A stretch of 64,000 bases of DNA from a virus (IMGVR_UViG_3300042691_020140:1-64000); one strand, 5' to 3'. Positions 1 to 64,000 are shown, counted from the first letter of the stretch. Made by a program: numbers and translations. Notes: generated from the letters alone by a model not told the origin.

Positions 1-322
1 ATTCTACCACATCTACATACATATTGTCAAGTATCAGACGAACACCATCACTCTTCACAACTACTGTTGTATCTTCCTCTACAAATACGAGTCTAGCATC
101 ATTCTCAAACAGTAAAGTAAACATCACCGGAGTGTATGACTTACCGTCCTTAGTACGCTTTTCTGGTGCGTTTACCATTTCAGTAAGCTTCTGCTTAGCC
201 ATACCCATAAACACAATCGGCCCAAGTTTGTGAGAAGTAAACCCACCACGTACAACCTCAATAGCGACTTGCTTACCCTTAATGCTGTCGAAAATAGCCT
301 CGTTAAGTTGCAGCTTGTTCAT
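1..322 (-). CDS. hypothetical protein, runs off the window edge
   Basis: ATG at 322 abuts the stop of 323..931; frame (MNKLQLNEAIFDSIKGK...YVDVVE) stays open to base 2; not in the ORF track. Confidence 0.65.
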   Translation of the reverse strand, partial: MNKLQLNEAIFDSIKGKQVAIEVVRGGFTSHKLGPIVFMGMAKQKLTEMVNAPEKRTKDGKSYTPVMFTLLFENDARLVFVEEDTTVVVKSDGVRLILDNMYVDVVE

Positions 323-931
323 CTAGATTCCTTTCAGTAATGACCTATAATATTCTAGGCTCATGTGGTAGTATACCACTTCATTAATCTCAAGTAAAGT
401 GTAGTACGGCGGTTTCTCTGCTAGCTTAGACTTATTTAGATTTGTTACTACTGTCTTAGCCACCGTATTATGTACATACTTCTGAGGCTCAGCATTGCTA
501 AGTGATTCTGGATAAACACCAAGCTTGTTCAAGTCATTGACTGCCACAAGTACATAGTCTCCAGATACGTCATGGTAGTGATAAACCAAGATAGGAAACA
601 AAGCTCTCATAGACTTTGCATCTTTAATCATCTTAGAGATCCAGACCTTAAAGATACGCATCGTTGGTATACCCTTTTGCCGTGCTTCGCTAAGCTTACA
701 TTCAATCATATACTTACCAGGCCGGTTAGTGAAATCGATTAGAATGTCCCCCTTAGCCGAACCTGCCCCAGACTGTGGAGTTTGGGTACCGTCCAAGTAA
801 CGGGCTACTCGCTTTTCCATAGCTTTCGCCCGTTGTCGGTTTAACCGATTAATTTCCTTACGTCGTTCTTCCACTTGTCTAAAGTTCCCCTTGCTGGTTA
901 TTGGTTTGGGTTCTGTAATTCTGTTTCTCAT
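323..931 (-). CDS. PD-(D/E)xK nuclease, probable Holliday junction resolvase
   Basis: E-x-RVA...SGAGSAKGD...YMIECK motif order; sits in the replication cluster. Confidence 0.7.
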   Translation of the reverse strand: MRNRITEPKPITSKGNFRQVEERRKEINRLNRQRAKAMEKRVARYLDGTQTPQSGAGSAKGDILIDFTNRPGKYMIECKLSEARQKGIPTMRIFKVWISKMIKDAKSMRALFPILVYHYHDVSGDYVLVAVNDLNKLGVYPESLSNAEPQKYVHNTVAKTVVTNLNKSKLAEKPPYYTLLEINEVVYYHMSLEYYRSLLKGI

Positions 932-2118
932 GCAGTAAACTTCTGGTAAGCACCGTTAAAGACTGCTGGGGAAGTACCCAAGCGACCATTACGGTTCTTA
1001 TGGAATTTAAGATTGATGGCCCGTAAGCCGTCCATATTAGCGAAGTCGTCGATTGGTGACAGCTCAAGTACAGTGTCCGCAATCTGTGAAATCTCCCCTG
1101 AGTCTCGGATAGCGTCCATACCCTCACCGCCCTTGTTCATTTGCGAGAGAAGCACTACTGCGATACCGTTCTCCTTAGCACTCTCTTTAAGTGCTTGAGC
1201 TACCTCACCTAAGTCGTAGTTGCGAAGTCCAGTACTTACGTGGTTAACAATCTGAATATAGTCTAGGAAGACTACCTTACCACCCTTACCTGCGAAGTCC
1301 TTAATCTCTTTCTTGATTTGGTCTAAGCGAATACTAGGTGTATCGATTACGTAGATTGGTAATTGCTGTAACTTCATAACAGCTTCCTCTACTTGCTTAC
1401 GTTGAGTAGCCGTAATGCGTCCAACTAAAAGTTGAGATGAATCAATCTCAAGCATGTACGATACCCAGCGCATAACCAACTGCTCTTTAGCCATCTCTAG
1501 GCTAAACATAAGCGATGGGATATTGTACTGCAAGGCCATTTCAAGCATAGACTGACCAACTAGGGCAGTTTTTCCTGTGCCCGGCTTAGCCATGATGATT
1601 GAAAGGGTCTTAGGCATCCACTCACCACCTAACATCTGGTCAAGAAACTTTATACCAGTGTGTGTAAACTTATAGTTACCGGCGGTTTTTTGAAACAAGT
1701 CTCCGAGCATCTTCTGGGCCCCGGGAATGATAGTGCTGTCTGCCGCTGGGGCAATCGGGTCAAAGTCCAGTACGCTTGAGATAACTGCCTCGTCTGGTGT
1801 GAACTTCTTACTCTGCTCTTCTAACTCTTTAGCAGCTAAGTAGAGCTGTCGGCGACGTGCAATTAAAACAAGCTCATCTACAAGTGCTTTTTGATTAGCC
1901 ACCACCCCACTCGATAACTGTGGAGGGACATTACCGTCCATAGTCACACGAACACCCTCGTAGCTAAGCTCGCCGTACTTGATGTAAGTGTTTTTCATAG
2001 CATCAAAGACATCCTGACGCTCTTCTGTGAAAATCTGTCGGGTAATCGAGTGCATAATCTCAGGATTGTCCATCAGGGTTGACAAAAGTCGCCACTCAGC
2101 CGTTGTGTCAGTATACAT
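928..2118 (-). CDS. dnaB: DnaB-like replicative helicase
   Basis: Walker A AKPGTGKT, FSLEM, DYIQ, LSQMN, SGEISQIAD, KNRNG. Confidence 0.95.
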   Translation of the reverse strand: MYTDTTAEWRLLSTLMDNPEIMHSITRQIFTEERQDVFDAMKNTYIKYGELSYEGVRVTMDGNVPPQLSSGVVANQKALVDELVLIARRRQLYLAAKELEEQSKKFTPDEAVISSVLDFDPIAPAADSTIIPGAQKMLGDLFQKTAGNYKFTHTGIKFLDQMLGGEWMPKTLSIIMAKPGTGKTALVGQSMLEMALQYNIPSLMFSLEMAKEQLVMRWVSYMLEIDSSQLLVGRITATQRKQVEEAVMKLQQLPIYVIDTPSIRLDQIKKEIKDFAGKGGKVVFLDYIQIVNHVSTGLRNYDLGEVAQALKESAKENGIAVVLLSQMNKGGEGMDAIRDSGEISQIADTVLELSPIDDFANMDGLRAINLKFHKNRNGRLGTSPAVFNGAYQKFTA

Positions 2119-2992
2119 TGTTTCTCCTTTGTAGTTTAGCCCATTCGCTGTATGGTAGGGCGTTCTTAATTAAATCGTGGTGCTGGGTAGAACTAACGGT
2201 CATAACGAAAGTGTCTAAGTCCATCTCACTTCTACCCAAAAGTGGTAATACAGCTACATAAGGATTATATAGCTTAGTGGCTAGCTTGTCAATAGCCCTG
2301 AACACTGACTCTCGCTTGTGCCTGTCTTTATTAGAATCAAACACAATGACTTGCTTAACATCTGTACCAGAAGTCATCGGTCTCCAAGACGTAATACCCG
2401 GAAGACCTACAGTGGGTACGCCAAAGTTACTCGATATGATAGACTTAATCTCACCCTCTGTAACTAAGTGGTCAGTTTTGTGGTCATCATAATTGTATGG
2501 GAACACTGCCCCTCTAAGCTCAGAAGAACCTAAGGGAGATTTATAGCGAATATCGGCGTGTGGTTCTAAACTGCGACCACGGATGTCAGTTACCACAGTT
2601 CCTACTAGATACGGAAAAGAAACTCGGTTAGCTAAAACACACTTACCATTAACATACAGACCAGAGTCTCTAGCCAACTCTTTGTCAAAATGTTGGGGCA
2701 TATCCTCAGGTACAAAGCCTAGCTGAAATTTTTCAACTAAAGTACCTGAGATACCACGGCTCTCTAGATAAGTAAGTGCGCTTCCAGACATACAACTGTG
2801 ATAGTATCTGGACGCAATTTTGTAGAAGTTACGAATAGACTCGATAGTTGACTTTGGTTTGTAGACCTTTGCCTCACTTGTTGAATCACGTTCGTAATAC
2901 CCACAGTGAAAACAATACCCTACTCCGTTACTCGGAGTTACGTAAAAGTCGTTACCGCCGCAGTTAGGGCAGTCTGTTTTGTAGTTACTCAT
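2108..2992 (-). CDS. DNA primase (Zn-binding domain plus TOPRIM)
   Basis: CPNC...CFHC, YLESRGI, VTEGEIKS, VIVFD; adjacent to the helicase. Confidence 0.88.
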   Translation of the reverse strand: MSNYKTDCPNCGGNDFYVTPSNGVGYCFHCGYYERDSTSEAKVYKPKSTIESIRNFYKIASRYYHSCMSGSALTYLESRGISGTLVEKFQLGFVPEDMPQHFDKELARDSGLYVNGKCVLANRVSFPYLVGTVVTDIRGRSLEPHADIRYKSPLGSSELRGAVFPYNYDDHKTDHLVTEGEIKSIISSNFGVPTVGLPGITSWRPMTSGTDVKQVIVFDSNKDRHKRESVFRAIDKLATKLYNPYVAVLPLLGRSEMDLDTFVMTVSSTQHHDLIKNALPYSEWAKLQRRNNVY

Positions 2993-3005
2993 CTTTCACC
3001 TCAAA

Positions 3006-3039
3006 TAAAAAGATTGGGGCGTGATTTCTCACGCCCCCT
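3006..3039 (-). terminator. intrinsic terminator or attenuator after the SSB-like gene
   Basis: GGGGCGTGA/TCACGCCCC stem followed on the minus strand by a T-rich tract. Confidence 0.6.
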
Positions 3040-3055
3040 ACTAACCAGAACTAAC

Positions 3056-3976
3056 CTAGAAAATGTCAGCTGAAACAAGCTTTGGTACGTACTCGTACTT
3101 GTACTGCTTCATAATCTCGCCGTAGTCAACTCCGTCCAACAGGGCACGAATGGCTTCAACATCCCACGGGCGTGTAAACGACTTGAGGTCAAAGAGAGGA
3201 AGCTCCAGAGCCCACTTTGGCAGAGGCTCACGATTGATACCGGCACTCACTGTACGCTTGGTAGCCAAGCCAGTACCACTAGTCTTCATCTCGATGTCAA
3301 CCTCTGTAATCGGCATAAGAACCAACTCAGTGATTGGCATACCCTTGCTGTCGATTGCAGGGATAGAAGTCGGCTTACCATTCTCATCCTTTTCAAACAA
3401 AGGAACTTCTTTCCACACAGTCTTCGACAAGTCATCAATGTCATTCAACAAACCGCCACGACGGTCAGCTCGGGCACTTACACTACCCTCAAGAACCATG
3501 ATGCTGTTATTAGCTTCTGGACGAATGTCCGTAATACGCTTCATACCAGTACCATCTTTCTTCCAGTACTCATTCAGGTGATTTGCATAAACAATATCAC
3601 CCTCTGGAAGCTTAACTACTCGTGAGCGGTCAAACACGTTCAAGAAGAAGCGCAATTTGACCTTACGGCTGAGAGCCTCACGCTCGCCCAACTTAAGGGC
3701 TTGGTCATACTCAGCCAACAACGGACGAACTGAGTCATTGATGAATACACGACGCTCGGTGCGAACACCGTCTTTCATAACCGGAATCCAGACACTCCAG
3801 ACAATCTCGCCCTGCATCGGCTCCGATGGGTTGTTTGGGTCAGGAATACAACGAAATGTACGACTGCCCTCCTTAACATCCAAGAACACATTAGGCATAC
3901 GTGGGCCATTCTGATTGCCCTCACTCACTACAGACTTAGCATTTGACAACATGTTACCGAAACCCATACTGTTCAC
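3056..3976 (-). CDS. probable single-stranded DNA-binding protein (gp32-like)
   Basis: N-terminal FLDVKEGSRTFRCIP pattern, acidic/aromatic C-terminus (ADIF), first gene of the replication operon; assignment is by inference. Confidence 0.5.
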   Translation of the reverse strand: MNSMGFGNMLSNAKSVVSEGNQNGPRMPNVFLDVKEGSRTFRCIPDPNNPSEPMQGEIVWSVWIPVMKDGVRTERRVFINDSVRPLLAEYDQALKLGEREALSRKVKLRFFLNVFDRSRVVKLPEGDIVYANHLNEYWKKDGTGMKRITDIRPEANNSIMVLEGSVSARADRRGGLLNDIDDLSKTVWKEVPLFEKDENGKPTSIPAIDSKGMPITELVLMPITEVDIEMKTSGTGLATKRTVSAGINREPLPKWALELPLFDLKSFTRPWDVEAIRALLDGVDYGEIMKQYKYEYVPKLVSADIF

Positions 3977-4074
3977 TACTCCTCTACTTACTTTGATTTG
4001 ATTTATTGTCTGAGGAAAGTTCCCGGGCGAGATTATTCATCTCGTCCAGAACATACTTCCTAACAACACTATTA

Positions 4075-4103
4075 AGTATACCAAGTTGTTCGAGCTTTGT
4101 CAA
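4075..4103 (-). promoter_or_regulatory. sigma70-type promoter of the replication operon
   Basis: TTGACA-N17-TATACT with TG extension on the minus strand; 5' leader hairpin at about 4020-4051. Confidence 0.8.
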
Positions 4104-4156
4104 GAGCCGTCTTGCGTACTTACTTGCAAGCTCTGATGCAAATTTATCCATTATTA

Positions 4157-5353
4157 TTAGTCCTTAATTGAGTCTATCACATTACTAAATTGACCCGCAA
4201 TGTGACCCCAATCAAAACATACGTTTGCCATATGTTTTTCAGAAGCATTTGCTAGCTCTTCTCGAAGCTTTTTGTCACTGTATAAAGTGTACAACGCTTC
4301 TACAGCCTTGTCAACATCGATGATGTGATGAATTGTATTCAAACCCCTATCGGTCAGACTGGGGAACGGGTAACAATCTACCATAACAGCATTACCATTG
4401 GGCCACTCATTGAGTGCTGAGTGAGCCGGAAGAACACAGGGCACACCCACAGCCATCGCCTCTGCGATAGGTAATCCCCAGCCCTCGGCTGCGGTCGTGG
4501 TAAAGAAAATGTCCGCACTATTATAAACCATATTCATTTGTTCATCTGAAAGTCCATTCGATGGTGTGAGATCCGGGCGACTAATCGCAAGTCGGTCTGC
4601 GATACCAAGATAAGTACACCACTGAATAATATCAATACCATAGTCTCTAAGAGCACCGTGATAGTAGACACGAACACTCTTAGGTAAGTTGTACCGCTTA
4701 ACAAACTCTGCGAAGATGTAGAAGAATAGGTCAAGACGCTTACGTGGTTGGTTTCTTGATACATTTAAGATGACAAAGTCATCTGGTTGCATACGCATAG
4801 TCTTCTTGACTTCTGCTTTGTCAAGTCTTTTGAATGTACTGAAGTCAACCCCATGATAAATTACCCACAACTTTTCATAGTCAGCACCAGACTTGACCAA
4901 TTGCTCACGGCCAAATTCTGTGTAAGTTACAATAGCGTCAAACGACTTCTGGACTGGCTCAACAAAGTCAGTCTTAATGTTCTCTGCATCGATAGGGGTA
5001 TAAAGCACAAACTTAGTGTTAGCTTCTGGGAAGTCGGTTTTGTACTCTTCAATCTTTTTTGCATATTCCATAGCAATCCAGATGTCGTTGAGAATAAAAC
5101 ATACTTCGGGCTGTAACTGACAAAGAAGTCTGTATAACTTGTCCATACCATAAATTTCACCGTCACCAGATGATGCCGGAAATACCTTAAGCCCCTCACA
5201 CAACGGGTCATAATCTCCAAAGTGATTAATACCGATAATGTACATGTCATACTGCTCTCTAAAATGTTTAATCAAATTTCGAGAAACAATGCCGAACCCC
5301 GTTGGGACTGGGAAGTCTCCAACATAAATCATCTTTGGTTTACTCACATTCAT
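4157..5353 (-). CDS. GT4 (GT-B fold) glycosyltransferase
   Basis: TGFG, IYHGVD, RNQPRKRLD, EGWGLPIAEAMAVGVP signature. Confidence 0.9.
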   Translation of the reverse strand: MNVSKPKMIYVGDFPVPTGFGIVSRNLIKHFREQYDMYIIGINHFGDYDPLCEGLKVFPASSGDGEIYGMDKLYRLLCQLQPEVCFILNDIWIAMEYAKKIEEYKTDFPEANTKFVLYTPIDAENIKTDFVEPVQKSFDAIVTYTEFGREQLVKSGADYEKLWVIYHGVDFSTFKRLDKAEVKKTMRMQPDDFVILNVSRNQPRKRLDLFFYIFAEFVKRYNLPKSVRVYYHGALRDYGIDIIQWCTYLGIADRLAISRPDLTPSNGLSDEQMNMVYNSADIFFTTTAAEGWGLPIAEAMAVGVPCVLPAHSALNEWPNGNAVMVDCYPFPSLTDRGLNTIHHIIDVDKAVEALYTLYSDKKLREELANASEKHMANVCFDWGHIAGQFSNVIDSIKD

Positions 5354-5363
5354 ACCCTCTCCT

Positions 5364-5942
5364 TTAATATACCTTTGTTCCGGTAATAATATTCACAGGT
5401 TGTCTACTGACTACTGGTTGTGCTATTCTAGTAGCAAAGACAGTATTCAACTCTGTTTGTAATGTCTCTAATACTGCACGCATAGTATTTGCGGCGGTTG
5501 TGTTTGTAAATCTAATGTCCTCAGTTGACCAAGAAACAAATGCTGATGAACTGTTTGTTAGTTTAGCTAAGTGTACAATGTAAGCCGTAGCTAGTACAAT
5601 AGCGTCTTCGTCATTCTGCTCAATAACAGGGGGCGGGTCTTGATTAAATGTGACAAAAGGATTTCTGTATACATCGTTATTTGATAGACCAAATGGGATG
5701 TAGGCGATACCATCAACTGTGGACGCTTGAGCAAATCCGCTGGGTGCTGCACTGTTGTCCCCTGTGTAAGTACCAGATGTTACCACCTGATACTTACTTC
5801 GCCATCTTTTTTGTAGGTACTTAATACCAGAAATTAGTGCGGTTCGTACTAAAGTTTCTGAGTAGATAGTACCATCAAAGTCACCTAACCTAAGACGAAC
5901 TTGGTCTATCATATAATCAATATTTGTGGGTGATGTAATCAT
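5364..5942 (-). CDS. virion protein, head-tail connector-like
   Basis: N-terminal IDQVRLRLGD pattern typical of connector proteins; in the virion operon. Confidence 0.45.
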   Translation of the reverse strand: MITSPTNIDYMIDQVRLRLGDFDGTIYSETLVRTALISGIKYLQKRWRSKYQVVTSGTYTGDNSAAPSGFAQASTVDGIAYIPFGLSNNDVYRNPFVTFNQDPPPVIEQNDEDAIVLATAYIVHLAKLTNSSSAFVSWSTEDIRFTNTTAANTMRAVLETLQTELNTVFATRIAQPVVSRQPVNIITGTKVY

Positions 5943-5969
5943 GCTTCTCCTATTTTAACAAGATTTAAG

Positions 5970-6173
5970 TTACTTGTCAAATGTTATGTTAGGCTGGGCT
6001 ACTTCTATTGCATCTGCTTGAATATTAATTTTAGGTTCATTAATAGCAGCAGTAATTACTTGATACGCTTGAAGAATAAGTTGGTGGTCTTGAAGAGTCC
6101 CTTTAAATTGCCCTGTAACTTGTTGAAGTACATTCAGGGCTTGTTCCACTGTCAATTTAGCAGTCTGTTGCAT
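5970..6173 (-). CDS. small hypothetical protein downstream of the tail fiber
   Basis: GGAG RBS; overlaps the upstream gene. Confidence 0.55.
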   Translation of the reverse strand: MQQTAKLTVEQALNVLQQVTGQFKGTLQDHQLILQAYQVITAAINEPKINIQADAIEVAQPNITFDK

Positions 6174-6435
6174 CTTGCCACTCCGGTAATAATTTTAATT
6201 TGTTGTAGATTTGTTCGCTAATGTTATCTGTTAGTGCGAATGTGAAGTTATCTTCTGTGAATTCGTAGTACATAGTAGAGAGCGGTGACTTTTCTTGCTC
6301 TCTAGTGTCCTGATTTAAGTAACTAAAAATGTCCACAAAGCAAGTTCTGAAGTGCCATGAAATGTTGATTGTACCCAGTTTATGGTAGGTAACATCAACC
6401 CCGAAGTTTGTTGGTTTTGTTTTAGATAAAGCCAT
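6157..6435 (-). CDS. probable tail fiber assembly/chaperone protein
   Basis: 92 aa directly after the fiber, AAGGAG RBS, C-terminal IYNKLKLLPEWQDATDC pattern. Confidence 0.55.
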   Translation of the reverse strand: MALSKTKPTNFGVDVTYHKLGTINISWHFRTCFVDIFSYLNQDTREQEKSPLSTMYYEFTEDNFTFALTDNISEQIYNKLKLLPEWQDATDC

Positions 6436-6445
6436 AGTCTCTCCT

Positions 6446-8992
6446 TTATTGGTAAAATGGAATCCAACGCACTGTACCGTTTATTTGAACTCTAACCTTT
6501 CCTGCATATGCTCCCAGTGCAGAGGTTTGTATTGGGGTACTCGCAGTAACTGTATTAGACACAAAGTTAATGTATGCACTCGCATCATTAAACTGTCTCC
6601 AAGTAGTTACAGTTCGTGCAGTACCATTAGGTACTTCAATAGTTAATTGACCGTTACTGTTAGCTGTTGAAATTAATACTTGACCGGCCGAAGCTGCGGT
6701 GAGAATCTGATTACCACCCGCAGTTAAAGCTACAGAGTTAGCTGCACTACGATACATACCAGTGTCATTATCATTTACAAATGTATATGAGGGTAATGCT
6801 TCTGTACCAGATGCCATTTGAATTTGATTTGTAGAAAATAATCCGGTAAAGTTATTACCTGTTGATATTCTAATTGCATCTGCCTCTGCTTTGTAAAATC
6901 CTGTATCTTGGTCATTAATGAATGATAGTCCGGGCGTACTAACTGTACCATCTGGAATCATAATTCTAGTAGCATCAAAGTAAGCAGACCAAACGCCACC
7001 ACAAGAAAGTCTAACTGCATTAGCCTCAGCCCTATAAAACCCAGTATCTGGGTCATTTAAAAATGATAGTGCAGGATTAGATACTGAATTATCTTGAATA
7101 AGTATCTGACCATCACTTGTAATTCTCATACGCTCTGTTACAGCCCCGCCTGTAGGTGCTGTGTGAAACGCCAAAAATCCTGCATCTGTGTTTGTTAGAG
7201 TCGCGCTGGTTATTCTTGTTATTTCATCATAAGTATTATTAGACTGGTACGCATATGCCCTAATGAGGGAAACTGCGTCTCCGGCAGTTACAGCGGTGGG
7301 AGTTTCTCGTGTGCCTCTAGATTTATAAAACTCTAAAACGTTAGCAAAAGTATTATCACCACTTCTAAACGAACTCAAGGATGTATCGACTGATACTCCT
7401 GTACTAGAGGCACTTAATCTTGTAACTCCGCCTGCTGTTAGACTTATTACATCACTAGACTCTCTAAACAAACCTGTGTTTGTGTCATCTATAAAGGACA
7501 ACGCAGGACTGGCTGATGAACCACCTTGAATAAGTACTTGTGGAGTGCTAGTTATTCTTAATCTTTCTGTAGAGTTTGTAGAAAAGGCAATAATACCGTC
7601 ACCCGGCCCATACATACCACTGTCTGGGTCTGTAGTTATATACGTTGGAGACCCTGCTGAGCCAGTGGTTTGAGTTAGGAATACTGGACTAATTACTGAA
7701 GTAAACTTACCCTCTCCTGTATTTTTTATGTGACTTACAATACTAGTCCCTGTGGAGTTGTATACAAATAAGTCCCCTTTTACTATATCAAGGCCACCAT
7801 CTAAAATTTTAACCTGACCACCATTAGTATTTTCAAAGTCTAATTGAATTACGTTACCGGTTCCGACTCTAGGCATGGATATGCTCAGAACATTAACTGA
7901 ATCTAGTCCCATAGTCGCAACTGGGTCAACTGACGAGTAGTGTCGGTTATACCAAGACATACCGGTAATACCACCAGTAGCACCACTTCCAATAATTCTA
8001 AGTGAATCATTAAGTCCTACGAGACCTGTACTGTCAATATCTATACCATTTGAATCTATTCTAGTAAGTCCTGCGGTAATTACACCGCTAGTAACTGTAA
8101 GCGTACCATTGACACTTAAGTCACCAGTGTTTGCACTCACGGCTTCCAATTTAGTTACATTAAGTTTATCTGCGGTGATAGCACCGGCAGTGATTAAAGC
8201 ACCGCTAATCGTAGCCGCAGCAATTTTATCACCAGTGATAGTACCCGCAGTAATAAGTACACCACTGATTGTGTTCGCTTGAATCTTAGACCCTGTAATA
8301 GTACCGTCAGTTAACAAGATACCACTAAGAGTACCGTCAACAATCTTTCTACCAAGAAGTGTTTTATCGCCAATCATGTCAGGGCCAATAACTATACTGT
8401 CTTGTACTCTTACAGTAACTGCACTGATTACATCAGCCTCTAAATCATCTACTTGAATCAGTGTGCGTGGTAGGAATTGATATAATCTATACTCGCCACT
8501 TACAGTAGTTGCTTGATGATACAGCTTGACAAAATTGATTGTATTAACTTGAGGGAATGTATAAACTGTAGTGTTATCACCCGGCGCAGTAAATGATACA
8601 GCATTAGCTTCAGCAGTAGATTGACCTGAGTATGAAGTCAGTACTGAGTAGTTTCCAGATGTGGTTACAGGACCCGAGTAATAAGTCTCTACTCCGTCTA
8701 CTAGAGATCCAGCAGAGAGATAGAAATTGAATGAGTCTCCTGAGTAAGCCCTAAGAGTAAAGTTTTTGTACCTACCATCTTTTTCCTTACTAACCATGAG
8801 TGACTTCCAAGAGTCACCGCTGTAGGTTATGTAATCTGAATCATAATCATTAAACAGTTGGTTAGCTTGTTGTGGTATCTCATACTCACTCCAAAATAAC
8901 GGCCAGTAAAATGACTTTAACTCAGATTCATTGTTATACACAAACTCAAGATTTGGACTATCCTGAGGTACAAACGAGTTTGGTTCTATCAT
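6446..8992 (-). CDS. tail fiber / receptor-binding protein
   Basis: ITAGTITGDKI-type repeats, ERLRITS/ERMRITS repeats, and about 5 copies of P-x-LSF-x2-D-x-DTG-x-YR. Confidence 0.8.
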   Translation of the reverse strand: MIEPNSFVPQDSPNLEFVYNNESELKSFYWPLFWSEYEIPQQANQLFNDYDSDYITYSGDSWKSLMVSKEKDGRYKNFTLRAYSGDSFNFYLSAGSLVDGVETYYSGPVTTSGNYSVLTSYSGQSTAEANAVSFTAPGDNTTVYTFPQVNTINFVKLYHQATTVSGEYRLYQFLPRTLIQVDDLEADVISAVTVRVQDSIVIGPDMIGDKTLLGRKIVDGTLSGILLTDGTITGSKIQANTISGVLITAGTITGDKIAAATISGALITAGAITADKLNVTKLEAVSANTGDLSVNGTLTVTSGVITAGLTRIDSNGIDIDSTGLVGLNDSLRIIGSGATGGITGMSWYNRHYSSVDPVATMGLDSVNVLSISMPRVGTGNVIQLDFENTNGGQVKILDGGLDIVKGDLFVYNSTGTSIVSHIKNTGEGKFTSVISPVFLTQTTGSAGSPTYITTDPDSGMYGPGDGIIAFSTNSTERLRITSTPQVLIQGGSSASPALSFIDDTNTGLFRESSDVISLTAGGVTRLSASSTGVSVDTSLSSFRSGDNTFANVLEFYKSRGTRETPTAVTAGDAVSLIRAYAYQSNNTYDEITRITSATLTNTDAGFLAFHTAPTGGAVTERMRITSDGQILIQDNSVSNPALSFLNDPDTGFYRAEANAVRLSCGGVWSAYFDATRIMIPDGTVSTPGLSFINDQDTGFYKAEADAIRISTGNNFTGLFSTNQIQMASGTEALPSYTFVNDNDTGMYRSAANSVALTAGGNQILTAASAGQVLISTANSNGQLTIEVPNGTARTVTTWRQFNDASAYINFVSNTVTASTPIQTSALGAYAGKVRVQINGTVRWIPFYQ

Positions 8993-10929
8993 GTTGCCGT
9001 AAACTCCTCGAAATAAACATAACTTGAGTTTGATACATATTTTATGTATGCTGCTGGGATCACAGGTACTAGCTGGAATCTATACCTAGAGCCCCGTACT
9101 GGTCTAGTCTCTGAATTTATAGCATTTATAGGCTGATCCTTGCTGTCGAATAGACCGTAGTAATTACTAATCACATGATTTCTTCCGACTCTAATTTTAA
9201 AAACTTTGTTCAGCGAGTTTATCCTGAGTAAAGTCCACGAGTTACCTTGACTTAAGTAAACTTCTATTTTTACATCTAGTCTAACTTGAGTTAGTGGTGA
9301 GTATGGTCTAAATGCGTTAGGAGACTGTAGCACTAAGGATTGAGAGTCTCTTATAAACATTTTATTATAGTAACCGCCAAGTAGTGCAGTATTTTCTAGA
9401 TTTCTGCGTAAATCTAATGTAGGGTAATTGTACACAAATGAATTTTGAGATAATCTACCATACCGAGACACAGGTATAAAGTGCACTTTACTTATTCGAT
9501 TAAAATTAGCTAAACCAGCTATATCTATCCTTGATGTGTTTTCCCCACTTCCGAAGAAAAAATCATTAACTGATATATACCTTTTACTGTCCTCTATGTA
9601 GTCTGTGTAAGCAGCTAGTTGACCCGGACTCCTAAATCTTGGTACGAATCTAGTTTGATTATTAATTAAAATCTCGTAAACTACAAGTATACCAGCAAAT
9701 GGGGTAGCACTTGCAGTTGTGAGTAAGTAGTTCCAACTACCATTACTTAAATCTATGATGTGTCTATCGTAAAACATTCGTACAGATTCGTTAAACGCCG
9801 GAGAATCTACAGTATAGTCAGTTGGTACATTGTAATTTGTTGTAATATCATTACCTGTATACGCTACATTTGCGTTTGACTCTACTCTAGTTAACCTTAC
9901 CTGATACCTAGAGTTTAGATTATACAAGTTATTTAAGTTAATCAGTGGGGTTGTAGAAGAACTAAAACCAGAAAATACAGAATTTTGCTTGAAATTAGAA
10001 AATGCTGTAATAGGTATAGATACTACTACTTTAGTGTCACTGAAATCATTAGTACCACTGCTATGTCTAGCGGAGTAGAGTCGGTTAGTCACAGTTGTTG
10101 TATTTGTAGTCGAGATGTCATATATTTCTATATCTAGAGATTTTAATGCTATCTGTCTAAACCTTAGTACAATGTTGTTGTTTTCATAGCTAACTACAAC
10201 ATCAGATATATCTGCGCCCCGTAATTGGTCTGGTGTTAGATAATACGTAGTACTTACTGGAACTCTGAACAAAAATTCTGAGGATGTATTTGAGTTATCT
10301 GGACTTAAGTCCTGATACATGGCTTGACCATATACTCTAAGACTGTACATTGATCCGTAAAACAAGTCTTTTATCTCATCATCAGATAGAGTTCTTAGTT
10401 CAGTTAAGTCAATATCAACCCCAGATGCTCTTAGTATCTCTAAGACAGTGTACTTTAAGAATAAAGCCCTGATATTATTAGTAGCGTCGTATACACCAAC
10501 TGTTCTGTTACTAGGACCTACATGAGTTACTGATGTGGTAACAAATGATGTTATGTTAGGAATTGGGTCTCCGGGTACTTTAAACTCATCATCATCGTAA
10601 TTATCAAACACACCTTTGTCAAAGGATAGGAATACTCTTAATTTGTTTATGTCTACATTAGCATTAATAATGCGGACAGTTAACTTGGGTATTCTTACCG
10701 AGAATGTAATTCTTCTGGCGAAAGTTCTATTATTCTCTGTAAATATAGTAAATGTAGTTTTTACCCAAGACGTAGATGATTGCAGAAAAATTTTGTAACC
10801 AGCTTCTCTTGACTGTCTAATAACACCACCAGTATATGGGTTATACCTAGTTGGTACTGCATTTGGTGGTGGGGTTGTTGATGTGGATTTTTGGTCGATA
10901 ATCCTAAGCGGACTATTTTTATTTGTCAT
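8989..10929 (-). CDS. minor tail/baseplate protein
   Basis: 646 aa, beta-rich, translationally coupled within the tail operon. Confidence 0.55.
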   Translation of the reverse strand: MTNKNSPLRIIDQKSTSTTPPPNAVPTRYNPYTGGVIRQSREAGYKIFLQSSTSWVKTTFTIFTENNRTFARRITFSVRIPKLTVRIINANVDINKLRVFLSFDKGVFDNYDDDEFKVPGDPIPNITSFVTTSVTHVGPSNRTVGVYDATNNIRALFLKYTVLEILRASGVDIDLTELRTLSDDEIKDLFYGSMYSLRVYGQAMYQDLSPDNSNTSSEFLFRVPVSTTYYLTPDQLRGADISDVVVSYENNNIVLRFRQIALKSLDIEIYDISTTNTTTVTNRLYSARHSSGTNDFSDTKVVVSIPITAFSNFKQNSVFSGFSSSTTPLINLNNLYNLNSRYQVRLTRVESNANVAYTGNDITTNYNVPTDYTVDSPAFNESVRMFYDRHIIDLSNGSWNYLLTTASATPFAGILVVYEILINNQTRFVPRFRSPGQLAAYTDYIEDSKRYISVNDFFFGSGENTSRIDIAGLANFNRISKVHFIPVSRYGRLSQNSFVYNYPTLDLRRNLENTALLGGYYNKMFIRDSQSLVLQSPNAFRPYSPLTQVRLDVKIEVYLSQGNSWTLLRINSLNKVFKIRVGRNHVISNYYGLFDSKDQPINAINSETRPVRGSRYRFQLVPVIPAAYIKYVSNSSYVYFEEFTAT

Positions 10930-13352
10930 GATGGCTCCTCATAAAACTCTGAGGCATAGATTATAGAATCCCCCTTTAGATAGTAATACTGACCATAGGC
11001 TAAGTCATCTATACTGTCTAAGTGAAATATTACAGTCTGCTCAGCATCCCCAGAAACAATCTGCTGAGATTTAGCAATCTTTATATCAACTGAACCATCG
11101 GGTACTAAGCTACCTTCGGGGTCTGTATCTCTTTTAAGTTCCTCAATTTCACCATAGTACAGAGTAATGTTCTTCCCTCTGGCTATCAGTATATTACCTA
11201 TACGCTGTTTGGCGAAGAAGAAAAACTTTTCGTTGTACTCTTTAAACGTACCCGCATTGTTTAGAATTGAAATAGGTCTGCCCCAAAACATATCATAAAA
11301 CTTAAAGTGTGGATTTACTAAAAACATGTCTGAGTAAACATTAGTAATTTCTGTGTTTATAACATTTAGGTGATTAACTAAACCACTATATGCCATTTGT
11401 GTTGTTGGCTCTAATTTGGTAGGCGCATCATAAATTCTGTTGTCTGGATTACTGACAGTCATACCCAATACTTGGCAATAAGAAATATAGTTTGCTTTAG
11501 TCTGGAGGGTTCTTGAGAAGTGGTCGTATATATTTACATAAATCTGAGAATAACCTTTACTCTTGTTTTTAAATATCCATTTATAATTACTATCATTGTA
11601 TTGAGTAACTTGAGTGTATTGTATATCTTTTTCTTGTTCGGTAGAGCTAACTACGATTTTATTTACATAATCACCCATAGCATCATTTAAAGAAGCATCC
11701 CCAACAAAACCATATTGGATTGTTTCATTGTCACCCTGAGCTTTAAGCAGTCCCCATTTCTCATTTACACCCGACTCTGCCGTCTTTTCAAAAACTATAC
11801 CAACTGAGTCTTCCCACATACCTTGAGTTAAATAAAACTTAGAGTATGTAGCATTGTGATTCAAAGAGTTTTGTTGAAACTCTGGACTAAACACAGGTGT
11901 AGTTGGTGTTGGTATTCTAACACTATACATCTTATTTAGGTAAGTCTTAATATTAGCTGAATTAAACGAGGTGGTTACTGTCTCGTGCTTACCGAATATG
12001 GAACCGTAGATATTTTGAGTTTGATAATGACCTACAATATGACTAGATAATCTTCCGTTTGGGTTCGGCCAGTTTAAGTAAGAACGTCTTGTGCTTGTTT
12101 GAGAAACTGGCTGGTCTGGTAGGTCAAGCATAATAAACTGTCTAGCTTCTGTGTTACCATAAAATCTAAAGTTTAAATAAAGTGTATTGTATACATCAAA
12201 ATAAGGACTCCAAGCAAATGTAGCTAGATTAGTCTGTGCATTAAATGACCGGTTCATATCTAACATTTTACCTACGTCTTCGATGCTGTCCTTATCCTTG
12301 TCTAGTAATGAAGTTCCTTTATTGTCAGTAGGCAACCAATAGTTTTCTATAAAATAGTCCCACTCACCTTTAACAATATCTTGTTCTAGTAGTCTTGATG
12401 AGGCAGTACCACCCCAAGCACTTAGATAAACTATAGATCCTGTAAGTGGCATAGGTCTGTTTCTGAGACGCTCTACAACATATTTTTGTTTTTGAGTTAA
12501 TATAGATAAGTTATTCTGACTTAGTACATTATTTCCTGTAGTGGTAAAAGCGGTTGCGGGCCAGTTAGCAGTGTAAGATAAGTCACCGTCAACCTTTGCA
12601 TAAAGCATTGAGTAAAAAATGTGTGAGTTAGCTACATTAAATCCGCTAAACTTAGCTTTCCAAAAGAACTTGTTAAAGAAGCTATCATAGCCATTACCTC
12701 TAGACGCAGTTATGGTAGGATTAGAGTGTGTAACAAGAACTAACTTAATCTCAACAATCTCACCATCCTGAAGACCCATGTTGTCTAGTGACATTGTTAG
12801 AGTAGACATTCTAGAGTCTCTTTTGATTACCTGTGTTTGTAGTATAGTTTCTCTGTTATTTTCGTCATTGTTTGCATGACCGTCTTTTATATTAAACGCA
12901 TACGATATACCGCTTTTGACTATGGTAGAAGTACCTAATGAACTTAATGGTGTAGCGGCGCAAAATCTACTCAATGAGTTTGAGTAAAGTGTTTTATAGT
13001 CAAAAGATGTGTACTTAACAATAACTGCTATACTTACATCGTTAAATTGTGTGTAGTTATACTCATTAAATACATTATGTAACCCACTATCTAGTTTTAT
13101 ATGAAAGCCCAAGTAGGCGTTCTTCATACCCTCTCGGTACATAAAACTACCTTTCCATATGTCATAGTCAGGACTTTTCCAAGTTAGTGGAAGCACCTTA
13201 GGTGCGTAAGCGTGGCTATCCATAAATAGTGGTTGCGGCGAATTCAACAGGTTCTTGGCAGTAGTGTTATTGTGGTAAAAGTTATTTAAATCTTCTGCTG
13301 CAATAGGTTGTCCAAAAAAGAACTCTGGTACTGCTTGAAAGTCTACATTCAT
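10926..13352 (-). CDS. minor tail/baseplate protein
   Basis: 808 aa between the hub-like gene and the fiber genes. Confidence 0.55.
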   Translation of the reverse strand: MNVDFQAVPEFFFGQPIAAEDLNNFYHNNTTAKNLLNSPQPLFMDSHAYAPKVLPLTWKSPDYDIWKGSFMYREGMKNAYLGFHIKLDSGLHNVFNEYNYTQFNDVSIAVIVKYTSFDYKTLYSNSLSRFCAATPLSSLGTSTIVKSGISYAFNIKDGHANNDENNRETILQTQVIKRDSRMSTLTMSLDNMGLQDGEIVEIKLVLVTHSNPTITASRGNGYDSFFNKFFWKAKFSGFNVANSHIFYSMLYAKVDGDLSYTANWPATAFTTTGNNVLSQNNLSILTQKQKYVVERLRNRPMPLTGSIVYLSAWGGTASSRLLEQDIVKGEWDYFIENYWLPTDNKGTSLLDKDKDSIEDVGKMLDMNRSFNAQTNLATFAWSPYFDVYNTLYLNFRFYGNTEARQFIMLDLPDQPVSQTSTRRSYLNWPNPNGRLSSHIVGHYQTQNIYGSIFGKHETVTTSFNSANIKTYLNKMYSVRIPTPTTPVFSPEFQQNSLNHNATYSKFYLTQGMWEDSVGIVFEKTAESGVNEKWGLLKAQGDNETIQYGFVGDASLNDAMGDYVNKIVVSSTEQEKDIQYTQVTQYNDSNYKWIFKNKSKGYSQIYVNIYDHFSRTLQTKANYISYCQVLGMTVSNPDNRIYDAPTKLEPTTQMAYSGLVNHLNVINTEITNVYSDMFLVNPHFKFYDMFWGRPISILNNAGTFKEYNEKFFFFAKQRIGNILIARGKNITLYYGEIEELKRDTDPEGSLVPDGSVDIKIAKSQQIVSGDAEQTVIFHLDSIDDLAYGQYYYLKGDSIIYASEFYEEPS

Positions 13353-13361
13353 TAAAACCTC

Positions 13362-15056
13362 CTAGAAAGATAGTACACGCTGGTCGTTAGTGTTGTAAGT
13401 AGTCCCTACTTCAAAAACATCAGATTCTGTGTATAAACCAGAAACTGATATTAACTCTAAGTCTATTGTGTGCATGTTGTTTGATATTATGTAACCGTAT
13501 ACTTTAAATGAATCATTAATACCGTAAGCTGTGCTGTTGACATTAATTACGTCACCTATATTTATACTGTCGCTATAAGGTACCGACTTGACTGATATTT
13601 TTTGCCGGGTGTTCTGCATAAGATTAGCAGCTACATCAGCAAATCTACGGGCCTGACTCTTTGACTGTATGTATGGATTATCCCCCAACTTAAGTTGACG
13701 ATAACCACTGATAGTAGCGAATTGATTTATTTGCTTGATGTAAGATTCTGGTGGACCACCATCTAATGCCCTACCGAACAAAGTAACCTGAGCCATGTAT
13801 ACTGAAGATTGGTCTGGTATGACATCATTAGTTACATGTAGAGTTGTACTCTGACTTGAGCTAACCCCTGTGTCTCTTACTTGCACAAAATTACCTAAAG
13901 CACCAGAAGCTACATATTTAGGGATATAAAAAGTATTGTGTGGGGCTACTCTAGCATTGATGTTTCTCTGTCTACCAAATAAGTCAACCGCAGTTATCTT
14001 GTCCTTTACTACTTTGTTAACTGAAGAAACTATAGTATCAGTGAGTTGTCCTGATATAGTCTTGTTAACCAACTTCCACACAGGTTTTTCAAACTCAACT
14101 CTGCGCTCAAGTGACTCGCCAAACTTTAGGTACTCATCAAAAACTCCACTAAAAACTTCTTGAGAAGCTGACAAGTATCTAGGATTAAATGTGACTACTA
14201 AGTCTTTATAAGGTTCTGTATTATAATCACCTAATTCTATATCTGAGTAGTTAGAGTCGGTAAGAGTTACGCCTGTAGAAGTTTTTCTAATATTAAAAAC
14301 ATTCTCATATACAATCATACCATCTTGGTCTTGAAAAAGCAAACCGCCAGATGCTTTACACAGTAACGACAAGTCATTGAATAAATTCTCGTAGTTAAAC
14401 CAAATCCACTCAGGATTTATAATTGAAGATTGACAGTCATAATAAAATTTAGGTAAGTAATTAACTAAAGCATCCTCAAATGGTAAGTAGATAGTTCTGT
14501 ACTTATGTGGCCTACCACCCATTAACCAAAGTATAGCATTGATTACTCCGACATTAGCTCCCTCGGCTCTTGTGGGGTCTTGAGCTAATGACAGAGTATA
14601 TTTAGTCGCATTATCACCAGCCCCCGGTATGAACGTAGCAACTTTTCTGTTTCTAAATAATGGTGTTTCTAGTAGGGTGATATTAAGTAAGTCTAGGTAA
14701 CCTCTACAAGTAAAGGTTACTGATGTCTTGTCCTCTGAGCGTACAAAAGTTAATCCGTCAAACAATTTAAAGTAACTAACGCCGTTATTTACGCTGTAGT
14801 AAATCTCTACCTTGTTTAATCTCCAGTCAAATGACCTACCTAGAAAGTTAGCTATGGTTGTATCTTGACCAGCTTTAGGTTTGATGATATTTATGACTGT
14901 ATTAGGCGGGTCAGCAACTCCTGTCAGTAACTCAGTGTTTTCTTGAAACTGAACGGATTGAGTAGGCTCGATAGACTGAATTAGTCTAGGCGGTATTACA
15001 AAGCTAGTGCCATCGCCTATAGTAATCTTTATATAGCTATTTGTTTTGTAAATCAT
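13362..15056 (-). CDS. tail tip/baseplate hub-like protein
   Basis: Second gene after the tape measure; DNPYIQ...GDVINV C-terminal pattern of hub proteins. Confidence 0.6.
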   Translation of the reverse strand: MIYKTNSYIKITIGDGTSFVIPPRLIQSIEPTQSVQFQENTELLTGVADPPNTVINIIKPKAGQDTTIANFLGRSFDWRLNKVEIYYSVNNGVSYFKLFDGLTFVRSEDKTSVTFTCRGYLDLLNITLLETPLFRNRKVATFIPGAGDNATKYTLSLAQDPTRAEGANVGVINAILWLMGGRPHKYRTIYLPFEDALVNYLPKFYYDCQSSIINPEWIWFNYENLFNDLSLLCKASGGLLFQDQDGMIVYENVFNIRKTSTGVTLTDSNYSDIELGDYNTEPYKDLVVTFNPRYLSASQEVFSGVFDEYLKFGESLERRVEFEKPVWKLVNKTISGQLTDTIVSSVNKVVKDKITAVDLFGRQRNINARVAPHNTFYIPKYVASGALGNFVQVRDTGVSSSQSTTLHVTNDVIPDQSSVYMAQVTLFGRALDGGPPESYIKQINQFATISGYRQLKLGDNPYIQSKSQARRFADVAANLMQNTRQKISVKSVPYSDSINIGDVINVNSTAYGINDSFKVYGYIISNNMHTIDLELISVSGLYTESDVFEVGTTYNTNDQRVLSF

Positions 15057-15427
15057 ACTTGGATTAACCCTATGTTGACATCGTACACTTTAACGCCACG
15101 TAATGATATTTTAGTAGCTGCTACAGTCTCATCAAACGAGTCTTTTTCTGTTAAAACTGTGTACTTAGTCCCATCTATGTCTTGAAAGACAAATTGATCC
15201 GGAGTAGTAAACACAGTATGTAAGTTAACGGCGGTAGTTTCTGATACATTCTGAAACTTTAGTTTAAATTTCTTTTTAAAGTTTCTATGGAATCTATGGG
15301 TAGTACCGTCTAATGCCACTATGTCGTCACCTATGTTAACAATAGTGGTCTGTATATCATTAGGTTTGATTTCATATTGGAATTGGGTACCTCCTGTGAG
15401 GTACCCACTTATAAAAATTGTAGCCAT
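15053..15427 (-). CDS. distal tail (Dit-like) protein
   Basis: 124 aa directly after the tape measure; ALDGT...KFKLKF pattern. Confidence 0.55.
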   Translation of the reverse strand: MATIFISGYLTGGTQFQYEIKPNDIQTTIVNIGDDIVALDGTTHRFHRNFKKKFKLKFQNVSETTAVNLHTVFTTPDQFVFQDIDGTKYTVLTEKDSFDETVAATKISLRGVKVYDVNIGLIQV

Positions 15428-15435
15428 ATTTCTCC

Positions 15436-18400
15436 TTAAGGAGTGAGTGTCACTCTGAGTCTATTACCTATTACAACTCTACCAAGAGTGTTTACAAGAC
15501 CGGTAAGTGCAGTAGTATTGTCCGAAAGAGCATCAGTGTTATCAGACAGAGACCTGAGTTGCTGTACCACCGCTGGGTCTAAATCCTGAGCTGGACTGGC
15601 ATCAAGAGAATCAAGAGAGTCAAACAATCCTTTAAAGATTGGTTTGAGTTCTGGGCCTGCTTGGTTCATAATCGCACTCTCACTGGTCTCAATTAATTTC
15701 TTTTGGTTTGCTATTGCTTGATCCGATGCGCCCATTGTGTACAGCTTAGCCAGTTGGTTTACTTTTACACGATACATCTCCAAAGAAATTACTAAGTTTC
15801 TGTTAGCTAACTCTTGCTTAGTCGCAGCGTCGTCAGTTTTTGACCTTTCTTCTACTGATTTGTTGTAAGCCTTTTCCATATCCGCAAGTTTGTCTTTAAA
15901 ATCTTGCTCTCTTTTCTCTACTTCTTTTTTGTAATCAGTAGTTATTTGCTCTTCTTTCAGCCTAGCTTGCTCAACTTCCTCACGGTCAGCGTCAGCTCTT
16001 AGTTGTCTCAAGCCCTCAATTTGTTTAATTCTGTTTTCAGCGTCTAATTTATCTTGATTAGCTTTATCAATTTTTCTCTGTATTTCTTCTCGGTCGTCTT
16101 TCTCTTTTGCATCTTTTAAATCTTTCTGTAAATCAATAATCTCTTTATCAGCATCTTTTATTTTCTCTTTGTTATCTATAACTTCAGCATCGTATTTAGC
16201 TTGATTGAGTATTTGTTGACTACCAGTTTCAAGCACTGCTTCGGCGGCTGTGAAGTTACCCTCACCTCTAAGTTTAGTAGCTTCCGCTTCATATCCCTTA
16301 AACTGGTCTATGTAAGTAGCTCTCTGTTCGTTGGTCAAGTCCATGCCAAAAAGACTTTCGTAAAAGTCAGCTTTATTACCACGCTTACTTATTTCGCTTT
16401 CTTGTAAAAGCCTTTTCATATCTTCGTAGTATTCTTCAGCCAGTTCTTTCATGTCTTTTTGATAATCTTTTTCAGCATCTGCTCTGTCTTCCAAGTATTC
16501 TTTCTCAAGCTTAGCTAGTTTGTCAGCATCAGATTCTTTGTCTTCCTTGTCCATCATTTGTTTGGTAAGTCCAATAACTTGACTGGCTATATTAAAAGCT
16601 TCGTCTTGATTTCTTGGACCAGACGAGAAGTTAGCTCTAGTACCTTGAGTAAGTTGTTCCATTCTAAAACTTAACTGGTCTTGCAGTGACGTTAACGGTA
16701 GAATTGTTCCTAAGTTAAAGTTACTCATAGACTTATTGAACTCTAGAGCTAGTTCTACAATCTGTTGCATAGACAAATTAAATCTACCAGCTTCTGAATT
16801 CAAAACCTGCAATACACTAACTGACCTATCAGCTTCAAACGCATACTCAGCTTGGAGTCTTTGTGCTTGACTAAGGGCTTCTAACTGCGCTAATGTACCT
16901 GCCTTAGCTTCGTCTGTAGTATCTACGACGTTTAAAAGCTCAGCGTTCTGCTTGACCATAAGCATGTTAGCATCGCCCAAACCCTTGTTGCGCTCGTACT
17001 GTCTAATAACGGCATCGGCTACTACATCGGATTGTTGTCTTGAAAGCTCATTTAAAAATTCAGTAGCTTTGTTTACTCTGTCTACACCAAAGCTTTGGTC
17101 ATTAGTAAGCTTTACAATCTTTGAAAGTTCTTCAGATATTTGAACATAAGGGTTTACTGGTGGTGTGTAAACAGCCGGTTGTTCTTCTTGAATACCTAGT
17201 AAGTCAATTAAAGTTTGTATGTAATCTGCATACTCAGCTCTACGCTTTTCCGCTGTATCTGCTAAAACTATATCAGCTCTTTGCATCTGCAACATGAGTT
17301 GAGCATCTTGAGTAGCATTTCCAGTCAACATACCAGTACTGTCTAACCGTTCTCTAGCCCCAGACCTAGTTAGGTATCTTTCTATAGCTGCATCAGCATT
17401 ACCAAAGTCTAATTGATAAGTCATCTCTGCTCTAGCTCTATCAGCTGGAGCCATATTAGCTAAGTCCTGTATAGGTCTTTCGAGTAAATCACGTATTTGA
17501 GGCATCAACTCGGTCTCAAGCATTACCATATCCTGAGGAGCTTGCTGCCTACTAGCCATTATCTGCGCTTGAATGTTGCCTCTGGCTAAAGGTCCCTCAA
17601 TACCAAACAACCCAGATTGACCAGTTTCAGCATATTCAATCATGTCAAACAAACGATTAAATCGCCCATCTACATTATTGACAAGCTCTGCAATCTGCAT
17701 CATCTCTTCAGTATTGAGTACGTCGTCAATCCCGCCTTGTAAGTTTTCTGGGTTTACTCTATTCTCTAGAATTCTGTTCGTATCTACACCAAACTGACCA
17801 GCTTGGTTAAGCAGTGTCGCAAAATCTGTCTCGTCTTGTCTAATGGTCGGTATAGCTAGTTCACCCGAGGCTATTCTCGCTTCGTTAATCTGTGCGATAT
17901 ACTCGTTTAATTTTTCAATTAGACTGTCAAGGGCTGATTCGCTACCAGTAATTGACATGTTAATTGCATCGAAGTAATTAGGGCTTACTTCAGTACGTTC
18001 AAACTGTACAGACAACTCTCTGAAAGCGTCTGAAAGACTGGCTATTTGAGTTAAAGCCTCGTTAGTACTTTCTCGTCTGAGTTGTACATCCGCAAGTTCA
18101 TCTGAGTAATTGCTAAGCCAATCGTTAAGTGCCCTAGTGGTTGGTAAGAAAGCGTCCTGAAGACCAGTACCTACAAGCGTAGTGGCGTTCTGTATATTAC
18201 CTGTAAGTCTATCATACTCAGCCGCAGTCGATTGCGCTCTGGCTTCCAAAACAGCATTTGAAATACCTAAATCCGCAAGAACCTCATCAAGCTTCTGCAA
18301 TCTCTCAGTTTCGTCAGCAATATCTTTAACACTGTTAAGTGTTTTTCTATCGATTTCAAAACGTCTAGAAAGAGATGTAATGTCACCTGAAAAGAATTCT

Positions 18401-20811
18401 TTAAGTGCAATAGCAGCACCAGAGAATCCTTGTAAAGGGTCAATGATGGCAAGTCTTCTAGCAACATTATCGAGTTGCTCTAAGTCAACATTATACTTTC
18501 TAGTAATCTGTACTAAGCTTGTAAAACCTTGAAGTTGTTCGTTTAAGCTACCACCGAATTTTTGTTGTTGCGTTACCGCTACATCAACTACCTGTGAAAA
18601 CTTGTCGAACCCACCTGCAACCGCATTAATTGTGGCGGCTGTTCTTTCTAACTCGTTAGCTTGTTCGATAAACTGACGTAAGCTTACTACAACCTGACCA
18701 ATTGTTAACTGAAGAAAACCAAATACAGCACTAGTTCTACCAGCAAAGGCTGAAATACGCTCAAAAGGAGTTCTTCTAGCGTCCTCTTCGGCTTGACGTG
18801 CTCTACGAATTTTCGCATCTCGTCGAGCCGCATCTTCACGGTTGTTGCTAACATCGCCGGTAGCAAATCCAGCGGCTCTGAGTTGGGCATCAGTTAAGTT
18901 ACCCATAGCCATTTGGACGTTGTTAGGTCCTATAGTAGGTTGTAAGTTAGTAGGTACTACACCCGCAACAAACAGTTGACGAGCACGGAGTTCCATCGCA
19001 TCCTGTAGACGACCCTCAGAGATAGCTAACTCTTCAGCAGACCTTAGCTCTGCGAATCTTTGAACGTTTAGCTGTTCTACAGCTTTATCAAGAACTCTAT
19101 ACGATTGTATAAGGTCTTGTATTTGTCTAAAAAGTTGACTAGTTACTGCCTCTAACTGTTCGTCACTAATTCCTGGGGAGGCTGCTCTCACTTGAGCACG
19201 TAAGTTGTCTTGGGTAAACGTGCTAAGTGCCTGTATTCTACCACCAGTAGTTCCCTGATTAAAAAACCCTGTTCTATCTAGTAAATCTCTAAATAAAGTA
19301 TTTGGAAGACCAGTTGGTGTGGCTGTATTTAAAGTAGCTAAAGCGTCTCTAAACTTAACATCAACCAAGTTTCTAATTGCACGGTCTGTTGCATTGCTTA
19401 GTCTTACAAAGTTGTCTACAGTATCGCTTTGACCGCCGGGGCTACCTTTTTGAATGTCAACTTCTCTAGCGAGGTCGGATTCAAAAGAGCGAACAGTTGA
19501 CCTAAATTGAGCCAACGCTAAGTCTTGAGGACTTTTACCTCCGGTTGCTTTTGCGGAGGCTTTCTGAGCTCTGTCTAAAATCTGAGTACGCTCTAGTTGA
19601 AGTTGTCTATTTAAATCAGCAATACTTTGGTTAACTGCTGATTCCAATAATTGAACTGACCTAGATAAATCGTTATCTCCCGATACTATTGCAAAATCCC
19701 TCAACTGCTGTAACTGAAGAGTAACCATTGATATACGGTCTTGTACCGCTTGGTCTACTCTGTCAAGTTCAGTTATTAAAGCTGTGCTAGAAAAACCTGC
19801 TCCACCAGCACCAGCAGCCATTTTCTTAGCATCGGAGAATTCTCCCCTACGTATTTTTAATGACTTACCAGTGTCTTTCTCAAAACCTGCCAAAAGCTGT
19901 TGTCTAAGTGCACCGGCTACAGTTTGGTCAACTATACCCGATGTAGGTGAAAGTCCTTGAGGTATTAAAGTAGAGTAAACCTTTTCAAAAGCTTGTGCGT
20001 AATCCCCAGCGTTCTCTTTAACGGCTACTTTAAATAGATTCTCAGCGTTCTTTTGAGCAGTGTTTACAATTTTAGTAGCTTCTCCAGCTAGCTGAGCTAT
20101 ACCAGTTTGAAATCCTCTAGGGGTGATTCGTTCCTCTAACAAACTCTGTTCGTAAAGGTCTAAGTTCTCCCGTAAAGATACGTTAGTTTGACCAACGCCC
20201 CTGATAAACTGAGTTACAGTTTCTAAGTAGCTACCAGCAGGAGAAAATCCACGACTGCGAAGTTCTGCTCCAAATGCTTCAATTTGTCTCTGAGCTTTTG
20301 AAGCCGCATTGTTCTCTTTAAGAACACTCTCAGGAACTAAGCTAGCTCTAACTTTGTCCCGAAGTTCTTGAGCTCTTTTTATCTGTGTAGTAAGCGAGTC
20401 AAGTGTCGGTGCATTAGCTGGGTCGTCAGCATCTAAAGTGCTTTTTACCTTAGAGTAAAATCTAATTAAGTCAGTTAGTGGCCTAGCCCCTTGTGCAGTT
20501 ACACTACTAGCACCGGCTTCTAATTTACGAAGTAATTCCTCACCGTTAAATTGTTTGTAAAACTGACCGAGTAACCCTCTTGATTGTTGATTGATAAAAC
20601 TTTGAAGTTCACGGTCGGTCTCTACTGGTAATCTACTGGACGGGTTTCGTGCCTGTCTTACAGCAGTAGGCGGTGTTTGTAAACTCCTATTATTAGCGTT
20701 TCGGATTACTTCGCCTTGACGCTCAATCTCATTAAATATTCTTGATAACTGTGATTGGGCTTGCGGTATACCACTGGTACTTAAATTAATACCAATGTTT
20801 AGTTCAGCCAT
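15436..20811 (-). CDS. tail tape measure protein
   Basis: 1,791 aa, Ala/Gln/Leu-rich helical and coiled-coil sequence, downstream of the tail tube and chaperones. Confidence 0.9.
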   Translation of the reverse strand: MAELNIGINLSTSGIPQAQSQLSRIFNEIERQGEVIRNANNRSLQTPPTAVRQARNPSSRLPVETDRELQSFINQQSRGLLGQFYKQFNGEELLRKLEAGASSVTAQGARPLTDLIRFYSKVKSTLDADDPANAPTLDSLTTQIKRAQELRDKVRASLVPESVLKENNAASKAQRQIEAFGAELRSRGFSPAGSYLETVTQFIRGVGQTNVSLRENLDLYEQSLLEERITPRGFQTGIAQLAGEATKIVNTAQKNAENLFKVAVKENAGDYAQAFEKVYSTLIPQGLSPTSGIVDQTVAGALRQQLLAGFEKDTGKSLKIRRGEFSDAKKMAAGAGGAGFSSTALITELDRVDQAVQDRISMVTLQLQQLRDFAIVSGDNDLSRSVQLLESAVNQSIADLNRQLQLERTQILDRAQKASAKATGGKSPQDLALAQFRSTVRSFESDLAREVDIQKGSPGGQSDTVDNFVRLSNATDRAIRNLVDVKFRDALATLNTATPTGLPNTLFRDLLDRTGFFNQGTTGGRIQALSTFTQDNLRAQVRAASPGISDEQLEAVTSQLFRQIQDLIQSYRVLDKAVEQLNVQRFAELRSAEELAISEGRLQDAMELRARQLFVAGVVPTNLQPTIGPNNVQMAMGNLTDAQLRAAGFATGDVSNNREDAARRDAKIRRARQAEEDARRTPFERISAFAGRTSAVFGFLQLTIGQVVVSLRQFIEQANELERTAATINAVAGGFDKFSQVVDVAVTQQQKFGGSLNEQLQGFTSLVQITRKYNVDLEQLDNVARRLAIIDPLQGFSGAAIALKEFFSGDITSLSRRFEIDRKTLNSVKDIADETERLQKLDEVLADLGISNAVLEARAQSTAAEYDRLTGNIQNATTLVGTGLQDAFLPTTRALNDWLSNYSDELADVQLRRESTNEALTQIASLSDAFRELSVQFERTEVSPNYFDAINMSITGSESALDSLIEKLNEYIAQINEARIASGELAIPTIRQDETDFATLLNQAGQFGVDTNRILENRVNPENLQGGIDDVLNTEEMMQIAELVNNVDGRFNRLFDMIEYAETGQSGLFGIEGPLARGNIQAQIMASRQQAPQDMVMLETELMPQIRDLLERPIQDLANMAPADRARAEMTYQLDFGNADAAIERYLTRSGARERLDSTGMLTGNATQDAQLMLQMQRADIVLADTAEKRRAEYADYIQTLIDLLGIQEEQPAVYTPPVNPYVQISEELSKIVKLTNDQSFGVDRVNKATEFLNELSRQQSDVVADAVIRQYERNKGLGDANMLMVKQNAELLNVVDTTDEAKAGTLAQLEALSQAQRLQAEYAFEADRSVSVLQVLNSEAGRFNLSMQQIVELALEFNKSMSNFNLGTILPLTSLQDQLSFRMEQLTQGTRANFSSGPRNQDEAFNIASQVIGLTKQMMDKEDKESDADKLAKLEKEYLEDRADAEKDYQKDMKELAEEYYEDMKRLLQESEISKRGNKADFYESLFGMDLTNEQRATYIDQFKGYEAEATKLRGEGNFTAAEAVLETGSQQILNQAKYDAEVIDNKEKIKDADKEIIDLQKDLKDAKEKDDREEIQRKIDKANQDKLDAENRIKQIEGLRQLRADADREEVEQARLKEEQITTDYKKEVEKREQDFKDKLADMEKAYNKSVEERSKTDDAATKQELANRNLVISLEMYRVKVNQLAKLYTMGASDQAIANQKKLIETSESAIMNQAGPELKPIFKGLFDSLDSLDASPAQDLDPAVVQQLRSLSDNTDALSDNTTALTGLVNTLGRVVIGNRLRVTLTP

Positions 20812-20812
20812 G

Positions 20813-21190
20813 TTATTGCTCCAATAAAAGAGAGCGGACTATCGCTTCTTCTGCCTGTATTTCTTCCTTTTCTTTTTTAGCTATTTCTTCCTTACGTCTT
20901 GAGATTTCGCCTAGCTTATCTTTTGTAAGCACTCTAAATAAAATGTCAAAATCTAAAGATGTAGCGTTTCTCATTGACTTTACGTGTAACAAATTTATTT
21001 TATCACTTGGTACTAGATAAGATGTCCAATAAGCAACCTCATCTAATACCAAGTTGGCTATTTCTATGGTATGGTGTATTCCTACATAATTACTCAGGCT
21101 TTGGTAAATCTCTAAGTTCCTGTAGTGTCTTGATGTAGTCATCGAAAGTTCTCTTGTTAATTCGTCCAAGCTTCCAAATGTGTTCTGCAA
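20813..21190 (-). CDS. tail assembly chaperone, second ORF (gpT-like); start uncertain, possibly reached by frameshift
   Basis: Overlaps the upstream chaperone by 101 nt in the +1 frame and ends 1 nt before the tape measure. Confidence 0.55.
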   Translation of the reverse strand: MQNTFGSLDELTRELSMTTSRHYRNLEIYQSLSNYVGIHHTIEIANLVLDEVAYWTSYLVPSDKINLLHVKSMRNATSLDFDILFRVLTKDKLGEISRRKEEIAKKEKEEIQAEEAIVRSLLLEQ

Positions 21191-21485
21191 GTTCTTTCAC
21201 CGTTTCTCCGTGTCCATCTAAAAGCTTACGGGCTTGCACCGGGTTAAGCTTAGGACGAACCACGCCCTCAATTAGTGTATTCAATACAAACTCTGAGTTA
21301 TCTACTGTCCCGTCCTTTTGAGAGAGTTTATTAATCTTCTCCATTTGGGCGAAAGATAGTGCTCTGATTCTAAGCCTCTTTGTCATACCCTGTAACTGAA
21401 CATCAATTTCAATGGTTTGGTCTTCTTTAAGGAAATCATCTACGTCCTCGTAGTAATCCCCACTTCCCGTCATAAAATCAAGCAT
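21090..21485 (-). CDS. tail assembly chaperone (gpG-like)
   Basis: Between tail tube and tape measure; LRIRALS...GVVRPKL pattern. Confidence 0.7.
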   Translation of the reverse strand: MLDFMTGSGDYYEDVDDFLKEDQTIEIDVQLQGMTKRLRIRALSFAQMEKINKLSQKDGTVDNSEFVLNTLIEGVVRPKLNPVQARKLLDGHGETVKELAEHIWKLGRINKRTFDDYIKTLQELRDLPKPE

Positions 21486-21501
21486 GTGTTTCTCCTTTAA
21501 A

Positions 21502-21536
21502 TAAAAACACCCCCCACGCTTTGCATGGGGGATGTT
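21502..21536 (-). terminator. terminator after the major tail gene
   Basis: CCCCCA/TGGGGG stem followed by a T-run on the minus strand. Confidence 0.6.
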
Positions 21537-21544
21537 GGTTTAAT

Positions 21545-21988
21545 TTACGCTTCGCCACTCGAAGTGGTCGTTGTGCTAGCATACAAATTAAATCCGCCGT
21601 TATCCGTAAAGTCGAATGACATTGTAACAGCGTCCCCTGCACTATTCGTAACGTTATAGCCAGTAATAATTCCTGATGGAACTTCCCAAGTGTAACCGCC
21701 TTTAGAAATCAATCTAAGGCCTACCTCGATACCGCTATTTGCGGCGTTAATCAACGATGTATGTACATCGGTTCGGTTGATTGGCAGAGTAACATCGAAG
21801 CTACCCGTGATTCTCTTTGTGGTGGTAAACGTGTAAATCTTTCCGTCGTCGTTAAGAAATGGACCTTGATCCACCTGCGACGTATTCAAAGTTGCTTGCC
21901 ACTGAGAGATGAATCTAGCATTAACGTACTCGTTGCTGCCAGAAGCCTTAATCTTCAGCCAACCATCAAGACCTTTGATAATGGTCAT
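21545..21988 (-). CDS. major tail tube protein
   Basis: 147 aa, G-x-DG start, ITGSFD and MSFDF strands; synteny. Confidence 0.75.
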   Translation of the reverse strand: MTIIKGLDGWLKIKASGSNEYVNARFISQWQATLNTSQVDQGPFLNDDGKIYTFTTTKRITGSFDVTLPINRTDVHTSLINAANSGIEVGLRLISKGGYTWEVPSGIITGYNVTNSAGDAVTMSFDFTDNGGFNLYASTTTTSSGEA

Positions 21989-22002
21989 GTCTGTTTTTTC
22001 TC

Positions 22003-22434
22003 CTAATAATCAGTTGGAAATATATAAGTTTCCATAGTAACGGCGGCCGTATAAATGTAACCATCCGTCAACCGCTCTACAGGAAAACTTGGAACTTCGT
22101 AAACACAGTATCTGACACTGTGGGGAACGTGCACTCCACTAACCGTAATGGTTTTTGTAGTAGAAATTTCAGTAATTACTTCTGCTAGTCTATCTTGAGC
22201 TTCACTAAACGTATTAGCCATAGAACGAAATGTAATCAGTCCCTCCCAATAGCTGTCGTTAAGCATAAGATTAGCATAAGACTGGTTAACTACTGGCTGG
22301 TACACTAAAACAGGAAATACTGAGTTAACTGGAGCTACTTGATAGTAAACACGACCGCTGTATGTAGGCATAATACCGCTTAAGGAACGGGCTATAAATT
22401 TCCAAATATTTGCGTAAAGTAGCGGGTCGTACAT
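22003..22434 (-). CDS. tail terminator/completion protein
   Basis: GRVYYQVAP...FPVLVY pattern; precedes the tail tube. Confidence 0.65.
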   Translation of the reverse strand: MYDPLLYANIWKFIARSLSGIMPTYSGRVYYQVAPVNSVFPVLVYQPVVNQSYANLMLNDSYWEGLITFRSMANTFSEAQDRLAEVITEISTTKTITVSGVHVPHSVRYCVYEVPSFPVERLTDGYIYTAAVTMETYIFPTDY

Positions 22435-22435
22435 C

Positions 22436-23191
22436 TTATCTCCTAATTCTCAGTCCACCTAACGGTCGTCTACTGTACAGAAGACTATCGTCTATTCCAG
22501 CTTTTATAGGTATTTTTACTGTGCTGAAAGATCCTATTCTGGAAGTAAACTTACTAACTACTGGTTCGCTTGGGAAAACTACCTGCTTACTCATATACGA
22601 GGGAACAAGCGTTTTTTGGTTTTTTGAGTATGCTAAAGTAAATTTAGCTACTGCTTGTTGTAATCTAGCGGTAACTTCCTTACGGTAATCGTTAACTCTA
22701 CCGATAGGCGGTGATTTATCTGGGTTAAACCTGTCACTAAGCATTGCATCAGCAGCAAGAAGAATACCTACTCTTAAGTAACCTACTCCTTTTATTCGTG
22801 AGCCCGGTTTTCCTGCATATTCTTTTTTTCTTTTAGGATTTGGTCTGTACGGGGCTTTCCATAGGGGGTTTTCTTCTTTGTAACCAAATTCTTGTACAAT
22901 TGCTTTAGGTGAGTCATTTTCTACATTAACTACAAGACCGTCTTCATCATAATAACTTTCTATGGATTGTTTAAGAGTCGTTCCCCGATAATCATACCCA
23001 GCAGGACTATTAAGACCACGGTCTCCATAGTTAAAAGGGGCAATAGTAATAATAGCTTTACTTGCACGAGACCCGAATTTTTTTACAATATTATCAACGC
23101 CTTTAAAGTATTGGTCAATATAAAATTTAGGATTTATTGTACCCTTTGTTATTGCTATTTCTAATTTGGGAGGTATATAACGTACAGCCAT
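22436..23191 (-). CDS. neck protein (HK97 gp10-like)
   Basis: Basic protein with AP...LKQSI...QEFG pattern; synteny. Confidence 0.5.
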   Translation of the reverse strand: MAVRYIPPKLEIAITKGTINPKFYIDQYFKGVDNIVKKFGSRASKAIITIAPFNYGDRGLNSPAGYDYRGTTLKQSIESYYDEDGLVVNVENDSPKAIVQEFGYKEENPLWKAPYRPNPKRKKEYAGKPGSRIKGVGYLRVGILLAADAMLSDRFNPDKSPPIGRVNDYRKEVTARLQQAVAKFTLAYSKNQKTLVPSYMSKQVVFPSEPVVSKFTSRIGSFSTVKIPIKAGIDDSLLYSRRPLGGLRIRR

Positions 23192-23572
23192 TTAATCAAG
23201 TTCCTCCACAAAAATAATTTGGGCCCCCATCATCTCGTGCTTAATGGGTACATACTTAATGTCGTATTGCTTTCCGTTATAAATAATTCTATCTCTAATA
23301 GTAACAGTTAAACTGTAAGGAATCTGTATTCTATAAAGTTGTCTAGTTGACGATTGTTGTAGTGCTCTAAACTGAGCAGCTACTGAGGAGGTAACGTCTC
23401 CAGAACGATTAATAATACGGCACATTATATTTTCAGGAGGTGCGTAGCTTTGTACTATACCACCATCTTCTGTAGTTGTACCTAAAAATCTTCTTAGTTG
23501 TGCGGGGCTTTTTAAAAACTCTTCGGCTTTCTGACGTATAAGTAGTACGTCGTTTAAATTAACTATTGTCAT
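23192..23572 (-). CDS. head closure/head-tail adaptor
   Basis: IRDRIIYNGKQYDIKYV pattern of SPP1 gp16-like proteins. Confidence 0.7.
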   Translation of the reverse strand: MTIVNLNDVLLIRQKAEEFLKSPAQLRRFLGTTTEDGGIVQSYAPPENIMCRIINRSGDVTSSVAAQFRALQQSSTRQLYRIQIPYSLTVTIRDRIIYNGKQYDIKYVPIKHEMMGAQIIFVEELD

Positions 23573-24065
23573 TTAATTGTTTAATGCGGTCTTCGAGTAA
23601 CTGTACTCGTTTAACTGACTTGTTCAAATCAACTGCAAGTTGCTTCAACCGCACAAGAGTGAATGAGCTTGAGAGTTTAGTAACCTCAGATGCAAAGTCA
23701 TCATTACTGCGGATTGACAAGATTTGTACAAGTTGGTCATCACTCATTGTGTTAGTCTCATCAACTGACTCACCTGCACCAGTGTAAACTTTGAGCAAAC
23801 CTCTTTCAATAAGACGTTTATTCAAACGAACAAAAGCGTCGGCTTCGTATTGCGAGTAAAGCTCGATTACCTCATCCTCATAGTTGAACTTCAGCTCTTT
23901 GTTTACCGTGTCGTAATTATCAGGGTCTGTGGCTAAAATCCAGCTGACTGTATTTTTATGGTCGTAAGGATCAATTCTGTTTCCTGATACCATATGCACA
24001 GGTACTTTAGCGTATCTGCGGAAAACTTTATCTGATAGTTCGTGGTAAATGTTTTGTTTAGACAT
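23559..24065 (-). CDS. hypothetical protein downstream of the capsid gene
   Basis: GAGG RBS; in the operon. Confidence 0.6.
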   Translation of the reverse strand: MSKQNIYHELSDKVFRRYAKVPVHMVSGNRIDPYDHKNTVSWILATDPDNYDTVNKELKFNYEDEVIELYSQYEADAFVRLNKRLIERGLLKVYTGAGESVDETNTMSDDQLVQILSIRSNDDFASEVTKLSSSFTLVRLKQLAVDLNKSVKRVQLLEDRIKQLNDNS

Positions 24066-24110
24066 AATCCTCTAAGGGGGAATTTCTTCCCCCATCCTTT
24101 CTATAGTTTA

Positions 24111-25064
24111 TTAGGCAGTGAGCTTAATCACGCCGAGGTTCTCAGCAGCATCAACAACCATACCGTACTGCATCCAAGCATTGAGAACATAGTCAGCCGG
24201 TTGCATCGTCATATCAGTGTAATCCTGATACTCAACACCACCATACATCATAATCTCACCAGCGTTAGCACCGACAACAAGAATCTTGTCATCAGGAATC
24301 AAACGCTGTCTCATCTGTGGAAGTTGGTTAGCGAACACCTGTGGCAACTCAACAAGGGTAATACCCTTATAGGCTGAAACTCTGTTGGTGTTCAAGTACT
24401 CAAGCAACTTAGGAGTTACTGGGTAGGCCAAGTTGTTAATCGTGTTGTCCATGTATTGATACTCACGCCAACCAGCGAACTGGTAAATTGGCATAAGTGC
24501 TCTACGGGTACCGATAATCGCTCTGACCTGACCAGCGTAATCGAGAACGTTCTCAATCATCGTGTCCAAAGTCGTATAGGTGAGCGAAGCAGTCTCGACG
24601 TAGTTCGATGGGGTATCAGTGTTGTTCCAAACTGACGAAAGGAGATTGAAGACCTTAGTGACCAAGTTGTCGGTCAAGTCGAGCTGCATTTGCTGACGCA
24701 TACGCTCCACACTGGTCAAATCGCCGTTACGTAGATTCCACGTTGACTCACGAGCACCGGTAATAAGCCGGTCGAACATGTACGTGTGGAAGTCCTGTAC
24801 GTCGGTTGGTTGGCTAACCAAGTGGTTAGTGCCCGGAACCATGCTTTGAACGCCATAACGTCCACGACGTACACGCTTGATGATAGTGTCACCAAGAGTA
24901 GCCTGTCGTACAGGCATAAAAGTTGAGAAGAGGTCAAGTGTCAGATGGTTTGGCTCAACCAACTGAATGATAATCTCGGCAAAGGCAGACTTACCATTAG
25001 GACCCTGACCTGCGGTCTTAGCGGCCTCCGCCAAAGCACGCATAATTTCTTGCTTATTTTCCAT
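24111..25064 (-). CDS. major capsid protein
   Basis: About 317 aa from ATG 25064 (the track starts at TTG 25085); follows protease/scaffold and decoration genes; biased codon use; GC hairpin downstream at about 24075-24093. Confidence 0.8.
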   Translation of the reverse strand: MENKQEIMRALAEAAKTAGQGPNGKSAFAEIIIQLVEPNHLTLDLFSTFMPVRQATLGDTIIKRVRRGRYGVQSMVPGTNHLVSQPTDVQDFHTYMFDRLITGARESTWNLRNGDLTSVERMRQQMQLDLTDNLVTKVFNLLSSVWNNTDTPSNYVETASLTYTTLDTMIENVLDYAGQVRAIIGTRRALMPIYQFAGWREYQYMDNTINNLAYPVTPKLLEYLNTNRVSAYKGITLVELPQVFANQLPQMRQRLIPDDKILVVGANAGEIMMYGGVEYQDYTDMTMQPADYVLNAWMQYGMVVDAAENLGVIKLTA

Positions 25065-25085
25065 TATTTTTTCTATTTTCTCCAA

Positions 25086-25613
25086 TTAGTAAAGAATGAT
25101 ATAAAGGGTTTCGGTCAGAGCGTCGTATCTATCAATTTCACCAACAGCATTAGCTGAAGCGGTGTACTCGAACATACCACTGGCGGCAACCTTAATCTTA
25201 TTTCCGGGAATCTTAATGTTAGCACTATCTACAAAACAACCAGTCGTAATACCAATCTTACCCCAGTGAAGACCAATTAACTCACCACTAAAGGCAGATG
25301 GCTCTTTCCATTGTGAGCGTGGGACAAGGTACTGAGTCTGAGTAAGCGTTGGATTACCGTAGATGCTTGCATCATTAATGTTGTACTGCTGTAAGAATGG
25401 AGCAGTGTACATATCGGCAATCGTCGGTCTTGGAAAATTGTCGGGTGGAAAGAAAGCCACGTAAACACCTTGAGTGGTGTTAGCGGCGGCGTAGGTCACA
25501 TTGGGCAAGTCGTATCGAACACCCGAGGCACCTACAACAACAGCACGACCCTCGACGATAGTCGTAGCCGCCACGCCCTGACGAGAGCGCATTGAAGTAA
25601 CAAGTACAGCCAT
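25086..25613 (-). CDS. capsid decoration/cement protein (paralog 1)
   Basis: Directly upstream of the MCP; VEGRAV and PPDNFPRPT motifs. Confidence 0.6.
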   Translation of the reverse strand: MAVLVTSMRSRQGVAATTIVEGRAVVVGASGVRYDLPNVTYAAANTTQGVYVAFFPPDNFPRPTIADMYTAPFLQQYNINDASIYGNPTLTQTQYLVPRSQWKEPSAFSGELIGLHWGKIGITTGCFVDSANIKIPGNKIKVAASGMFEYTASANAVGEIDRYDALTETLYIILY

Positions 25614-25655
25614 GTTTTATTTTTACCTCTTTGATTTTAGACTTCCGTCTAATTT

Positions 25656-26192
25656 TTAAAATACATTTATAAACAGCATCCCAGTAGAGTGAATGTAATC
25701 AATCGTCTCTGCTACTGCAGTGGGATGGTTTTTGTCTACATTTAGAAATCTTCCATTGTTTGAAACAGCTAAGCTAGTACCGTGCTGAATTATCTGTGAT
25801 GTATGTTGATAACATTCTTCAGTTATTCCTATGATACCTTTGTATAAAGCTAATTTTTCATATCTATTAATAGTAGGAGCTTTCATTGTTGAATGTTTCA
25901 CTAACCAATACTCTTCAGAAAATATAGGATTATCATAAATAGCTGCATCTTCTAGATTATATATTGCTTTATATGTAGCTGTGTACAAATCTCTGGGTGT
26001 TGGTAGGGGAAAGTTATCTGGTGGATGTAAAGCTACCCAAACTTTTTTTGTGTTGTTGTTACTAGGGTATTCTACACTAGGTAAATCATCTACAAATTGG
26101 TTTACTTCAAAAATAACTGCCCTACCTTCAACCACATTATGTTTACCCGCAACCGCTTGAATACTGTAGCGAGGGTTTACAACTACAGCCAC
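25656..26192 (-). CDS. capsid decoration-like protein (paralog 2)
   Basis: Shares MAV start, VEGRAV, PPDNFPxPT, DAxIYxNP and IGIT-x2-C with 25086..25613. Confidence 0.6.
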   Translation of the reverse strand: MAVVVNPRYSIQAVAGKHNVVEGRAVIFEVNQFVDDLPSVEYPSNNNTKKVWVALHPPDNFPLPTPRDLYTATYKAIYNLEDAAIYDNPIFSEEYWLVKHSTMKAPTINRYEKLALYKGIIGITEECYQHTSQIIQHGTSLAVSNNGRFLNVDKNHPTAVAETIDYIHSTGMLFINVF

Positions 26193-26410
26193 CTAGAGCG
26201 ATTTTCCTTAAAAAGTTGTTTAACTTTTTGTGCGAGTTCTTTAGCTTCAGCAGTTGCTTCGGAAAAAAGTTGTTCTCCAATGGTCAATCCCATCCAGTAA
26301 GCTTGGGCCTCCTCAGGAGTCTCGAAACACTGCATAGGTTCCGTATCTCCCTCTCGGTAAACACAGTAGTTGTGAACTCTATTTCCACCCTCTTTGTATT
26401 CAAACGGCAT
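26183..26410 (-). CDS. small hypothetical protein in the head operon
   Basis: 75 aa, coupled between neighbours. Confidence 0.55.
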   Translation of the reverse strand: MPFEYKEGGNRVHNYCVYREGDTEPMQCFETPEEAQAYWMGLTIGEQLFSEATAEAKELAQKVKQLFKENRSRWL

Positions 26411-26415
26411 AGTTA

Positions 26416-27633
26416 TTAACCCTTCTTGATTTTCTTAATTGCGTCCACTAATTTAGCCACGTCACTTACGTTACTTTGTGGGACTCTGGGTTCTGGAATA
26501 ACAGGGTCATCTTGATTCTTTGAGGCTTGAGTTCTCTTTGAAGCAAAATCTTTGATAACATACTCAAGTGACTCTTCGTCAAGCTTAGCGTAAAACTCTA
26601 CCTTTTCCTCGGCTTCTGACTGATTAAAACCAGCCTGAATAAGACGGTTGATTACATTCTGCCGCTTTTCGGCTTCGACCCGCTTTGCTTCGGCTTCTTT
26701 GTAGGTTTCATTTTCTTTCCGTACTGCATCAAGTTCTGACTCCTTTTCTGTGAGGGATGCTTTAAGCATCTCAATTTCTTTTTGTAATTCTTCCATTTTT
26801 TGTTTTTCTGCAACCTTTAGTAATTTAGTTCGGTTTCCATAAGCTGGTGTATCTACGATACAAGTACCAGCAAAAGTGACATTCCTCAGCCAGTTTACTC
26901 CATCGACCTCATCGGCTTGTGTGTAATAAACTTCCCAAGAAGTGCCAATGTACTCACGCTCCTCAGCGACTGACTTAAGGAGTTTGTATACATCTGAAAA
27001 TTCGTCTCCCCAAATCATAGCCTCTGCTTTAATTACGTCTCGTCCCTCATGAACATCCTCGTAAACAGATGTAATCGGTCCGATAGGTACTGCATTAGCA
27101 TGACCACCGTAGGATGACTCTGACATTGCAATTTTAATAGGCATATTAAGCGCAGTCTTGATAATGTTCTGCTTTTCCTCTAAAGGAATACCCTCATTGT
27201 TTGCATTTGGTTCAAAGTCGGTTAAGATAAGTTCTATCTTTCTAAGTAACGGATTGTTTACGTCAGTCTCTGCTAACTTTAACTTTCCGGGGAGAGTGGC
27301 TGAAGTTGATTTTTTATCTGCGCTATCCATTTGCCTCACTAAGCTAGAGAACCATGCTTTACCAGCACCGCCACCCCAGAGTAACCAACTCACCCAAGCA
27401 GGTGAGTCCTTAGGGGCATTTGCAAAACGAGCATTGCGCCCGAAGAATCTGTTACCCATTCGTGCACGTTCTGGTGAAACGTTGTCTCCGCTGACATATT
27501 TTCTAGCCCAAGCAACGGTAGCTGGCTCTAGACCGCTACCGCTTAGACCTTTCTCATGAAGTTCAAGACCTCTCCGTGCAGCACTTTTAACGCCGTCTGG
27601 AGGGCTGAAGTTAATATTTGAATACTTAGACAA
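26416..27633 (-). CDS. prohead protease/scaffold with extra N-terminal domain
   Basis: GH...PIG, GTSWEV and FAGTCIVDTPAY protease-like motifs; C-terminal coiled coil; N-terminal PPDGVKSAARRGLE...WLLWGG module. Confidence 0.7.
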   Translation of the reverse strand: MSKYSNINFSPPDGVKSAARRGLELHEKGLSGSGLEPATVAWARKYVSGDNVSPERARMGNRFFGRNARFANAPKDSPAWVSWLLWGGGAGKAWFSSLVRQMDSADKKSTSATLPGKLKLAETDVNNPLLRKIELILTDFEPNANNEGIPLEEKQNIIKTALNMPIKIAMSESSYGGHANAVPIGPITSVYEDVHEGRDVIKAEAMIWGDEFSDVYKLLKSVAEEREYIGTSWEVYYTQADEVDGVNWLRNVTFAGTCIVDTPAYGNRTKLLKVAEKQKMEELQKEIEMLKASLTEKESELDAVRKENETYKEAEAKRVEAEKRQNVINRLIQAGFNQSEAEEKVEFYAKLDEESLEYVIKDFASKRTQASKNQDDPVIPEPRVPQSNVSDVAKLVDAIKKIKKG

Positions 27634-28183
27634 GGTAGGTTTCCTCTTCTTCTTCGTCTGGTTCTTCCATTTGGTTGAGTCCTAAATACTCTTCCTCAAT
27701 TATCCATAGCTTACATGCAGCGTCCTCTTCAATGTCACCACTGACAATAGCACATGCGCCGGAATCTTCAGCGAAGAAAACACAATTTTTACAGGCGATC
27801 CCCTCAGATGCAAAGACATTTTTCTCTGCTGGTATGTAGTGTGCACCGTTAGCACCTACGCCTTTATCAAACATACCCATATACTCGACTGAGGTAATAT
27901 AGGAACTAATAAGAAACTGTTGTCTATCATTAAGTTCTTCATCCTCAGCAAGTGATTTAATACCCCTAAGTTCTGTAAGCTTGTGACCTACAAAAACATC
28001 GGTGGCTTCGTAATTTCCATCTGAATCTTTTCTGTATACTTGAATACGAGCAGCAGGTTCATCTGGAGTTCCGGTGACTTTAGCGTCAATACCGGGGACT
28101 GTACCATTTCTAACGATACGTACAATCTTACCTCTGGCAGTACCGCCTGAAGAGTCCCATTCAACAAATTGACCTGATTTCAT
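27626..28183 (-). CDS. head-operon protein with a Tudor/DUF2945-like N-domain and a HiPIP-like 4-Cys C-domain
   Basis: GQFVEWDSSGGTARGKI...VGHK; CKNCVFF-x6-CAIVSGDIEEDAACKLW. Confidence 0.55.
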   Translation of the reverse strand: MKSGQFVEWDSSGGTARGKIVRIVRNGTVPGIDAKVTGTPDEPAARIQVYRKDSDGNYEATDVFVGHKLTELRGIKSLAEDEELNDRQQFLISSYITSVEYMGMFDKGVGANGAHYIPAEKNVFASEGIACKNCVFFAEDSGACAIVSGDIEEDAACKLWIIEEEYLGLNQMEEPDEEEEETYLV

Positions 28184-28969
28184 TTAAGCTCCCTTACTAG
28201 CGTATATTTCAAAAGAACCGGTTACAGGTTGGGTCGGGCTAATAGCTATAAAAATACCTGCGAGTGGGCTATCTAGTGCAGGTATGTAGCTAAAAGCAGT
28301 ACCAGAAGTAGTCGGGTTATAACAAACAAATGCTCTAGTAGCGTCTTGACCGGCGATACCACTAAGTGTACCTGAGTACAACTCAAAATCAACATCAAAC
28401 TGACCAAAGTCGCCGAAGATTGAAATAGGTAAAGCATGACCTGTAGCATCAGTGTCGTTGGTTAACGTATGCTTGAAAAACACTGATACTCTTCTAAAAC
28501 CAGAGCGAGATAGTGGTATGTACACCTGCTTAGCTGTATTATTTGACGAGTAGTTAAAGAACGTCGAGTATGCAGAAACCACAGTACCGTTAAACGAACC
28601 AGAAGAAACAACTACGTCGTGGTAATTGCTAGTTTGGGATGAGTTGAGTACAGTTACTTGACCGTCAGAAGCAGCCATAATAGCTCTTCGGTTGTTTAGT
28701 CTAATTGTACCCATTTCACCATCAACCATTTCGGTAAAATCACCGCCGGTTAAATCATTTATGTAAACACCGCCAATAGGAACTACAGTTCCTTGATACG
28801 ATGCTGATATACTAGAGTAACCAGAGAGCGATACGTTAACTGGAATTGGGTTTGCGTAATCAATTAAAGCACCAGTACTATCCGCAAAAGTAAAGGTTTG
28901 ATAATATTCTGAATTAGATTCAACTGCCGCTATTGTAATCGGCGTAGAACTCGGGACTGGTATTCCCAT
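28184..28969 (-). CDS. hypothetical virion-like protein
   Basis: 261 aa, Ser/Thr-rich, AGGAGG RBS. Confidence 0.6.
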   Translation of the reverse strand: MGIPVPSSTPITIAAVESNSEYYQTFTFADSTGALIDYANPIPVNVSLSGYSSISASYQGTVVPIGGVYINDLTGGDFTEMVDGEMGTIRLNNRRAIMAASDGQVTVLNSSQTSNYHDVVVSSGSFNGTVVSAYSTFFNYSSNNTAKQVYIPLSRSGFRRVSVFFKHTLTNDTDATGHALPISIFGDFGQFDVDFELYSGTLSGIAGQDATRAFVCYNPTTSGTAFSYIPALDSPLAGIFIAISPTQPVTGSFEIYASKGA

Positions 28970-29010
28970 AGGACCTCCTTAACATAAAATATGTCCTCTA
29001 TTATTATATA

Positions 29011-29379
29011 CTATTTTTGTGTCAGAATTCTTCTTACGGTTTCTCTAGATATAATTATGTCGCTCTTTTTACACATTTCTTCTATTTCCCTGATTGAAAT
29101 CTGGGGAAAGTCTCTCTTTATGTTTTTAATTAACTCGATTACAACTAACGATACTTTAGGTCTACCTTTGTTTCTATTTCTGTAATAGTTACTGTTAGCG
29201 GATTGGTCGTATATAGAAAATCTTTCCCTATAATCAATTTGACGCTGTTGTTTCATAAGCGCAGTTAACTCTACAAACCACGGTTCTTTCTCTACACCAT
29301 TATAGATAATTTCACAATCTTTACAAAATATAGAATTGCTGCTAGAGTAATTATCACAGACAGCGCACAATTTATTCAT
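29011..29379 (-). CDS. Zn-finger plus HTH putative regulator
   Basis: CxxC-x9-CxxC; GRP and ISIREIEE...ISRETVRRIL helix-turn-helix pattern. Confidence 0.6.
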   Translation of the reverse strand: MNKLCAVCDNYSSSNSIFCKDCEIIYNGVEKEPWFVELTALMKQQRQIDYRERFSIYDQSANSNYYRNRNKGRPKVSLVVIELIKNIKRDFPQISIREIEEMCKKSDIIISRETVRRILTQK

Positions 29380-29454
29380 GTCTTCCTCCTGACAACTTAA
29401 TGGGTATATTAATACCCAGTAATATTTTAGCAGATTGAGCTAAAAATAGCAAAT

Positions 29455-29559
29455 TTGACAAGAACTAAATTATGTGTTATATTTGGGGGGTAAGGGGGGC
29501 TAGGCCCCAAGTACCATATAATTAATATATTTGATTATTTATAATAACTATGATATAAT
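29455..29559 (+). promoter_or_regulatory. tandem sigma70 promoters in the divergent intergenic region
   Basis: TTGACA-N17-TATATT (29455-29483) and TTGATT-N17-TATAAT (29531-29559), both with TG; AT-rich palindromes overlap them. Confidence 0.7.
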
Positions 29560-29579
29560 TAATTATATTAAGGAGTTAT

Positions 29580-30515
29580 ATGAGAGTTTTAAGTTTATTT
29601 AGCGGTATTGGTGGTTTTGATTTAGGACTTATGCGCTCTGGTATGGAAATTGTAGCTACTTGCGAAATTGACAAACATTGTCAAAAAGTACTCAAGACTC
29701 AGTTTCCTAATGTACCCATTTATTCTGACGTTAAGGAGATTAAATTTGAACGACACTCAGTTGACCTTGTTTGTGGAGGATTCCCTTGCCAAGACCTCTC
29801 AGTCGCTGGAAGACGACGTGGGCTTGATGGAGAACGCTCTGGCCTCTGGTTTGAGTATCAGCGAATTATCGACGAAATTGAGCCTAAGTGGGTCATCATC
29901 GAAAACGTTCCGGGTCTACTCTATTCCGCCAAAGGAGAAGACTTTACCGTCATCATTCGCTGGTTGGCAGACAGGGGGTATGGCGTGGGCTGGAGAGTGC
30001 TTGACAGTCAAGGTTTTGGACTTGCCCAAAGACGCAAGAGAGTCTTCATTGTCGCAAGTTTTGGAAGTCCAAGCGGATGCACGTTACTTCTTGAGCCCGA
30101 AAGCCTGCGCCGGGATTCTCTACCGAGCAAAGAAGAAGGGGAAGAACATCCCAGAACCATTGCGAAGTGCCTTAGCACGCACGGCTGGAGAAACGACGCT
30201 TCAGTAGAAACCTATGTAGAGTATGTACTGTGGGAAGCTTCTCATGGTTACGATCCGGCTAGAGTAAGTCCTGACCCTGAGTTAGTTCCTACTTTATCAG
30301 CTAAAATGGGCACTGGTGGTAACAATGTTCCGCTAGTTGGCTTACGTAGGCTAACCCCAGTCGAGTGTGAGAGGTTGCAGGGATTTCCCGACAACTGGAC
30401 AGCCGGTAATTCTGACACACAGCGTTATAAACAATTAGGTAATGCTGTTTCAGTTCCGGTTATTGAATGGATAGGTAATAAAATTATGGGAGTATCGAAT
30501 GGACAACAAGGCTAA
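29580..30515 (+). CDS. DNA cytosine-C5 methyltransferase
   Basis: FSGIGG, GFPCQ, ENV, QRRKRVF, RRLTPVECERLQGFP, LGNAV. Confidence 0.96.
   Translation: MRVLSLFSGIGGFDLGLMRSGMEIVATCEIDKHCQKVLKTQFPNVPIYSDVKEIKFERHSVDLVCGGFPCQDLSVAGRRRGLDGERSGLWFEYQRIIDEIEPKWVIIENVPGLLYSAKGEDFTVIIRWLADRGYGVGWRVLDSQGFGLAQRRKRVFIVASFGSPSGCTLLLEPESLRRDSLPSKEEGEEHPRTIAKCLSTHGWRNDASVETYVEYVLWEASHGYDPARVSPDPELVPTLSAKMGTGGNNVPLVGLRRLTPVECERLQGFPDNWTAGNSDTQRYKQLGNAVSVPVIEWIGNKIMGVSNGQQG
29746..30207 (+). CDS. overprinted ORF in the +1 frame of the methyltransferase, resembling the M.EcoHK31I beta polypeptide
   Basis: AAGGAG 7 nt before TTG 29746; 153 aa; W-x2-GGMAWAGE...SLSQVLE...FLSPKAC...RAKKKGKNIPEPL. Confidence 0.65.
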   Translation: MNDTQLTLFVEDSLAKTSQSLEDDVGLMENALASGLSISELSTKLSLSGSSSKTFRVYSIPPKEKTLPSSFAGWQTGGMAWAGECLTVKVLDLPKDARESSLSQVLEVQADARYFLSPKACAGILYRAKKKGKNIPEPLRSALARTAGETTLQ

Positions 30516-30825
30516 TGGGTACGTTAAGTACCCTGAACAGACAAAGGAGTTGGAGGAGATTCTTGAGACTATGCGGCACATTCTTATTGTTAAGAATCAA
30601 GATTACTCTCCGTGGAACATGCTGGGAACTGGTGATATTGGTTCTGTAGTACGTATTTGGGATAAGACAGCCCGTCTTATGAACCTTTATGGTTTTGATA
30701 TTGCTACAGGGACGTTTACCGGTAAGAGAAGTCCTAAGAACGAGAGCATTGAGGACAATTTGCTTGATTTGGCGAATTATGCTATAATTTCATTATTACT
30801 TTTAAGGGGGAAGTGGGGAAAATGA
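30499..30825 (+). CDS. nucleotide-modification-associated domain 1 (DUF1599-like) protein
   Basis: KNQDY, VRIWDK-x-ARL, ESIEDNLLDLANYAII. Confidence 0.8.
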   Translation: MDNKANGYVKYPEQTKELEEILETMRHILIVKNQDYSPWNMLGTGDIGSVVRIWDKTARLMNLYGFDIATGTFTGKRSPKNESIEDNLLDLANYAIISLLLLRGKWGK

Positions 30826-31199
30826 CAATGGACATTAATCCAGAGACTGGTGAAGTAGCGGAAATTAACATGGACACTCTTGAGGGTTATCAAGCTTTCG
30901 TTCGTTCGACTAAGGCGTATGACCCTGAGTACCAGTTAGTTTATCCTATTCTTGGTTTGGCTAACGAGGCTGGTGAAGTTGCTGGTAAGCTCAAGAAAAT
31001 TATGCGTGACGAAAATGGGCAGTTATCACAGGAATCGTTCAAGGCTCTTGTAGCCGAGTTGGGTGATGTTTTGTGGTACGTTACAGCCACAGCCGACGAT
31101 TTGGGTATTACTATTTCGGATATTTTCTACGAGAATTATCAGAAGCTTAGCAGTCGAAAAGCCCGTGGTGTAATTAAGGGTAGTGGAGACAATCGATGA
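30813..31199 (+). CDS. mazG: MazG-like NTP pyrophosphohydrolase
   Basis: LGLANEAGEV-x2-KLKK, ELGDVLWYV, GSGDNR. Confidence 0.9.
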   Translation: MGKMTMDINPETGEVAEINMDTLEGYQAFVRSTKAYDPEYQLVYPILGLANEAGEVAGKLKKIMRDENGQLSQESFKALVAELGDVLWYVTATADDLGITISDIFYENYQKLSSRKARGVIKGSGDNR

Positions 31200-31471
31200 C
31201 TGACTCCGGTTACGGCTTTAGAGCCAAATTCAGCGTAACTGAGTGGTCTTACAACGAGGACAACAAGACTTTTCGTATTAAGTTGATTGTTGCTCCTCAG
31301 GGTACTGATGAGTATGATTACATCGAGATTGTAGTTAATGACTACAATGAAAGTCACCATGACTTTGCACTACGTGTGACCACGTTAGCTTCTATAGCGT
31401 ACACCGACATTCTAAAACTTCGGGAGAAGAAGCGTGTTCTCACCGATTTAACATTCTACGCTAAAATATAA
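31196..31471 (+). CDS. hypothetical protein
   Basis: ATGA overlap with mazG. Confidence 0.6.
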   Translation: MTDSGYGFRAKFSVTEWSYNEDNKTFRIKLIVAPQGTDEYDYIEIVVNDYNESHHDFALRVTTLASIAYTDILKLREKKRVLTDLTFYAKI

Positions 31472-31485
31472 TATAAGAGGTAATA

Positions 31486-33636
31486 ATGTATCTTAAGCCT
31501 GAGTTTTTGAATAAGTACCCTGATAACCCCCAATGGAACTCTCTGTTGGGGCAGTTTGTTTATCTTCGCACGTATTCACGATTTGACCACATCAAAGGTC
31601 GCCGTGAGCACTGGAAAGAGACCTGTGCTCGTGTGGTTAACTACAGTATGAGTTTGTACGAGGGTCCAGCTGACACCGCTGAGTTGCGGGATGAGGCTGA
31701 GAAGTTGTTTCACGAGATGTTTAATCTCCGTTTGTTCACTGCCGGTCGTACAATGTGGATTGGCGGTACTGAAGCTGCACGTAAGTTCCCTTTGTCGAAC
31801 TTTAACTGTTCGTTCACGGTAGTGGACTCGTACCGTGCGTTTGTCGATGCCTTTTATCTTATGATGCTCGGTACTGGGGTTGGTTTCCGCGTTCTTCAGA
31901 ACGACGTTAGTCAGCTTAAGGCTATCAAAACTAACGTAGTTGTAGCCCACAAGCCTTACCATCCTAAGATGCAGGAAAACCGTGTGGATAATACCACTGT
32001 TTATGAAGACAGTGGTGGCGTGTACATTATCGTAGGCGACTCAAAAGAGGGTTGGGTAGATGCACTTAATATTTACTTTGACGTTCTGACTAGTAATAAG
32101 CAGATTGAATCAATCATGATTAACTACGATAATGTTCGTCAGCAGGGTGAGATTCTTAAGACTTTCGGCGGTCGTGCCTCTGGTCATACTGCTTTGCGTG
32201 ACATGTTTAAGCAAATTCATAAGGTTGTTTGTCGTGGTACTAACAAGTTGTCAACAGTTCAAGCTATGGACATTATGAACATCATCGGTTCATGTGTTGT
32301 CGTAGGTGGAGTGCGCCGTTCGTCGGAGATTACTCTTTTTGATATTGGTGACAAGGAAGTTATGGATGCTAAGGTGGACTTGTGGTCGGATCCGGCTAAG
32401 GCTGACTTCTACTACCGTGGTATGAGTAATAACTCAATCTACTTTACCTCGAAGCCGACCAAAGCGCAGCTTGAGGATATTTTTAAGCGTGTCCTTAATA
32501 ACGGCGAGCCGGGCTTCATTAACGCAACTGCCGCAGCTAAACGACGGCCCAACTATGCGGGCACTAACCCATGTGCTGAAATCTTGCTTGCTGACAACGG
32601 TGTTTGTAACTTGTCCGAGGTTAACGTGGCCGGTTTTGTTGGTTATGACGCCAGTAAACGTCCGTACATCGACTTTAACAAGTTAGCAGATGCTATCAAG
32701 CTTGCTACCCGTGTTGGTCTCCGTATGACTAATGTTGAGCTTGAACTTGCTCACTGGGACGTGGTTCAGAAGCGTGACCGCTTGACTGGTGTTTCGTTGA
32801 CTGGTTTTGTCGAGGCTATGGACGCTGTAGGTGTCGATAGTTCAGACCCGAACTCTTTTGTACCAATCACTACAGAGGACGGTTCGTACTATTCATTGTT
32901 GTTGGGTGACTTCTTGCGGACTCTCAATATTACGGCTAACGAGGAGGCGAATATTTACGCAAAAGAAATGCGTATTCCAGCCCCGTTGTTGGTCACGACC
33001 GTAAAGCCGTCGGGTACGATTTCTCAGCTCCCGACTGTATCATCAGGCGGTCATAGTTCATATGCACCATACTACATCCGCCGTGTTCGTATTTCGTCTT
33101 TTGACCCATTGGCAAAGACTATGTTGGCTGTTGGCTATCCAGTATACCCAGAAGCTACTACCATGCGTCCGGAAGAGTTTGTCAAATTGTCAAACTTCGA
33201 GCGTATGAAAGTGTTGGATAGTGCTCAGACTTGGGTAATTGAATTCCCAATTAAGACCAGTGCTAAGCGTTCTGCTAACTCAGAATCAGCCGTTGAGCAA
33301 CTCAGTCGCTATTTTACTTTGCAGGAGTACTGGACTGACCATAACACTTCAATTACAATCACTTTCTCACCTGAGGAGGTTGATGAGATTATTGAAATGA
33401 TTCTGGAGAATTGGGACCATTATATCGGCGTATCATTCCTGCCAAAGAACACCACTGCTTACCCTCTTCTTCCTTACGAAGAGATTAATGCAGAAGAGTT
33501 TGCAAAGCGACGTAACCAAGTCGAGCATATCACTTGGGAAAACATCGTAGCTGAGTTGGTTCAGCGTGAGTCTAAGCAGACTGAAGAAGACGAGTTTGAC
33601 CCAGATTGTGTCGGTGGCGCATGCCCTGTGCGCTGA
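31486..33636 (+). CDS. nrdJ: class II (B12-dependent) ribonucleoside-triphosphate reductase
   Basis: RTYSR, NC, GGVRRS, TNPCAEI, CNL, VKPSGT and C-terminal CVGGACPVR. Confidence 0.95.
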   Translation: MYLKPEFLNKYPDNPQWNSLLGQFVYLRTYSRFDHIKGRREHWKETCARVVNYSMSLYEGPADTAELRDEAEKLFHEMFNLRLFTAGRTMWIGGTEAARKFPLSNFNCSFTVVDSYRAFVDAFYLMMLGTGVGFRVLQNDVSQLKAIKTNVVVAHKPYHPKMQENRVDNTTVYEDSGGVYIIVGDSKEGWVDALNIYFDVLTSNKQIESIMINYDNVRQQGEILKTFGGRASGHTALRDMFKQIHKVVCRGTNKLSTVQAMDIMNIIGSCVVVGGVRRSSEITLFDIGDKEVMDAKVDLWSDPAKADFYYRGMSNNSIYFTSKPTKAQLEDIFKRVLNNGEPGFINATAAAKRRPNYAGTNPCAEILLADNGVCNLSEVNVAGFVGYDASKRPYIDFNKLADAIKLATRVGLRMTNVELELAHWDVVQKRDRLTGVSLTGFVEAMDAVGVDSSDPNSFVPITTEDGSYYSLLLGDFLRTLNITANEEANIYAKEMRIPAPLLVTTVKPSGTISQLPTVSSGGHSSYAPYYIRRVRISSFDPLAKTMLAVGYPVYPEATTMRPEEFVKLSNFERMKVLDSAQTWVIEFPIKTSAKRSANSESAVEQLSRYFTLQEYWTDHNTSITITFSPEEVDEIIEMILENWDHYIGVSFLPKNTTAYPLLPYEEINAEEFAKRRNQVEHITWENIVAELVQRESKQTEEDEFDPDCVGGACPVR

Positions 33637-33661
33637 CACAAAAATAGGGTATATTAGTAGA

Positions 33662-33735
33662 GAGGTAGTTTTACAGGAGTTTCATCCACCTAAAAGTGGG
33701 TTTACTTCTCTAAAACTACCTCGATTTTTTATTTT
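33662..33735 (+). terminator. long hairpin plus T-tract after nrdJ
   Basis: GAGGTAGTTTTA...TAAAACTACCTC with inner pairing, then TTTTTTATTTT. Confidence 0.6.
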
Positions 33736-33745
33736 AGGGGTACTT

Positions 33746-34393
33746 ATGGCTAAGAAATCAAGGTTTCAAGAAATATTAGAGGAATATAGCCTTAAATACG
33801 ACTTAGAGACGTTAAATTCTCCTAACGACCGAGCTAATTTGGAAATGTTGATTAACAACCAAGTGCTTGTGGAACGTCTTCAGGGGGAGTTGCTTCAGTT
33901 AACAGAAGAATCCGCAGTTGACAATATCGATGACATAAAAAACATCAGTAACGCTATGCGTGATATTATTGAAAGAAACTTGCAGATTGAGCGTGCTCTC
34001 GCTTTAGACCGCAAGACACGTAAGTCAGAAAACAGTGACAGTATAGCATCGTACATTACTAATCTTAAAGTTGTAGCTCAAAACTTTCTCGAAAAAAGGT
34101 TAATTAAAGTCTACTGCCCGGACTGTAAAGTTCTTGTGGCTAGATTTGCCCCAGTTATGGACCACACGGCGTTTCATTTCGAGACTCAGTGTAGTCAGTG
34201 CGGACAGCGTGTTATAATGGGGCGTAAAGCCGAGGCTGAGGGCGTATTCTTCGACATCAAAGACTACCGCTGGAGAAAGCAATATCTCTATGAGGTAGTG
34301 CAGCCGGATATGGCTAAAGATACTCCAGAGTTAGACAGCGAAGAGGAGTTATTTATTATAGAGGACGAAGATGGCACTACAGAAAAAGATTGA
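33746..34393 (+). CDS. putative terminase small subunit with a Zn ribbon
   Basis: ATG 33746; helical region, CPDC...CSQC; overlaps the start of terL. Confidence 0.45.
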   Translation: MAKKSRFQEILEEYSLKYDLETLNSPNDRANLEMLINNQVLVERLQGELLQLTEESAVDNIDDIKNISNAMRDIIERNLQIERALALDRKTRKSENSDSIASYITNLKVVAQNFLEKRLIKVYCPDCKVLVARFAPVMDHTAFHFETQCSQCGQRVIMGRKAEAEGVFFDIKDYRWRKQYLYEVVQPDMAKDTPELDSEEELFIIEDEDGTTEKD

Positions 34394-36974
34394 AGAAGCT
34401 GAGATAGCCCTACTCGAAGTTATTGAGGATCCAATATGGTTCAGTGAGTTTCTACGCTCGACCAATCAGGGTGACATGAACAAAAACAACTGGCCGTCGG
34501 ACGAGTTTAAGCACAGACCGTACCAGAAAGAAATCCTGACCGACCAAAATAAACATATTGTAATTACTGGTGGACGTTCAATCGGTAAATGTCAGCCGCT
34601 AAGCTCTAGAGTGTTTACAACCGAGGGCTACAAAACTGTAGGACAGCTAGTCAGACTAAAAGGTAGAGCGTTTATGGCTTATGCCTACGGTACTGATGGT
34701 AAATTTAGACCCAGAAGAGCTGTAGTTACTAAAGATAAGTGGAAAAAGCTAGTAAAACTCTACATGCCTAACAACATTGAGCTCGAGTGTACTGAAAACC
34801 ACCCTATCCTAACCACAGAGGGATTTAAACTAGCCGGTGATATAAAAATAGGCGAGTTAGTTGCCGTTACAAATATTCTCCCGTCAGTGCACTGTGTGAA
34901 TGATAGCTTTTCTTGGTTTGAACTTAGACTTTTAGGTTACTCAGCACTAAATCGCTTAAAGCTTGTAGGTTATGTGGGTATTAAACCTAAGTTTAACCAA
35001 ATTGCAGAAGAGCTAGAACTTATCGCAAAAGAAACCTACTGTAACTTACGTGTAGAAGACGGTGCATACTTCCTAGATAGAATAAAGACTGGTCAGAACA
35101 GACACTACCTAAGAAACTTGTGGCACGAAATTGGTATGTATGCTGTAGATAAGCGAAGAATTACCAAACTTACTTTCCTGAAAAAGGAGAAGTTAGACAA
35201 CATTAAAGTATTTCTCGAAGCGGTGTTTGCTCAGTATGCTACCCTCTCCAGAGACAAGATTACTTTAGAAGTGTTCAACAAAGAGTACGTTAAAGACTTT
35301 CAGGAGTTGTTGATGTACTTTGGAGTTAACACAGTCATAACTAAGACAGAACGGCGATTCAAGGACACAGTTAGCTTCCCCATCGACGACCGCATCTACA
35401 TCCTAGAAACTATCGATAAGGAAAACGCTCACAGATTCTGGTCTATTTTTAAGTTACCCGGTGTTAAAACTAATTTCCAACCAACCACTTTGGAAGAAGT
35501 GGAACCCTTGCGATGGGAGCCAGTATTACGTAAAACTAAAAAGGACTATGAGACGGTTACCTACGCTGTGTCGGTTTACACAGATGAGACCTACATCTCA
35601 GAACACGTAGTTGTTCATAATTCTGTAATTATCGAAGACTTATTAACATACCAAATTGTAAACAACGACGTAGAATTCCCAAAGACATCTGAGCAAGTTC
35701 TTGTTACACCAAATACCAGTCAAATGACTCCGCTGTTAGATAGGTTAATTCTTAAGTTTACAACCTCACCCCTACTTAGTGAGTTTCTAGGCAATAATGT
35801 AAATAGGTCTAAAGGAACTCTTGACTTTAAGTTTGGCGGTAGAAATCATAGATTTTACGCCCGTATTGCAGGCTCTAAAGAATCGAATAACTTGGTAGGT
35901 TTACACATTCCTAAAATTGCTGGTGATGAAATGCAATTGTTCCCAATGACCGCATTTAATCAGTTACAACCAACGTTAAACACATGGGAGCCTAAAGTTC
36001 AGGAAGTATATTGCGGAGTTCCTAATGGGTTAAGAAATTCGGCTCTGTACGACCTAGATATTCGTAGACCTAAGTACAAAAAATACAGAATACCATCACC
36101 CAATAATCCTTACTTTACACTAGATGATTGGAACGATGCCCTGCGAAAGTACGGTGGTATTGAGGAGGACATTTTCCAGCAACTAGTTTTAGGTAGACAC
36201 GGATCTGCTAGTTTTCAAGTTATTCCAAGAGATTCAATCGTTACTGAGGCTTTCGACTTCTATGCGTATAGATTTTCAAATAACGACAAACTTAAGGGTA
36301 AGAAATTTGAAGACGTACTTAAACTACACCAGTTAAAGGGTCAGGATGCGATACTCTTTGCTATAGACACTGGGTTTTCAGACCCGACTATCATCCAAGT
36401 AATAGGGATGAAAGATAATAAATACAGAACTTTTGTACGGTATAGACTAACTAAAATAGACTATCCAGAACAAGAGAGAATTATTCACTATCTATCAAAG
36501 CATTACAATCCAAGTAGAATAGCAATCGACGTAGGTGCTGGTGGTGGTGGTGCAGGTATGTACCAATCACTGTCTTCACGAGAAGAATATGCTTCAGGAA
36601 AATATAATGAACGAATTATTACTGTTCTCTTTAATGAGCGTGTACCAGTCGGCAGAACCGACGATGATACAGAACTTACTGAGGTTTTTCGTTCTTGGGG
36701 CTCGAAAGAGCTTGCAAGGATGGTCACAGAGGGTGACATGATTTTCTCAGAAATTGACGTTGAGGGTATTTCTCAGCTAGAGCGATTAACCCGACAGAAA
36801 AGAATGACTGGTAATGACCATTACTTTGTCATGGGAGAAAGGGGCAACGGCGCATCGGACGATGACCACATATTTGCGTCGTACTTATGTTTTATCTACG
36901 CATTACGAGGTAAGACACAAACAATAACTAGCGTTGGTCTGGGTAGACCAGTTTCCAACACAACATCGAGGTAA
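34371..36974 (+). CDS. terL: terminase large subunit interrupted by an intein
   Basis: PYQ, Walker A GRSIGK/S, Walker B IAGDE, nuclease AIDTG and DDH. Confidence 0.92.
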   Translation: MALQKKIEEAEIALLEVIEDPIWFSEFLRSTNQGDMNKNNWPSDEFKHRPYQKEILTDQNKHIVITGGRSIGKCQPLSSRVFTTEGYKTVGQLVRLKGRAFMAYAYGTDGKFRPRRAVVTKDKWKKLVKLYMPNNIELECTENHPILTTEGFKLAGDIKIGELVAVTNILPSVHCVNDSFSWFELRLLGYSALNRLKLVGYVGIKPKFNQIAEELELIAKETYCNLRVEDGAYFLDRIKTGQNRHYLRNLWHEIGMYAVDKRRITKLTFLKKEKLDNIKVFLEAVFAQYATLSRDKITLEVFNKEYVKDFQELLMYFGVNTVITKTERRFKDTVSFPIDDRIYILETIDKENAHRFWSIFKLPGVKTNFQPTTLEEVEPLRWEPVLRKTKKDYETVTYAVSVYTDETYISEHVVVHNSVIIEDLLTYQIVNNDVEFPKTSEQVLVTPNTSQMTPLLDRLILKFTTSPLLSEFLGNNVNRSKGTLDFKFGGRNHRFYARIAGSKESNNLVGLHIPKIAGDEMQLFPMTAFNQLQPTLNTWEPKVQEVYCGVPNGLRNSALYDLDIRRPKYKKYRIPSPNNPYFTLDDWNDALRKYGGIEEDIFQQLVLGRHGSASFQVIPRDSIVTEAFDFYAYRFSNNDKLKGKKFEDVLKLHQLKGQDAILFAIDTGFSDPTIIQVIGMKDNKYRTFVRYRLTKIDYPEQERIIHYLSKHYNPSRIAIDVGAGGGGAGMYQSLSSREEYASGKYNERIITVLFNERVPVGRTDDDTELTEVFRSWGSKELARMVTEGDMIFSEIDVEGISQLERLTRQKRMTGNDHYFVMGERGNGASDDDHIFASYLCFIYALRGKTQTITSVGLGRPVSNTTSR
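34590..35621 (+). mobile_element. intein (344 aa) with degenerate LAGLIDADG-type endonuclease
   Basis: Starts CQPLSSRV after Walker A Lys73; block B CTENHPILT; ends VVHN followed by Ser. Confidence 0.92.
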
Positions 36975-36975
36975 A

Positions 36976-38463
36976 ATGAGTAATAGTTTAGCAAAGTCCA
37001 CCGCCGCTTACCAACCATCCCCGTTTATGGTTAACGGACAGTTCGTAGCTGGTTACTACGACCCAACTATGCTTCCGTTCGATAACTCGAAGAAGTATAA
37101 GTACCACGACATTATCAAGTTCTGTAGATTTTACTACGATAATGACACAATCGTGGGTACGGTAATTGACCGTATGGTAGACATGGCAATCACCAAACTT
37201 AGAAATAGAAAAGACCGTGATAATCCAGACGTTGCTGTAGAGTACTACAACGCTGTAGCAGAATATCTGCAACCATACCTGAAGTTAATGGCACTTGACT
37301 ATTTTTTGCACGGCATGGCTATTCCTGAGTATACCTACGAGACTATCATGGGTAACAAAGTAGATCCTACTTTGGGTAGGAAGCGTGTGCAATTTCCCAC
37401 AAACTTTTGGGTAAGAAACGCTGAGTACATTGAGCTTCGTAGAAGACCATTAGGAACTGAGCGTGCGGTGTTTATGAAAATCCCAGATGCTGAAGTCAAC
37501 TTCATTCTTACTAAAGGTATGCGAGATGATGGTTCTAGTGATAAAGCCGGTTATCAGGAATTGGTACGTGAGTACCCTAATTATGTAAAAGCGATTGTCA
37601 GTGGTCAGCGTATTTTTCCGTTACCAGATGCACGCCCAATCTACAGAAAGCTTCGTTCTTACGACGATTATCCAAAACCATTCTTACAAAACGCTCTGTA
37701 CGCTCTTCAACACAAGTACTACTTAAAGCTTATGGATAGAAGTATTGCAGCCAGAGCTAGCGAGCTTCTCCGCCACGTAAAAATTGGTAGCGATACTTTT
37801 CCAGCTACAGATGACGACATTAAGTCAACTGAAACTGTACTTGCGACTGCCAGTGTTACTGGTGATAGAGTATTTAATCTTTTTACTAATCACACAGTAG
37901 ATATTAGTTGGGTTACTCCGCCTATGGATGCCCTACTTAATGAAGCTAAGTACATTGAGCCCAACGCTGACATTTTCTTAGCTCTTGGATTTCCTAGAAT
38001 CCTCGCAGTAGGCGAAACTATGCGTAGTAACGCTACAGACAACAAGACGGCTTCTCTTGGACCTATCAGTACCCTAAATGACCTACGTGAGGCCATAGTA
38101 AATTGGGTAGAAAGAACCTACGAAGAGTTAGCAGAAAGAAATGGGTTCACTTGGTACCCAAAGCCGTTCTTTAGTCCTATTGCACTTCAAGACATCACTG
38201 CATTGACCCAGCTTGCTATCCAAGCTCAGCAGATTGGGGCAATTAGCAAGGACACGATTGCTCAGTTGTATGGTACGACCTACGAGGAGGAGCAGGAAAA
38301 AATCGAGACAGAATATCAAGAGGTTCCGCAAGATGATACTAACCAAACCAGAGCTCCAGAAGAACAGTCACCTCCCGCCGGGGATGGGATACAGCCTGAG
38401 GAGCCCGAATCTACCACACAACAGTCTAGTAATTCATACAACAAACGGAAGAGTAGGGACTAA
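36976..38463 (+). CDS. portal protein
   Basis: About 495 aa from ATG 36976, 1 nt after terL; size and synteny. Confidence 0.8.
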   Translation: MSNSLAKSTAAYQPSPFMVNGQFVAGYYDPTMLPFDNSKKYKYHDIIKFCRFYYDNDTIVGTVIDRMVDMAITKLRNRKDRDNPDVAVEYYNAVAEYLQPYLKLMALDYFLHGMAIPEYTYETIMGNKVDPTLGRKRVQFPTNFWVRNAEYIELRRRPLGTERAVFMKIPDAEVNFILTKGMRDDGSSDKAGYQELVREYPNYVKAIVSGQRIFPLPDARPIYRKLRSYDDYPKPFLQNALYALQHKYYLKLMDRSIAARASELLRHVKIGSDTFPATDDDIKSTETVLATASVTGDRVFNLFTNHTVDISWVTPPMDALLNEAKYIEPNADIFLALGFPRILAVGETMRSNATDNKTASLGPISTLNDLREAIVNWVERTYEELAERNGFTWYPKPFFSPIALQDITALTQLAIQAQQIGAISKDTIAQLYGTTYEEEQEKIETEYQEVPQDDTNQTRAPEEQSPPAGDGIQPEEPESTTQQSSNSYNKRKSRD

Positions 38464-39040
38464 GTTCGAGAATGAGCTTCGGTTCTTAATTAATTCCCAG
38501 AATGTCAGTGCACATTATTTAGTAAGTAAACAAGGCGTAATTGTACAGATGTTAGACCCATTTAGGTATACAGCGTGGCACGCTGGTAATGTGTCTAATG
38601 TTAAGTACTCGAACGCACACTCGGTCGGTGTTGAAGTCCACTACACACCGGGTGAGGGAGTATGGACTGGTGAGATGTGGGAAGCTATAACACATTTAGC
38701 TAGATTATACTCTTCCCTTGAAGTCGTAACTCATAGGGGTATTGCAGTACCTAGAGGTAGGAAAATTGACCCGTCTGGTGTTTCAGATGCTGAGTTTGCT
38801 TACTGGAAACTTAATTTAAATAGAGCAAACAGTATCTACAAAACTAGTTTTAGGTCTAATTTACGTGAAGCACCCACTACTCAGTCTAAGATTGTCTCGA
38901 CAATCCCAGAAAACAGTACCTTGTTTAGTTTTGTGGACGATGTAGTAGAGGGTCAAACGGTTTCTGGTACGAACAGATGGCGTAAAGTGAATAACGGTGC
39001 TTTTATTTTAGAGAGCTTAATTACTAAAGTGGAGAAGTGA
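38333..39040 (+). CDS. endolysin: N-acetylmuramoyl-L-alanine amidase (Amidase_2) plus SH3b-like domain
   Basis: VIHTT, SAHY, AWHAG, GVE, TH, RKIDP; C-terminal NLREAPTTQSKIV; GAGG RBS before ATG 38333. Confidence 0.88.
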   Translation: MILTKPELQKNSHLPPGMGYSLRSPNLPHNSLVIHTTNGRVGTKFENELRFLINSQNVSAHYLVSKQGVIVQMLDPFRYTAWHAGNVSNVKYSNAHSVGVEVHYTPGEGVWTGEMWEAITHLARLYSSLEVVTHRGIAVPRGRKIDPSGVSDAEFAYWKLNLNRANSIYKTSFRSNLREAPTTQSKIVSTIPENSTLFSFVDDVVEGQTVSGTNRWRKVNNGAFILESLITKVEK

Positions 39041-39429
39041 TGTCAGACCAGATGGACAATAATAGTGTAATAGGAATCATAGCCGGATTAGTTACCGGTA
39101 TTATTGGCTCGTTCGTTGCGTTTAAAAACAACAAGGCATCAGCTGAGGCTAAGTTTAGAGAAGACCTGCTCTTGCTAATTAAGCAACATTCTGATAGAAT
39201 AAGTGCATTGGAGGAAGAGAACCGAGAATTGCTCCACACAAACCAAGAGCTAGCTCACGCTAATGTAGATGAGCACAGGAAGCAGCAAGAGATGATGAAA
39301 AAGATTGCAGACTTGGAGCAAGAGCGGAGTCGGATGGCGAGTAGAATCGAGTATTTGGAAAACCGCCTCCAAGAAGTTAACACACATTTAGAGAGGATTT
39401 TGAATGAACGAAGAAATCAAGGCAGTTGA
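39037..39429 (+). CDS. membrane-anchored coiled-coil lysis-cassette protein
   Basis: One N-terminal TM helix, then coiled coil; follows the endolysin. Confidence 0.6.
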   Translation: MMSDQMDNNSVIGIIAGLVTGIIGSFVAFKNNKASAEAKFREDLLLLIKQHSDRISALEEENRELLHTNQELAHANVDEHRKQQEMMKKIADLEQERSRMASRIEYLENRLQEVNTHLERILNERRNQGS

Positions 39430-39832
39430 GATGTTGTATACACTACTTACGGGTACCATCATTCCCGTAGTTGTTTTGTGGTTGCAGAGAGTTAGTTGGC
39501 CCGGGTACTATAAGTTCGGTCTTGCGGTTATGTTGAGTGTTATTGCAGCTACTATGCTCTCTCTTATTGACGGTAAACTGACACCTGCTAATACTATTGA
39601 AAACTTTGTAACTCTGTTTACTATTTCACAAACGGTTTACTTTACGTTCTTTAGGGCACTTAACCTGCACGCATTTTTGTACCCTGATGATGTTTTGGTT
39701 AATAAGACCAAAGATATTGTAGCCAAGTCGATTGAACAAGCTATCTCACCGGAGTTAGCAAGGAACATTCTGGATGACGAGCAACCAGAGGAGCTTACAG
39801 TTAAGATTGACGTATCTGAAGCGCAAGGTTAA
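39404..39832 (+). CDS. probable holin
   Basis: 2-3 hydrophobic segments and charged C-terminus; lysis cassette. Confidence 0.65.
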   Translation: MNEEIKAVEMLYTLLTGTIIPVVVLWLQRVSWPGYYKFGLAVMLSVIAATMLSLIDGKLTPANTIENFVTLFTISQTVYFTFFRALNLHAFLYPDDVLVNKTKDIVAKSIEQAISPELARNILDDEQPEELTVKIDVSEAQG

Positions 39833-39838
39833 TACAAA

Positions 39839-39869
39839 GCACCCCCTCTGAGAGGGGGTGCACTTTTTT
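39839..39869 (+). terminator. intrinsic terminator
   Basis: GCACCCCCTCT/AGAGGGGGTGC followed by T6. Confidence 0.8.
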
Positions 39870-39882
39870 ATTGGAGAAAAAT

Positions 39883-41199
39883 ATGAACACAATTTTGAAT
39901 AATGATTGTATGGAAGAGCTTAAGAACTTTCCGGACAATATTCTAGACAGCGTAGTCACCGACCCGCCTTATGGTCTTAGTGACTTATCGCCAGAGAAGA
40001 TTACTACAACTATGATGGAGTGGGCTAGTGGTAATCACTCGTTTATTCCTAAGGGTAGAGGATTTATGAATAAAGATTGGGACTCTTTTGTACCACCACC
40101 GGCAGTTTGGAAAGAAGTTTTGAGAGTACTTAAACCCGGTGGGCATATTCTTTGTTTTGCTGGGTCAAGAACTGTTGACTTAATGACTATCAGTCTTCGC
40201 ATTGCTGGATTTGAGATTAGAGATACGCTCATGTGGATATACGGTTCTGGATTCCCTAAGTCTATGAGTGTCGGTAAAGCTATCGACAAGCACACTGGGG
40301 ACGCTCCTGAAAGCCCTAATAAAGGAAAATGGAGACCCGGGCCTCAGGGCAGCGCACCAACTCACCAAGAGGGATGGGGTACTACAGAGGTATTTGATTG
40401 GGACTTAGTTAATGAGGAAGCTCAGAAATGGGTTGGGTGGGGTACTGCTCTTAAACCAGCCGTTGAACCAATTATCTTAGCTAGAAAACCGTTAGACGGT
40501 AATGTAGCCAACAATGTACTTAAGTGGGGAGTTGGTGGAATAAACGTGGATGAGTGTAGAGTTGGTAGTGAGTCATTGCCCGAGAAGAAATCCGGTATAA
40601 ATTCTCTGATGGGTGGATTGAAAAATAAAACTAGCAATACTACCGGTATAACGCCTGAGCGCTCCGGTCGTTGGCCCGCAAACGTAATTTTTGATGAGGA
40701 TGCCGCAGTTATACTTGATAAACAGACGGGTCAGCTGAGTATGCGATTTAGTGAATCGTCTGGTTCTGAGGGCTTCTTTGGCGGTGGTAGGGCATTTAAA
40801 AGTTACGACGACGGTGATAACATGGGGGCTTCCAGATTTTTCTACGTGGCTAAGACTTCTAAGAAAGAGCGTGAAGCTGGTTTAGACGGAATGGAGGTAC
40901 GACAAACTGGTGCTATGCAGGGTAATGTCACTGGCGGGAGGCTTGGTGGAGACGGCTCAGAAATCAAGCCGATACATCGAGCTAACCACCATCCGACTGT
41001 TAAACCAGTTAAGTTGATGACATACTTATGTAGATTGATTACCCCACCCGGAGGGACTGTACTAGATCCGTTTGTAGGCTCTGGTTCAACGGGTATTGCC
41101 GCAGTATTAGAGGGCTTTAATTTTATCGGCATAGAGCAAAACCAAGAGTACGCAGAAATCGCACGCAAACGAATTGACTACCATTTGACAAGTAAATAA
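39883..41199 (+). CDS. amino (N6A/N4C) DNA methyltransferase, beta class
   Basis: DPPY before HPTVKP and DPFVGSGSTG. Confidence 0.93.
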   Translation: MNTILNNDCMEELKNFPDNILDSVVTDPPYGLSDLSPEKITTTMMEWASGNHSFIPKGRGFMNKDWDSFVPPPAVWKEVLRVLKPGGHILCFAGSRTVDLMTISLRIAGFEIRDTLMWIYGSGFPKSMSVGKAIDKHTGDAPESPNKGKWRPGPQGSAPTHQEGWGTTEVFDWDLVNEEAQKWVGWGTALKPAVEPIILARKPLDGNVANNVLKWGVGGINVDECRVGSESLPEKKSGINSLMGGLKNKTSNTTGITPERSGRWPANVIFDEDAAVILDKQTGQLSMRFSESSGSEGFFGGGRAFKSYDDGDNMGASRFFYVAKTSKKEREAGLDGMEVRQTGAMQGNVTGGRLGGDGSEIKPIHRANHHPTVKPVKLMTYLCRLITPPGGTVLDPFVGSGSTGIAAVLEGFNFIGIEQNQEYAEIARKRIDYHLTSK

Positions 41200-41213
41200 A
41201 CTTGTGCTATACT
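41185..41213 (+). promoter_or_regulatory. sigma70 promoter of the accessory operon
   Basis: TTGACA-N17-TATACT with TG. Confidence 0.85.
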
Positions 41214-41221
41214 ACTTGCAT

Positions 41222-41397
41222 AGGTTGAGCGTAGTTTCTACTCTTCTTGGTAGCCCTAGTGAGGCTGGGGCGTGCATGATAACGAAGTACTAGCCATACT
41301 GGTTATTATCATGGCTGTATGAAAGAGCAGTTAGACGAACCTCAGTTGGCTACTGAAACGGTGAAAGTGGCACACCACTACGCATTAAGCCACGCCA
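41222..41397 (+). ncRNA. candidate structured RNA or 5' leader, family unassigned
   Basis: ORF-free; GCGTAGT/ACTACGC closing stem with internal stems CTCTT/AAGAG, AGCC/GGCT, CATGATAA/TTATCATG, TCAGT/ACTGA, GGTG/CACC. Confidence 0.45.
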
Positions 41398-41415
41398 TTA
41401 AATTTAGGAGAGTAT

Positions 41416-42570
41416 ATGTTGCGAAAAGTCTTGTTGATGCTGGTTGCTTTGGTTTTGGTCTCGTGTGCAGTTGCTCCTGCTGAGACCGGTAACACCACAA
41501 TCGGTATGGTTCTGGTCGGTCCAATTAATGATGGCGGTTGGAGCCAGTCACACTACGACGCAATGAAGCGTGTGGAAAAGGACGCTGGTATCAAGTTTGT
41601 CTACGTAGACAAGGTAAACCCAGCTGACCGTCCGAATGTGAAAGTCGAGCAGGTAATTGAGGAGTTGATTGGTCAAGGTGCTACCATGATTATCACCAAC
41701 TCAGACGATTTCAAGGACGGCACTCGTAATGCCGCACTCAGTCACCCAGAGATTAAGTTTGTACACGCATCTGGTGATGACCGCATTACAGGTAAGGCAC
41801 CGGATAACTTGGGTAATGTAATGGGTAAGATGGAGTATGGGAAGATGATTGCCGGTTGTGCAGCAGCACTGACAACCAAGACCGGTAAGATTGGGTATGT
41901 CGGGCCACTCATCAATGACGAGACCCGGCGGTTGGTTAACTCCGCTTACTTGGGTGCGAACTACTGTTGGACTGCTCTTCGTGGGGAAACTACTCCACTT
42001 GAGTTCAACGTGGTCTGGGTAGGTTTCTGGTTTAACATTCCGGGAGTAACGCTTGACCCAGTTAACATCATTGGTGACTTCGTATCAACCAATCATGACG
42101 TAATCATGGGTGGTATTGACACTCCAGATGTCGCTACTCAGGTTGGCAAGCATCGTGCTGATGGTAAGGACGTGTACTCACTCCCTTATGACCATCCAGA
42201 AGCTTGTGAAAAGGGTCCGGAAGCTTGTTTGGGTGTTCCCTACTTCAACTGGTACCCAGAGTACATGAAGTTGGCCGAAGCACATAAGACCAACAGCTAC
42301 AAGCCGGATTTTGTTTGGTACGGTCCAGATTGGGATAACTTCGCTAATATGGACACAAACGGTATTGGTTTCAAGCGTGGGCAAGCGTTTACAGAAAATG
42401 CAGCACTTGACCAGTTCATCGGGGTTCTTTCAAGCGGTACTAGCCTTTGGAAAGGTCCGCTGGAGTATCAAGATGGAAGCGTATTCCTCGAAGCTGAGGT
42501 GGTAGCTTCAACGGAGCAAATCTGGTATCAGAAGAAGTTGCTCAAGGGTATTACCGGAAAGTCTGAGTGA
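41416..42570 (+). CDS. BMP-family ABC transporter substrate-binding lipoprotein
   Basis: Signal peptide with LVSC lipobox; GPINDGGWSQSHY; TKTGKIGYVG. Confidence 0.88.
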   Translation: MLRKVLLMLVALVLVSCAVAPAETGNTTIGMVLVGPINDGGWSQSHYDAMKRVEKDAGIKFVYVDKVNPADRPNVKVEQVIEELIGQGATMIITNSDDFKDGTRNAALSHPEIKFVHASGDDRITGKAPDNLGNVMGKMEYGKMIAGCAAALTTKTGKIGYVGPLINDETRRLVNSAYLGANYCWTALRGETTPLEFNVVWVGFWFNIPGVTLDPVNIIGDFVSTNHDVIMGGIDTPDVATQVGKHRADGKDVYSLPYDHPEACEKGPEACLGVPYFNWYPEYMKLAEAHKTNSYKPDFVWYGPDWDNFANMDTNGIGFKRGQAFTENAALDQFIGVLSSGTSLWKGPLEYQDGSVFLEAEVVASTEQIWYQKKLLKGITGKSE

Positions 42571-42971
42571 CAAAGTTAATTTGTTATTTCGATGGGGGGA
42601 CGCAACATGGTAGCTATGTTATCTATGTTGATAACGTCTCCCCAAAGACTATTTTATACCACCATAAATTTGACATGGACGGAATTGGCGATAGTAATCA
42701 GGGTGAGTTTACTATGCTCTTACGCATGTTACGCCGACTCCATATCCATTATGAAGATACAAGCGACATCTACTTAGACATCTACGGAGATAACACCCTA
42801 GTACCGAAGATGATTGGGAAACGAGTAGATGGGAACTGGAAAGGTGAGCTGCACACGAATGAAGCATTTACTTACCTAACAGGGAAAATCAGAGAGCGTC
42901 TGGAACGCTTCAAGGGGTTTCACTGCTACACGGTGAAACGAAAGGAGATTGCAGCACGTCTTGGACACTAA
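42567..42971 (+). CDS. RNase HI-like protein
   Basis: YFDGG, SNQGEF, IYGDN acidic triad. Confidence 0.7.
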   Translation: MTKLICYFDGGTQHGSYVIYVDNVSPKTILYHHKFDMDGIGDSNQGEFTMLLRMLRRLHIHYEDTSDIYLDIYGDNTLVPKMIGKRVDGNWKGELHTNEAFTYLTGKIRERLERFKGFHCYTVKRKEIAARLGH

Positions 42972-43251
42972 CAAGTATTATGACTTAGATATTCCTGCTA
43001 TCTATAAGTGTGTAAGTCTAGACCAGTTAGCTTCGTATGGTTATATCTTCAATAACAAAGAGTGTTATGAGGAACCTGCACCAGATGTTAATATTCTGGA
43101 CGTTGGTCTTAATAATGCCATCTTCGGGTTTCTCTACCGCTTCTTAGGTAATGGGACAGTTAACCTAAGACAAAACGGTAAGGAACTGCTGATTTATTAT
43201 AAGATGTTCGCCGGTAATAGAATTAAAGTTACTCATGTGGAGGAAGCATGA
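42949..43251 (+). CDS. hypothetical protein
   Basis: AAGGAG RBS; coupled. Confidence 0.6.
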   Translation: MQHVLDTNKYYDLDIPAIYKCVSLDQLASYGYIFNNKECYEEPAPDVNILDVGLNNAIFGFLYRFLGNGTVNLRQNGKELLIYYKMFAGNRIKVTHVEEA

Positions 43252-43508
43252 ACATACACTTACTTATGCACGTAGGCAGTCTTGATGAACTACGTGAGTA
43301 CGGCACAGTCTCCGACGTTACCTATGTCCACACTCACAAGGCTTTTCATAATGGTGGTGACGGTGTAGACTTCTGGTACGAACTCTACAAACTATACCCA
43401 AATGAGTACACGGTTACATTCGAGGACAGCGACGGTAAGTACTTAATCACTTACCAACAAGATGCACCAGATGAGGGAATTATAATTACACAGATTGAGA
43501 AGCTATGA
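43248..43508 (+). CDS. hypothetical protein
   Basis: GGAGG RBS; ATGA overlap. Confidence 0.6.
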   Translation: MNIHLLMHVGSLDELREYGTVSDVTYVHTHKAFHNGGDGVDFWYELYKLYPNEYTVTFEDSDGKYLITYQQDAPDEGIIITQIEKL

Positions 43509-43559
43509 GGTCATAAAAATACAGGAGGTAAAAACACACAGTGTTGTAAATATAAATTA

Positions 43560-44093
43560 ATGAGAAAAATTAAATGGAGATTTGTGATTGTCTATTGGCT
43601 ACTCGCCAGTCTTATGTTCATACCAAACAGAGTGGAGATAATCTCCTCGCCGCTACCGTCTGGTACAGCTATAGAACATAATATTCAGCAGATCCTCCCA
43701 GTGCTAGAGGAGTTTACGATATACCCCGGAGAAACATGGTCTTTTAACGAAGCCGTGGGCCATCCGGATAAATACCAGTTGGAAACAGTCTACGGAATCT
43801 ACGGCGGCGGTTGGTGCGACCTAGCATCCAGATACGCCGAGGTTGCAAGAAAACATGGTCTATTACTTGAGTTTAAATTACACTCCACACCGCTTCTTGG
43901 TGTAGAAAGGCAGGATAACGTATCAATATGGAACGAAGATGGTTCAGGCACGCAAGAGCAAGACTTGAGGATTACAAACAACAAATCCTATCCTATCAGC
44001 TTCCGGGTGAGCTTAGAGGACAAGAACTACCTAGTACAATCGTCCTACTCTCAGCCATTGTTCTTGCGGGGGTCTCTTTTTACTATGCCCTAA
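43560..44093 (+). CDS. VanW-like protein with N-terminal membrane anchor
   Basis: IYPGETWSFNEAVG, YGGGWCDLAS, HS, DLRITN. Confidence 0.75.
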   Translation: MRKIKWRFVIVYWLLASLMFIPNRVEIISSPLPSGTAIEHNIQQILPVLEEFTIYPGETWSFNEAVGHPDKYQLETVYGIYGGGWCDLASRYAEVARKHGLLLEFKLHSTPLLGVERQDNVSIWNEDGSGTQEQDLRITNNKSYPISFRVSLEDKNYLVQSSYSQPLFLRGSLFTMP

Positions 44094-44317
44094 TCTATGA
44101 CTGGCTTCCTGACCTATACAATAACCCAATCTATCTTCTAGCAATTCCTATGATTTTCTGGAAGTATACATGGTCAGCCGCCGCTATCCTGTTGTTACTG
44201 GATAATACTAACTTCTTCCCGGCGGAGTTCACGCTTATCCTGTCACTAGCCTATATCTACGAAATCTACAGCTATTACATTCAGGGGGTTGTCTATGAAA
44301 CTAGTGAACAAGTTTGA
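43928..44317 (+). CDS. small membrane protein
   Basis: Several hydrophobic segments; overlaps the VanW-like gene, start uncertain. Confidence 0.5.
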   Translation: MERRWFRHARARLEDYKQQILSYQLPGELRGQELPSTIVLLSAIVLAGVSFYYALIYDWLPDLYNNPIYLLAIPMIFWKYTWSAAAILLLLDNTNFFPAEFTLILSLAYIYEIYSYYIQGVVYETSEQV

Positions 44318-44555
44318 CGAGGAGATTCCACCGCTTAACCTCCTGACCGTTCGTCTTAAACTTAAGGAATGGCCCGAGTACGCAAAGATACACAAGTTAA
44401 TCAGAGAGATTGAGTCGCACACCGGCTGTCCTGCATTTACCATCAATGACTCTACGATGTTCCTGATTCAGGTGCATGTCCAGCATGTAGACCAGAAGTT
44501 CTGGAAGTCTATCGAGAACATCGAAGTCTTCGTGGTAGATATGCGAAAAATCTAA
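44295..44555 (+). CDS. hypothetical protein
   Basis: Last gene before the terminator. Confidence 0.6.
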   Translation: MKLVNKFDEEIPPLNLLTVRLKLKEWPEYAKIHKLIREIESHTGCPAFTINDSTMFLIQVHVQHVDQKFWKSIENIEVFVVDMRKI

Positions 44556-44558
44556 TCG

Positions 44559-44593
44559 TTCCCCTAGAGAAATCTAGGGGAATTTTTTTTTTT
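44559..44593 (+). terminator. intrinsic terminator
   Basis: TTCCCCTAGA-GAAA-TCTAGGGGAA followed by T11. Confidence 0.9.
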
Positions 44594-44870
44594 ACAAGTG
44601 GAAACAAGTGGAGACCAAGTGGGAACCCTAAAACCAAAAGGGACCTTTTAAAATTTTGTGAGGGTCAGTGTACCGGTCTGGGCGATTTGAGGTGCCTGAT
44701 TTTTTCTACCCTATACGACGCTCGGAAAAAATGGCGCCGTCGATTCTGAGCAATCCTAGCTATGCTAGCGACGATTATTTACGCACTCGGTCTATACGTA
44801 TGCGTATGCTAGCATGGTATATACCCGATCGTGCGTTAAAAATTGATACAAAATTGATTGTATTTTGCTA

Positions 44871-44900
44871 TTGACACGGTATGAATATTCATGCTACTAT
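44871..44900 (+). promoter_or_regulatory. sigma70 promoter of the HNH gene with a palindrome in the spacer
   Basis: TTGACA-N18-TACTAT; ATGAATATTCAT at 44881-44892. Confidence 0.7.
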
Positions 44901-44969
44901 GCGTCTCGTTGACACAACACACGCCTGACCCATACGTCATATGGCAAGTGTCAATAGCACCTTCACAAG

Positions 44970-45647
44970 TGAATAACGCCTGACCTATCGCACATGATAG
45001 GATTGATGATTATGGCTAAGGCTAAAAGTAGCGTATCAGGCGTCGCAATGCGACGCACCATGTCAGGCAAGGACGTACTATACAAGGTTATGACCTTGAA
45101 ACTTGACTATGGTATCAATTACGAGGCGCTTAAGATGGATGCCGAGTTTATCGCATTGCAATCGATAATGCGCCTCAACGACGAGCAGGACATGACATAC
45201 GACGGGTTAAAATACGTCGTTGCAGGTCCGGATGCCGGACGGGATAACCCGTCAAAAGGACTAGAGGTCCTCATTGCAAGTGTAAAAGGCGAGCTATTAT
45301 CGCCGACAGGACGCCTTGTGAAGGCACCTGCCGGATGGGAGAACTTGCAATGGATAACGCCTGAGGATGCAACGGTATGTCCTGTATGTAATGCACCTGT
45401 AGGACGCAACGTTAAGATAACTAAGGATGACGGAACTATAGGTACGTCGCCTTCGTTATCACTATCGCATGCAGTACCGAGCATCATGTTTGGAGCTACA
45501 CATGACGGCAACGTGTATGTGGAGTGTCGTAAATGCAACGCACGCCGAGGCGATAGGATGCCAAAAGTGGTGCGTGCATGGTACGAATCACTAAAATTCA
45601 CGGTATACAAGGTTAAGTAATAGCATAGATAGGTCAGGCGTTATTCA
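44970..45647. repeat. perfect 20-bp inverted repeat enclosing the HNH gene
   Basis: TGAATAACGCCTGACCTATC (44970-44989) and GATAGGTCAGGCGTTATTCA (45628-45647). Confidence 0.92.
45012..45620 (+). CDS. HNH-family endonuclease-like protein
   Basis: CPVC...SH-x-VP...G-x4-GN...CRKCN-x2-RG; probable start ATG 45012 after AGGA. Confidence 0.7.
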   Translation: MAKAKSSVSGVAMRRTMSGKDVLYKVMTLKLDYGINYEALKMDAEFIALQSIMRLNDEQDMTYDGLKYVVAGPDAGRDNPSKGLEVLIASVKGELLSPTGRLVKAPAGWENLQWITPEDATVCPVCNAPVGRNVKITKDDGTIGTSPSLSLSHAVPSIMFGATHDGNVYVECRKCNARRGDRMPKVVRAWYESLKFTVYKVK

Positions 45648-45687
45648 ATAGGTACGATTAATCGATTTTAGTATGAGGATGATTACA

Positions 45688-45936
45688 ATGGGTATTAACC
45701 TGCACTACGATGCAAAATATTCACGGGTTGACGAATACACGCACTCACGCATCAACGAAATGTTAATTGCAACGGTATACAATAACTACGGGCGCACTCT
45801 TAACCCGATAACATTCACTATGGTTGACGTTGACACGGAATGGTTGCGCTACGCCTGCTACTGGTTGACACGACGGCAATTCACGGCAACCGAGGTTATT
45901 GCAATGGCAATAATAAGTGCGAAATTCTCACGATAA
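45688..45936 (+). CDS. hypothetical protein
   Basis: GAGG RBS; followed by a terminator. Confidence 0.6.
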   Translation: MGINLHYDAKYSRVDEYTHSRINEMLIATVYNNYGRTLNPITFTMVDVDTEWLRYACYWLTRRQFTATEVIAMAIISAKFSR

Positions 45937-45948
45937 CACACACACACA

Positions 45949-45983
45949 AAATACCGCAGGCGTCGCCTGCGGTATTTTTTTTT
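45949..45983 (+). terminator. intrinsic terminator
   Basis: AAAATACCGCAGGCG/CGCCTGCGGTATTTT with a long T-run. Confidence 0.88.
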
Positions 45984-46425
45984 GTTGCTCATCCGTATCG
46001 AAATTGAAAATTGAAAATTGCAAAATTCAAAATTCAAAATTCAAAATACACGCACGATCGGGGATGCAGCGTAGCTTAACATAATTTTTTGGGGAGTCTG
46101 CGAGTCCCCCATTTTTTATGTCAACGTGGCCAACCCGCCCACCCCCGCCGTCCCCCAAGCCCAACCGCACGCGATTAGGGTTAAGCCCCTGACACTTTTT
46201 ATGATAGGGCCAGAGAGCATTTGGAAAATTCAGAATTTGAAAATAAAATCTGAAATTTTTAGGGGACTCTACGAGTCCCCCATTTTTAAAGTCAGGGGTG
46301 TCCGGCAGTCCCCCAAAAACTCGTCAAAAATTGCTCAAAATTGCTATTGCATTTTAGTTTTAAGTGTGCTAAAATGAAAATATCAAAAAGTAATTCGACT
46401 TTTTGACTTTTGCGGAGATTTTGCC

Positions 46426-46593
46426 ATGACTATGCTGATTTTGGGCGTGATGACGGTGTTTGTGATTCTTTTGGGCGCAGCTACTCTGATAATAGCTAAC
46501 GAGTACGGCGCAAGTCAGAAAATGGTTACGCTATGGTTGTGGGCGATTTTGTTGTGGGCGATTATGTGCAAAATCATAATTGACATTATCTAA
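46426..46593 (+). CDS. 55-aa two-TM membrane protein (not in the ORF track)
   Basis: GGAG RBS; own TTGCAT-N17-TAAAAT promoter; MTMLILGV...IIDII. Confidence 0.7.
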   Translation: MTMLILGVMTVFVILLGAATLIIANEYGASQKMVTLWLWAILLWAIMCKIIIDII

Positions 46594-46837
46594 AATCAAA
46601 ACCCAAAATTTGGGGGAGTCGCAGCTCCCCCATTTTTTATGTAAATGAGTTTTTGGGGGAGTCGAAGAGTCCCCTATTATTTTTCAATTTTAGGGGTGTC
46701 CGGCAGTCCCCCAAAAATCAGCATCTGGCCTGGCTGCCGTCAAAATCTAAAAATTCGTTATTGACATTATTTTCAATCTGTGCTAAAATTCTTTTGTGGG
46801 GCTACTCTTGCCTTGCGTCTATAGCGGAGATTTTATT

Positions 46838-47131
46838 ATGTCAATCATTACGCCTGAAAACACAATCGCCGTCTTTACCGGCGAAATTGCCGGTATCATC
46901 GTGTACACGGTAAAGCATTGGACCTTTGCCGAAATTGTCGCCCGTGTTTCTGAAAATGAGTTTTCGGAATACCGCACCGGCACAATGACCGCCATGCCGG
47001 ACGATTTGTCGGTTATCGATTGGACGGTATACTACGCAGAATCGTGGCAGATGCAAGAAATACCGGTAAATAAATTTTTCGCCGAAAATAAAATTTACGC
47101 TACAAATCAATACAATGAAATAATTTTCTAA
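46838..47131 (+). CDS. cassette hypothetical protein
   Basis: TTGACA-N17-TAAAAT promoter at 46761; GGAG RBS. Confidence 0.7.
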   Translation: MSIITPENTIAVFTGEIAGIIVYTVKHWTFAEIVARVSENEFSEYRTGTMTAMPDDLSVIDWTVYYAESWQMQEIPVNKFFAENKIYATNQYNEIIF

Positions 47132-47392
47132 AATTCAAAATTCAAATTTCAAAATTCAAATTTGGGGGAGCCACAGCTCCCCTAAAAATGTGTGGATTTT
47201 TGGGGGGCTCGAAGAGTCCCCCATTTTTGATAGATTTTAGGGGTGTCCCGCAGTCCCCCATTTTCTCTCATCTGGCTCTCATCTAATTCTCATCTAAATC
47301 TATTGCTTTCGCAGCTGACATCTGCTAGAATACCCTCATAGGCTAATTTAATACGTGGGCTCGCCTATGCCCTATTTTCGGAGGCTACTCTT

Positions 47393-47713
47393 ATGTCAAG
47401 CGCAAATCTCTTGGTGACCGTGACCGTCCTGACCGCTTACGAGGCTAGCAGCAAGGTCCTGACTCTGACCGCCATTGACGAGGTCCTGTATGAGCATCGT
47501 CAGCTCATCGTGCCGGTTATCGATGCGGTCAAGGGTACGAAAGCGTACAACACCTTGCCGGTCTTGACTTTCGGTACTGTTATCGTAGTAGCGTCATGGC
47601 GTGATGAGTGCTATACGCTCAAGACCGATACCCATGCGATGTATAGCCACGTCGAAGAATTCTTTCAAGGTCTCTGCTACGACGAGGACGTGCGAAAGAT
47701 ACGGGTAATCTAA
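47393..47713 (+). CDS. cassette hypothetical protein
   Basis: Own promoter; GGAGG RBS. Confidence 0.72.
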   Translation: MSSANLLVTVTVLTAYEASSKVLTLTAIDEVLYEHRQLIVPVIDAVKGTKAYNTLPVLTFGTVIVVASWRDECYTLKTDTHAMYSHVEEFFQGLCYDEDVRKIRVI

Positions 47714-48083
47714 AATAGCCCGAAAAATGGGGGAGTCGCAGCTCCCCTATTTTTTATGTCTACAATTTTTGGGGGACTGCGGGAGTCCCCTATTTTTAAT
47801 TTTGGGGGAGTCTTCGAGTCCCCTATTTTTTATGTCAATTTCTCCCTCCGTCCCGCCCCCGTCTCCCCCAAGCCCCCTATTCCTGCGACATCATCAAACC
47901 CATCGCACTTATACACTAAGGGAGCTCGTGAGCATTTTTTGGGGGACTCCAGCAGTCCCCCAAATTTTTTTCTTTCTCATAATCTTCTCATCTAACTCTC
48001 ATTTTCGCAGCGGTGTTTTTATGGTATTATATAAGTGTAGACAAAACCGGCGGACGAGCTACACCGCCACCCTGGGGGATGCC

Positions 48084-48377
48084 ATGAAGCATCAACGCAA
48101 ACCGGTTAAGCCGATTTATGCCATCGTGTTTATCAACGAGGATGGCACCGGCGGTATGTATTTTGATGACTATCTGCATGTTGTCCGTGGACTGCACGGT
48201 ATACGCAAAGATAGTCCTGAAATGAAGCTCGGTATCGTCAAGTTTGACCTGTATCGTCGCCGTGTATCGTTGCTCAAAGTGCATAATTATGGTATAGATA
48301 CCATAGACGATACGCAACCATTTTGGACAAAAGAGACTATGGTAAAATTACTCTGCTTCACACCACCGACGTACTAA
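48084..48377 (+). CDS. cassette hypothetical protein (true start MKHQRK)
   Basis: GGGGGA RBS; the upstream part of the track ORF 47727 is translated repeat. Confidence 0.65.
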   Translation: MKHQRKPVKPIYAIVFINEDGTGGMYFDDYLHVVRGLHGIRKDSPEMKLGIVKFDLYRRRVSLLKVHNYGIDTIDDTQPFWTKETMVKLLCFTPPTY

Positions 48378-48540
48378 AACGACCACAGAAATGGGGGAGC
48401 TACGGCTCCCCCATTTTTTATGTCTACAATTTTTGGGGGACTCGAAGAGTCCCCTATTTTCTAGTTTTAGGGGTGTCCCGCAGTCCCCCATTTTTTGCTA
48501 TGATTTTAGGGGAGCCGTAGCTCCCCCAAAACCGTGTCGG

Positions 48541-48708
48541 TTACATAGTACCGATTACTACGAACACAAACAACGCCCACATCAAAAGAAACGCCAAGTA
48601 CCCATGACGCACACGGCTATCCACATCGTACTCGATGACAATTGACCAGGACCACACGACGATACCCATGATTACGATAGTAGCCACACCCAAAGATGCC
48701 ATCAACAT
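48541..48708 (-). CDS. 55-aa two-TM membrane protein in an inverted cassette (not in the ORF track)
   Basis: MLMASLGV...VIGTM; minus-strand TTGTAT-N17-TATACT promoter and reversed boxes. Confidence 0.7.
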   Translation of the reverse strand: MLMASLGVATIVIMGIVVWSWSIVIEYDVDSRVRHGYLAFLLMWALFVFVVIGTM

Positions 48709-48970
48709 GTCCGTAGCCTTTCTGTTAACTTAATCCTCTTACAGTATACACTATGTCGGCTGCCGATACAAGGGATTTAGATGAGAGTTAGATGAGAGAA
48801 AAATGAGAGAAAATGGGGGACTCGGGCAGTCCCCCAAAAATCAAAAATCTAAAATTGAAAATTCAGAATTCATTAATCAAATTCTAATCTAAAATGCTTG
48901 TATTGTATACTTGCATATGGTACAATTCTAGTGTAATCAAATGATTACATGCTAGTAGCGGAGGTCGGCT

Positions 48971-49105
48971 ATGGTGTGCGATATTTGCGGCGGCGATGTT
49001 TCGAGCGACAACGTCCACGAGGAGTCCTGGTCGCCATTTTTCGTCTGTTGCTCAGAGTGCGGCGGCGCAGCTGAGGACGTGCTAGACGACGACAACGCCG
49101 AGTAG
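48971..49105 (+). CDS. 44-aa acidic Zn-ribbon peptide (not in the ORF track)
   Basis: GGAGG RBS; CDIC...CSEC. Confidence 0.7.
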   Translation: MVCDICGGDVSSDNVHEESWSPFFVCCSECGGAAEDVLDDDNAE

Positions 49106-49366
49106 TACAATCAAGCGGAATGGGGGAGTTACGGCTCCCCCATTTTTTATGTCAATAAATTTTTGGGGGACTGTGGGAGTCCCCTATTTTTGATAGATTT
49201 TGGGGGTGTCCCACACTCCCCTAAAAATTTTAGGGGAGACCCAGCTCCCCCATTTTCTCTCATAATTCTCTCATCTAATTCTAATCTAATTTGCTTGCGT
49301 GTGACCTGGTTATAGTGTATACTAGTATTGTAATCAAATGATTACATCGCAGCGACGGAGGATGTC

Positions 49367-49582
49367 ATGGGTGAGTATACTGTAGTAGTGGTGAGTGCCA
49401 TCGAGGGTGTCGTGTGGGTGCGTGAGAGTGTGACGATAGCACATCCTCACATGGTAGACGCTGTCAAGATTGCCTACGAGGAATCACTTGCATCTGAGTG
49501 TCAGTGCGTTGTGCATGTGTATCGCAATCGTCACTTGCAGCGGTCAATAACGATTAGTCATCCTGAGTTAGAAAAAGAGTAA
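49367..49582 (+). CDS. cassette hypothetical protein
   Basis: Own promoter; GGAGG RBS. Confidence 0.7.
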   Translation: MGEYTVVVVSAIEGVVWVRESVTIAHPHMVDAVKIAYEESLASECQCVVHVYRNRHLQRSITISHPELEKE

Positions 49583-49988
49583 GAAAATGGGGGAGTCGCA
49601 GCTCCCCCAAATTCTAAAAATGGGGGAGTCCCAGCTCCCCTATTTTTTATGTCTATTAAATTTTAGGGGACTGCGGGAGTCCCCTATTTTTAATTTTGGG
49701 GGAGTCTTCGAGTCCCCTATTTTTTATGTCAATTCCTCCCTCCTACCCCAACCCCCCGCAAGCCCCCCTAGCGTTGGATAACGTGAACGCCCTAGCACTT
49801 ATACACTAAGGGAGCTTCAGAGCATTTTAGGGGACTCTTCGACTCCCCCATTTTTTGCAATTTTTGGGGGAGCTGCACTTCCCCTATTTTCTCTCATCTT
49901 TCTCTAATCTAAATTACTACTATTCGCAGCGAACATAGTGTATAATACTATTGTAATCAGATGATTACACGATAGCTAAGGAGACGGT

Positions 49989-50216
49989 ATGTATACTCTC
50001 AAAGTGGATGGCTACACGCTCGGTCAATGGAACACGATAGCAGAAGTGGAAGTTATTTTCAACGTGTTACCGTTAATGCTCAACAAAATGACCGCCGGTG
50101 ATGGCTACTTTGCCGGTATCTATGCGGCGGACAATTCTTTGGTCAAGTGGGATACGATACACGCCCCTAAGACCAACGACGACGACGCAGAAGATTTGAT
50201 GCTCGAATTCAACTAA
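49989..50216 (+). CDS. cassette hypothetical protein
   Basis: Own promoter; AAGGAG RBS. Confidence 0.7.
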   Translation: MYTLKVDGYTLGQWNTIAEVEVIFNVLPLMLNKMTAGDGYFAGIYAADNSLVKWDTIHAPKTNDDDAEDLMLEFN

Positions 50217-50432
50217 GCACGGCAAGAATGGGGGAGTCGCAGCTCCCCCATTTTTTATGTCTACAAAATTTTGGGGGAGTCGAAGAGTCCCCTAAAAACT
50301 TAGGGGTGTCCGGCAGTCCCCCATTTTAGCTGCACAGATTACTCATAATTCTCTCATCATTTACTCATACTATTGCGTATGAATGTAGTGTATACTTAGT
50401 ATTGTAAGTTAGCTTAGATATGGAGGTTACCG

Positions 50433-50621
50433 ATGGCGACGGCACAAGTTAAGCGCATCCGCATAGATGGGGTGCATGTATCAATGTGGCGGTATGGTAG
50501 CAAAGAATGGTCATTCACCATCTACGGACCTCGTGAGACGCAAGAGCTGTTGGTTAAGCGTATGGACTATTGGAAAGCTTACCGTACTGCTAAATTGATG
50601 ATTAACCTCTATCACAAGTAG
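50433..50621 (+). CDS. cassette hypothetical protein (basic)
   Basis: Own promoter; GGAGG RBS. Confidence 0.7.
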   Translation: MATAQVKRIRIDGVHVSMWRYGSKEWSFTIYGPRETQELLVKRMDYWKAYRTAKLMINLYHK

Positions 50622-50862
50622 TACACCGGCGGTTTTTTAGGGGAGCTACAACTCCCCTATTTTTTATGTCTATCAAATTTGGGGGTCTCGAAGAGTCCCC
50701 TAAAAATTTAGGGGTGTCCCGCAGTCCCCCAAAAATCAAAAATACAAAATCGAAAATTGAAAATTCATTAATCTAATTTTAATCTAAAATGCTTGCATCT
50801 GCTATATACACATGTTATAATGACTATGTAATCAAATGATTACACGATATACGGAGGCTACG

Positions 50863-51141
50863 ATGTACAACGTTACAATTCACGGCGACTGTCGCACTAG
50901 CGACGATGGTTCGGGCTACTCATTCGTATTCGACTTTCAAGAGGAACGCCTCGGTATGACTTGGGTCGTCGCCGGTATGAAAATTCGTGAAACTATGACG
51001 TGGCAAGAAATTCCTAGCGGATCCGTCGTCAACGTGGAAATGCGTGTGTGGACGTTGGAAAAAGGCACTATCGCTAGCGTGCCTGGCAAGATGATAAAAT
51101 TGCCGAACGGTGAAAAATCGTACCTAGAATTAATCGGCTAG
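50863..51141 (+). CDS. cassette hypothetical protein
   Basis: GGAGG RBS before ATG 50863. Confidence 0.7.
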   Translation: MYNVTIHGDCRTSDDGSGYSFVFDFQEERLGMTWVVAGMKIRETMTWQEIPSGSVVNVEMRVWTLEKGTIASVPGKMIKLPNGEKSYLELIG

Positions 51142-51306
51142 GTATCAAAGAAAATGGGGGAGTCGCAGCTCCCCTATTTTTTGTGGTCGTCGTTTTTGGG
51201 GGAGTCGAAGAGTCCCCCATTTTTTCTCATCTTTCTCTAATGTTGGCTGCAAGTTTTTCATGGTACAATACTTGTGTAGGGTCAATCTTGACCCGTGGAG
51301 GATGTC

Positions 51307-51552
51307 ATGAACCGCCAAAAATTCGCTCAGTTCCTAGAGGACACCCGTTGCCACTTGTCCGGCAAGGCACACAATCTGACCGACCACCGGCTAGGTGAAA
51401 TCGACCGGATGCTCGACAATGCCCACAATCTGATTTTCGCCAACGATGCCGGTTATTCTCGGGCGGACATGGACACCGCCGTTGCTATGGTTCGGTATGT
51501 CCGTCGCCGTCTTGACCCGTTGCCGTGGGTAACTCTCGACGACATAATGTAA
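51307..51552 (+). CDS. cassette hypothetical protein
   Basis: GGAGG RBS before ATG 51307. Confidence 0.7.
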   Translation: MNRQKFAQFLEDTRCHLSGKAHNLTDHRLGEIDRMLDNAHNLIFANDAGYSRADMDTAVAMVRYVRRRLDPLPWVTLDDIM

Positions 51553-51723
51553 TCTAGGTACTTTTGGGGGAGCTACGGCTCCCCTAAAAGATGTGAAATT
51601 TTTGGGGGACTCTTCGAGTCCCCTATTTTTCCTCATCGTTCTCTAATGTTGGGGCTTTCGCCCTATGATATAATACAAATAGGTCAAGTTGACCCTAGCA
51701 CTTATCAGTATAAGGAGCATAAG

Positions 51724-51966
51724 ATGTATCAGGTAGTTATCGAATTCCGTGATGCGTACATTGAGACTGAGATGGAAAAGTTGACAGATTTGCGTGACAT
51801 AATATCAGAGACTATTCCGAATTATATTCAGTATGCTGAGCTGTATCTCGGCGAGCCCGTCCGTAAGGCACACGCTACAATATCGTCTAATGGTGTACTT
51901 ATCGGCGTTAAGTTGTTTTCATTCTATCGTCAAAAGTTATCTGAAAAGTTGGAGGTCTTCATCTAG
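51724..51966 (+). CDS. cassette hypothetical protein
   Basis: AAGGAG RBS before ATG 51724. Confidence 0.7.
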   Translation: MYQVVIEFRDAYIETEMEKLTDLRDIISETIPNYIQYAELYLGEPVRKAHATISSNGVLIGVKLFSFYRQKLSEKLEVFI

Positions 51967-52201
51967 TGATTACCCTACCCCTAATGGTTGCAGCTATCCT
52001 ACTGGTAGTAGTACTCGATACTAAATAGTCCCTAGACCCTCGCTAGTAGCTAGCGGGGGTCTTTTATTGTCAAGTAGATTTGGGGGTCTCTTCGAGTCCC
52101 CTATTTTCTCTCATCTAGCTCTAATCTAATTCGTGCATAGACGTGTGATATGTTTGTTATAATAAGTATGTAAGTTAGTTTAGTAGACAGGATGGTAACA
52201 G

Positions 52202-52558
52202 ATGCGAATACGCAAGCCAAAGTACTATTACGTGATTCTGAATGAGCAACGTGCTAACGTTGACAGTAGCGTAGAGGCGTATGAGGATTTTTCAGAGCGT
52301 GTAAAAAGTGTGCCTATTCTTGTGTGGAAACGCACGCCGTTTACTATTGAGCAGCTTAGCCGTCTCGAGTGTGAATTAAACGGTATTGATATGTGGCAAT
52401 TTACGCAAATTGACGAGAATTTTTACGGCAATGAATTGCCACGTCATATCCATCAAAAGTGGCAATACGGCGAATATATCAGAGAAGAGGAAAAATTCCG
52501 TAAGGCGGTACGCAAGCAATTAGCAGACTATAAGAAAAAACATCCTATAGTCAAATAA
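52202..52558 (+). CDS. cassette hypothetical protein
   Basis: Own promoter; AGGA RBS. Confidence 0.7.
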   Translation: MRIRKPKYYYVILNEQRANVDSSVEAYEDFSERVKSVPILVWKRTPFTIEQLSRLECELNGIDMWQFTQIDENFYGNELPRHIHQKWQYGEYIREEEKFRKAVRKQLADYKKKHPIVK

Positions 52559-52734
52559 TCACCGGCGGTATTTTTGGGGGAGCTAAGGCTCCCCTAAAAA
52601 ATTACGAAAAAATTGGGGGACTCTTCGAGCCCCCTAAAATCCAAAATCTAAAATTCAATTTTCTAATCTTGCTCTCATAATTATGTACTATAATACAAAT
52701 AGGTCAAATTGACCATATGGAAAGGCGAACGGCG

Positions 52735-53076
52735 ATGAAGATGATACTAATCTATGTACAGGATGAGCATGACATTTTTAATCTTGTGTATAGCACACAC
52801 AATGACACAATGCCGGACGAAACAATACACGATATTGCACGCACACACGCACGGCACGCATGTACTGAGAATCGTTGGGATTGGACTATGATACGTATTG
52901 TTAAGGCACACGTCTCGCCGTCCACGCAAGAATTACCTACATTGTCAGTAACATTCATGATAGACGTTGAATATACGCTAGATTACAGCGACGGCGAGGA
53001 AACAATGGAATTAGCAGACTACATAAAACAAGTACGGCGTGATTATTCAGACGGTATAGGTAATCCATTTAAGTAA
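52735..53076 (+). CDS. cassette hypothetical protein
   Basis: Own promoter; AAAGG RBS. Confidence 0.68.
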   Translation: MKMILIYVQDEHDIFNLVYSTHNDTMPDETIHDIARTHARHACTENRWDWTMIRIVKAHVSPSTQELPTLSVTFMIDVEYTLDYSDGEETMELADYIKQVRRDYSDGIGNPFK

Positions 53077-53230
53077 ATATCGGCGGAATTTAGGGGAGTC
53101 GCAGCTCCCCTAAAAAATTACTCAAAATTTAGGGGACTCTTCGAGCCCCCCATTTTCTCTCATCTGGCTCTCATAATTATTGTTTATAATACAGATAGGT
53201 CAAAATTGACCACACAGAAAGGCGGACGGT

Positions 53231-53437
53231 ATGAAAATTGCACAAATGCTACTGAATGACGCATCATTCACGCAACAGGATGTCGAGGAATTCTACGCAG
53301 ACTACCAACCAACCGAGCAAGATATTGCCGACATGCAACGTGGATGGGACGAGATTGAGACCAACTTGTCAGAGGTCGATTATGTCGAGCAATTCGAGAA
53401 CGCCCTGCTCTATGGTGATGGCGATTTGCCGTGGTAA
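53231..53437 (+). CDS. small, highly acidic protein
   Basis: 68 aa with 17 D/E against 2 K/R; own promoter. Confidence 0.7.
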   Translation: MKIAQMLLNDASFTQQDVEEFYADYQPTEQDIADMQRGWDEIETNLSEVDYVEQFENALLYGDGDLPW

Positions 53438-53587
53438 TCTAACCGCCGGACTTTTGGGGGAGCTGCGGCTCCCCTAAAAAATTTGCAAATTTGGGGGGCT
53501 CGAAGAGTCCCCCATTTTTTTTCTCATCTGGCTCTCATAATTATCGTGTATACTATAAATGGTTAGATAACAGTATAGGAGGTTAGC

Positions 53588-53848
53588 ATGTTTGGTATGA
53601 TGGATTTGGTAAGTTTGGCAAAAGATGCGATTGTAGGCATTAATCAATTAGGGACGTATGGCGAGCGACGTTATGAGGCAAATACGCCTGAGGCTATCAT
53701 GGCTATTCACCACTTTTTTGAGAATCGTATGTTTGGCGGTTATGCTACGGTATACCTGACGTGTGGATGTCAGTACATGTTCAACGCCCGTGATAGTCTG
53801 ACTAGTGAAAGCTTGTGCGAGGGTCACGCAGAAACATTAGACATGTAA
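53588..53848 (+). CDS. cassette hypothetical protein
   Basis: AGGAGG RBS; CGC...CxxH. Confidence 0.7.
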   Translation: MFGMMDLVSLAKDAIVGINQLGTYGERRYEANTPEAIMAIHHFFENRMFGGYATVYLTCGCQYMFNARDSLTSESLCEGHAETLDM

Positions 53849-54006
53849 ACGACCACGATTTTTGGGGGAGCTGCGGCTCCCCTAAAAAATATGCAAAATT
53901 TGGGGGACTCTTCGAGACCCCCATTTTCTCTCATCTGATTCTTATCTAATTAGCTTTTTGCTATGATATAATTACAGTGTAGTCAAGTTATACGGAGGTA
54001 GCACTT

Positions 54007-54294
54007 ATGAAGTATGCGAACAAACAATTTTCCCACGGAACGCTCAACCCTCGGCACTTGCTAGTAATTTCCTTAGATTTTATTAAGGATGTTGCTGACC
54101 TGCTGAGTGAAGTTAAGGATGTGTTACGTAAGGCGGCGTATCTTTCACATGCTGACGAGTGGCACGAGCTGACTGAGATGTGGATGACTGTGTTTGAGTA
54201 TCTCGAAACACTTGCAGAAGATGGCTATTACTTCGGGTGTACTGAGGGTGATGGTAGCGACATCGGATGGTGGCAAGTGGTGGGGGAGGACTAG
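54007..54294 (+). CDS. cassette hypothetical protein
   Basis: GGAGG RBS; SHGTL...YYFG-x2-EGDGSDIGWW. Confidence 0.72.
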   Translation: MKYANKQFSHGTLNPRHLLVISLDFIKDVADLLSEVKDVLRKAAYLSHADEWHELTEMWMTVFEYLETLAEDGYYFGCTEGDGSDIGWWQVVGED

Positions 54295-54420
54295 CTCCAA
54301 CCCCACGTCGTTTTTGGGGGACTCGAAGAGACCCCCATTTTCTCTAATCTGGTTCTCATAAATGTGTTGTATAATAAGAATGTAGTCAAGTTGTGGCTAC
54401 TTACATGATGGAGGTTTGAG

Positions 54421-54837
54421 ATGGGATTAGACATGTACGCATGGGCAGTGCCGACCGAGATTCGTGATGGTTTGTTGGGCGAGGATGGTTTCGATTTGGA
54501 TGCCGTGGATTTGTCAGCAGCGGGCGTTAACACCGATTTGGCGTATTGGCGAAAACATCATCACTTGCACGGATGGATGCAACGCCTGTATGCTGAAAAG
54601 ACCGGCAACGAGGACGAGTCAGCGTTTAATTGTGTGTATGTGGAATTGACCGCCGATGATTTGGACCGATTAGAAGAGGCAATTACCAACGATGAATTAA
54701 CACCGACCGAGGGATTTTTCTTTGGCAGTCATACTGATATTTGCGACGACGACCGAGAGTCTGACTTGAAGTTTTTAGTAGACGCACGAGAAGCAATCGC
54801 AGACGGCTATCACGTACTCTATCATTCATGGTGGTAG
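54421..54837 (+). CDS. acidic phage hypothetical protein (MGLDMY...YWRK...FFG...SWW type)
   Basis: GGAGG RBS; motif pattern recalled from phage hypothetical proteins. Confidence 0.75.
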   Translation: MGLDMYAWAVPTEIRDGLLGEDGFDLDAVDLSAAGVNTDLAYWRKHHHLHGWMQRLYAEKTGNEDESAFNCVYVELTADDLDRLEEAITNDELTPTEGFFFGSHTDICDDDRESDLKFLVDAREAIADGYHVLYHSWW

Positions 54838-55040
54838 ATTAGAGTAGGATAAGAACCGCTCTCATAATCGGGGGCGGTTTCTTATTGTCAAGTGGAAATG
54901 GGGGAGTCGAAGAGCCCCCCATTTTTAGATTAATAGAAAATTAAAATTCAAAATTCAGAATTCAAAATTCAATTTTCATATTGACACCGGCTAGAATCTA
55001 GTGTACAATATAGATGTAAGTTAGATAGAGAGGATTTTAC

Positions 55041-55244
55041 ATGGCATCTTTTGACCGGTCCGTAGATTCACGCAAGTTTGGGGCAGAGATTGAGTATTAT
55101 GAGTATCATCTACTCGCATCCGTTGACGATGGTACTTTTAATGCAAAAGACGCATTACGCATCAAAGACCGTCTTGACCAATTGTTGGAAGTTATCGGCG
55201 TACTTGTAAGTGAGGAGCTAGACCATGACCAAAGTGACGATTAA
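55041..55244 (+). CDS. cassette hypothetical protein
   Basis: TTGACA-N17-TACAAT promoter; GAGG RBS. Confidence 0.68.
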   Translation: MASFDRSVDSRKFGAEIEYYEYHLLASVDDGTFNAKDALRIKDRLDQLLEVIGVLVSEELDHDQSDD

Positions 55245-55527
55245 ACCTGCCGTGTATGATGATAAGATTTATGACTATAAGGAAGTTTCACCGCTTGACT
55301 TTGTGGATGGTACAGAGGATAATTATCGCTCGCTATGTGCTAACTATGCTATCAAGTATCTTAAGAAGCGTGGCCTGCGTAGTGCGATGTTCCAATTTTG
55401 GATTATCATGGATGAGACAGGTGAGCTGCTAGATGTAGTAGAATATACTTACATGATTGACCGAGCCACGTATAACAAAACCGATGTTTCTTGCCCATCC
55501 TCGTGTATGTTTCATCCCGACCGATAG
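55225..55527 (+). CDS. hypothetical protein whose C-terminus duplicates part of 57872..58576
   Basis: GAGGAG RBS; ends VSCPSSCMFHPDR. Confidence 0.68.
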   Translation: MTKVTIKPAVYDDKIYDYKEVSPLDFVDGTEDNYRSLCANYAIKYLKKRGLRSAMFQFWIIMDETGELLDVVEYTYMIDRATYNKTDVSCPSSCMFHPDR

Positions 55528-55708
55528 CGTAGAAATCCCCAAAGAGTAAAATCGGCGGGGATTTTTATTGTCAAGTAAAAATAGGGGACTCTTCGAGCCC
55601 CCCAACTTCTCTCATTTTTCTCTCATCATTCTCTAACGTTACGGCGTATGTGGTATGCTATAATAAAGATGGTTAGGAAAGCAGTAGTAATAACGAAAGG
55701 TCAAGACA

Positions 55709-56308
55709 ATGAGCAAGAAACATGTGGTGCGTGAGATGGATTTCGGTTTCAAGACTGACGTGCAATTGATTTGTGCCGTCACCGGTGCGAGTGCTGACAA
55801 AGTGACAAAGCCACTTGCGTACCTGTCTGAGGCTAGTGAAGCAGAATTGTCACAATGGTTTACGCCTACGCAAATCACACGCCTCAAGTCTGCTTTTGAG
55901 CTGTCTAAGCGTCGTGCCGTATCGTTGCCCACGCAAATCCGTGCCCCTGCTGATGCAGCTACGTACCTGATGGCTAACTATCAAGACAAGATGCAAGAGC
56001 ATTTTATCGTGTTGTGTCTGAATACGAAAAATCGCATCATCTCGACGGTAGAATTGTACAAAGGTGCATTGAACACTAGCGTAGTACGCACCGGCGAAGT
56101 ATTCCGTGAGGCTATCAAAGTTAACGCATGTGCTATCATCATCGCACATAATCATCCGAGTGGTGATATTACGCCGTCTGCTGAGGATGTCAGTACTACC
56201 CGAGATATTGCAAGTGCCGGTAAATTGTTAGACATCGATTTACTAGACCACTTGATTATCGGGCATGGTCAATGGACTAGTCTGCGTGAGCGTGGCTTAG
56301 GATTCTAG
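55709..56308 (+). CDS. radC: RadC-family JAB/MPN domain protein
   Basis: QEHF-x-VL-x-LNTKNRII, HNHPSGD-x-TPS-x-ED, LLDHLII. Confidence 0.92.
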   Translation: MSKKHVVREMDFGFKTDVQLICAVTGASADKVTKPLAYLSEASEAELSQWFTPTQITRLKSAFELSKRRAVSLPTQIRAPADAATYLMANYQDKMQEHFIVLCLNTKNRIISTVELYKGALNTSVVRTGEVFREAIKVNACAIIIAHNHPSGDITPSAEDVSTTRDIASAGKLLDIDLLDHLIIGHGQWTSLRERGLGF

Positions 56309-56475
56309 ACCACGCCGGTTTTTGGGGGAGCTACGGCTCCCCTAAAAATTTCGGCAAAGTTGGGGGGCTCGAAGAGTCCCCCATTTTCTCTCATCATTCT
56401 CTCATACTATTCTGTTTGTAGACATGCTATACTATAAATGGTTAGGAAAGCAGTAGCAGTAATAAGGAGACAAAC

Positions 56476-56667
56476 ATGAAGCAGGTACAGGACATGGAGC
56501 AGACCATTAATCGCAAGGTTATCAATCCGTTTAAGACGATTTTGGACCTTATGACGATGGGGCACTCGTATCGTGACGGCGCAATCATGCGTGTGATGCT
56601 CGCCGGTTATCTCATCAACTGGTTAGAGGGGTATCGCCGATACTGGGATAGCCAAATCGGGCGGTAA
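56476..56667 (+). CDS. cassette hypothetical protein
   Basis: AAGGAG RBS; own promoter. Confidence 0.68.
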   Translation: MKQVQDMEQTINRKVINPFKTILDLMTMGHSYRDGAIMRVMLAGYLINWLEGYRRYWDSQIGR

Positions 56668-56822
56668 ATTCCACAGGATTTGGGGGAGCTGCGGCTCCCC
56701 TAAATTCATCGCCAAAAATGGGGGGCTCGAAGAGTCCCCCAAATCCTCTCATTATTCTCTAATGTAGCACACACTTTTTGTATGCTATACTATAGATGTA
56801 AGTTAGTTAGATAGGAGATTTT

Positions 56823-57038
56823 ATGAAGGCTAAACTTCGTATCGGTGATGATGGTCGGTTAGAAAGATACTACGCTACACATTGTCAGACATGTGGGATT
56901 GAGCAACGTCACTTGCGTGCGTTTGGCTTCCCACTAAAGTTTTATGACTTTTATCACTACTGCTTCTTCGATGGTCACAGAGGTACTAAACATATTTGCA
57001 AAGTGTGTGAACACAAGTATTCGCAATATCAGCCATAG
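56823..57038 (+). CDS. small Zn-finger protein
   Basis: CQTC...CKVC; AGGAG RBS. Confidence 0.68.
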   Translation: MKAKLRIGDDGRLERYYATHCQTCGIEQRHLRAFGFPLKFYDFYHYCFFDGHRGTKHICKVCEHKYSQYQP

Positions 57039-57048
57039 GAGTTACAGA

Positions 57049-57252
57049 ATGAGTACAAGATTTCGTATAGGGCGTGAATTGTTTGTGGTGGAATCTCCTA
57101 GCAAAAAATGGATAGTACTAATTGTGCTTGAAGTACCGAACAAAGGATGGGTAGTTAATATTACTAGGGATATGGAAATTGTGGAATCTCAATATTGGTT
57201 TGACTCTCAAGAGCAAGCCGGCGAATTCGCCGAGAAGTGGATGCCCACGTAG
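57049..57252 (+). CDS. hypothetical protein (start MSTRFR)
   Basis: AGGAG RBS before ATG 57049. Confidence 0.62.
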   Translation: MSTRFRIGRELFVVESPSKKWIVLIVLEVPNKGWVVNITRDMEIVESQYWFDSQEQAGEFAEKWMPT

Positions 57253-57408
57253 TCTTTGAGGCTTAAATCAATACCCGATGCAGCTTAGGCTACGTCGGGT
57301 ACGATTTTTAGGGGACTCTTCGAGCCCCCCAATTTCTCTCATCTTTCTCTAATGTTTCTAAGCATATACGCATGGTATACTAAGTATGTAAGTTAGTTAT
57401 AGGAGGTA

Positions 57409-57660
57409 GTGATGATTAGCGTTTTGATTGTCGGTGGTGACCGCTCGAGCATGGTAGACGGTTTGGCGTATGACTTGCATAAGGGTATCATTTTCTTGCG
57501 ATTCAAGACGACGCAAAAATGGTACGCAAAGCATGTCGGTTTGGAATACATCATGGAAGCTATTGACGTGTGGATGGATGAGAATCAGTCATTTGGCAAG
57601 TGGGCAAATCAGAATCACATTACTAAGAATATGACATTTTTTAGTGATGTAGACCTGTAA
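57409..57660 (+). CDS. KTSC-domain-like protein
   Basis: SSMV-x3-AYD...LRFK...Y...SFGKWAN. Confidence 0.6.
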   Translation: MMISVLIVGGDRSSMVDGLAYDLHKGIIFLRFKTTQKWYAKHVGLEYIMEAIDVWMDENQSFGKWANQNHITKNMTFFSDVDL

Positions 57661-57871
57661 GCACCACGGAGTTTTGGGGGAGCTGCGGCTCCCCTAAAAT
57701 TTTTGTCGATTTTTGGGGGACTCTTCGAGACCCCCATTTTCCTACCCGAGCTGCCAGCTGGCCCACGGCCACTCTCATCTGTCTCTCATTTAATTCTAAG
57801 CACTTATTAATATAGGGCGGTCGTGAGCATGTTATACTATGAATGTAAGTTAATTATATGTGAGGTGTGAG

Positions 57872-58576
57872 ATGCGTTTTGTAGTAGCTTCAAAAAATGA
57901 CAAATTGTCCCGTGGTAAAAATGTCATTGCCACGTATAGCCGGACCGGTGTTTCTTGTCCGTCGTCGTGTATGTTTCATCCCGAGCCCGATGCGTATGCC
58001 GTTGAGAAGCGTAATGCTTTCGGACGTGTCACAACGTGCTACACGTTGAAAGGCAACACACGCTATCATCAAAAGAGTCTTACATCTATCGATGCTCTTA
58101 AGGTGCGTGTAAGTGTTAAGAAGTTTCTTGATTTACGTAATGCTAAACGTGGTAAAGGTGTCACGCAAGCTAAACGTATTGATACAATCCGGTGGAATGT
58201 GTCCGGCGATGTTTTTGACGGCAATCTACCTAACGTTGAGTATATTGACGCAATTGTTTGGGCGTGTCAACAATTAGATAACGCAGGCATTAAATCGTTA
58301 GGTTATACACACGGATGGCACTTGCCTGAATTGCAAGCCCTTAAACAATGGTTTATGGCTTCATGTGATACAAAAGAAGAGGTATTGCAAGCTCAAGAGA
58401 TGGGATGGATGACCGCCCTCGTTATCGGCGATAATACAGACGTTAGCGGTCTTAAAATCGGTAAGTGTCCAAATCAGCTGACAAAAGGCAAAATTAAATG
58501 TGATGAGTGTATGCTATGCTCGCCCTCAAGCTTGCCAAAGTTTAGCTCTCGTGTGGTAGGTTTAAGCTATCACTAG
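57872..58576 (+). CDS. Cys-rich Gp88-like (radical-SAM-like fold) protein
   Basis: SCPSSC...CY, RWNVSGD, GYTH, ASCD, CP-x-Q...CxxCxxC. Confidence 0.6.
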   Translation: MRFVVASKNDKLSRGKNVIATYSRTGVSCPSSCMFHPEPDAYAVEKRNAFGRVTTCYTLKGNTRYHQKSLTSIDALKVRVSVKKFLDLRNAKRGKGVTQAKRIDTIRWNVSGDVFDGNLPNVEYIDAIVWACQQLDNAGIKSLGYTHGWHLPELQALKQWFMASCDTKEEVLQAQEMGWMTALVIGDNTDVSGLKIGKCPNQLTKGKIKCDECMLCSPSSLPKFSSRVVGLSYH

Positions 58577-58891
58577 ACGGTATATCCTCGTGATACCCCT
58601 AACGCCAGTTAGGGGTATTTTTATTGTCAAGTGGAATTGGGGGGCTCGAAGAGTCCCCTAAAACTACGGATCTACTCTATTTTATACTACAATAGATAGT
58701 AGTAAATTATTCAAAAGTAGAAAAGAAAAATTCTCAAAAATTCAAAATTCAAAATCCAAAATCTAAAATTCAAATCTCAAACTTCGCTGCACTTGTACAC
58801 TAAGGGACTTAAGGAGCATTGGAATTTTTTAGATCCGTAATTTAGGCACAGAAAAGCCCCAGACTTGGGGCCGTTCTGTAAAATTCAAATT

Positions 58892-59137
58892 CTAATCTTC
58901 GCTTACGTAGATTGAGCCTACCTTTTTAAACGTACTAGGATTATATTCCTTACCGACATCCCATGTAGCGTATTGCTTCTCAATCATGGTAATAAGTACG
59001 TATGTGTATAACTCCGGCGGGGTTTCTTTTCGGAACATCTCCGCCCTACGTTCTGCATAGTAAGAAGAGCTACAACGACTGTACCAATACCGTTTATAAT
59101 CGGGCCCGATAATCCAAATGTTAAATTCAAACTTCAC
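58892..59137 (-). CDS. hypothetical protein
   Basis: GAGGA RBS; follows 59139..59762. Confidence 0.6.
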   Translation of the reverse strand: MKFEFNIWIIGPDYKRYWYSRCSSSYYAERRAEMFRKETPPELYTYVLITMIEKQYATWDVGKEYNPSTFKKVGSIYVSED

Positions 59138-59138
59138 T

Positions 59139-59762
59139 CTAGTATTCCTCCTCTTTACTTCGGTATTCCTCTAATAAGTCATGAATAGCAAACTCAATCC
59201 CCTTAGCGATAACTGTACGACAGATGTTAGATACTAAGTCTGTTGTGTTGACCGCCTTAACAGCATGGCTCTCTAACTCAAGTGCATCGAATGATTCTAC
59301 ACCTGCATATAAGTGCGGCATATATACACCGCCGAGTAATCTATGCAGTAGAATCTTACGCTGTCCCTCTGTAATACACTCCCAGACAGACATGAATCTA
59401 AGCTCTGCAAATTCGTACACTAGGTCAACATCAAGCCATTCACGCTGATTATCGTTTCGCCACCGTAATCGCTTAGATAAGTTGTGTAAGAATTCATAGG
59501 CGATACCCTGTAAGTTTCTTGGCGTAAACTCTACACAGTACATATTAGCATCTGTAATAACAAACTTAATACCCAAGTCACCAAACGCATTAGCAAATGA
59601 CTCCAACTCACGGACAAAGAACGCCTTGTTAGCTTTCTCTACAACTGAAGCGTTGTAGTAAGGACAAACTTTGATAGAATACTTAGCGTCTGAAATCCAA
59701 GTCTCCCTCTGAATACAAAACTTCTGCAAATCCAAAATTGAAAATTCAAAATTCACTTCCAT
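59139..59762 (-). CDS. hypothetical protein
   Basis: AGGAGG RBS; minus-strand TG-TATACT promoter with reversed CTCTAAT boxes. Confidence 0.7.
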   Translation of the reverse strand: MEVNFEFSILDLQKFCIQRETWISDAKYSIKVCPYYNASVVEKANKAFFVRELESFANAFGDLGIKFVITDANMYCVEFTPRNLQGIAYEFLHNLSKRLRWRNDNQREWLDVDLVYEFAELRFMSVWECITEGQRKILLHRLLGGVYMPHLYAGVESFDALELESHAVKAVNTTDLVSNICRTVIAKGIEFAIHDLLEEYRSKEEEY

Positions 59763-59947
59763 AACTACCTCCTATAAATCTCGACTACACGTTTAGTATA
59801 GCACAGATAATCACCAGATTACATTAGAGCCACGTTAGAATTAATAGGGGACTCTTCGATACCCCCATTCTCTCTCTCATCTAATTCTAATGTTGACATT
59901 TCTAATGTATGCTATAATACAAATGGGTTAAGTTTTAGTAGGAGTTA

Positions 59948-60796
59948 GTGATGATTACTAAGTTTGTGTTCACCTCAAATGGTGCGGGCGGGATGAATGT
60001 TGTCGTCAATGGTGAGAATGTCGGTGCTATGTACCCTGATACGACTGGCATGTACGAGCTTTATCAAATCACCGATGTTGACACCGAAAACGAGAGTTTG
60101 AAAGTCAGCTACAACGCTATTGATTTGCGTAAGCGTATGACTACTAAACAGGCTGTCGAAGAAATGCTTAAGTGGAACACTGGACGGCATATGTTAGATA
60201 GTGGCGGTTATGGTAATCGTGGATGGGAGCGTTTGCAGGGCGTTGATTTAATGGCACGTCCTGAAGCTGTTATCGATGAACATGGTTATACGCAAGACTT
60301 GTTTCACTACCTGATTGAGCGTGTACACTTCTGTCAAGAAGCACAAGAATACTTCGATAAGGTGGACGCTGAGAATCCTGACTTGTCATATGCTGAGATT
60401 CTTAAGAAGCTCTATGATGAAGATGTGATTATCCACAACTGCTCGGGCTTGACTGCTAATGAAGATAATACCCTGTCACAGGACTTCATTTGGCATAGCG
60501 TAGAAGTCAAGTTGCCACAGTGGGATGATTATGAGACTATGACTATTATTCAATCGCACAATGGTGCAGATATTCGGGGCGGTTATTCTAAGCCATTCTT
60601 CTTTATGACTGAGTACGAAAACATCTTGTTAGATATTAATCGTGCTTGTGTATACTGTGATAGCTGTCATACTAACTGGTACAGTGATGATGGTTCTAAC
60701 ACATGGGAGAGTGATGACGATGGGGCGTGTGATTGGACTAACAACTGGAATGGCACAAACTTTGTATGTGCATGTGGCGGAGTAATTAAGGCATGA
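59948..60796 (+). CDS. phage hypothetical protein (acidic, C-terminal Cys motifs)
   Basis: NTGRHMLDSGG, HNGADIRGGY, CxxC; own promoter. Confidence 0.75.
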   Translation: MMITKFVFTSNGAGGMNVVVNGENVGAMYPDTTGMYELYQITDVDTENESLKVSYNAIDLRKRMTTKQAVEEMLKWNTGRHMLDSGGYGNRGWERLQGVDLMARPEAVIDEHGYTQDLFHYLIERVHFCQEAQEYFDKVDAENPDLSYAEILKKLYDEDVIIHNCSGLTANEDNTLSQDFIWHSVEVKLPQWDDYETMTIIQSHNGADIRGGYSKPFFFMTEYENILLDINRACVYCDSCHTNWYSDDGSNTWESDDDGACDWTNNWNGTNFVCACGGVIKA

Positions 60797-61149
60797 AAAT
60801 CACGGAATATGTAGCGAAGCTAGTAGACGGTCGTATTGACGGATGGTATCTCGAAAATCCCTATGTAGTGCTTCGCTACATAGGGTATGAGGGGGAAGAC
60901 CAAGACCCTTTTATTATGGAGACTGACTGGTATAGCATGGCTTGGTGTGCGTTGATTCAAATTTTGCCCGACGATGTTATTGTTAATATCATGTGCGAGC
61001 CTAACTGGTTTATGAAAGCTGCACACCAAAAGTACTATGAAGTGGTAGCAGAGGTTGAATTAATCTCTGGCGTGTGTTATAATGTAGATGTGTTCGATGG
61101 TGATATTATTCTAGTGAAGAAAGGTGATGTAGATGAATGTACCGATTAA
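60793..61149 (+). CDS. hypothetical protein
   Basis: ATGA overlap. Confidence 0.65.
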   Translation: MKITEYVAKLVDGRIDGWYLENPYVVLRYIGYEGEDQDPFIMETDWYSMAWCALIQILPDDVIVNIMCEPNWFMKAAHQKYYEVVAEVELISGVCYNVDVFDGDIILVKKGDVDECTD

Positions 61150-61435
61150 CGTGTCAGCAATGACAAAGACAGAGCGCAAAGCTCTAATCAAGATTTTGCA
61201 GGGCAATTTCACAGACCGTCTGATTATCCAACTTGGTGATACTATGGTGACTGCTCACGGTTGGGAGTACGCCGAGAATCCATCATGGTACACTCTGTAC
61301 TACAAAGACAAGATGGTACACCAAGACGCTACGTTGGATGAGTTGTTTGATACCGATAACTATATCACGAACGTGGATGATGATGAATTAGATGCAATTC
61401 GAAAATGGTTTGATACATTCCAACCTGAATGGTAA
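61133..61435 (+). CDS. hypothetical protein
   Basis: Coupled; followed by a hairpin at 61440-61468. Confidence 0.65.
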   Translation: MNVPINVSAMTKTERKALIKILQGNFTDRLIIQLGDTMVTAHGWEYAENPSWYTLYYKDKMVHQDATLDELFDTDNYITNVDDDELDAIRKWFDTFQPEW

Positions 61436-61608
61436 GCAGTGGCCCTCGGTGCTAGCATCGGGGGCCATCTCTTTGGCTTAGAAAATAGGGGAGTCGAAGA
61501 GTCCCCCATTCTCACTCATCAAATTCTCATTTTACTTTTGCCTAAAGTAGTGTATAATAAAGATGTTAGCAAATGACTAACACAGATTCGATTAGAGGAG
61601 TTAGACAG

Positions 61609-62058
61609 ATGGACATCAAGCAGTTTATTCAGGAGATGCAGGCGTTCGAGCGTACACTTAACAACGTGTACGACGAGATTGATTCAAGCGTGGTAGACAG
61701 TTTGGAAAACGAGATTGACGGATTGCGTGATTCTCTCCGTGACATCGAGAGTACTGTCAGCGATTGGTCAAATCAGCTTGACGAGGTGCGTGACGAATTC
61801 AACGCCCTCAAAGGGATGGTCAATGACATCGAGGATGAGCCGGTCAAGACTGAGATTGTGCTTATGTCAGATTGGCAGATGCAACAAAAGAAGACCTTTG
61901 TCCGCAACAACTTGCGTAACACAGAGCTTCTGACATCAATGCTCAAAGCAGACCCACAATCATTTTGGGTGACTATCGCTACCTGTATCGTAGAAGACCC
62001 ATTCCATTGTTCGGACCTCGCTGATTTTGTGGTGAATTATGAGCAGTACATTAAGTGA
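61609..62058 (+). CDS. acidic coiled-coil protein
   Basis: GAGGAG RBS before ATG 61609; heptad pattern. Confidence 0.7.
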   Translation: MDIKQFIQEMQAFERTLNNVYDEIDSSVVDSLENEIDGLRDSLRDIESTVSDWSNQLDEVRDEFNALKGMVNDIEDEPVKTEIVLMSDWQMQQKKTFVRNNLRNTELLTSMLKADPQSFWVTIATCIVEDPFHCSDLADFVVNYEQYIK

Positions 62059-62320
62059 TTTGGTGCTGAGCTATCGTGGGACCCCTACCCTTTGTGTGGT
62101 AGGGGACTCCCTCCCACGGGAGCAATGGCTATGGAAGAATTACAGTTTCTTGTCTAAGTTTGCTACGCCTGTCGGGCCACTACCCGAGAATGAAGCTAAC
62201 TTCACAGACAATCTAGCGTTTGTCGTACACGAAATGTTTTGGGATGTCAATGCACAGTTAGAGAAGTATAAGTTGCAGCTAGAATATGCCGGCGGTAATC
62301 TTTATCTAGTCCGTATGTAG
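62039..62320 (+). CDS. hypothetical protein
   Basis: Overlaps the upstream gene; terminator at 62325-62357. Confidence 0.6.
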   Translation: MSSTLSDLVLSYRGTPTLCVVGDSLPREQWLWKNYSFLSKFATPVGPLPENEANFTDNLAFVVHEMFWDVNAQLEKYKLQLEYAGGNLYLVRM

Positions 62321-62464
62321 GCCCGAAGCATCCCTAGAAATAGGGGTGCTTCTTTTTGGTGCAAATATTAGGGGACTCTTCGAGTCCCCCATTTCTTACG
62401 TCAAGCTGCACCGGCCAACAAAAAACCCCTCCCTTTGTGGGGGAGGGGCTTGGGTAGGGCTAGC

Positions 62465-62743
62465 CTACCATTCTAACTTGTTGTTCTGATAGGCGTACAC
62501 GAGAACAGAGCCCTCGGCTTCTGTGATGTGCCCCTTATCTACTGCCAGCTTAACAGCAAGGTCAATGAAAGCACCATCAACAACCACGTCACCATCAAGC
62601 GAGATGTCAAAGTACATTGGCTCTGGATAGTTCTCATAACCGTTGCCCCACAAAGTGATTTCCGAATCACCACGGATGATGTTGTACACAGCCTTAACCA
62701 CAAACTTACCACGGATTTGCTCAATTTGCTCACGAATAGTCAT
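62465..62743 (-). CDS. hypothetical protein
   Basis: AAGGAG RBS; TTGACA-N17-TATACT promoter; terminator at about 62421-62450. Confidence 0.7.
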   Translation of the reverse strand: MTIREQIEQIRGKFVVKAVYNIIRGDSEITLWGNGYENYPEPMYFDISLDGDVVVDGAFIDLAVKLAVDKGHITEAEGSVLVYAYQNNKLEW

Positions 62744-62802
62744 AGCTCACATACTCCTTAATTAAGATTACTCAGTCAGTATAACACACATTCAGTCATT
62801 TG

Positions 62803-62949
62803 TCAACGTCGGCGATTATCTCGCTCGATTGCGTCGAACAGTCCCAAGATACCGATAACTCCCACCACGATACGAACAACCGGAATGAACAACATGATAG
62901 CCAACAATTCCATAACCATGCGTTCACCCTCTGGGCTAAGATAACTCAA
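62803..62949 (-). CDS. 48-aa single-TM protein (not in the ORF track)
   Basis: AGGAGG RBS 8 nt before TTG; TTGCAT-N17-TAGAAT promoter. Confidence 0.55.
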   Translation of the reverse strand: MSYLSPEGERMVMELLAIMLFIPVVRIVVGVIGILGLFDAIERDNRRR

Positions 62950-63046
62950 TACTTAGCACCTCCTTTCTTGATTACATATGTATTCTACCATATATATAAG
63001 CGATATGCAAGTAAATAGCGGCGCTCTCATCTTACTCTCATTTTCG

Positions 63047-63292
63047 GTATATATACATATATAACATAATACATATATACATATATACACATATATAGAT
63101 TTAGCCCTGCACTTGTATATTATGGCCCCCTCGAGAGTTCCTGAGCGGGCACTTTAATGCGTTTTTGGGGAGTTTTGCCCTGTTTTGAGGGTTTTGAGTG
63201 CACAAATGTGGACAAGTGTATTGGGAGAGTTACATCCTCTCCCTTATTTTTATCCACATTCTCTCCACATTCCAGCATTAATCTGTGGAAAA
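63047..63292. other. candidate replication origin: AT-alternating tract plus DnaA-box cluster
   Basis: ATATAC-rich tract 63047-63098; TTATCCACA 63250-63258; TGTGGAAAA 63284-63292; TGTGGACAA 63207-63215; CTCTCCACA 63261-63269. Confidence 0.45.
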
Positions 63293-63457
63293 CTCTAGGG
63301 TATAGGTTAGGGTGGTAGGTTACTGGGGTTGATTACCTACCTTTATATATTGTTTGTTTATATATTTGTAGATAGAAATAAAAATAGAGCGGCGGAACTT
63401 TTTCTGAAAATCTAAAATCTAAATTTCAAATTTCATTTCTGCTCCACCGCTCTGGTT

Positions 63458-63982
63458 CTACAACAATGGGATTTTATCTCCATAGTTATCTTTGAGTAGG
63501 CTTATATAATAAGTTAGTGTATTATCCCAAGATTTAAGCCACGGGTATTTATCTTGGTCATGTCCGTAATCTATCTTATCTTTATAGTATTTAAGAACGT
63601 AGTATGTAGTTTGGGCGGGCAACTTTTTATCTAGGAAGTTATCAAGTACTAGACTTAAGTAGCTACGTTCCCAGTGAGTAGTTCCGCCGGAATATGTTGG
63701 TACCAGCTCATACATAATTATTGGGTTATCAATAATAGCACCAGCTGTCTGGGGTCTGGCATCTACCCAAACCCGACATTCAAATCTGTCATAAGAAGCT
63801 GTGGTAAAGTTGTTCACCAACTTCATAACATAGAAAACAGGAATTCGTGAGTGATCCTCTAGAACTTGCACAGTCTCAAATCCAAGACGAATAAAATCGT
63901 TCATTGTCCTAAGGCCAACTGTAGCATAGTGGTAAATAGAGCCAGTCATTAGGTGCGGAGCACCGTAATCAGTACTTGACAT
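63458..63982 (-). CDS. hypothetical protein
   Basis: 174-aa ORF followed by the inverted repeat AGAGCGG/CCGCTCT. Confidence 0.6.
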   Translation of the reverse strand: MSSTDYGAPHLMTGSIYHYATVGLRTMNDFIRLGFETVQVLEDHSRIPVFYVMKLVNNFTTASYDRFECRVWVDARPQTAGAIIDNPIIMYELVPTYSGGTTHWERSYLSLVLDNFLDKKLPAQTTYYVLKYYKDKIDYGHDQDKYPWLKSWDNTLTYYISLLKDNYGDKIPLL

Positions 63983-64000
63983 AATATATAAAAACCCTTT

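Follow-up and report, generated by a model that had tools for sequence, protein, structure and literature searches.

Which kind of genetic organisation underlies a phage region in which small, mutually unrelated genes are separated by near-identical palindromic joints, and by what route do these genes come and go? The region lies in a stretch of 64,000 nucleotides (the window) from the complete 76,099-bp genome of an uncultured freshwater phage (G000), for which a preliminary description had proposed a 17-kb array of cassettes shuffled by recombination at palindromes. G000 represents a novel, uncultured and apparently lytic lineage, and its terminase had no tblastn match among 50,697 cultured phage records. 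The locus is best explained, with a probability of about 0.7, as a hyperplastic small-gene region of roughly 29 autonomous units with composite terminator/promoter modules of the PeSL/PmSL type, the promoter-early/promoter-middle stem-loops of T4-type phages (Arbiol et al. 2010, PMC2839356; Comeau et al. 2014, PMC4122927), plastic by homologous recombination.

Anatomy and confinement of the array

The extent of the array is given by the distribution of its repeats in the complete genome.

46091..62390, + strand: whole array, with 61 G/C palindromes and 35 genes that form roughly 29 units

The pattern GGGG-N10-12-CCCC gave 108 overlapping matches that collapse to 61 distinct G/C palindromes (G4-6…C4-6) within 46091-62390 and a single stray at 24076, against 0.56 +/- 0.92 expected by chance from shuffles; the rest of the 76,099-bp genome holds no sites of this pattern. 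Box dimers (YTCTMAT-N4-YTCTMAT, at most one mismatch) matched 31 times, all within 47265-63041, versus 0.52 +/- 0.73 expected, and terminator-like sites numbered 67 versus 14.3 +/- 3.8 expected. Enrichment and confinement bear out the earlier picture of about 29 small-gene units built on one grammar. The layout claimed for these units was also seen, upstream of 35 genes (roughly 29 transcription units by count): one to four palindromes, CTCT(C/A)AT boxes or AAAATTC heptamers, a mostly TG-extended -10 element, one of the conserved start motifs ATGTAAGTTAG, ATGGTTAGG, GGTCAAnnTTGACC and TGTAATCAAATGATTACA, an RBS of GGAGG type and finally the ORF, 44-281 aa long. The g15 unit serves as example.

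53093..53110, unstranded: type-A palindrome of A2 geometry (T-run, GGGGAGTCGCAGCTCCCC, A-run)
53132..53151, unstranded: type-B palindrome GGGGACTCTTCGAGCCCCCC, preceding box 1 by 5 nt
53157..53174, + strand: box dimer CTCTCAT-CTGG-CTCTCAT, ending 10 nt before the -10, no -35
53185..53190, + strand: -10 hexamer TATAAT, read directly from the sequence
53198..53211, + strand: leader palindrome GGTCAAAATTGACC where the transcript is predicted to start
53231..53437, + strand: g15 cargo, a 68-aa ORFan, 66% identical to its homologue in the relative G001

Nearly every array gene has its own predicted promoter, and at the sequence level there are two kinds. Canonical promoters (TTGACA-17-TAnAAT) are found at g2, g19 and others, several with TG before the -10. 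Boxed promoters, at about 22 genes and mostly with a TG-extended -10, carry two or three CTCT(C/A)AT heptamers with an 11-bp period in fixed helical register, often in place of a -35. The canonical kind (class I) is exemplified by the following element, and the homologous place in G001 has the same promoter type.

54918..55009, + strand: class-I promoter, an AAAATTC heptamer run and then TTGACA-17-TACAAT, predicted for the g19-g20 operon (55041-55527)

In 55 of 57 promoters the last box and the -10 are separated by one of three quantised intervals, 10, 21-22 or 31-33 nt (Rayleigh R 0.92). Measured from the palindrome centre, the -10 elements of G000 and G001 fall into clusters at about 44, 55, 65, 75 and 87 nt (R 0.72, 0 of 5000 null draws). 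These statistics do not come from independent samples, since slippage of the box units together with the shared ancestry of paralogous modules could give the 11-bp quantisation. In 12 of the 57 promoters a 10-nt gap parts the proximal box from the -10, and these have no -35. Both kinds are predicted to be active, the canonical promoters probably as immediate early and the boxed ones as activator-dependent delayed early or middle promoters. Neither an OmpR-type winged helix (PF00486) nor sigma region 4 was found in the G000 genome.

The cargo consists nearly entirely of ORFans, only RadC and DUF7227 being recognisable by family matches above the curated cut-off, and no array protein gave an HTH match.

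55709..56308, + strand: g21, RadC-like JAB domain protein (match above the curated cut-off)
57872..58576, + strand: g26, DUF7227/GP88, a phage-only family to which no function is assigned
55465..55521, + strand: 3′ tail of g20, a duplicate of g26 codons 20-38 (57929-57985) with 79% amino acid identity

Across all lineages g26 is the best conserved gene of the array (54-69% identity). That cargo is mostly unrelated and joints near-identical, as first described, was confirmed by self-tblastn, in which a 19-aa fragment common to g20 and g26 was the only match between cargo genes. The g20 of G001 is without this tail, which is the scar of a rearrangement within coding DNA. The cargo genes are candidates for roles in host takeover or counter-defence.

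Two units, g5 and g27-g28, are inverted and display the full grammar in reverse, sharing a palindrome with the neighbouring divergent promoter; for g5 this is the palindrome at 48815, common to the unit and the g6 promoter.

48509..48835, - strand: complete inverted g5 unit, with palindrome 48815, reversed boxes 48781-48809, reversed promoter and A′ at 48509
48541-48708, - strand: g5 gene, 55 aa

The number of palindromes per joint declines along the array, from mostly three (A1-B-C, range one to five) at 46.1-50.8 kb through mostly two (A2-B) at 51.1-57.7 kb to one B plus the unit's own terminator at 58-62.4 kb, being lower where conservation with relatives is higher. In the favoured explanation a module would consist of one to four G/C-rich palindromes in A/T runs, some of them plausible intrinsic terminators, followed by a promoter. 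This would have either a TTGACA-type -35, an upstream region of A-tract heptamers and often TG ahead of the -10, or a TG-extended -10 behind two or three phased CTCT(C/A)AT heptamers. The unit would end with a conserved leader, followed by a strong RBS and its small ORFan gene.

Palindromes as possible terminators or protein-binding sites

The palindromes differ in type and in setting.

46612..46631, + strand: type-A1 palindrome, an A-run, a hairpin containing a T.G wobble on the + strand, then ATTTTTTAT
47240..47259, unstranded: type-C element GGGGTGTCC(C/G)GCAGTCCCCC, 7 copies, two unlike arms
58639..58658, unstranded: convergent junction with a B palindrome behind the terminator of g26, no promoter following
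62371-62390, unstranded: B palindrome at a second convergent site, no promoter
59823..59891, unstranded: divergent junction of g28 (-) and g29 (+), palindrome 59847-59866 with boxes on either side

Terminator activity is predicted for part of them. Type A1 (8 copies, 46.6-51.2 kb) is a plausible intrinsic terminator, and so are most copies in G000 of type B, which in most units precedes box 1 by 5 nt and folds at -8 to -19 kcal/mol. The A2 geometry (53093..53110) is not that of a terminator on either strand, and type C, which forms a poor hairpin (-6.8 kcal/mol) despite its conserved sequence, is not a terminator. At the g28/g29 junction, a divergent arrangement kept in G001 (PAL at 10881), the palindrome has unlike arms (GGGGACTC / GGGGTATC) and no gene ends there; since it has nothing to terminate, a plain terminator role does not explain all copies. 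Among 484 stem positions scored, 422 were Watson-Crick, 15 G.T, 7 A.C and 40 other, and compensatory changes were absent. Asymmetric variants of B are seen in either direction within the same flank, giving 5 G.U versus 5 A.C on the coding strand, and the exact reverse complement of the g15 B variant is found at 53493-53513 in unchanged flanking context. The central triplet is likewise present in both orientations, and most G001 palindromes have no + strand T tract. Sequence and length are conserved more than pairing, which points to a sequence-specific reader, and type B has the look of an element acting at the DNA level.

Six related lineages (G000, G001, G002, G003/G004, L049 and L080) share the box dimers and the TG-extended -10, and in all six the dimers are confined to arrays. 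Each lineage carries its own G/C palindrome, all copies of which change in concert with the boxes unchanged: G001 has AAGGGGGTCTNAGACCCCCTT and otherwise the grammar of G000, and G002, G003/G004, L049 and L080 have GGGGGTAGGGGG-N-CCCCCTACCCCC in the same grammar.

It is unlikely that the repeats are ordinary terminators and promoters kept alike by selection for strength, with no role in plasticity and with modules merely filling intergenic space. Many palindromes do pass the terminator scan, and indels at modules are expected anyway, since whole-gene indels must end in intergenic DNA and this is here almost entirely module. Selection for strength does not, however, account for uncompensated mismatches in identical sequences, leaves both the concerted change between lineages and the divergent-junction palindromes unexplained, and does not fit the drop from mostly three palindromes per joint to one as conservation rises.

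A possible reading, to be held tentatively and overlapping in part with the favoured one, is that the palindromes, at least B/PAL and C, are mainly sites on double-stranded DNA at which a dimeric phage protein, particular to each lineage, would act as global repressor, activator or boundary factor in a stoperator-like logic, the boxes binding a second, conserved factor with OmpR/PhoB-like geometry and cassette plasticity being a by-product. It would accommodate the uncompensated mismatches, the B variants of either orientation in unchanged flanks, the conservation of type C without a hairpin, the concerted change of palindromes beside constant boxes, the clustered palindrome-to--10 distances of G000 and G001, the service of a single palindrome to two divergent promoters and the general absence of coding-strand T tracts in G001. 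It is weakened by the want of a reader candidate, the genome having no OmpR winged helix or sigma region 4 and the array no HTH, by the B copies at the promoterless convergent gene ends (58639, 62371), and by the palindrome-to-box distance in the G003 clade, which at 3-5 or 28-29 nt is out of helical phase; box slippage and paralogous module descent could moreover by themselves produce the 11-bp quantisation.

Probable exchange of units between relatives

Gene order was compared with G001, the nearest complete relative. The 20-21 genes shared with G000 are strictly collinear, and 14-15 genes found only in G000 and 7-8 found only in G001 were gained, lost or replaced as whole units; at the nucleotide level 44.6-55.8 kb of G000 is without a match in G001. 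Relatives showed no inversion polymorphism, the inverted g27-g28 unit being fixed in G000 and G001.

Exchange junctions could be read in the relatives G003 and G004 (96-99% identical), not in G000 itself. These differ by two indels of two genes each with junctions inside the repeated module, the single G004 module joining the 5′ portion of one of the two flanking modules of G003 to the 3′ portion of the other. The crossover lies within about 15 nt of TTCTCATCTAA (box) in one indel and within about 31 nt, comprising hairpin-1 and the left palindrome half, in the other. Precise chimeric modules with 15-31 nt shared at the crossover are the signature of recombination between repeats and as such argue against ordinary signals kept for strength. 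Differences that are not module-mediated, which such ordinary signals would allow, also exist: g22 and g25 abut in G001 without a module, and there are one SD-to-SD indel and one complex promoter swap.

The chimeric modules support gain and loss of units by homologous recombination in the joints, and recombination would be homologous rather than site-specific. As modules recur every 300-700 bp, exchange between neighbouring or allelic modules would delete, insert or replace whole units, each event leaving a chimeric module, and the RecA and Cas4-like PD-(D/E)XK nuclease encoded by G000 could perform it. Of the accordion gained, lost and inverted at palindromes, gain and loss in the joints stood and inversion did not; aligned relatives differed by whole units as foreseen and not by order breakpoints. 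The fixed gene order spoke against shuffling, and the two G003/G004 junctions nonetheless fell within modules, with crossovers at different places in the module, one in the box and one in the palindrome region, rather than at a single site, and some differences not running from module to module.

No recombinase had been visible in the window, which holds true, RecA and the nuclease being encoded outside it; the tyrosine or serine recombinase that the rest of the genome might have held was not found there either, PF00589 having no match in the complete genome and control genomes being positive. As there is neither such an enzyme nor a reshuffled order, a dedicated shuffling system is not supported. 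An integron- or invertase-like process, in which a specialised enzyme cuts palindromes and excises, inserts or inverts cassettes, is accordingly highly improbable, although palindromes bound the cassette-like units, stand at both ends of the two inverted units, carry the central triplet in either orientation and, where the arms are unlike (type C; 59847), could be recombination chimeras. Besides the missing enzyme, the collinearity of the genes shared with G001, the fixation of the g27-g28 inversion and the position of the two mapped crossovers in different module parts, as homology-driven exchange predicts, weigh against it. Integrons (IntI, attI, attC) likewise have small unrelated genes parted by imperfect palindromes. 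Here, in contrast, IntI is lacking, nearly every gene has its own promoter instead of being promoterless under a common Pc, the short G/C hairpins show no attC architecture, and gene order is collinear in relatives.

More doubtful than favoured is the idea that the palindromes spell out a punctuation code particular to each lineage, which a putative fast-evolving phage protein would read on double-stranded DNA, insulating and co-regulating every early unit in helical register with a second, conserved box-bound factor. Since crossovers need matching modules, the code would define which phages exchange cassettes and, if real, act as a compatibility barcode for gene flow between phages.

Comparison with known systems

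The boxes resemble the E. coli Pho box, CTGTCAT-N4-CTGTCAT, which lies 10 bp upstream of the -10 and replaces the -35. Two or three 7-bp direct repeats with a 4-bp spacer and 11-bp period are found here as well, the heptamers being identical in 6/7 positions (CTCTCAT versus CTGTCAT). The Pho box geometry is however restricted to 12/57 promoters, most boxes lying one or two turns further upstream, about 20 promoters per phage genome carry boxes, and no OmpR/PhoB-family protein (PF00486) is encoded. Stoperators of Cluster A mycobacteriophages are about 24-36 intergenic repressor sites of subcluster-specific sequence, asymmetric, oriented and genome-wide, in temperate phages with a known repressor. 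The array is like them in having dozens of copies of one short site at gene boundaries and concerted change between related phages, but its sites are palindromic and lie in a single region, and neither an integrase nor a repressor-like HTH was detected in G000. SPO1 and T5 have promoter-dense early/host-takeover regions, and the many small early genes with their own strong promoters and terminators are predicted here too; to our knowledge these regions have not been described as repeats of a single palindrome-plus-box module whose palindromes differ by lineage.

Of the known systems the PeSL/PmSL comes closest, here in an unrelated lineage without cultured relative. The suggestion that the repeat grammar had no described counterpart therefore gives way to an elaborate variant of these elements (PMC2839356, PMC4122927), and the analogy to PeSL regions drawn at the same time is upheld by autonomous small-gene units, near-identical joints and relatives differing by whole units. 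In both, a G/C stem-loop stands just 5′ of a sigma70-like promoter, followed by SD and start codon, and the elements cluster in ORFan-rich hyperplastic regions that differ between relatives. The stem sequence is particular to each lineage, the RB49 PeSL consensus also being G(n)-loop-C(n) and stem consensus being lineage-specific in T4-type phages (PMC2839356, PMC4122927). A second class has an activator box for the -35, the Mot box in PmSLs (PMC2839356, PMC4122927) and CTCTCAT boxes here, and indels between close relatives leave chimeric elements, seen here in the two G003/G004 events. PeSLs are defined in part by a stem-loop that terminates transcription and by mini-circles formed during infection; for the array palindromes, terminator activity is a prediction from sequence. 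The region works like PeSLs but stands outside the T4 set, given its 76-kb genome with no T4-like core seen and a terminase without cultured match. No MotA/AsiA analogue was identified in G000. Unlike PeSL/PmSLs, the joints have up to four palindromes of at least three sequence types, palindromes are also found at divergent and convergent junctions, heptamer repeats phased at 11 bp replace a single Mot box, leader palindromes are conserved, and the arrangement is unusually regular with one module per gene across 16 kb.

Repeated units and joints of the array

The unit grammar reported in the preliminary description holds across the 35 genes called in the array, which were grouped into roughly 29 units and whose promoters and terminators are predictions from sequence. 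The pattern GGGG-N10-12-CCCC gave 108 overlapping matches, corresponding to 61 sites at 46091-62390 and one stray (0.56 expected), and none in the rest of the genome. All 31 matches to the box dimer YTCTMAT-N4-YTCTMAT, formed by the CTCT(C/A)AT heptamers that precede the -10, lie within 47265-63041 (0.52 expected), and there are 67 terminator-like sites where 14.3 are expected. The G/C-rich palindromes of the joints are of three types, and their combination divides the array into three dialects:

Palindrome type A: GGGGGAGC-TGCG-GCTCCCC or GGGGGAGTCGCAGCTCCCC
Palindrome type B: GGGGGACTC-TTC/GAA-GAGTCCCCC
Palindrome type C: GGGGTGTCC(C/G)GCAGTCCCCC
46.1-50.8 kb: dialect 1, mostly three palindromes per joint (A1-B-C)
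51.1-57.7 kb: dialect 2, mostly two palindromes per joint (A2-B)
58-62.4 kb: dialect 3, a gene-specific terminator and B

From dialect 1 to dialect 3, conservation of the array in the relatives rises.

Gain and loss of units in related phages

Searches with the terminase and DUF7227 recruited the related phage genomes and contigs G001, G002, G003, G004, L049 and L080, and all of them have the same grammar as the genome studied here (G000), with box dimers confined to the arrays. The nearest complete relative, G001 (77.8 kb), is syntenic with G000 at about 75% nucleotide identity. Its palindrome is AAGGGGGTCTNAGACCCCCTT, and most copies have no T tract on the + strand and are preceded by a gene-specific hairpin; in the other five the palindrome is GGGGGTAGGGGG-N-CCCCCTACCCCC and has TGTAAA/TTTACA hairpins on its flanks.

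A palindrome-driven modular shuffling system had been proposed earlier for this array. Alignment of the relatives bore out the gain and loss of whole units and revealed chimeric modules, whereas gene order was fixed relative to G001 and some differences were not mediated by modules. The 20-21 array genes common to G000 and G001 are strictly collinear, and the genes found only in G000 (14-15) or only in G001 (7-8) are every one present or absent as a whole unit. Promoter and leader types mostly stay with the orthologous gene, the exception being g10, which has a canonical promoter in G000 and a boxed one in G001. The close pair G003 and G004, 96-99% identical, differs in the array by two clean module-to-module indels of two genes each, at which the single module of G004 combines the upstream portion of one of the flanking G003 modules with the downstream portion of the other; the crossovers map to a stretch of about 15 nt (TTCTCATCTAA) and to one of about 31 nt (hairpin-1 and the left palindrome half). 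Such chimeric modules are the signature of the promoter-early stem-loop (PeSL) elements of T4-type phages, for which a chimeric element at the indels of close relatives is known behaviour (PMC2839356, PMC4122927). Array differences that were not module-mediated comprise one complex promoter swap, an SD-to-SD indel of a small gene, the abutment of g22 and g25 in G001 with no module between them, and a fragment of g26 fused to g20. Outside the array, one G003/G004 indel holds an ORF reading like a GIY-YIG endonuclease (motif recognised by eye) and the other an ORF without known identity.

The best-supported reading is that the array is a hyperplastic region like those of PeSL and promoter-middle stem-loop (PmSL) elements, and as such it is a variant of the known PeSL kind. 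Each unit would be autonomous, the repeated joints would serve as substrates for homologous recombination adding, removing or replacing units, and the recombination functions would come from the phage itself, namely RecA and a nuclease. The search for a recombinase beyond the window, which the preliminary description had called for, found no tyrosine or serine recombinase family in the complete genome; beyond the window are encoded PolA, RecA, a PD-(D/E)XK Cas4-like nuclease, ThyX, a pyrimidine-dimer glycosylase and two tRNAs. The data lend no support to a dedicated shuffling machine: the genome has no specialised recombinase, shared genes are collinear, and the crossovers vary in position within the module. 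The PeSL idea, in which repeated regulatory modules are crossover points for swapping small accessory genes, is hereby extended beyond T4-type phages to an unrelated, widespread freshwater phage group, with the natural chimeric-module junctions of G003 and G004 as evidence, and a boxed promoter type and a set of lineage-specific palindromes are defined.

Palindromes, promoters and other conserved elements

The eight A1 copies, with an A-run, a hairpin and a T-run and with T.G wobble pairing on the + strand only, look like real terminators by their layout. The nine A2 copies have reversed flanks (T-run, hairpin, A-run) and, it is predicted, cannot terminate on either strand, and type C is a conserved non-hairpin (-6.8 kcal/mol). 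Stem mismatches of the palindromes are uncompensated, and asymmetric variants of B are found as exact reverse complements of each other within an unchanged flank, with 5 G.U versus 5 A.C on the coding strand. It follows that B has not evolved under selection to pair in + strand RNA. It further occupies a divergent junction, where boxes lie on either side of it (59847), and two convergent ones (58639, 62371). Beyond termination, the palindromes point to a putative sequence-specific reader of double-stranded DNA, since their sequence is conserved more than their pairing, both orientations are found in the same flank, they change in concert between lineages, they are also placed at divergent junctions and they are in helical register with the -10. 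No candidate reader was found by searches for OmpR wHTH and sigma region 4 in the genome or by family searches of the array proteins. A MITE-like selfish spread of the palindromes was rejected, because the copies keep fixed places in one module and are found nowhere else in the genome. The exact B palindrome had no match in IMG/VR and was found in 27 stretches of metagenome contigs, once in 26 and twice in one, none of them array-like; near-identical records may be missing from the collections searched.

About five promoters, among them those of g1, g2, g6, g10 and g19-g20, are canonical: they have a TTGACA-like -35 and upstream runs of AAAATTC heptamers, and TG often precedes their -10. About 22 others carry boxes, 2-3 CTCT(C/A)AT heptamers at an 11-bp period, ahead of a -10 that is mostly TG-extended; many of these boxed promoters have no -35. 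The leaders are of a few common types across units. In 57 promoters from five genomes the last box lies 10 nt (12 promoters), 21-22 nt (34), 31-33 nt (9) or some other distance (2) from the -10, giving a Rayleigh R of 0.92 at the 11-bp period for promoters that are paralogous and boxes that are themselves 11-bp units. The distances from palindrome centre to -10 in G000 and G001 cluster near 44, 55, 65, 75 and 87 nt (R 0.72, again among paralogous modules). Because of this paralogy and the 11-bp box unit, slippage and common descent could yield the quantisation of both sets. The 11-bp phased CTCTCAT heptamers with an extended -10 are a conserved promoter type that is apparently activator-dependent; the boxes have a Pho-box-like geometry, a regulator and a phosphate role being putative only. 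The OmpR wHTH, sigma region 4 and WhiB families are absent from the phage.

Further elements in and around the array are:

44970-44989 / 45628-45647: HNH gene at the array head, with its own TTGACA promoter
46083-46215, 47797-47935, 49691-49830: element of about 130 nt without an ORF, in three copies
47905, 49795, 58789, 63109 (+ strand): motif GCACTT(A/G)TA(C/T)A(C/T)TA(A/T)GG, 4 against 0.84 expected
52056-52080, 54871-54895, 55557-55580, 58613-58637: conserved motif TTATTGTCAAGT, between gene-specific terminators and the B palindrome
63024-63110: array edge, a + strand box dimer and then about 50 nt of TATA/CATA low-complexity DNA

The ORF-less element consists of a B palindrome, TATTTTTTATGTCAA, a C-rich CCCTCC...CCCCC, a motif of the GCACTTATACACTAAGGGAGC type, divergent in copy one, and a further palindrome; a small RNA or a promoter of another type are possible readings. 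The 3' part of the GCACTT motif resembles T3/T7-type promoters (CACTAAGGGAG), and motifs like TAGCACTT are again present in G001 and G003. The resemblance of GCACTTATACACTAAGGGAG to T3/T7 promoters raised the question of a T7-like RNA polymerase; no single-subunit polymerase emerged from the four large ORFs tested, which had no Pfam match of any kind. The TTATTGTCAAGT motif reads TTTTTTATGTC(T/A)A in the first half of the array. Past the box dimer of the array edge an ORF-poor stretch reaches about 63440, and possible identities of this edge region are an origin, a packaging site and an RNA gene. Just downstream of the HNH gene is a 7-bp tandem run (GAAAATT/CAAAATT, 45990-46050); at the equivalent place G001 has 13 tandem CCTTGACC repeats, and G003 and G004 have GTAAGGGATTGTGAGGGG-type repeats in unequal copy number.

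Cargo genes, phage genome and host

The cargo genes of the array are mutually unrelated and nearly all without any family match, the exceptions being RadC and DUF7227/GP88; g6 has a sub-threshold Lar-like match, a lead only. An Rfam scan gave nothing near any gathering score. For the roughly 35 array-driven ORFans, early host takeover or counter-defence is a candidate role. At the 3' end of g20, its final 19 codons (55465-55521) duplicate codons 20-38 of g26, the DUF7227 gene (57929-57985); these codons encode a Cys-rich SCPSSCMFHP motif, and g20 of G001 is without this tail.

The 76,099-bp IMG/VR virus record, of which the window covers bases 1-64000, is rated complete by CheckV. Its + strand encodes terminase, portal, an amidase and several DNA methyltransferases, and a long minus-strand block holds a 1,791-aa ORF, a glycosyltransferase and DnaB. 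Among 50,697 cultured phage records the terminase had no tblastn match and the array no megablast match, and near-identical DNA was present in sequencing runs from 16 studies, mostly freshwater metagenomes. One gene bears on the host:

41416-42570: PnrA/Bmp-like lipoprotein gene, closest cellular homologues 45-58% identical, in Chloroflexota and then Actinomycetota MAGs

This gene gives a weak hint of a host in the Chloroflexota or Actinomycetota. A tRNA-Arg(TCT) and a tRNA-Met adjoin a 473-aa gene (G000 67.9-70.0 kb; L047:5930-7884). An Rpf-like transglycosylase match was below threshold (L047:8112-8501), and a VanW-like gene is also carried by the phage.
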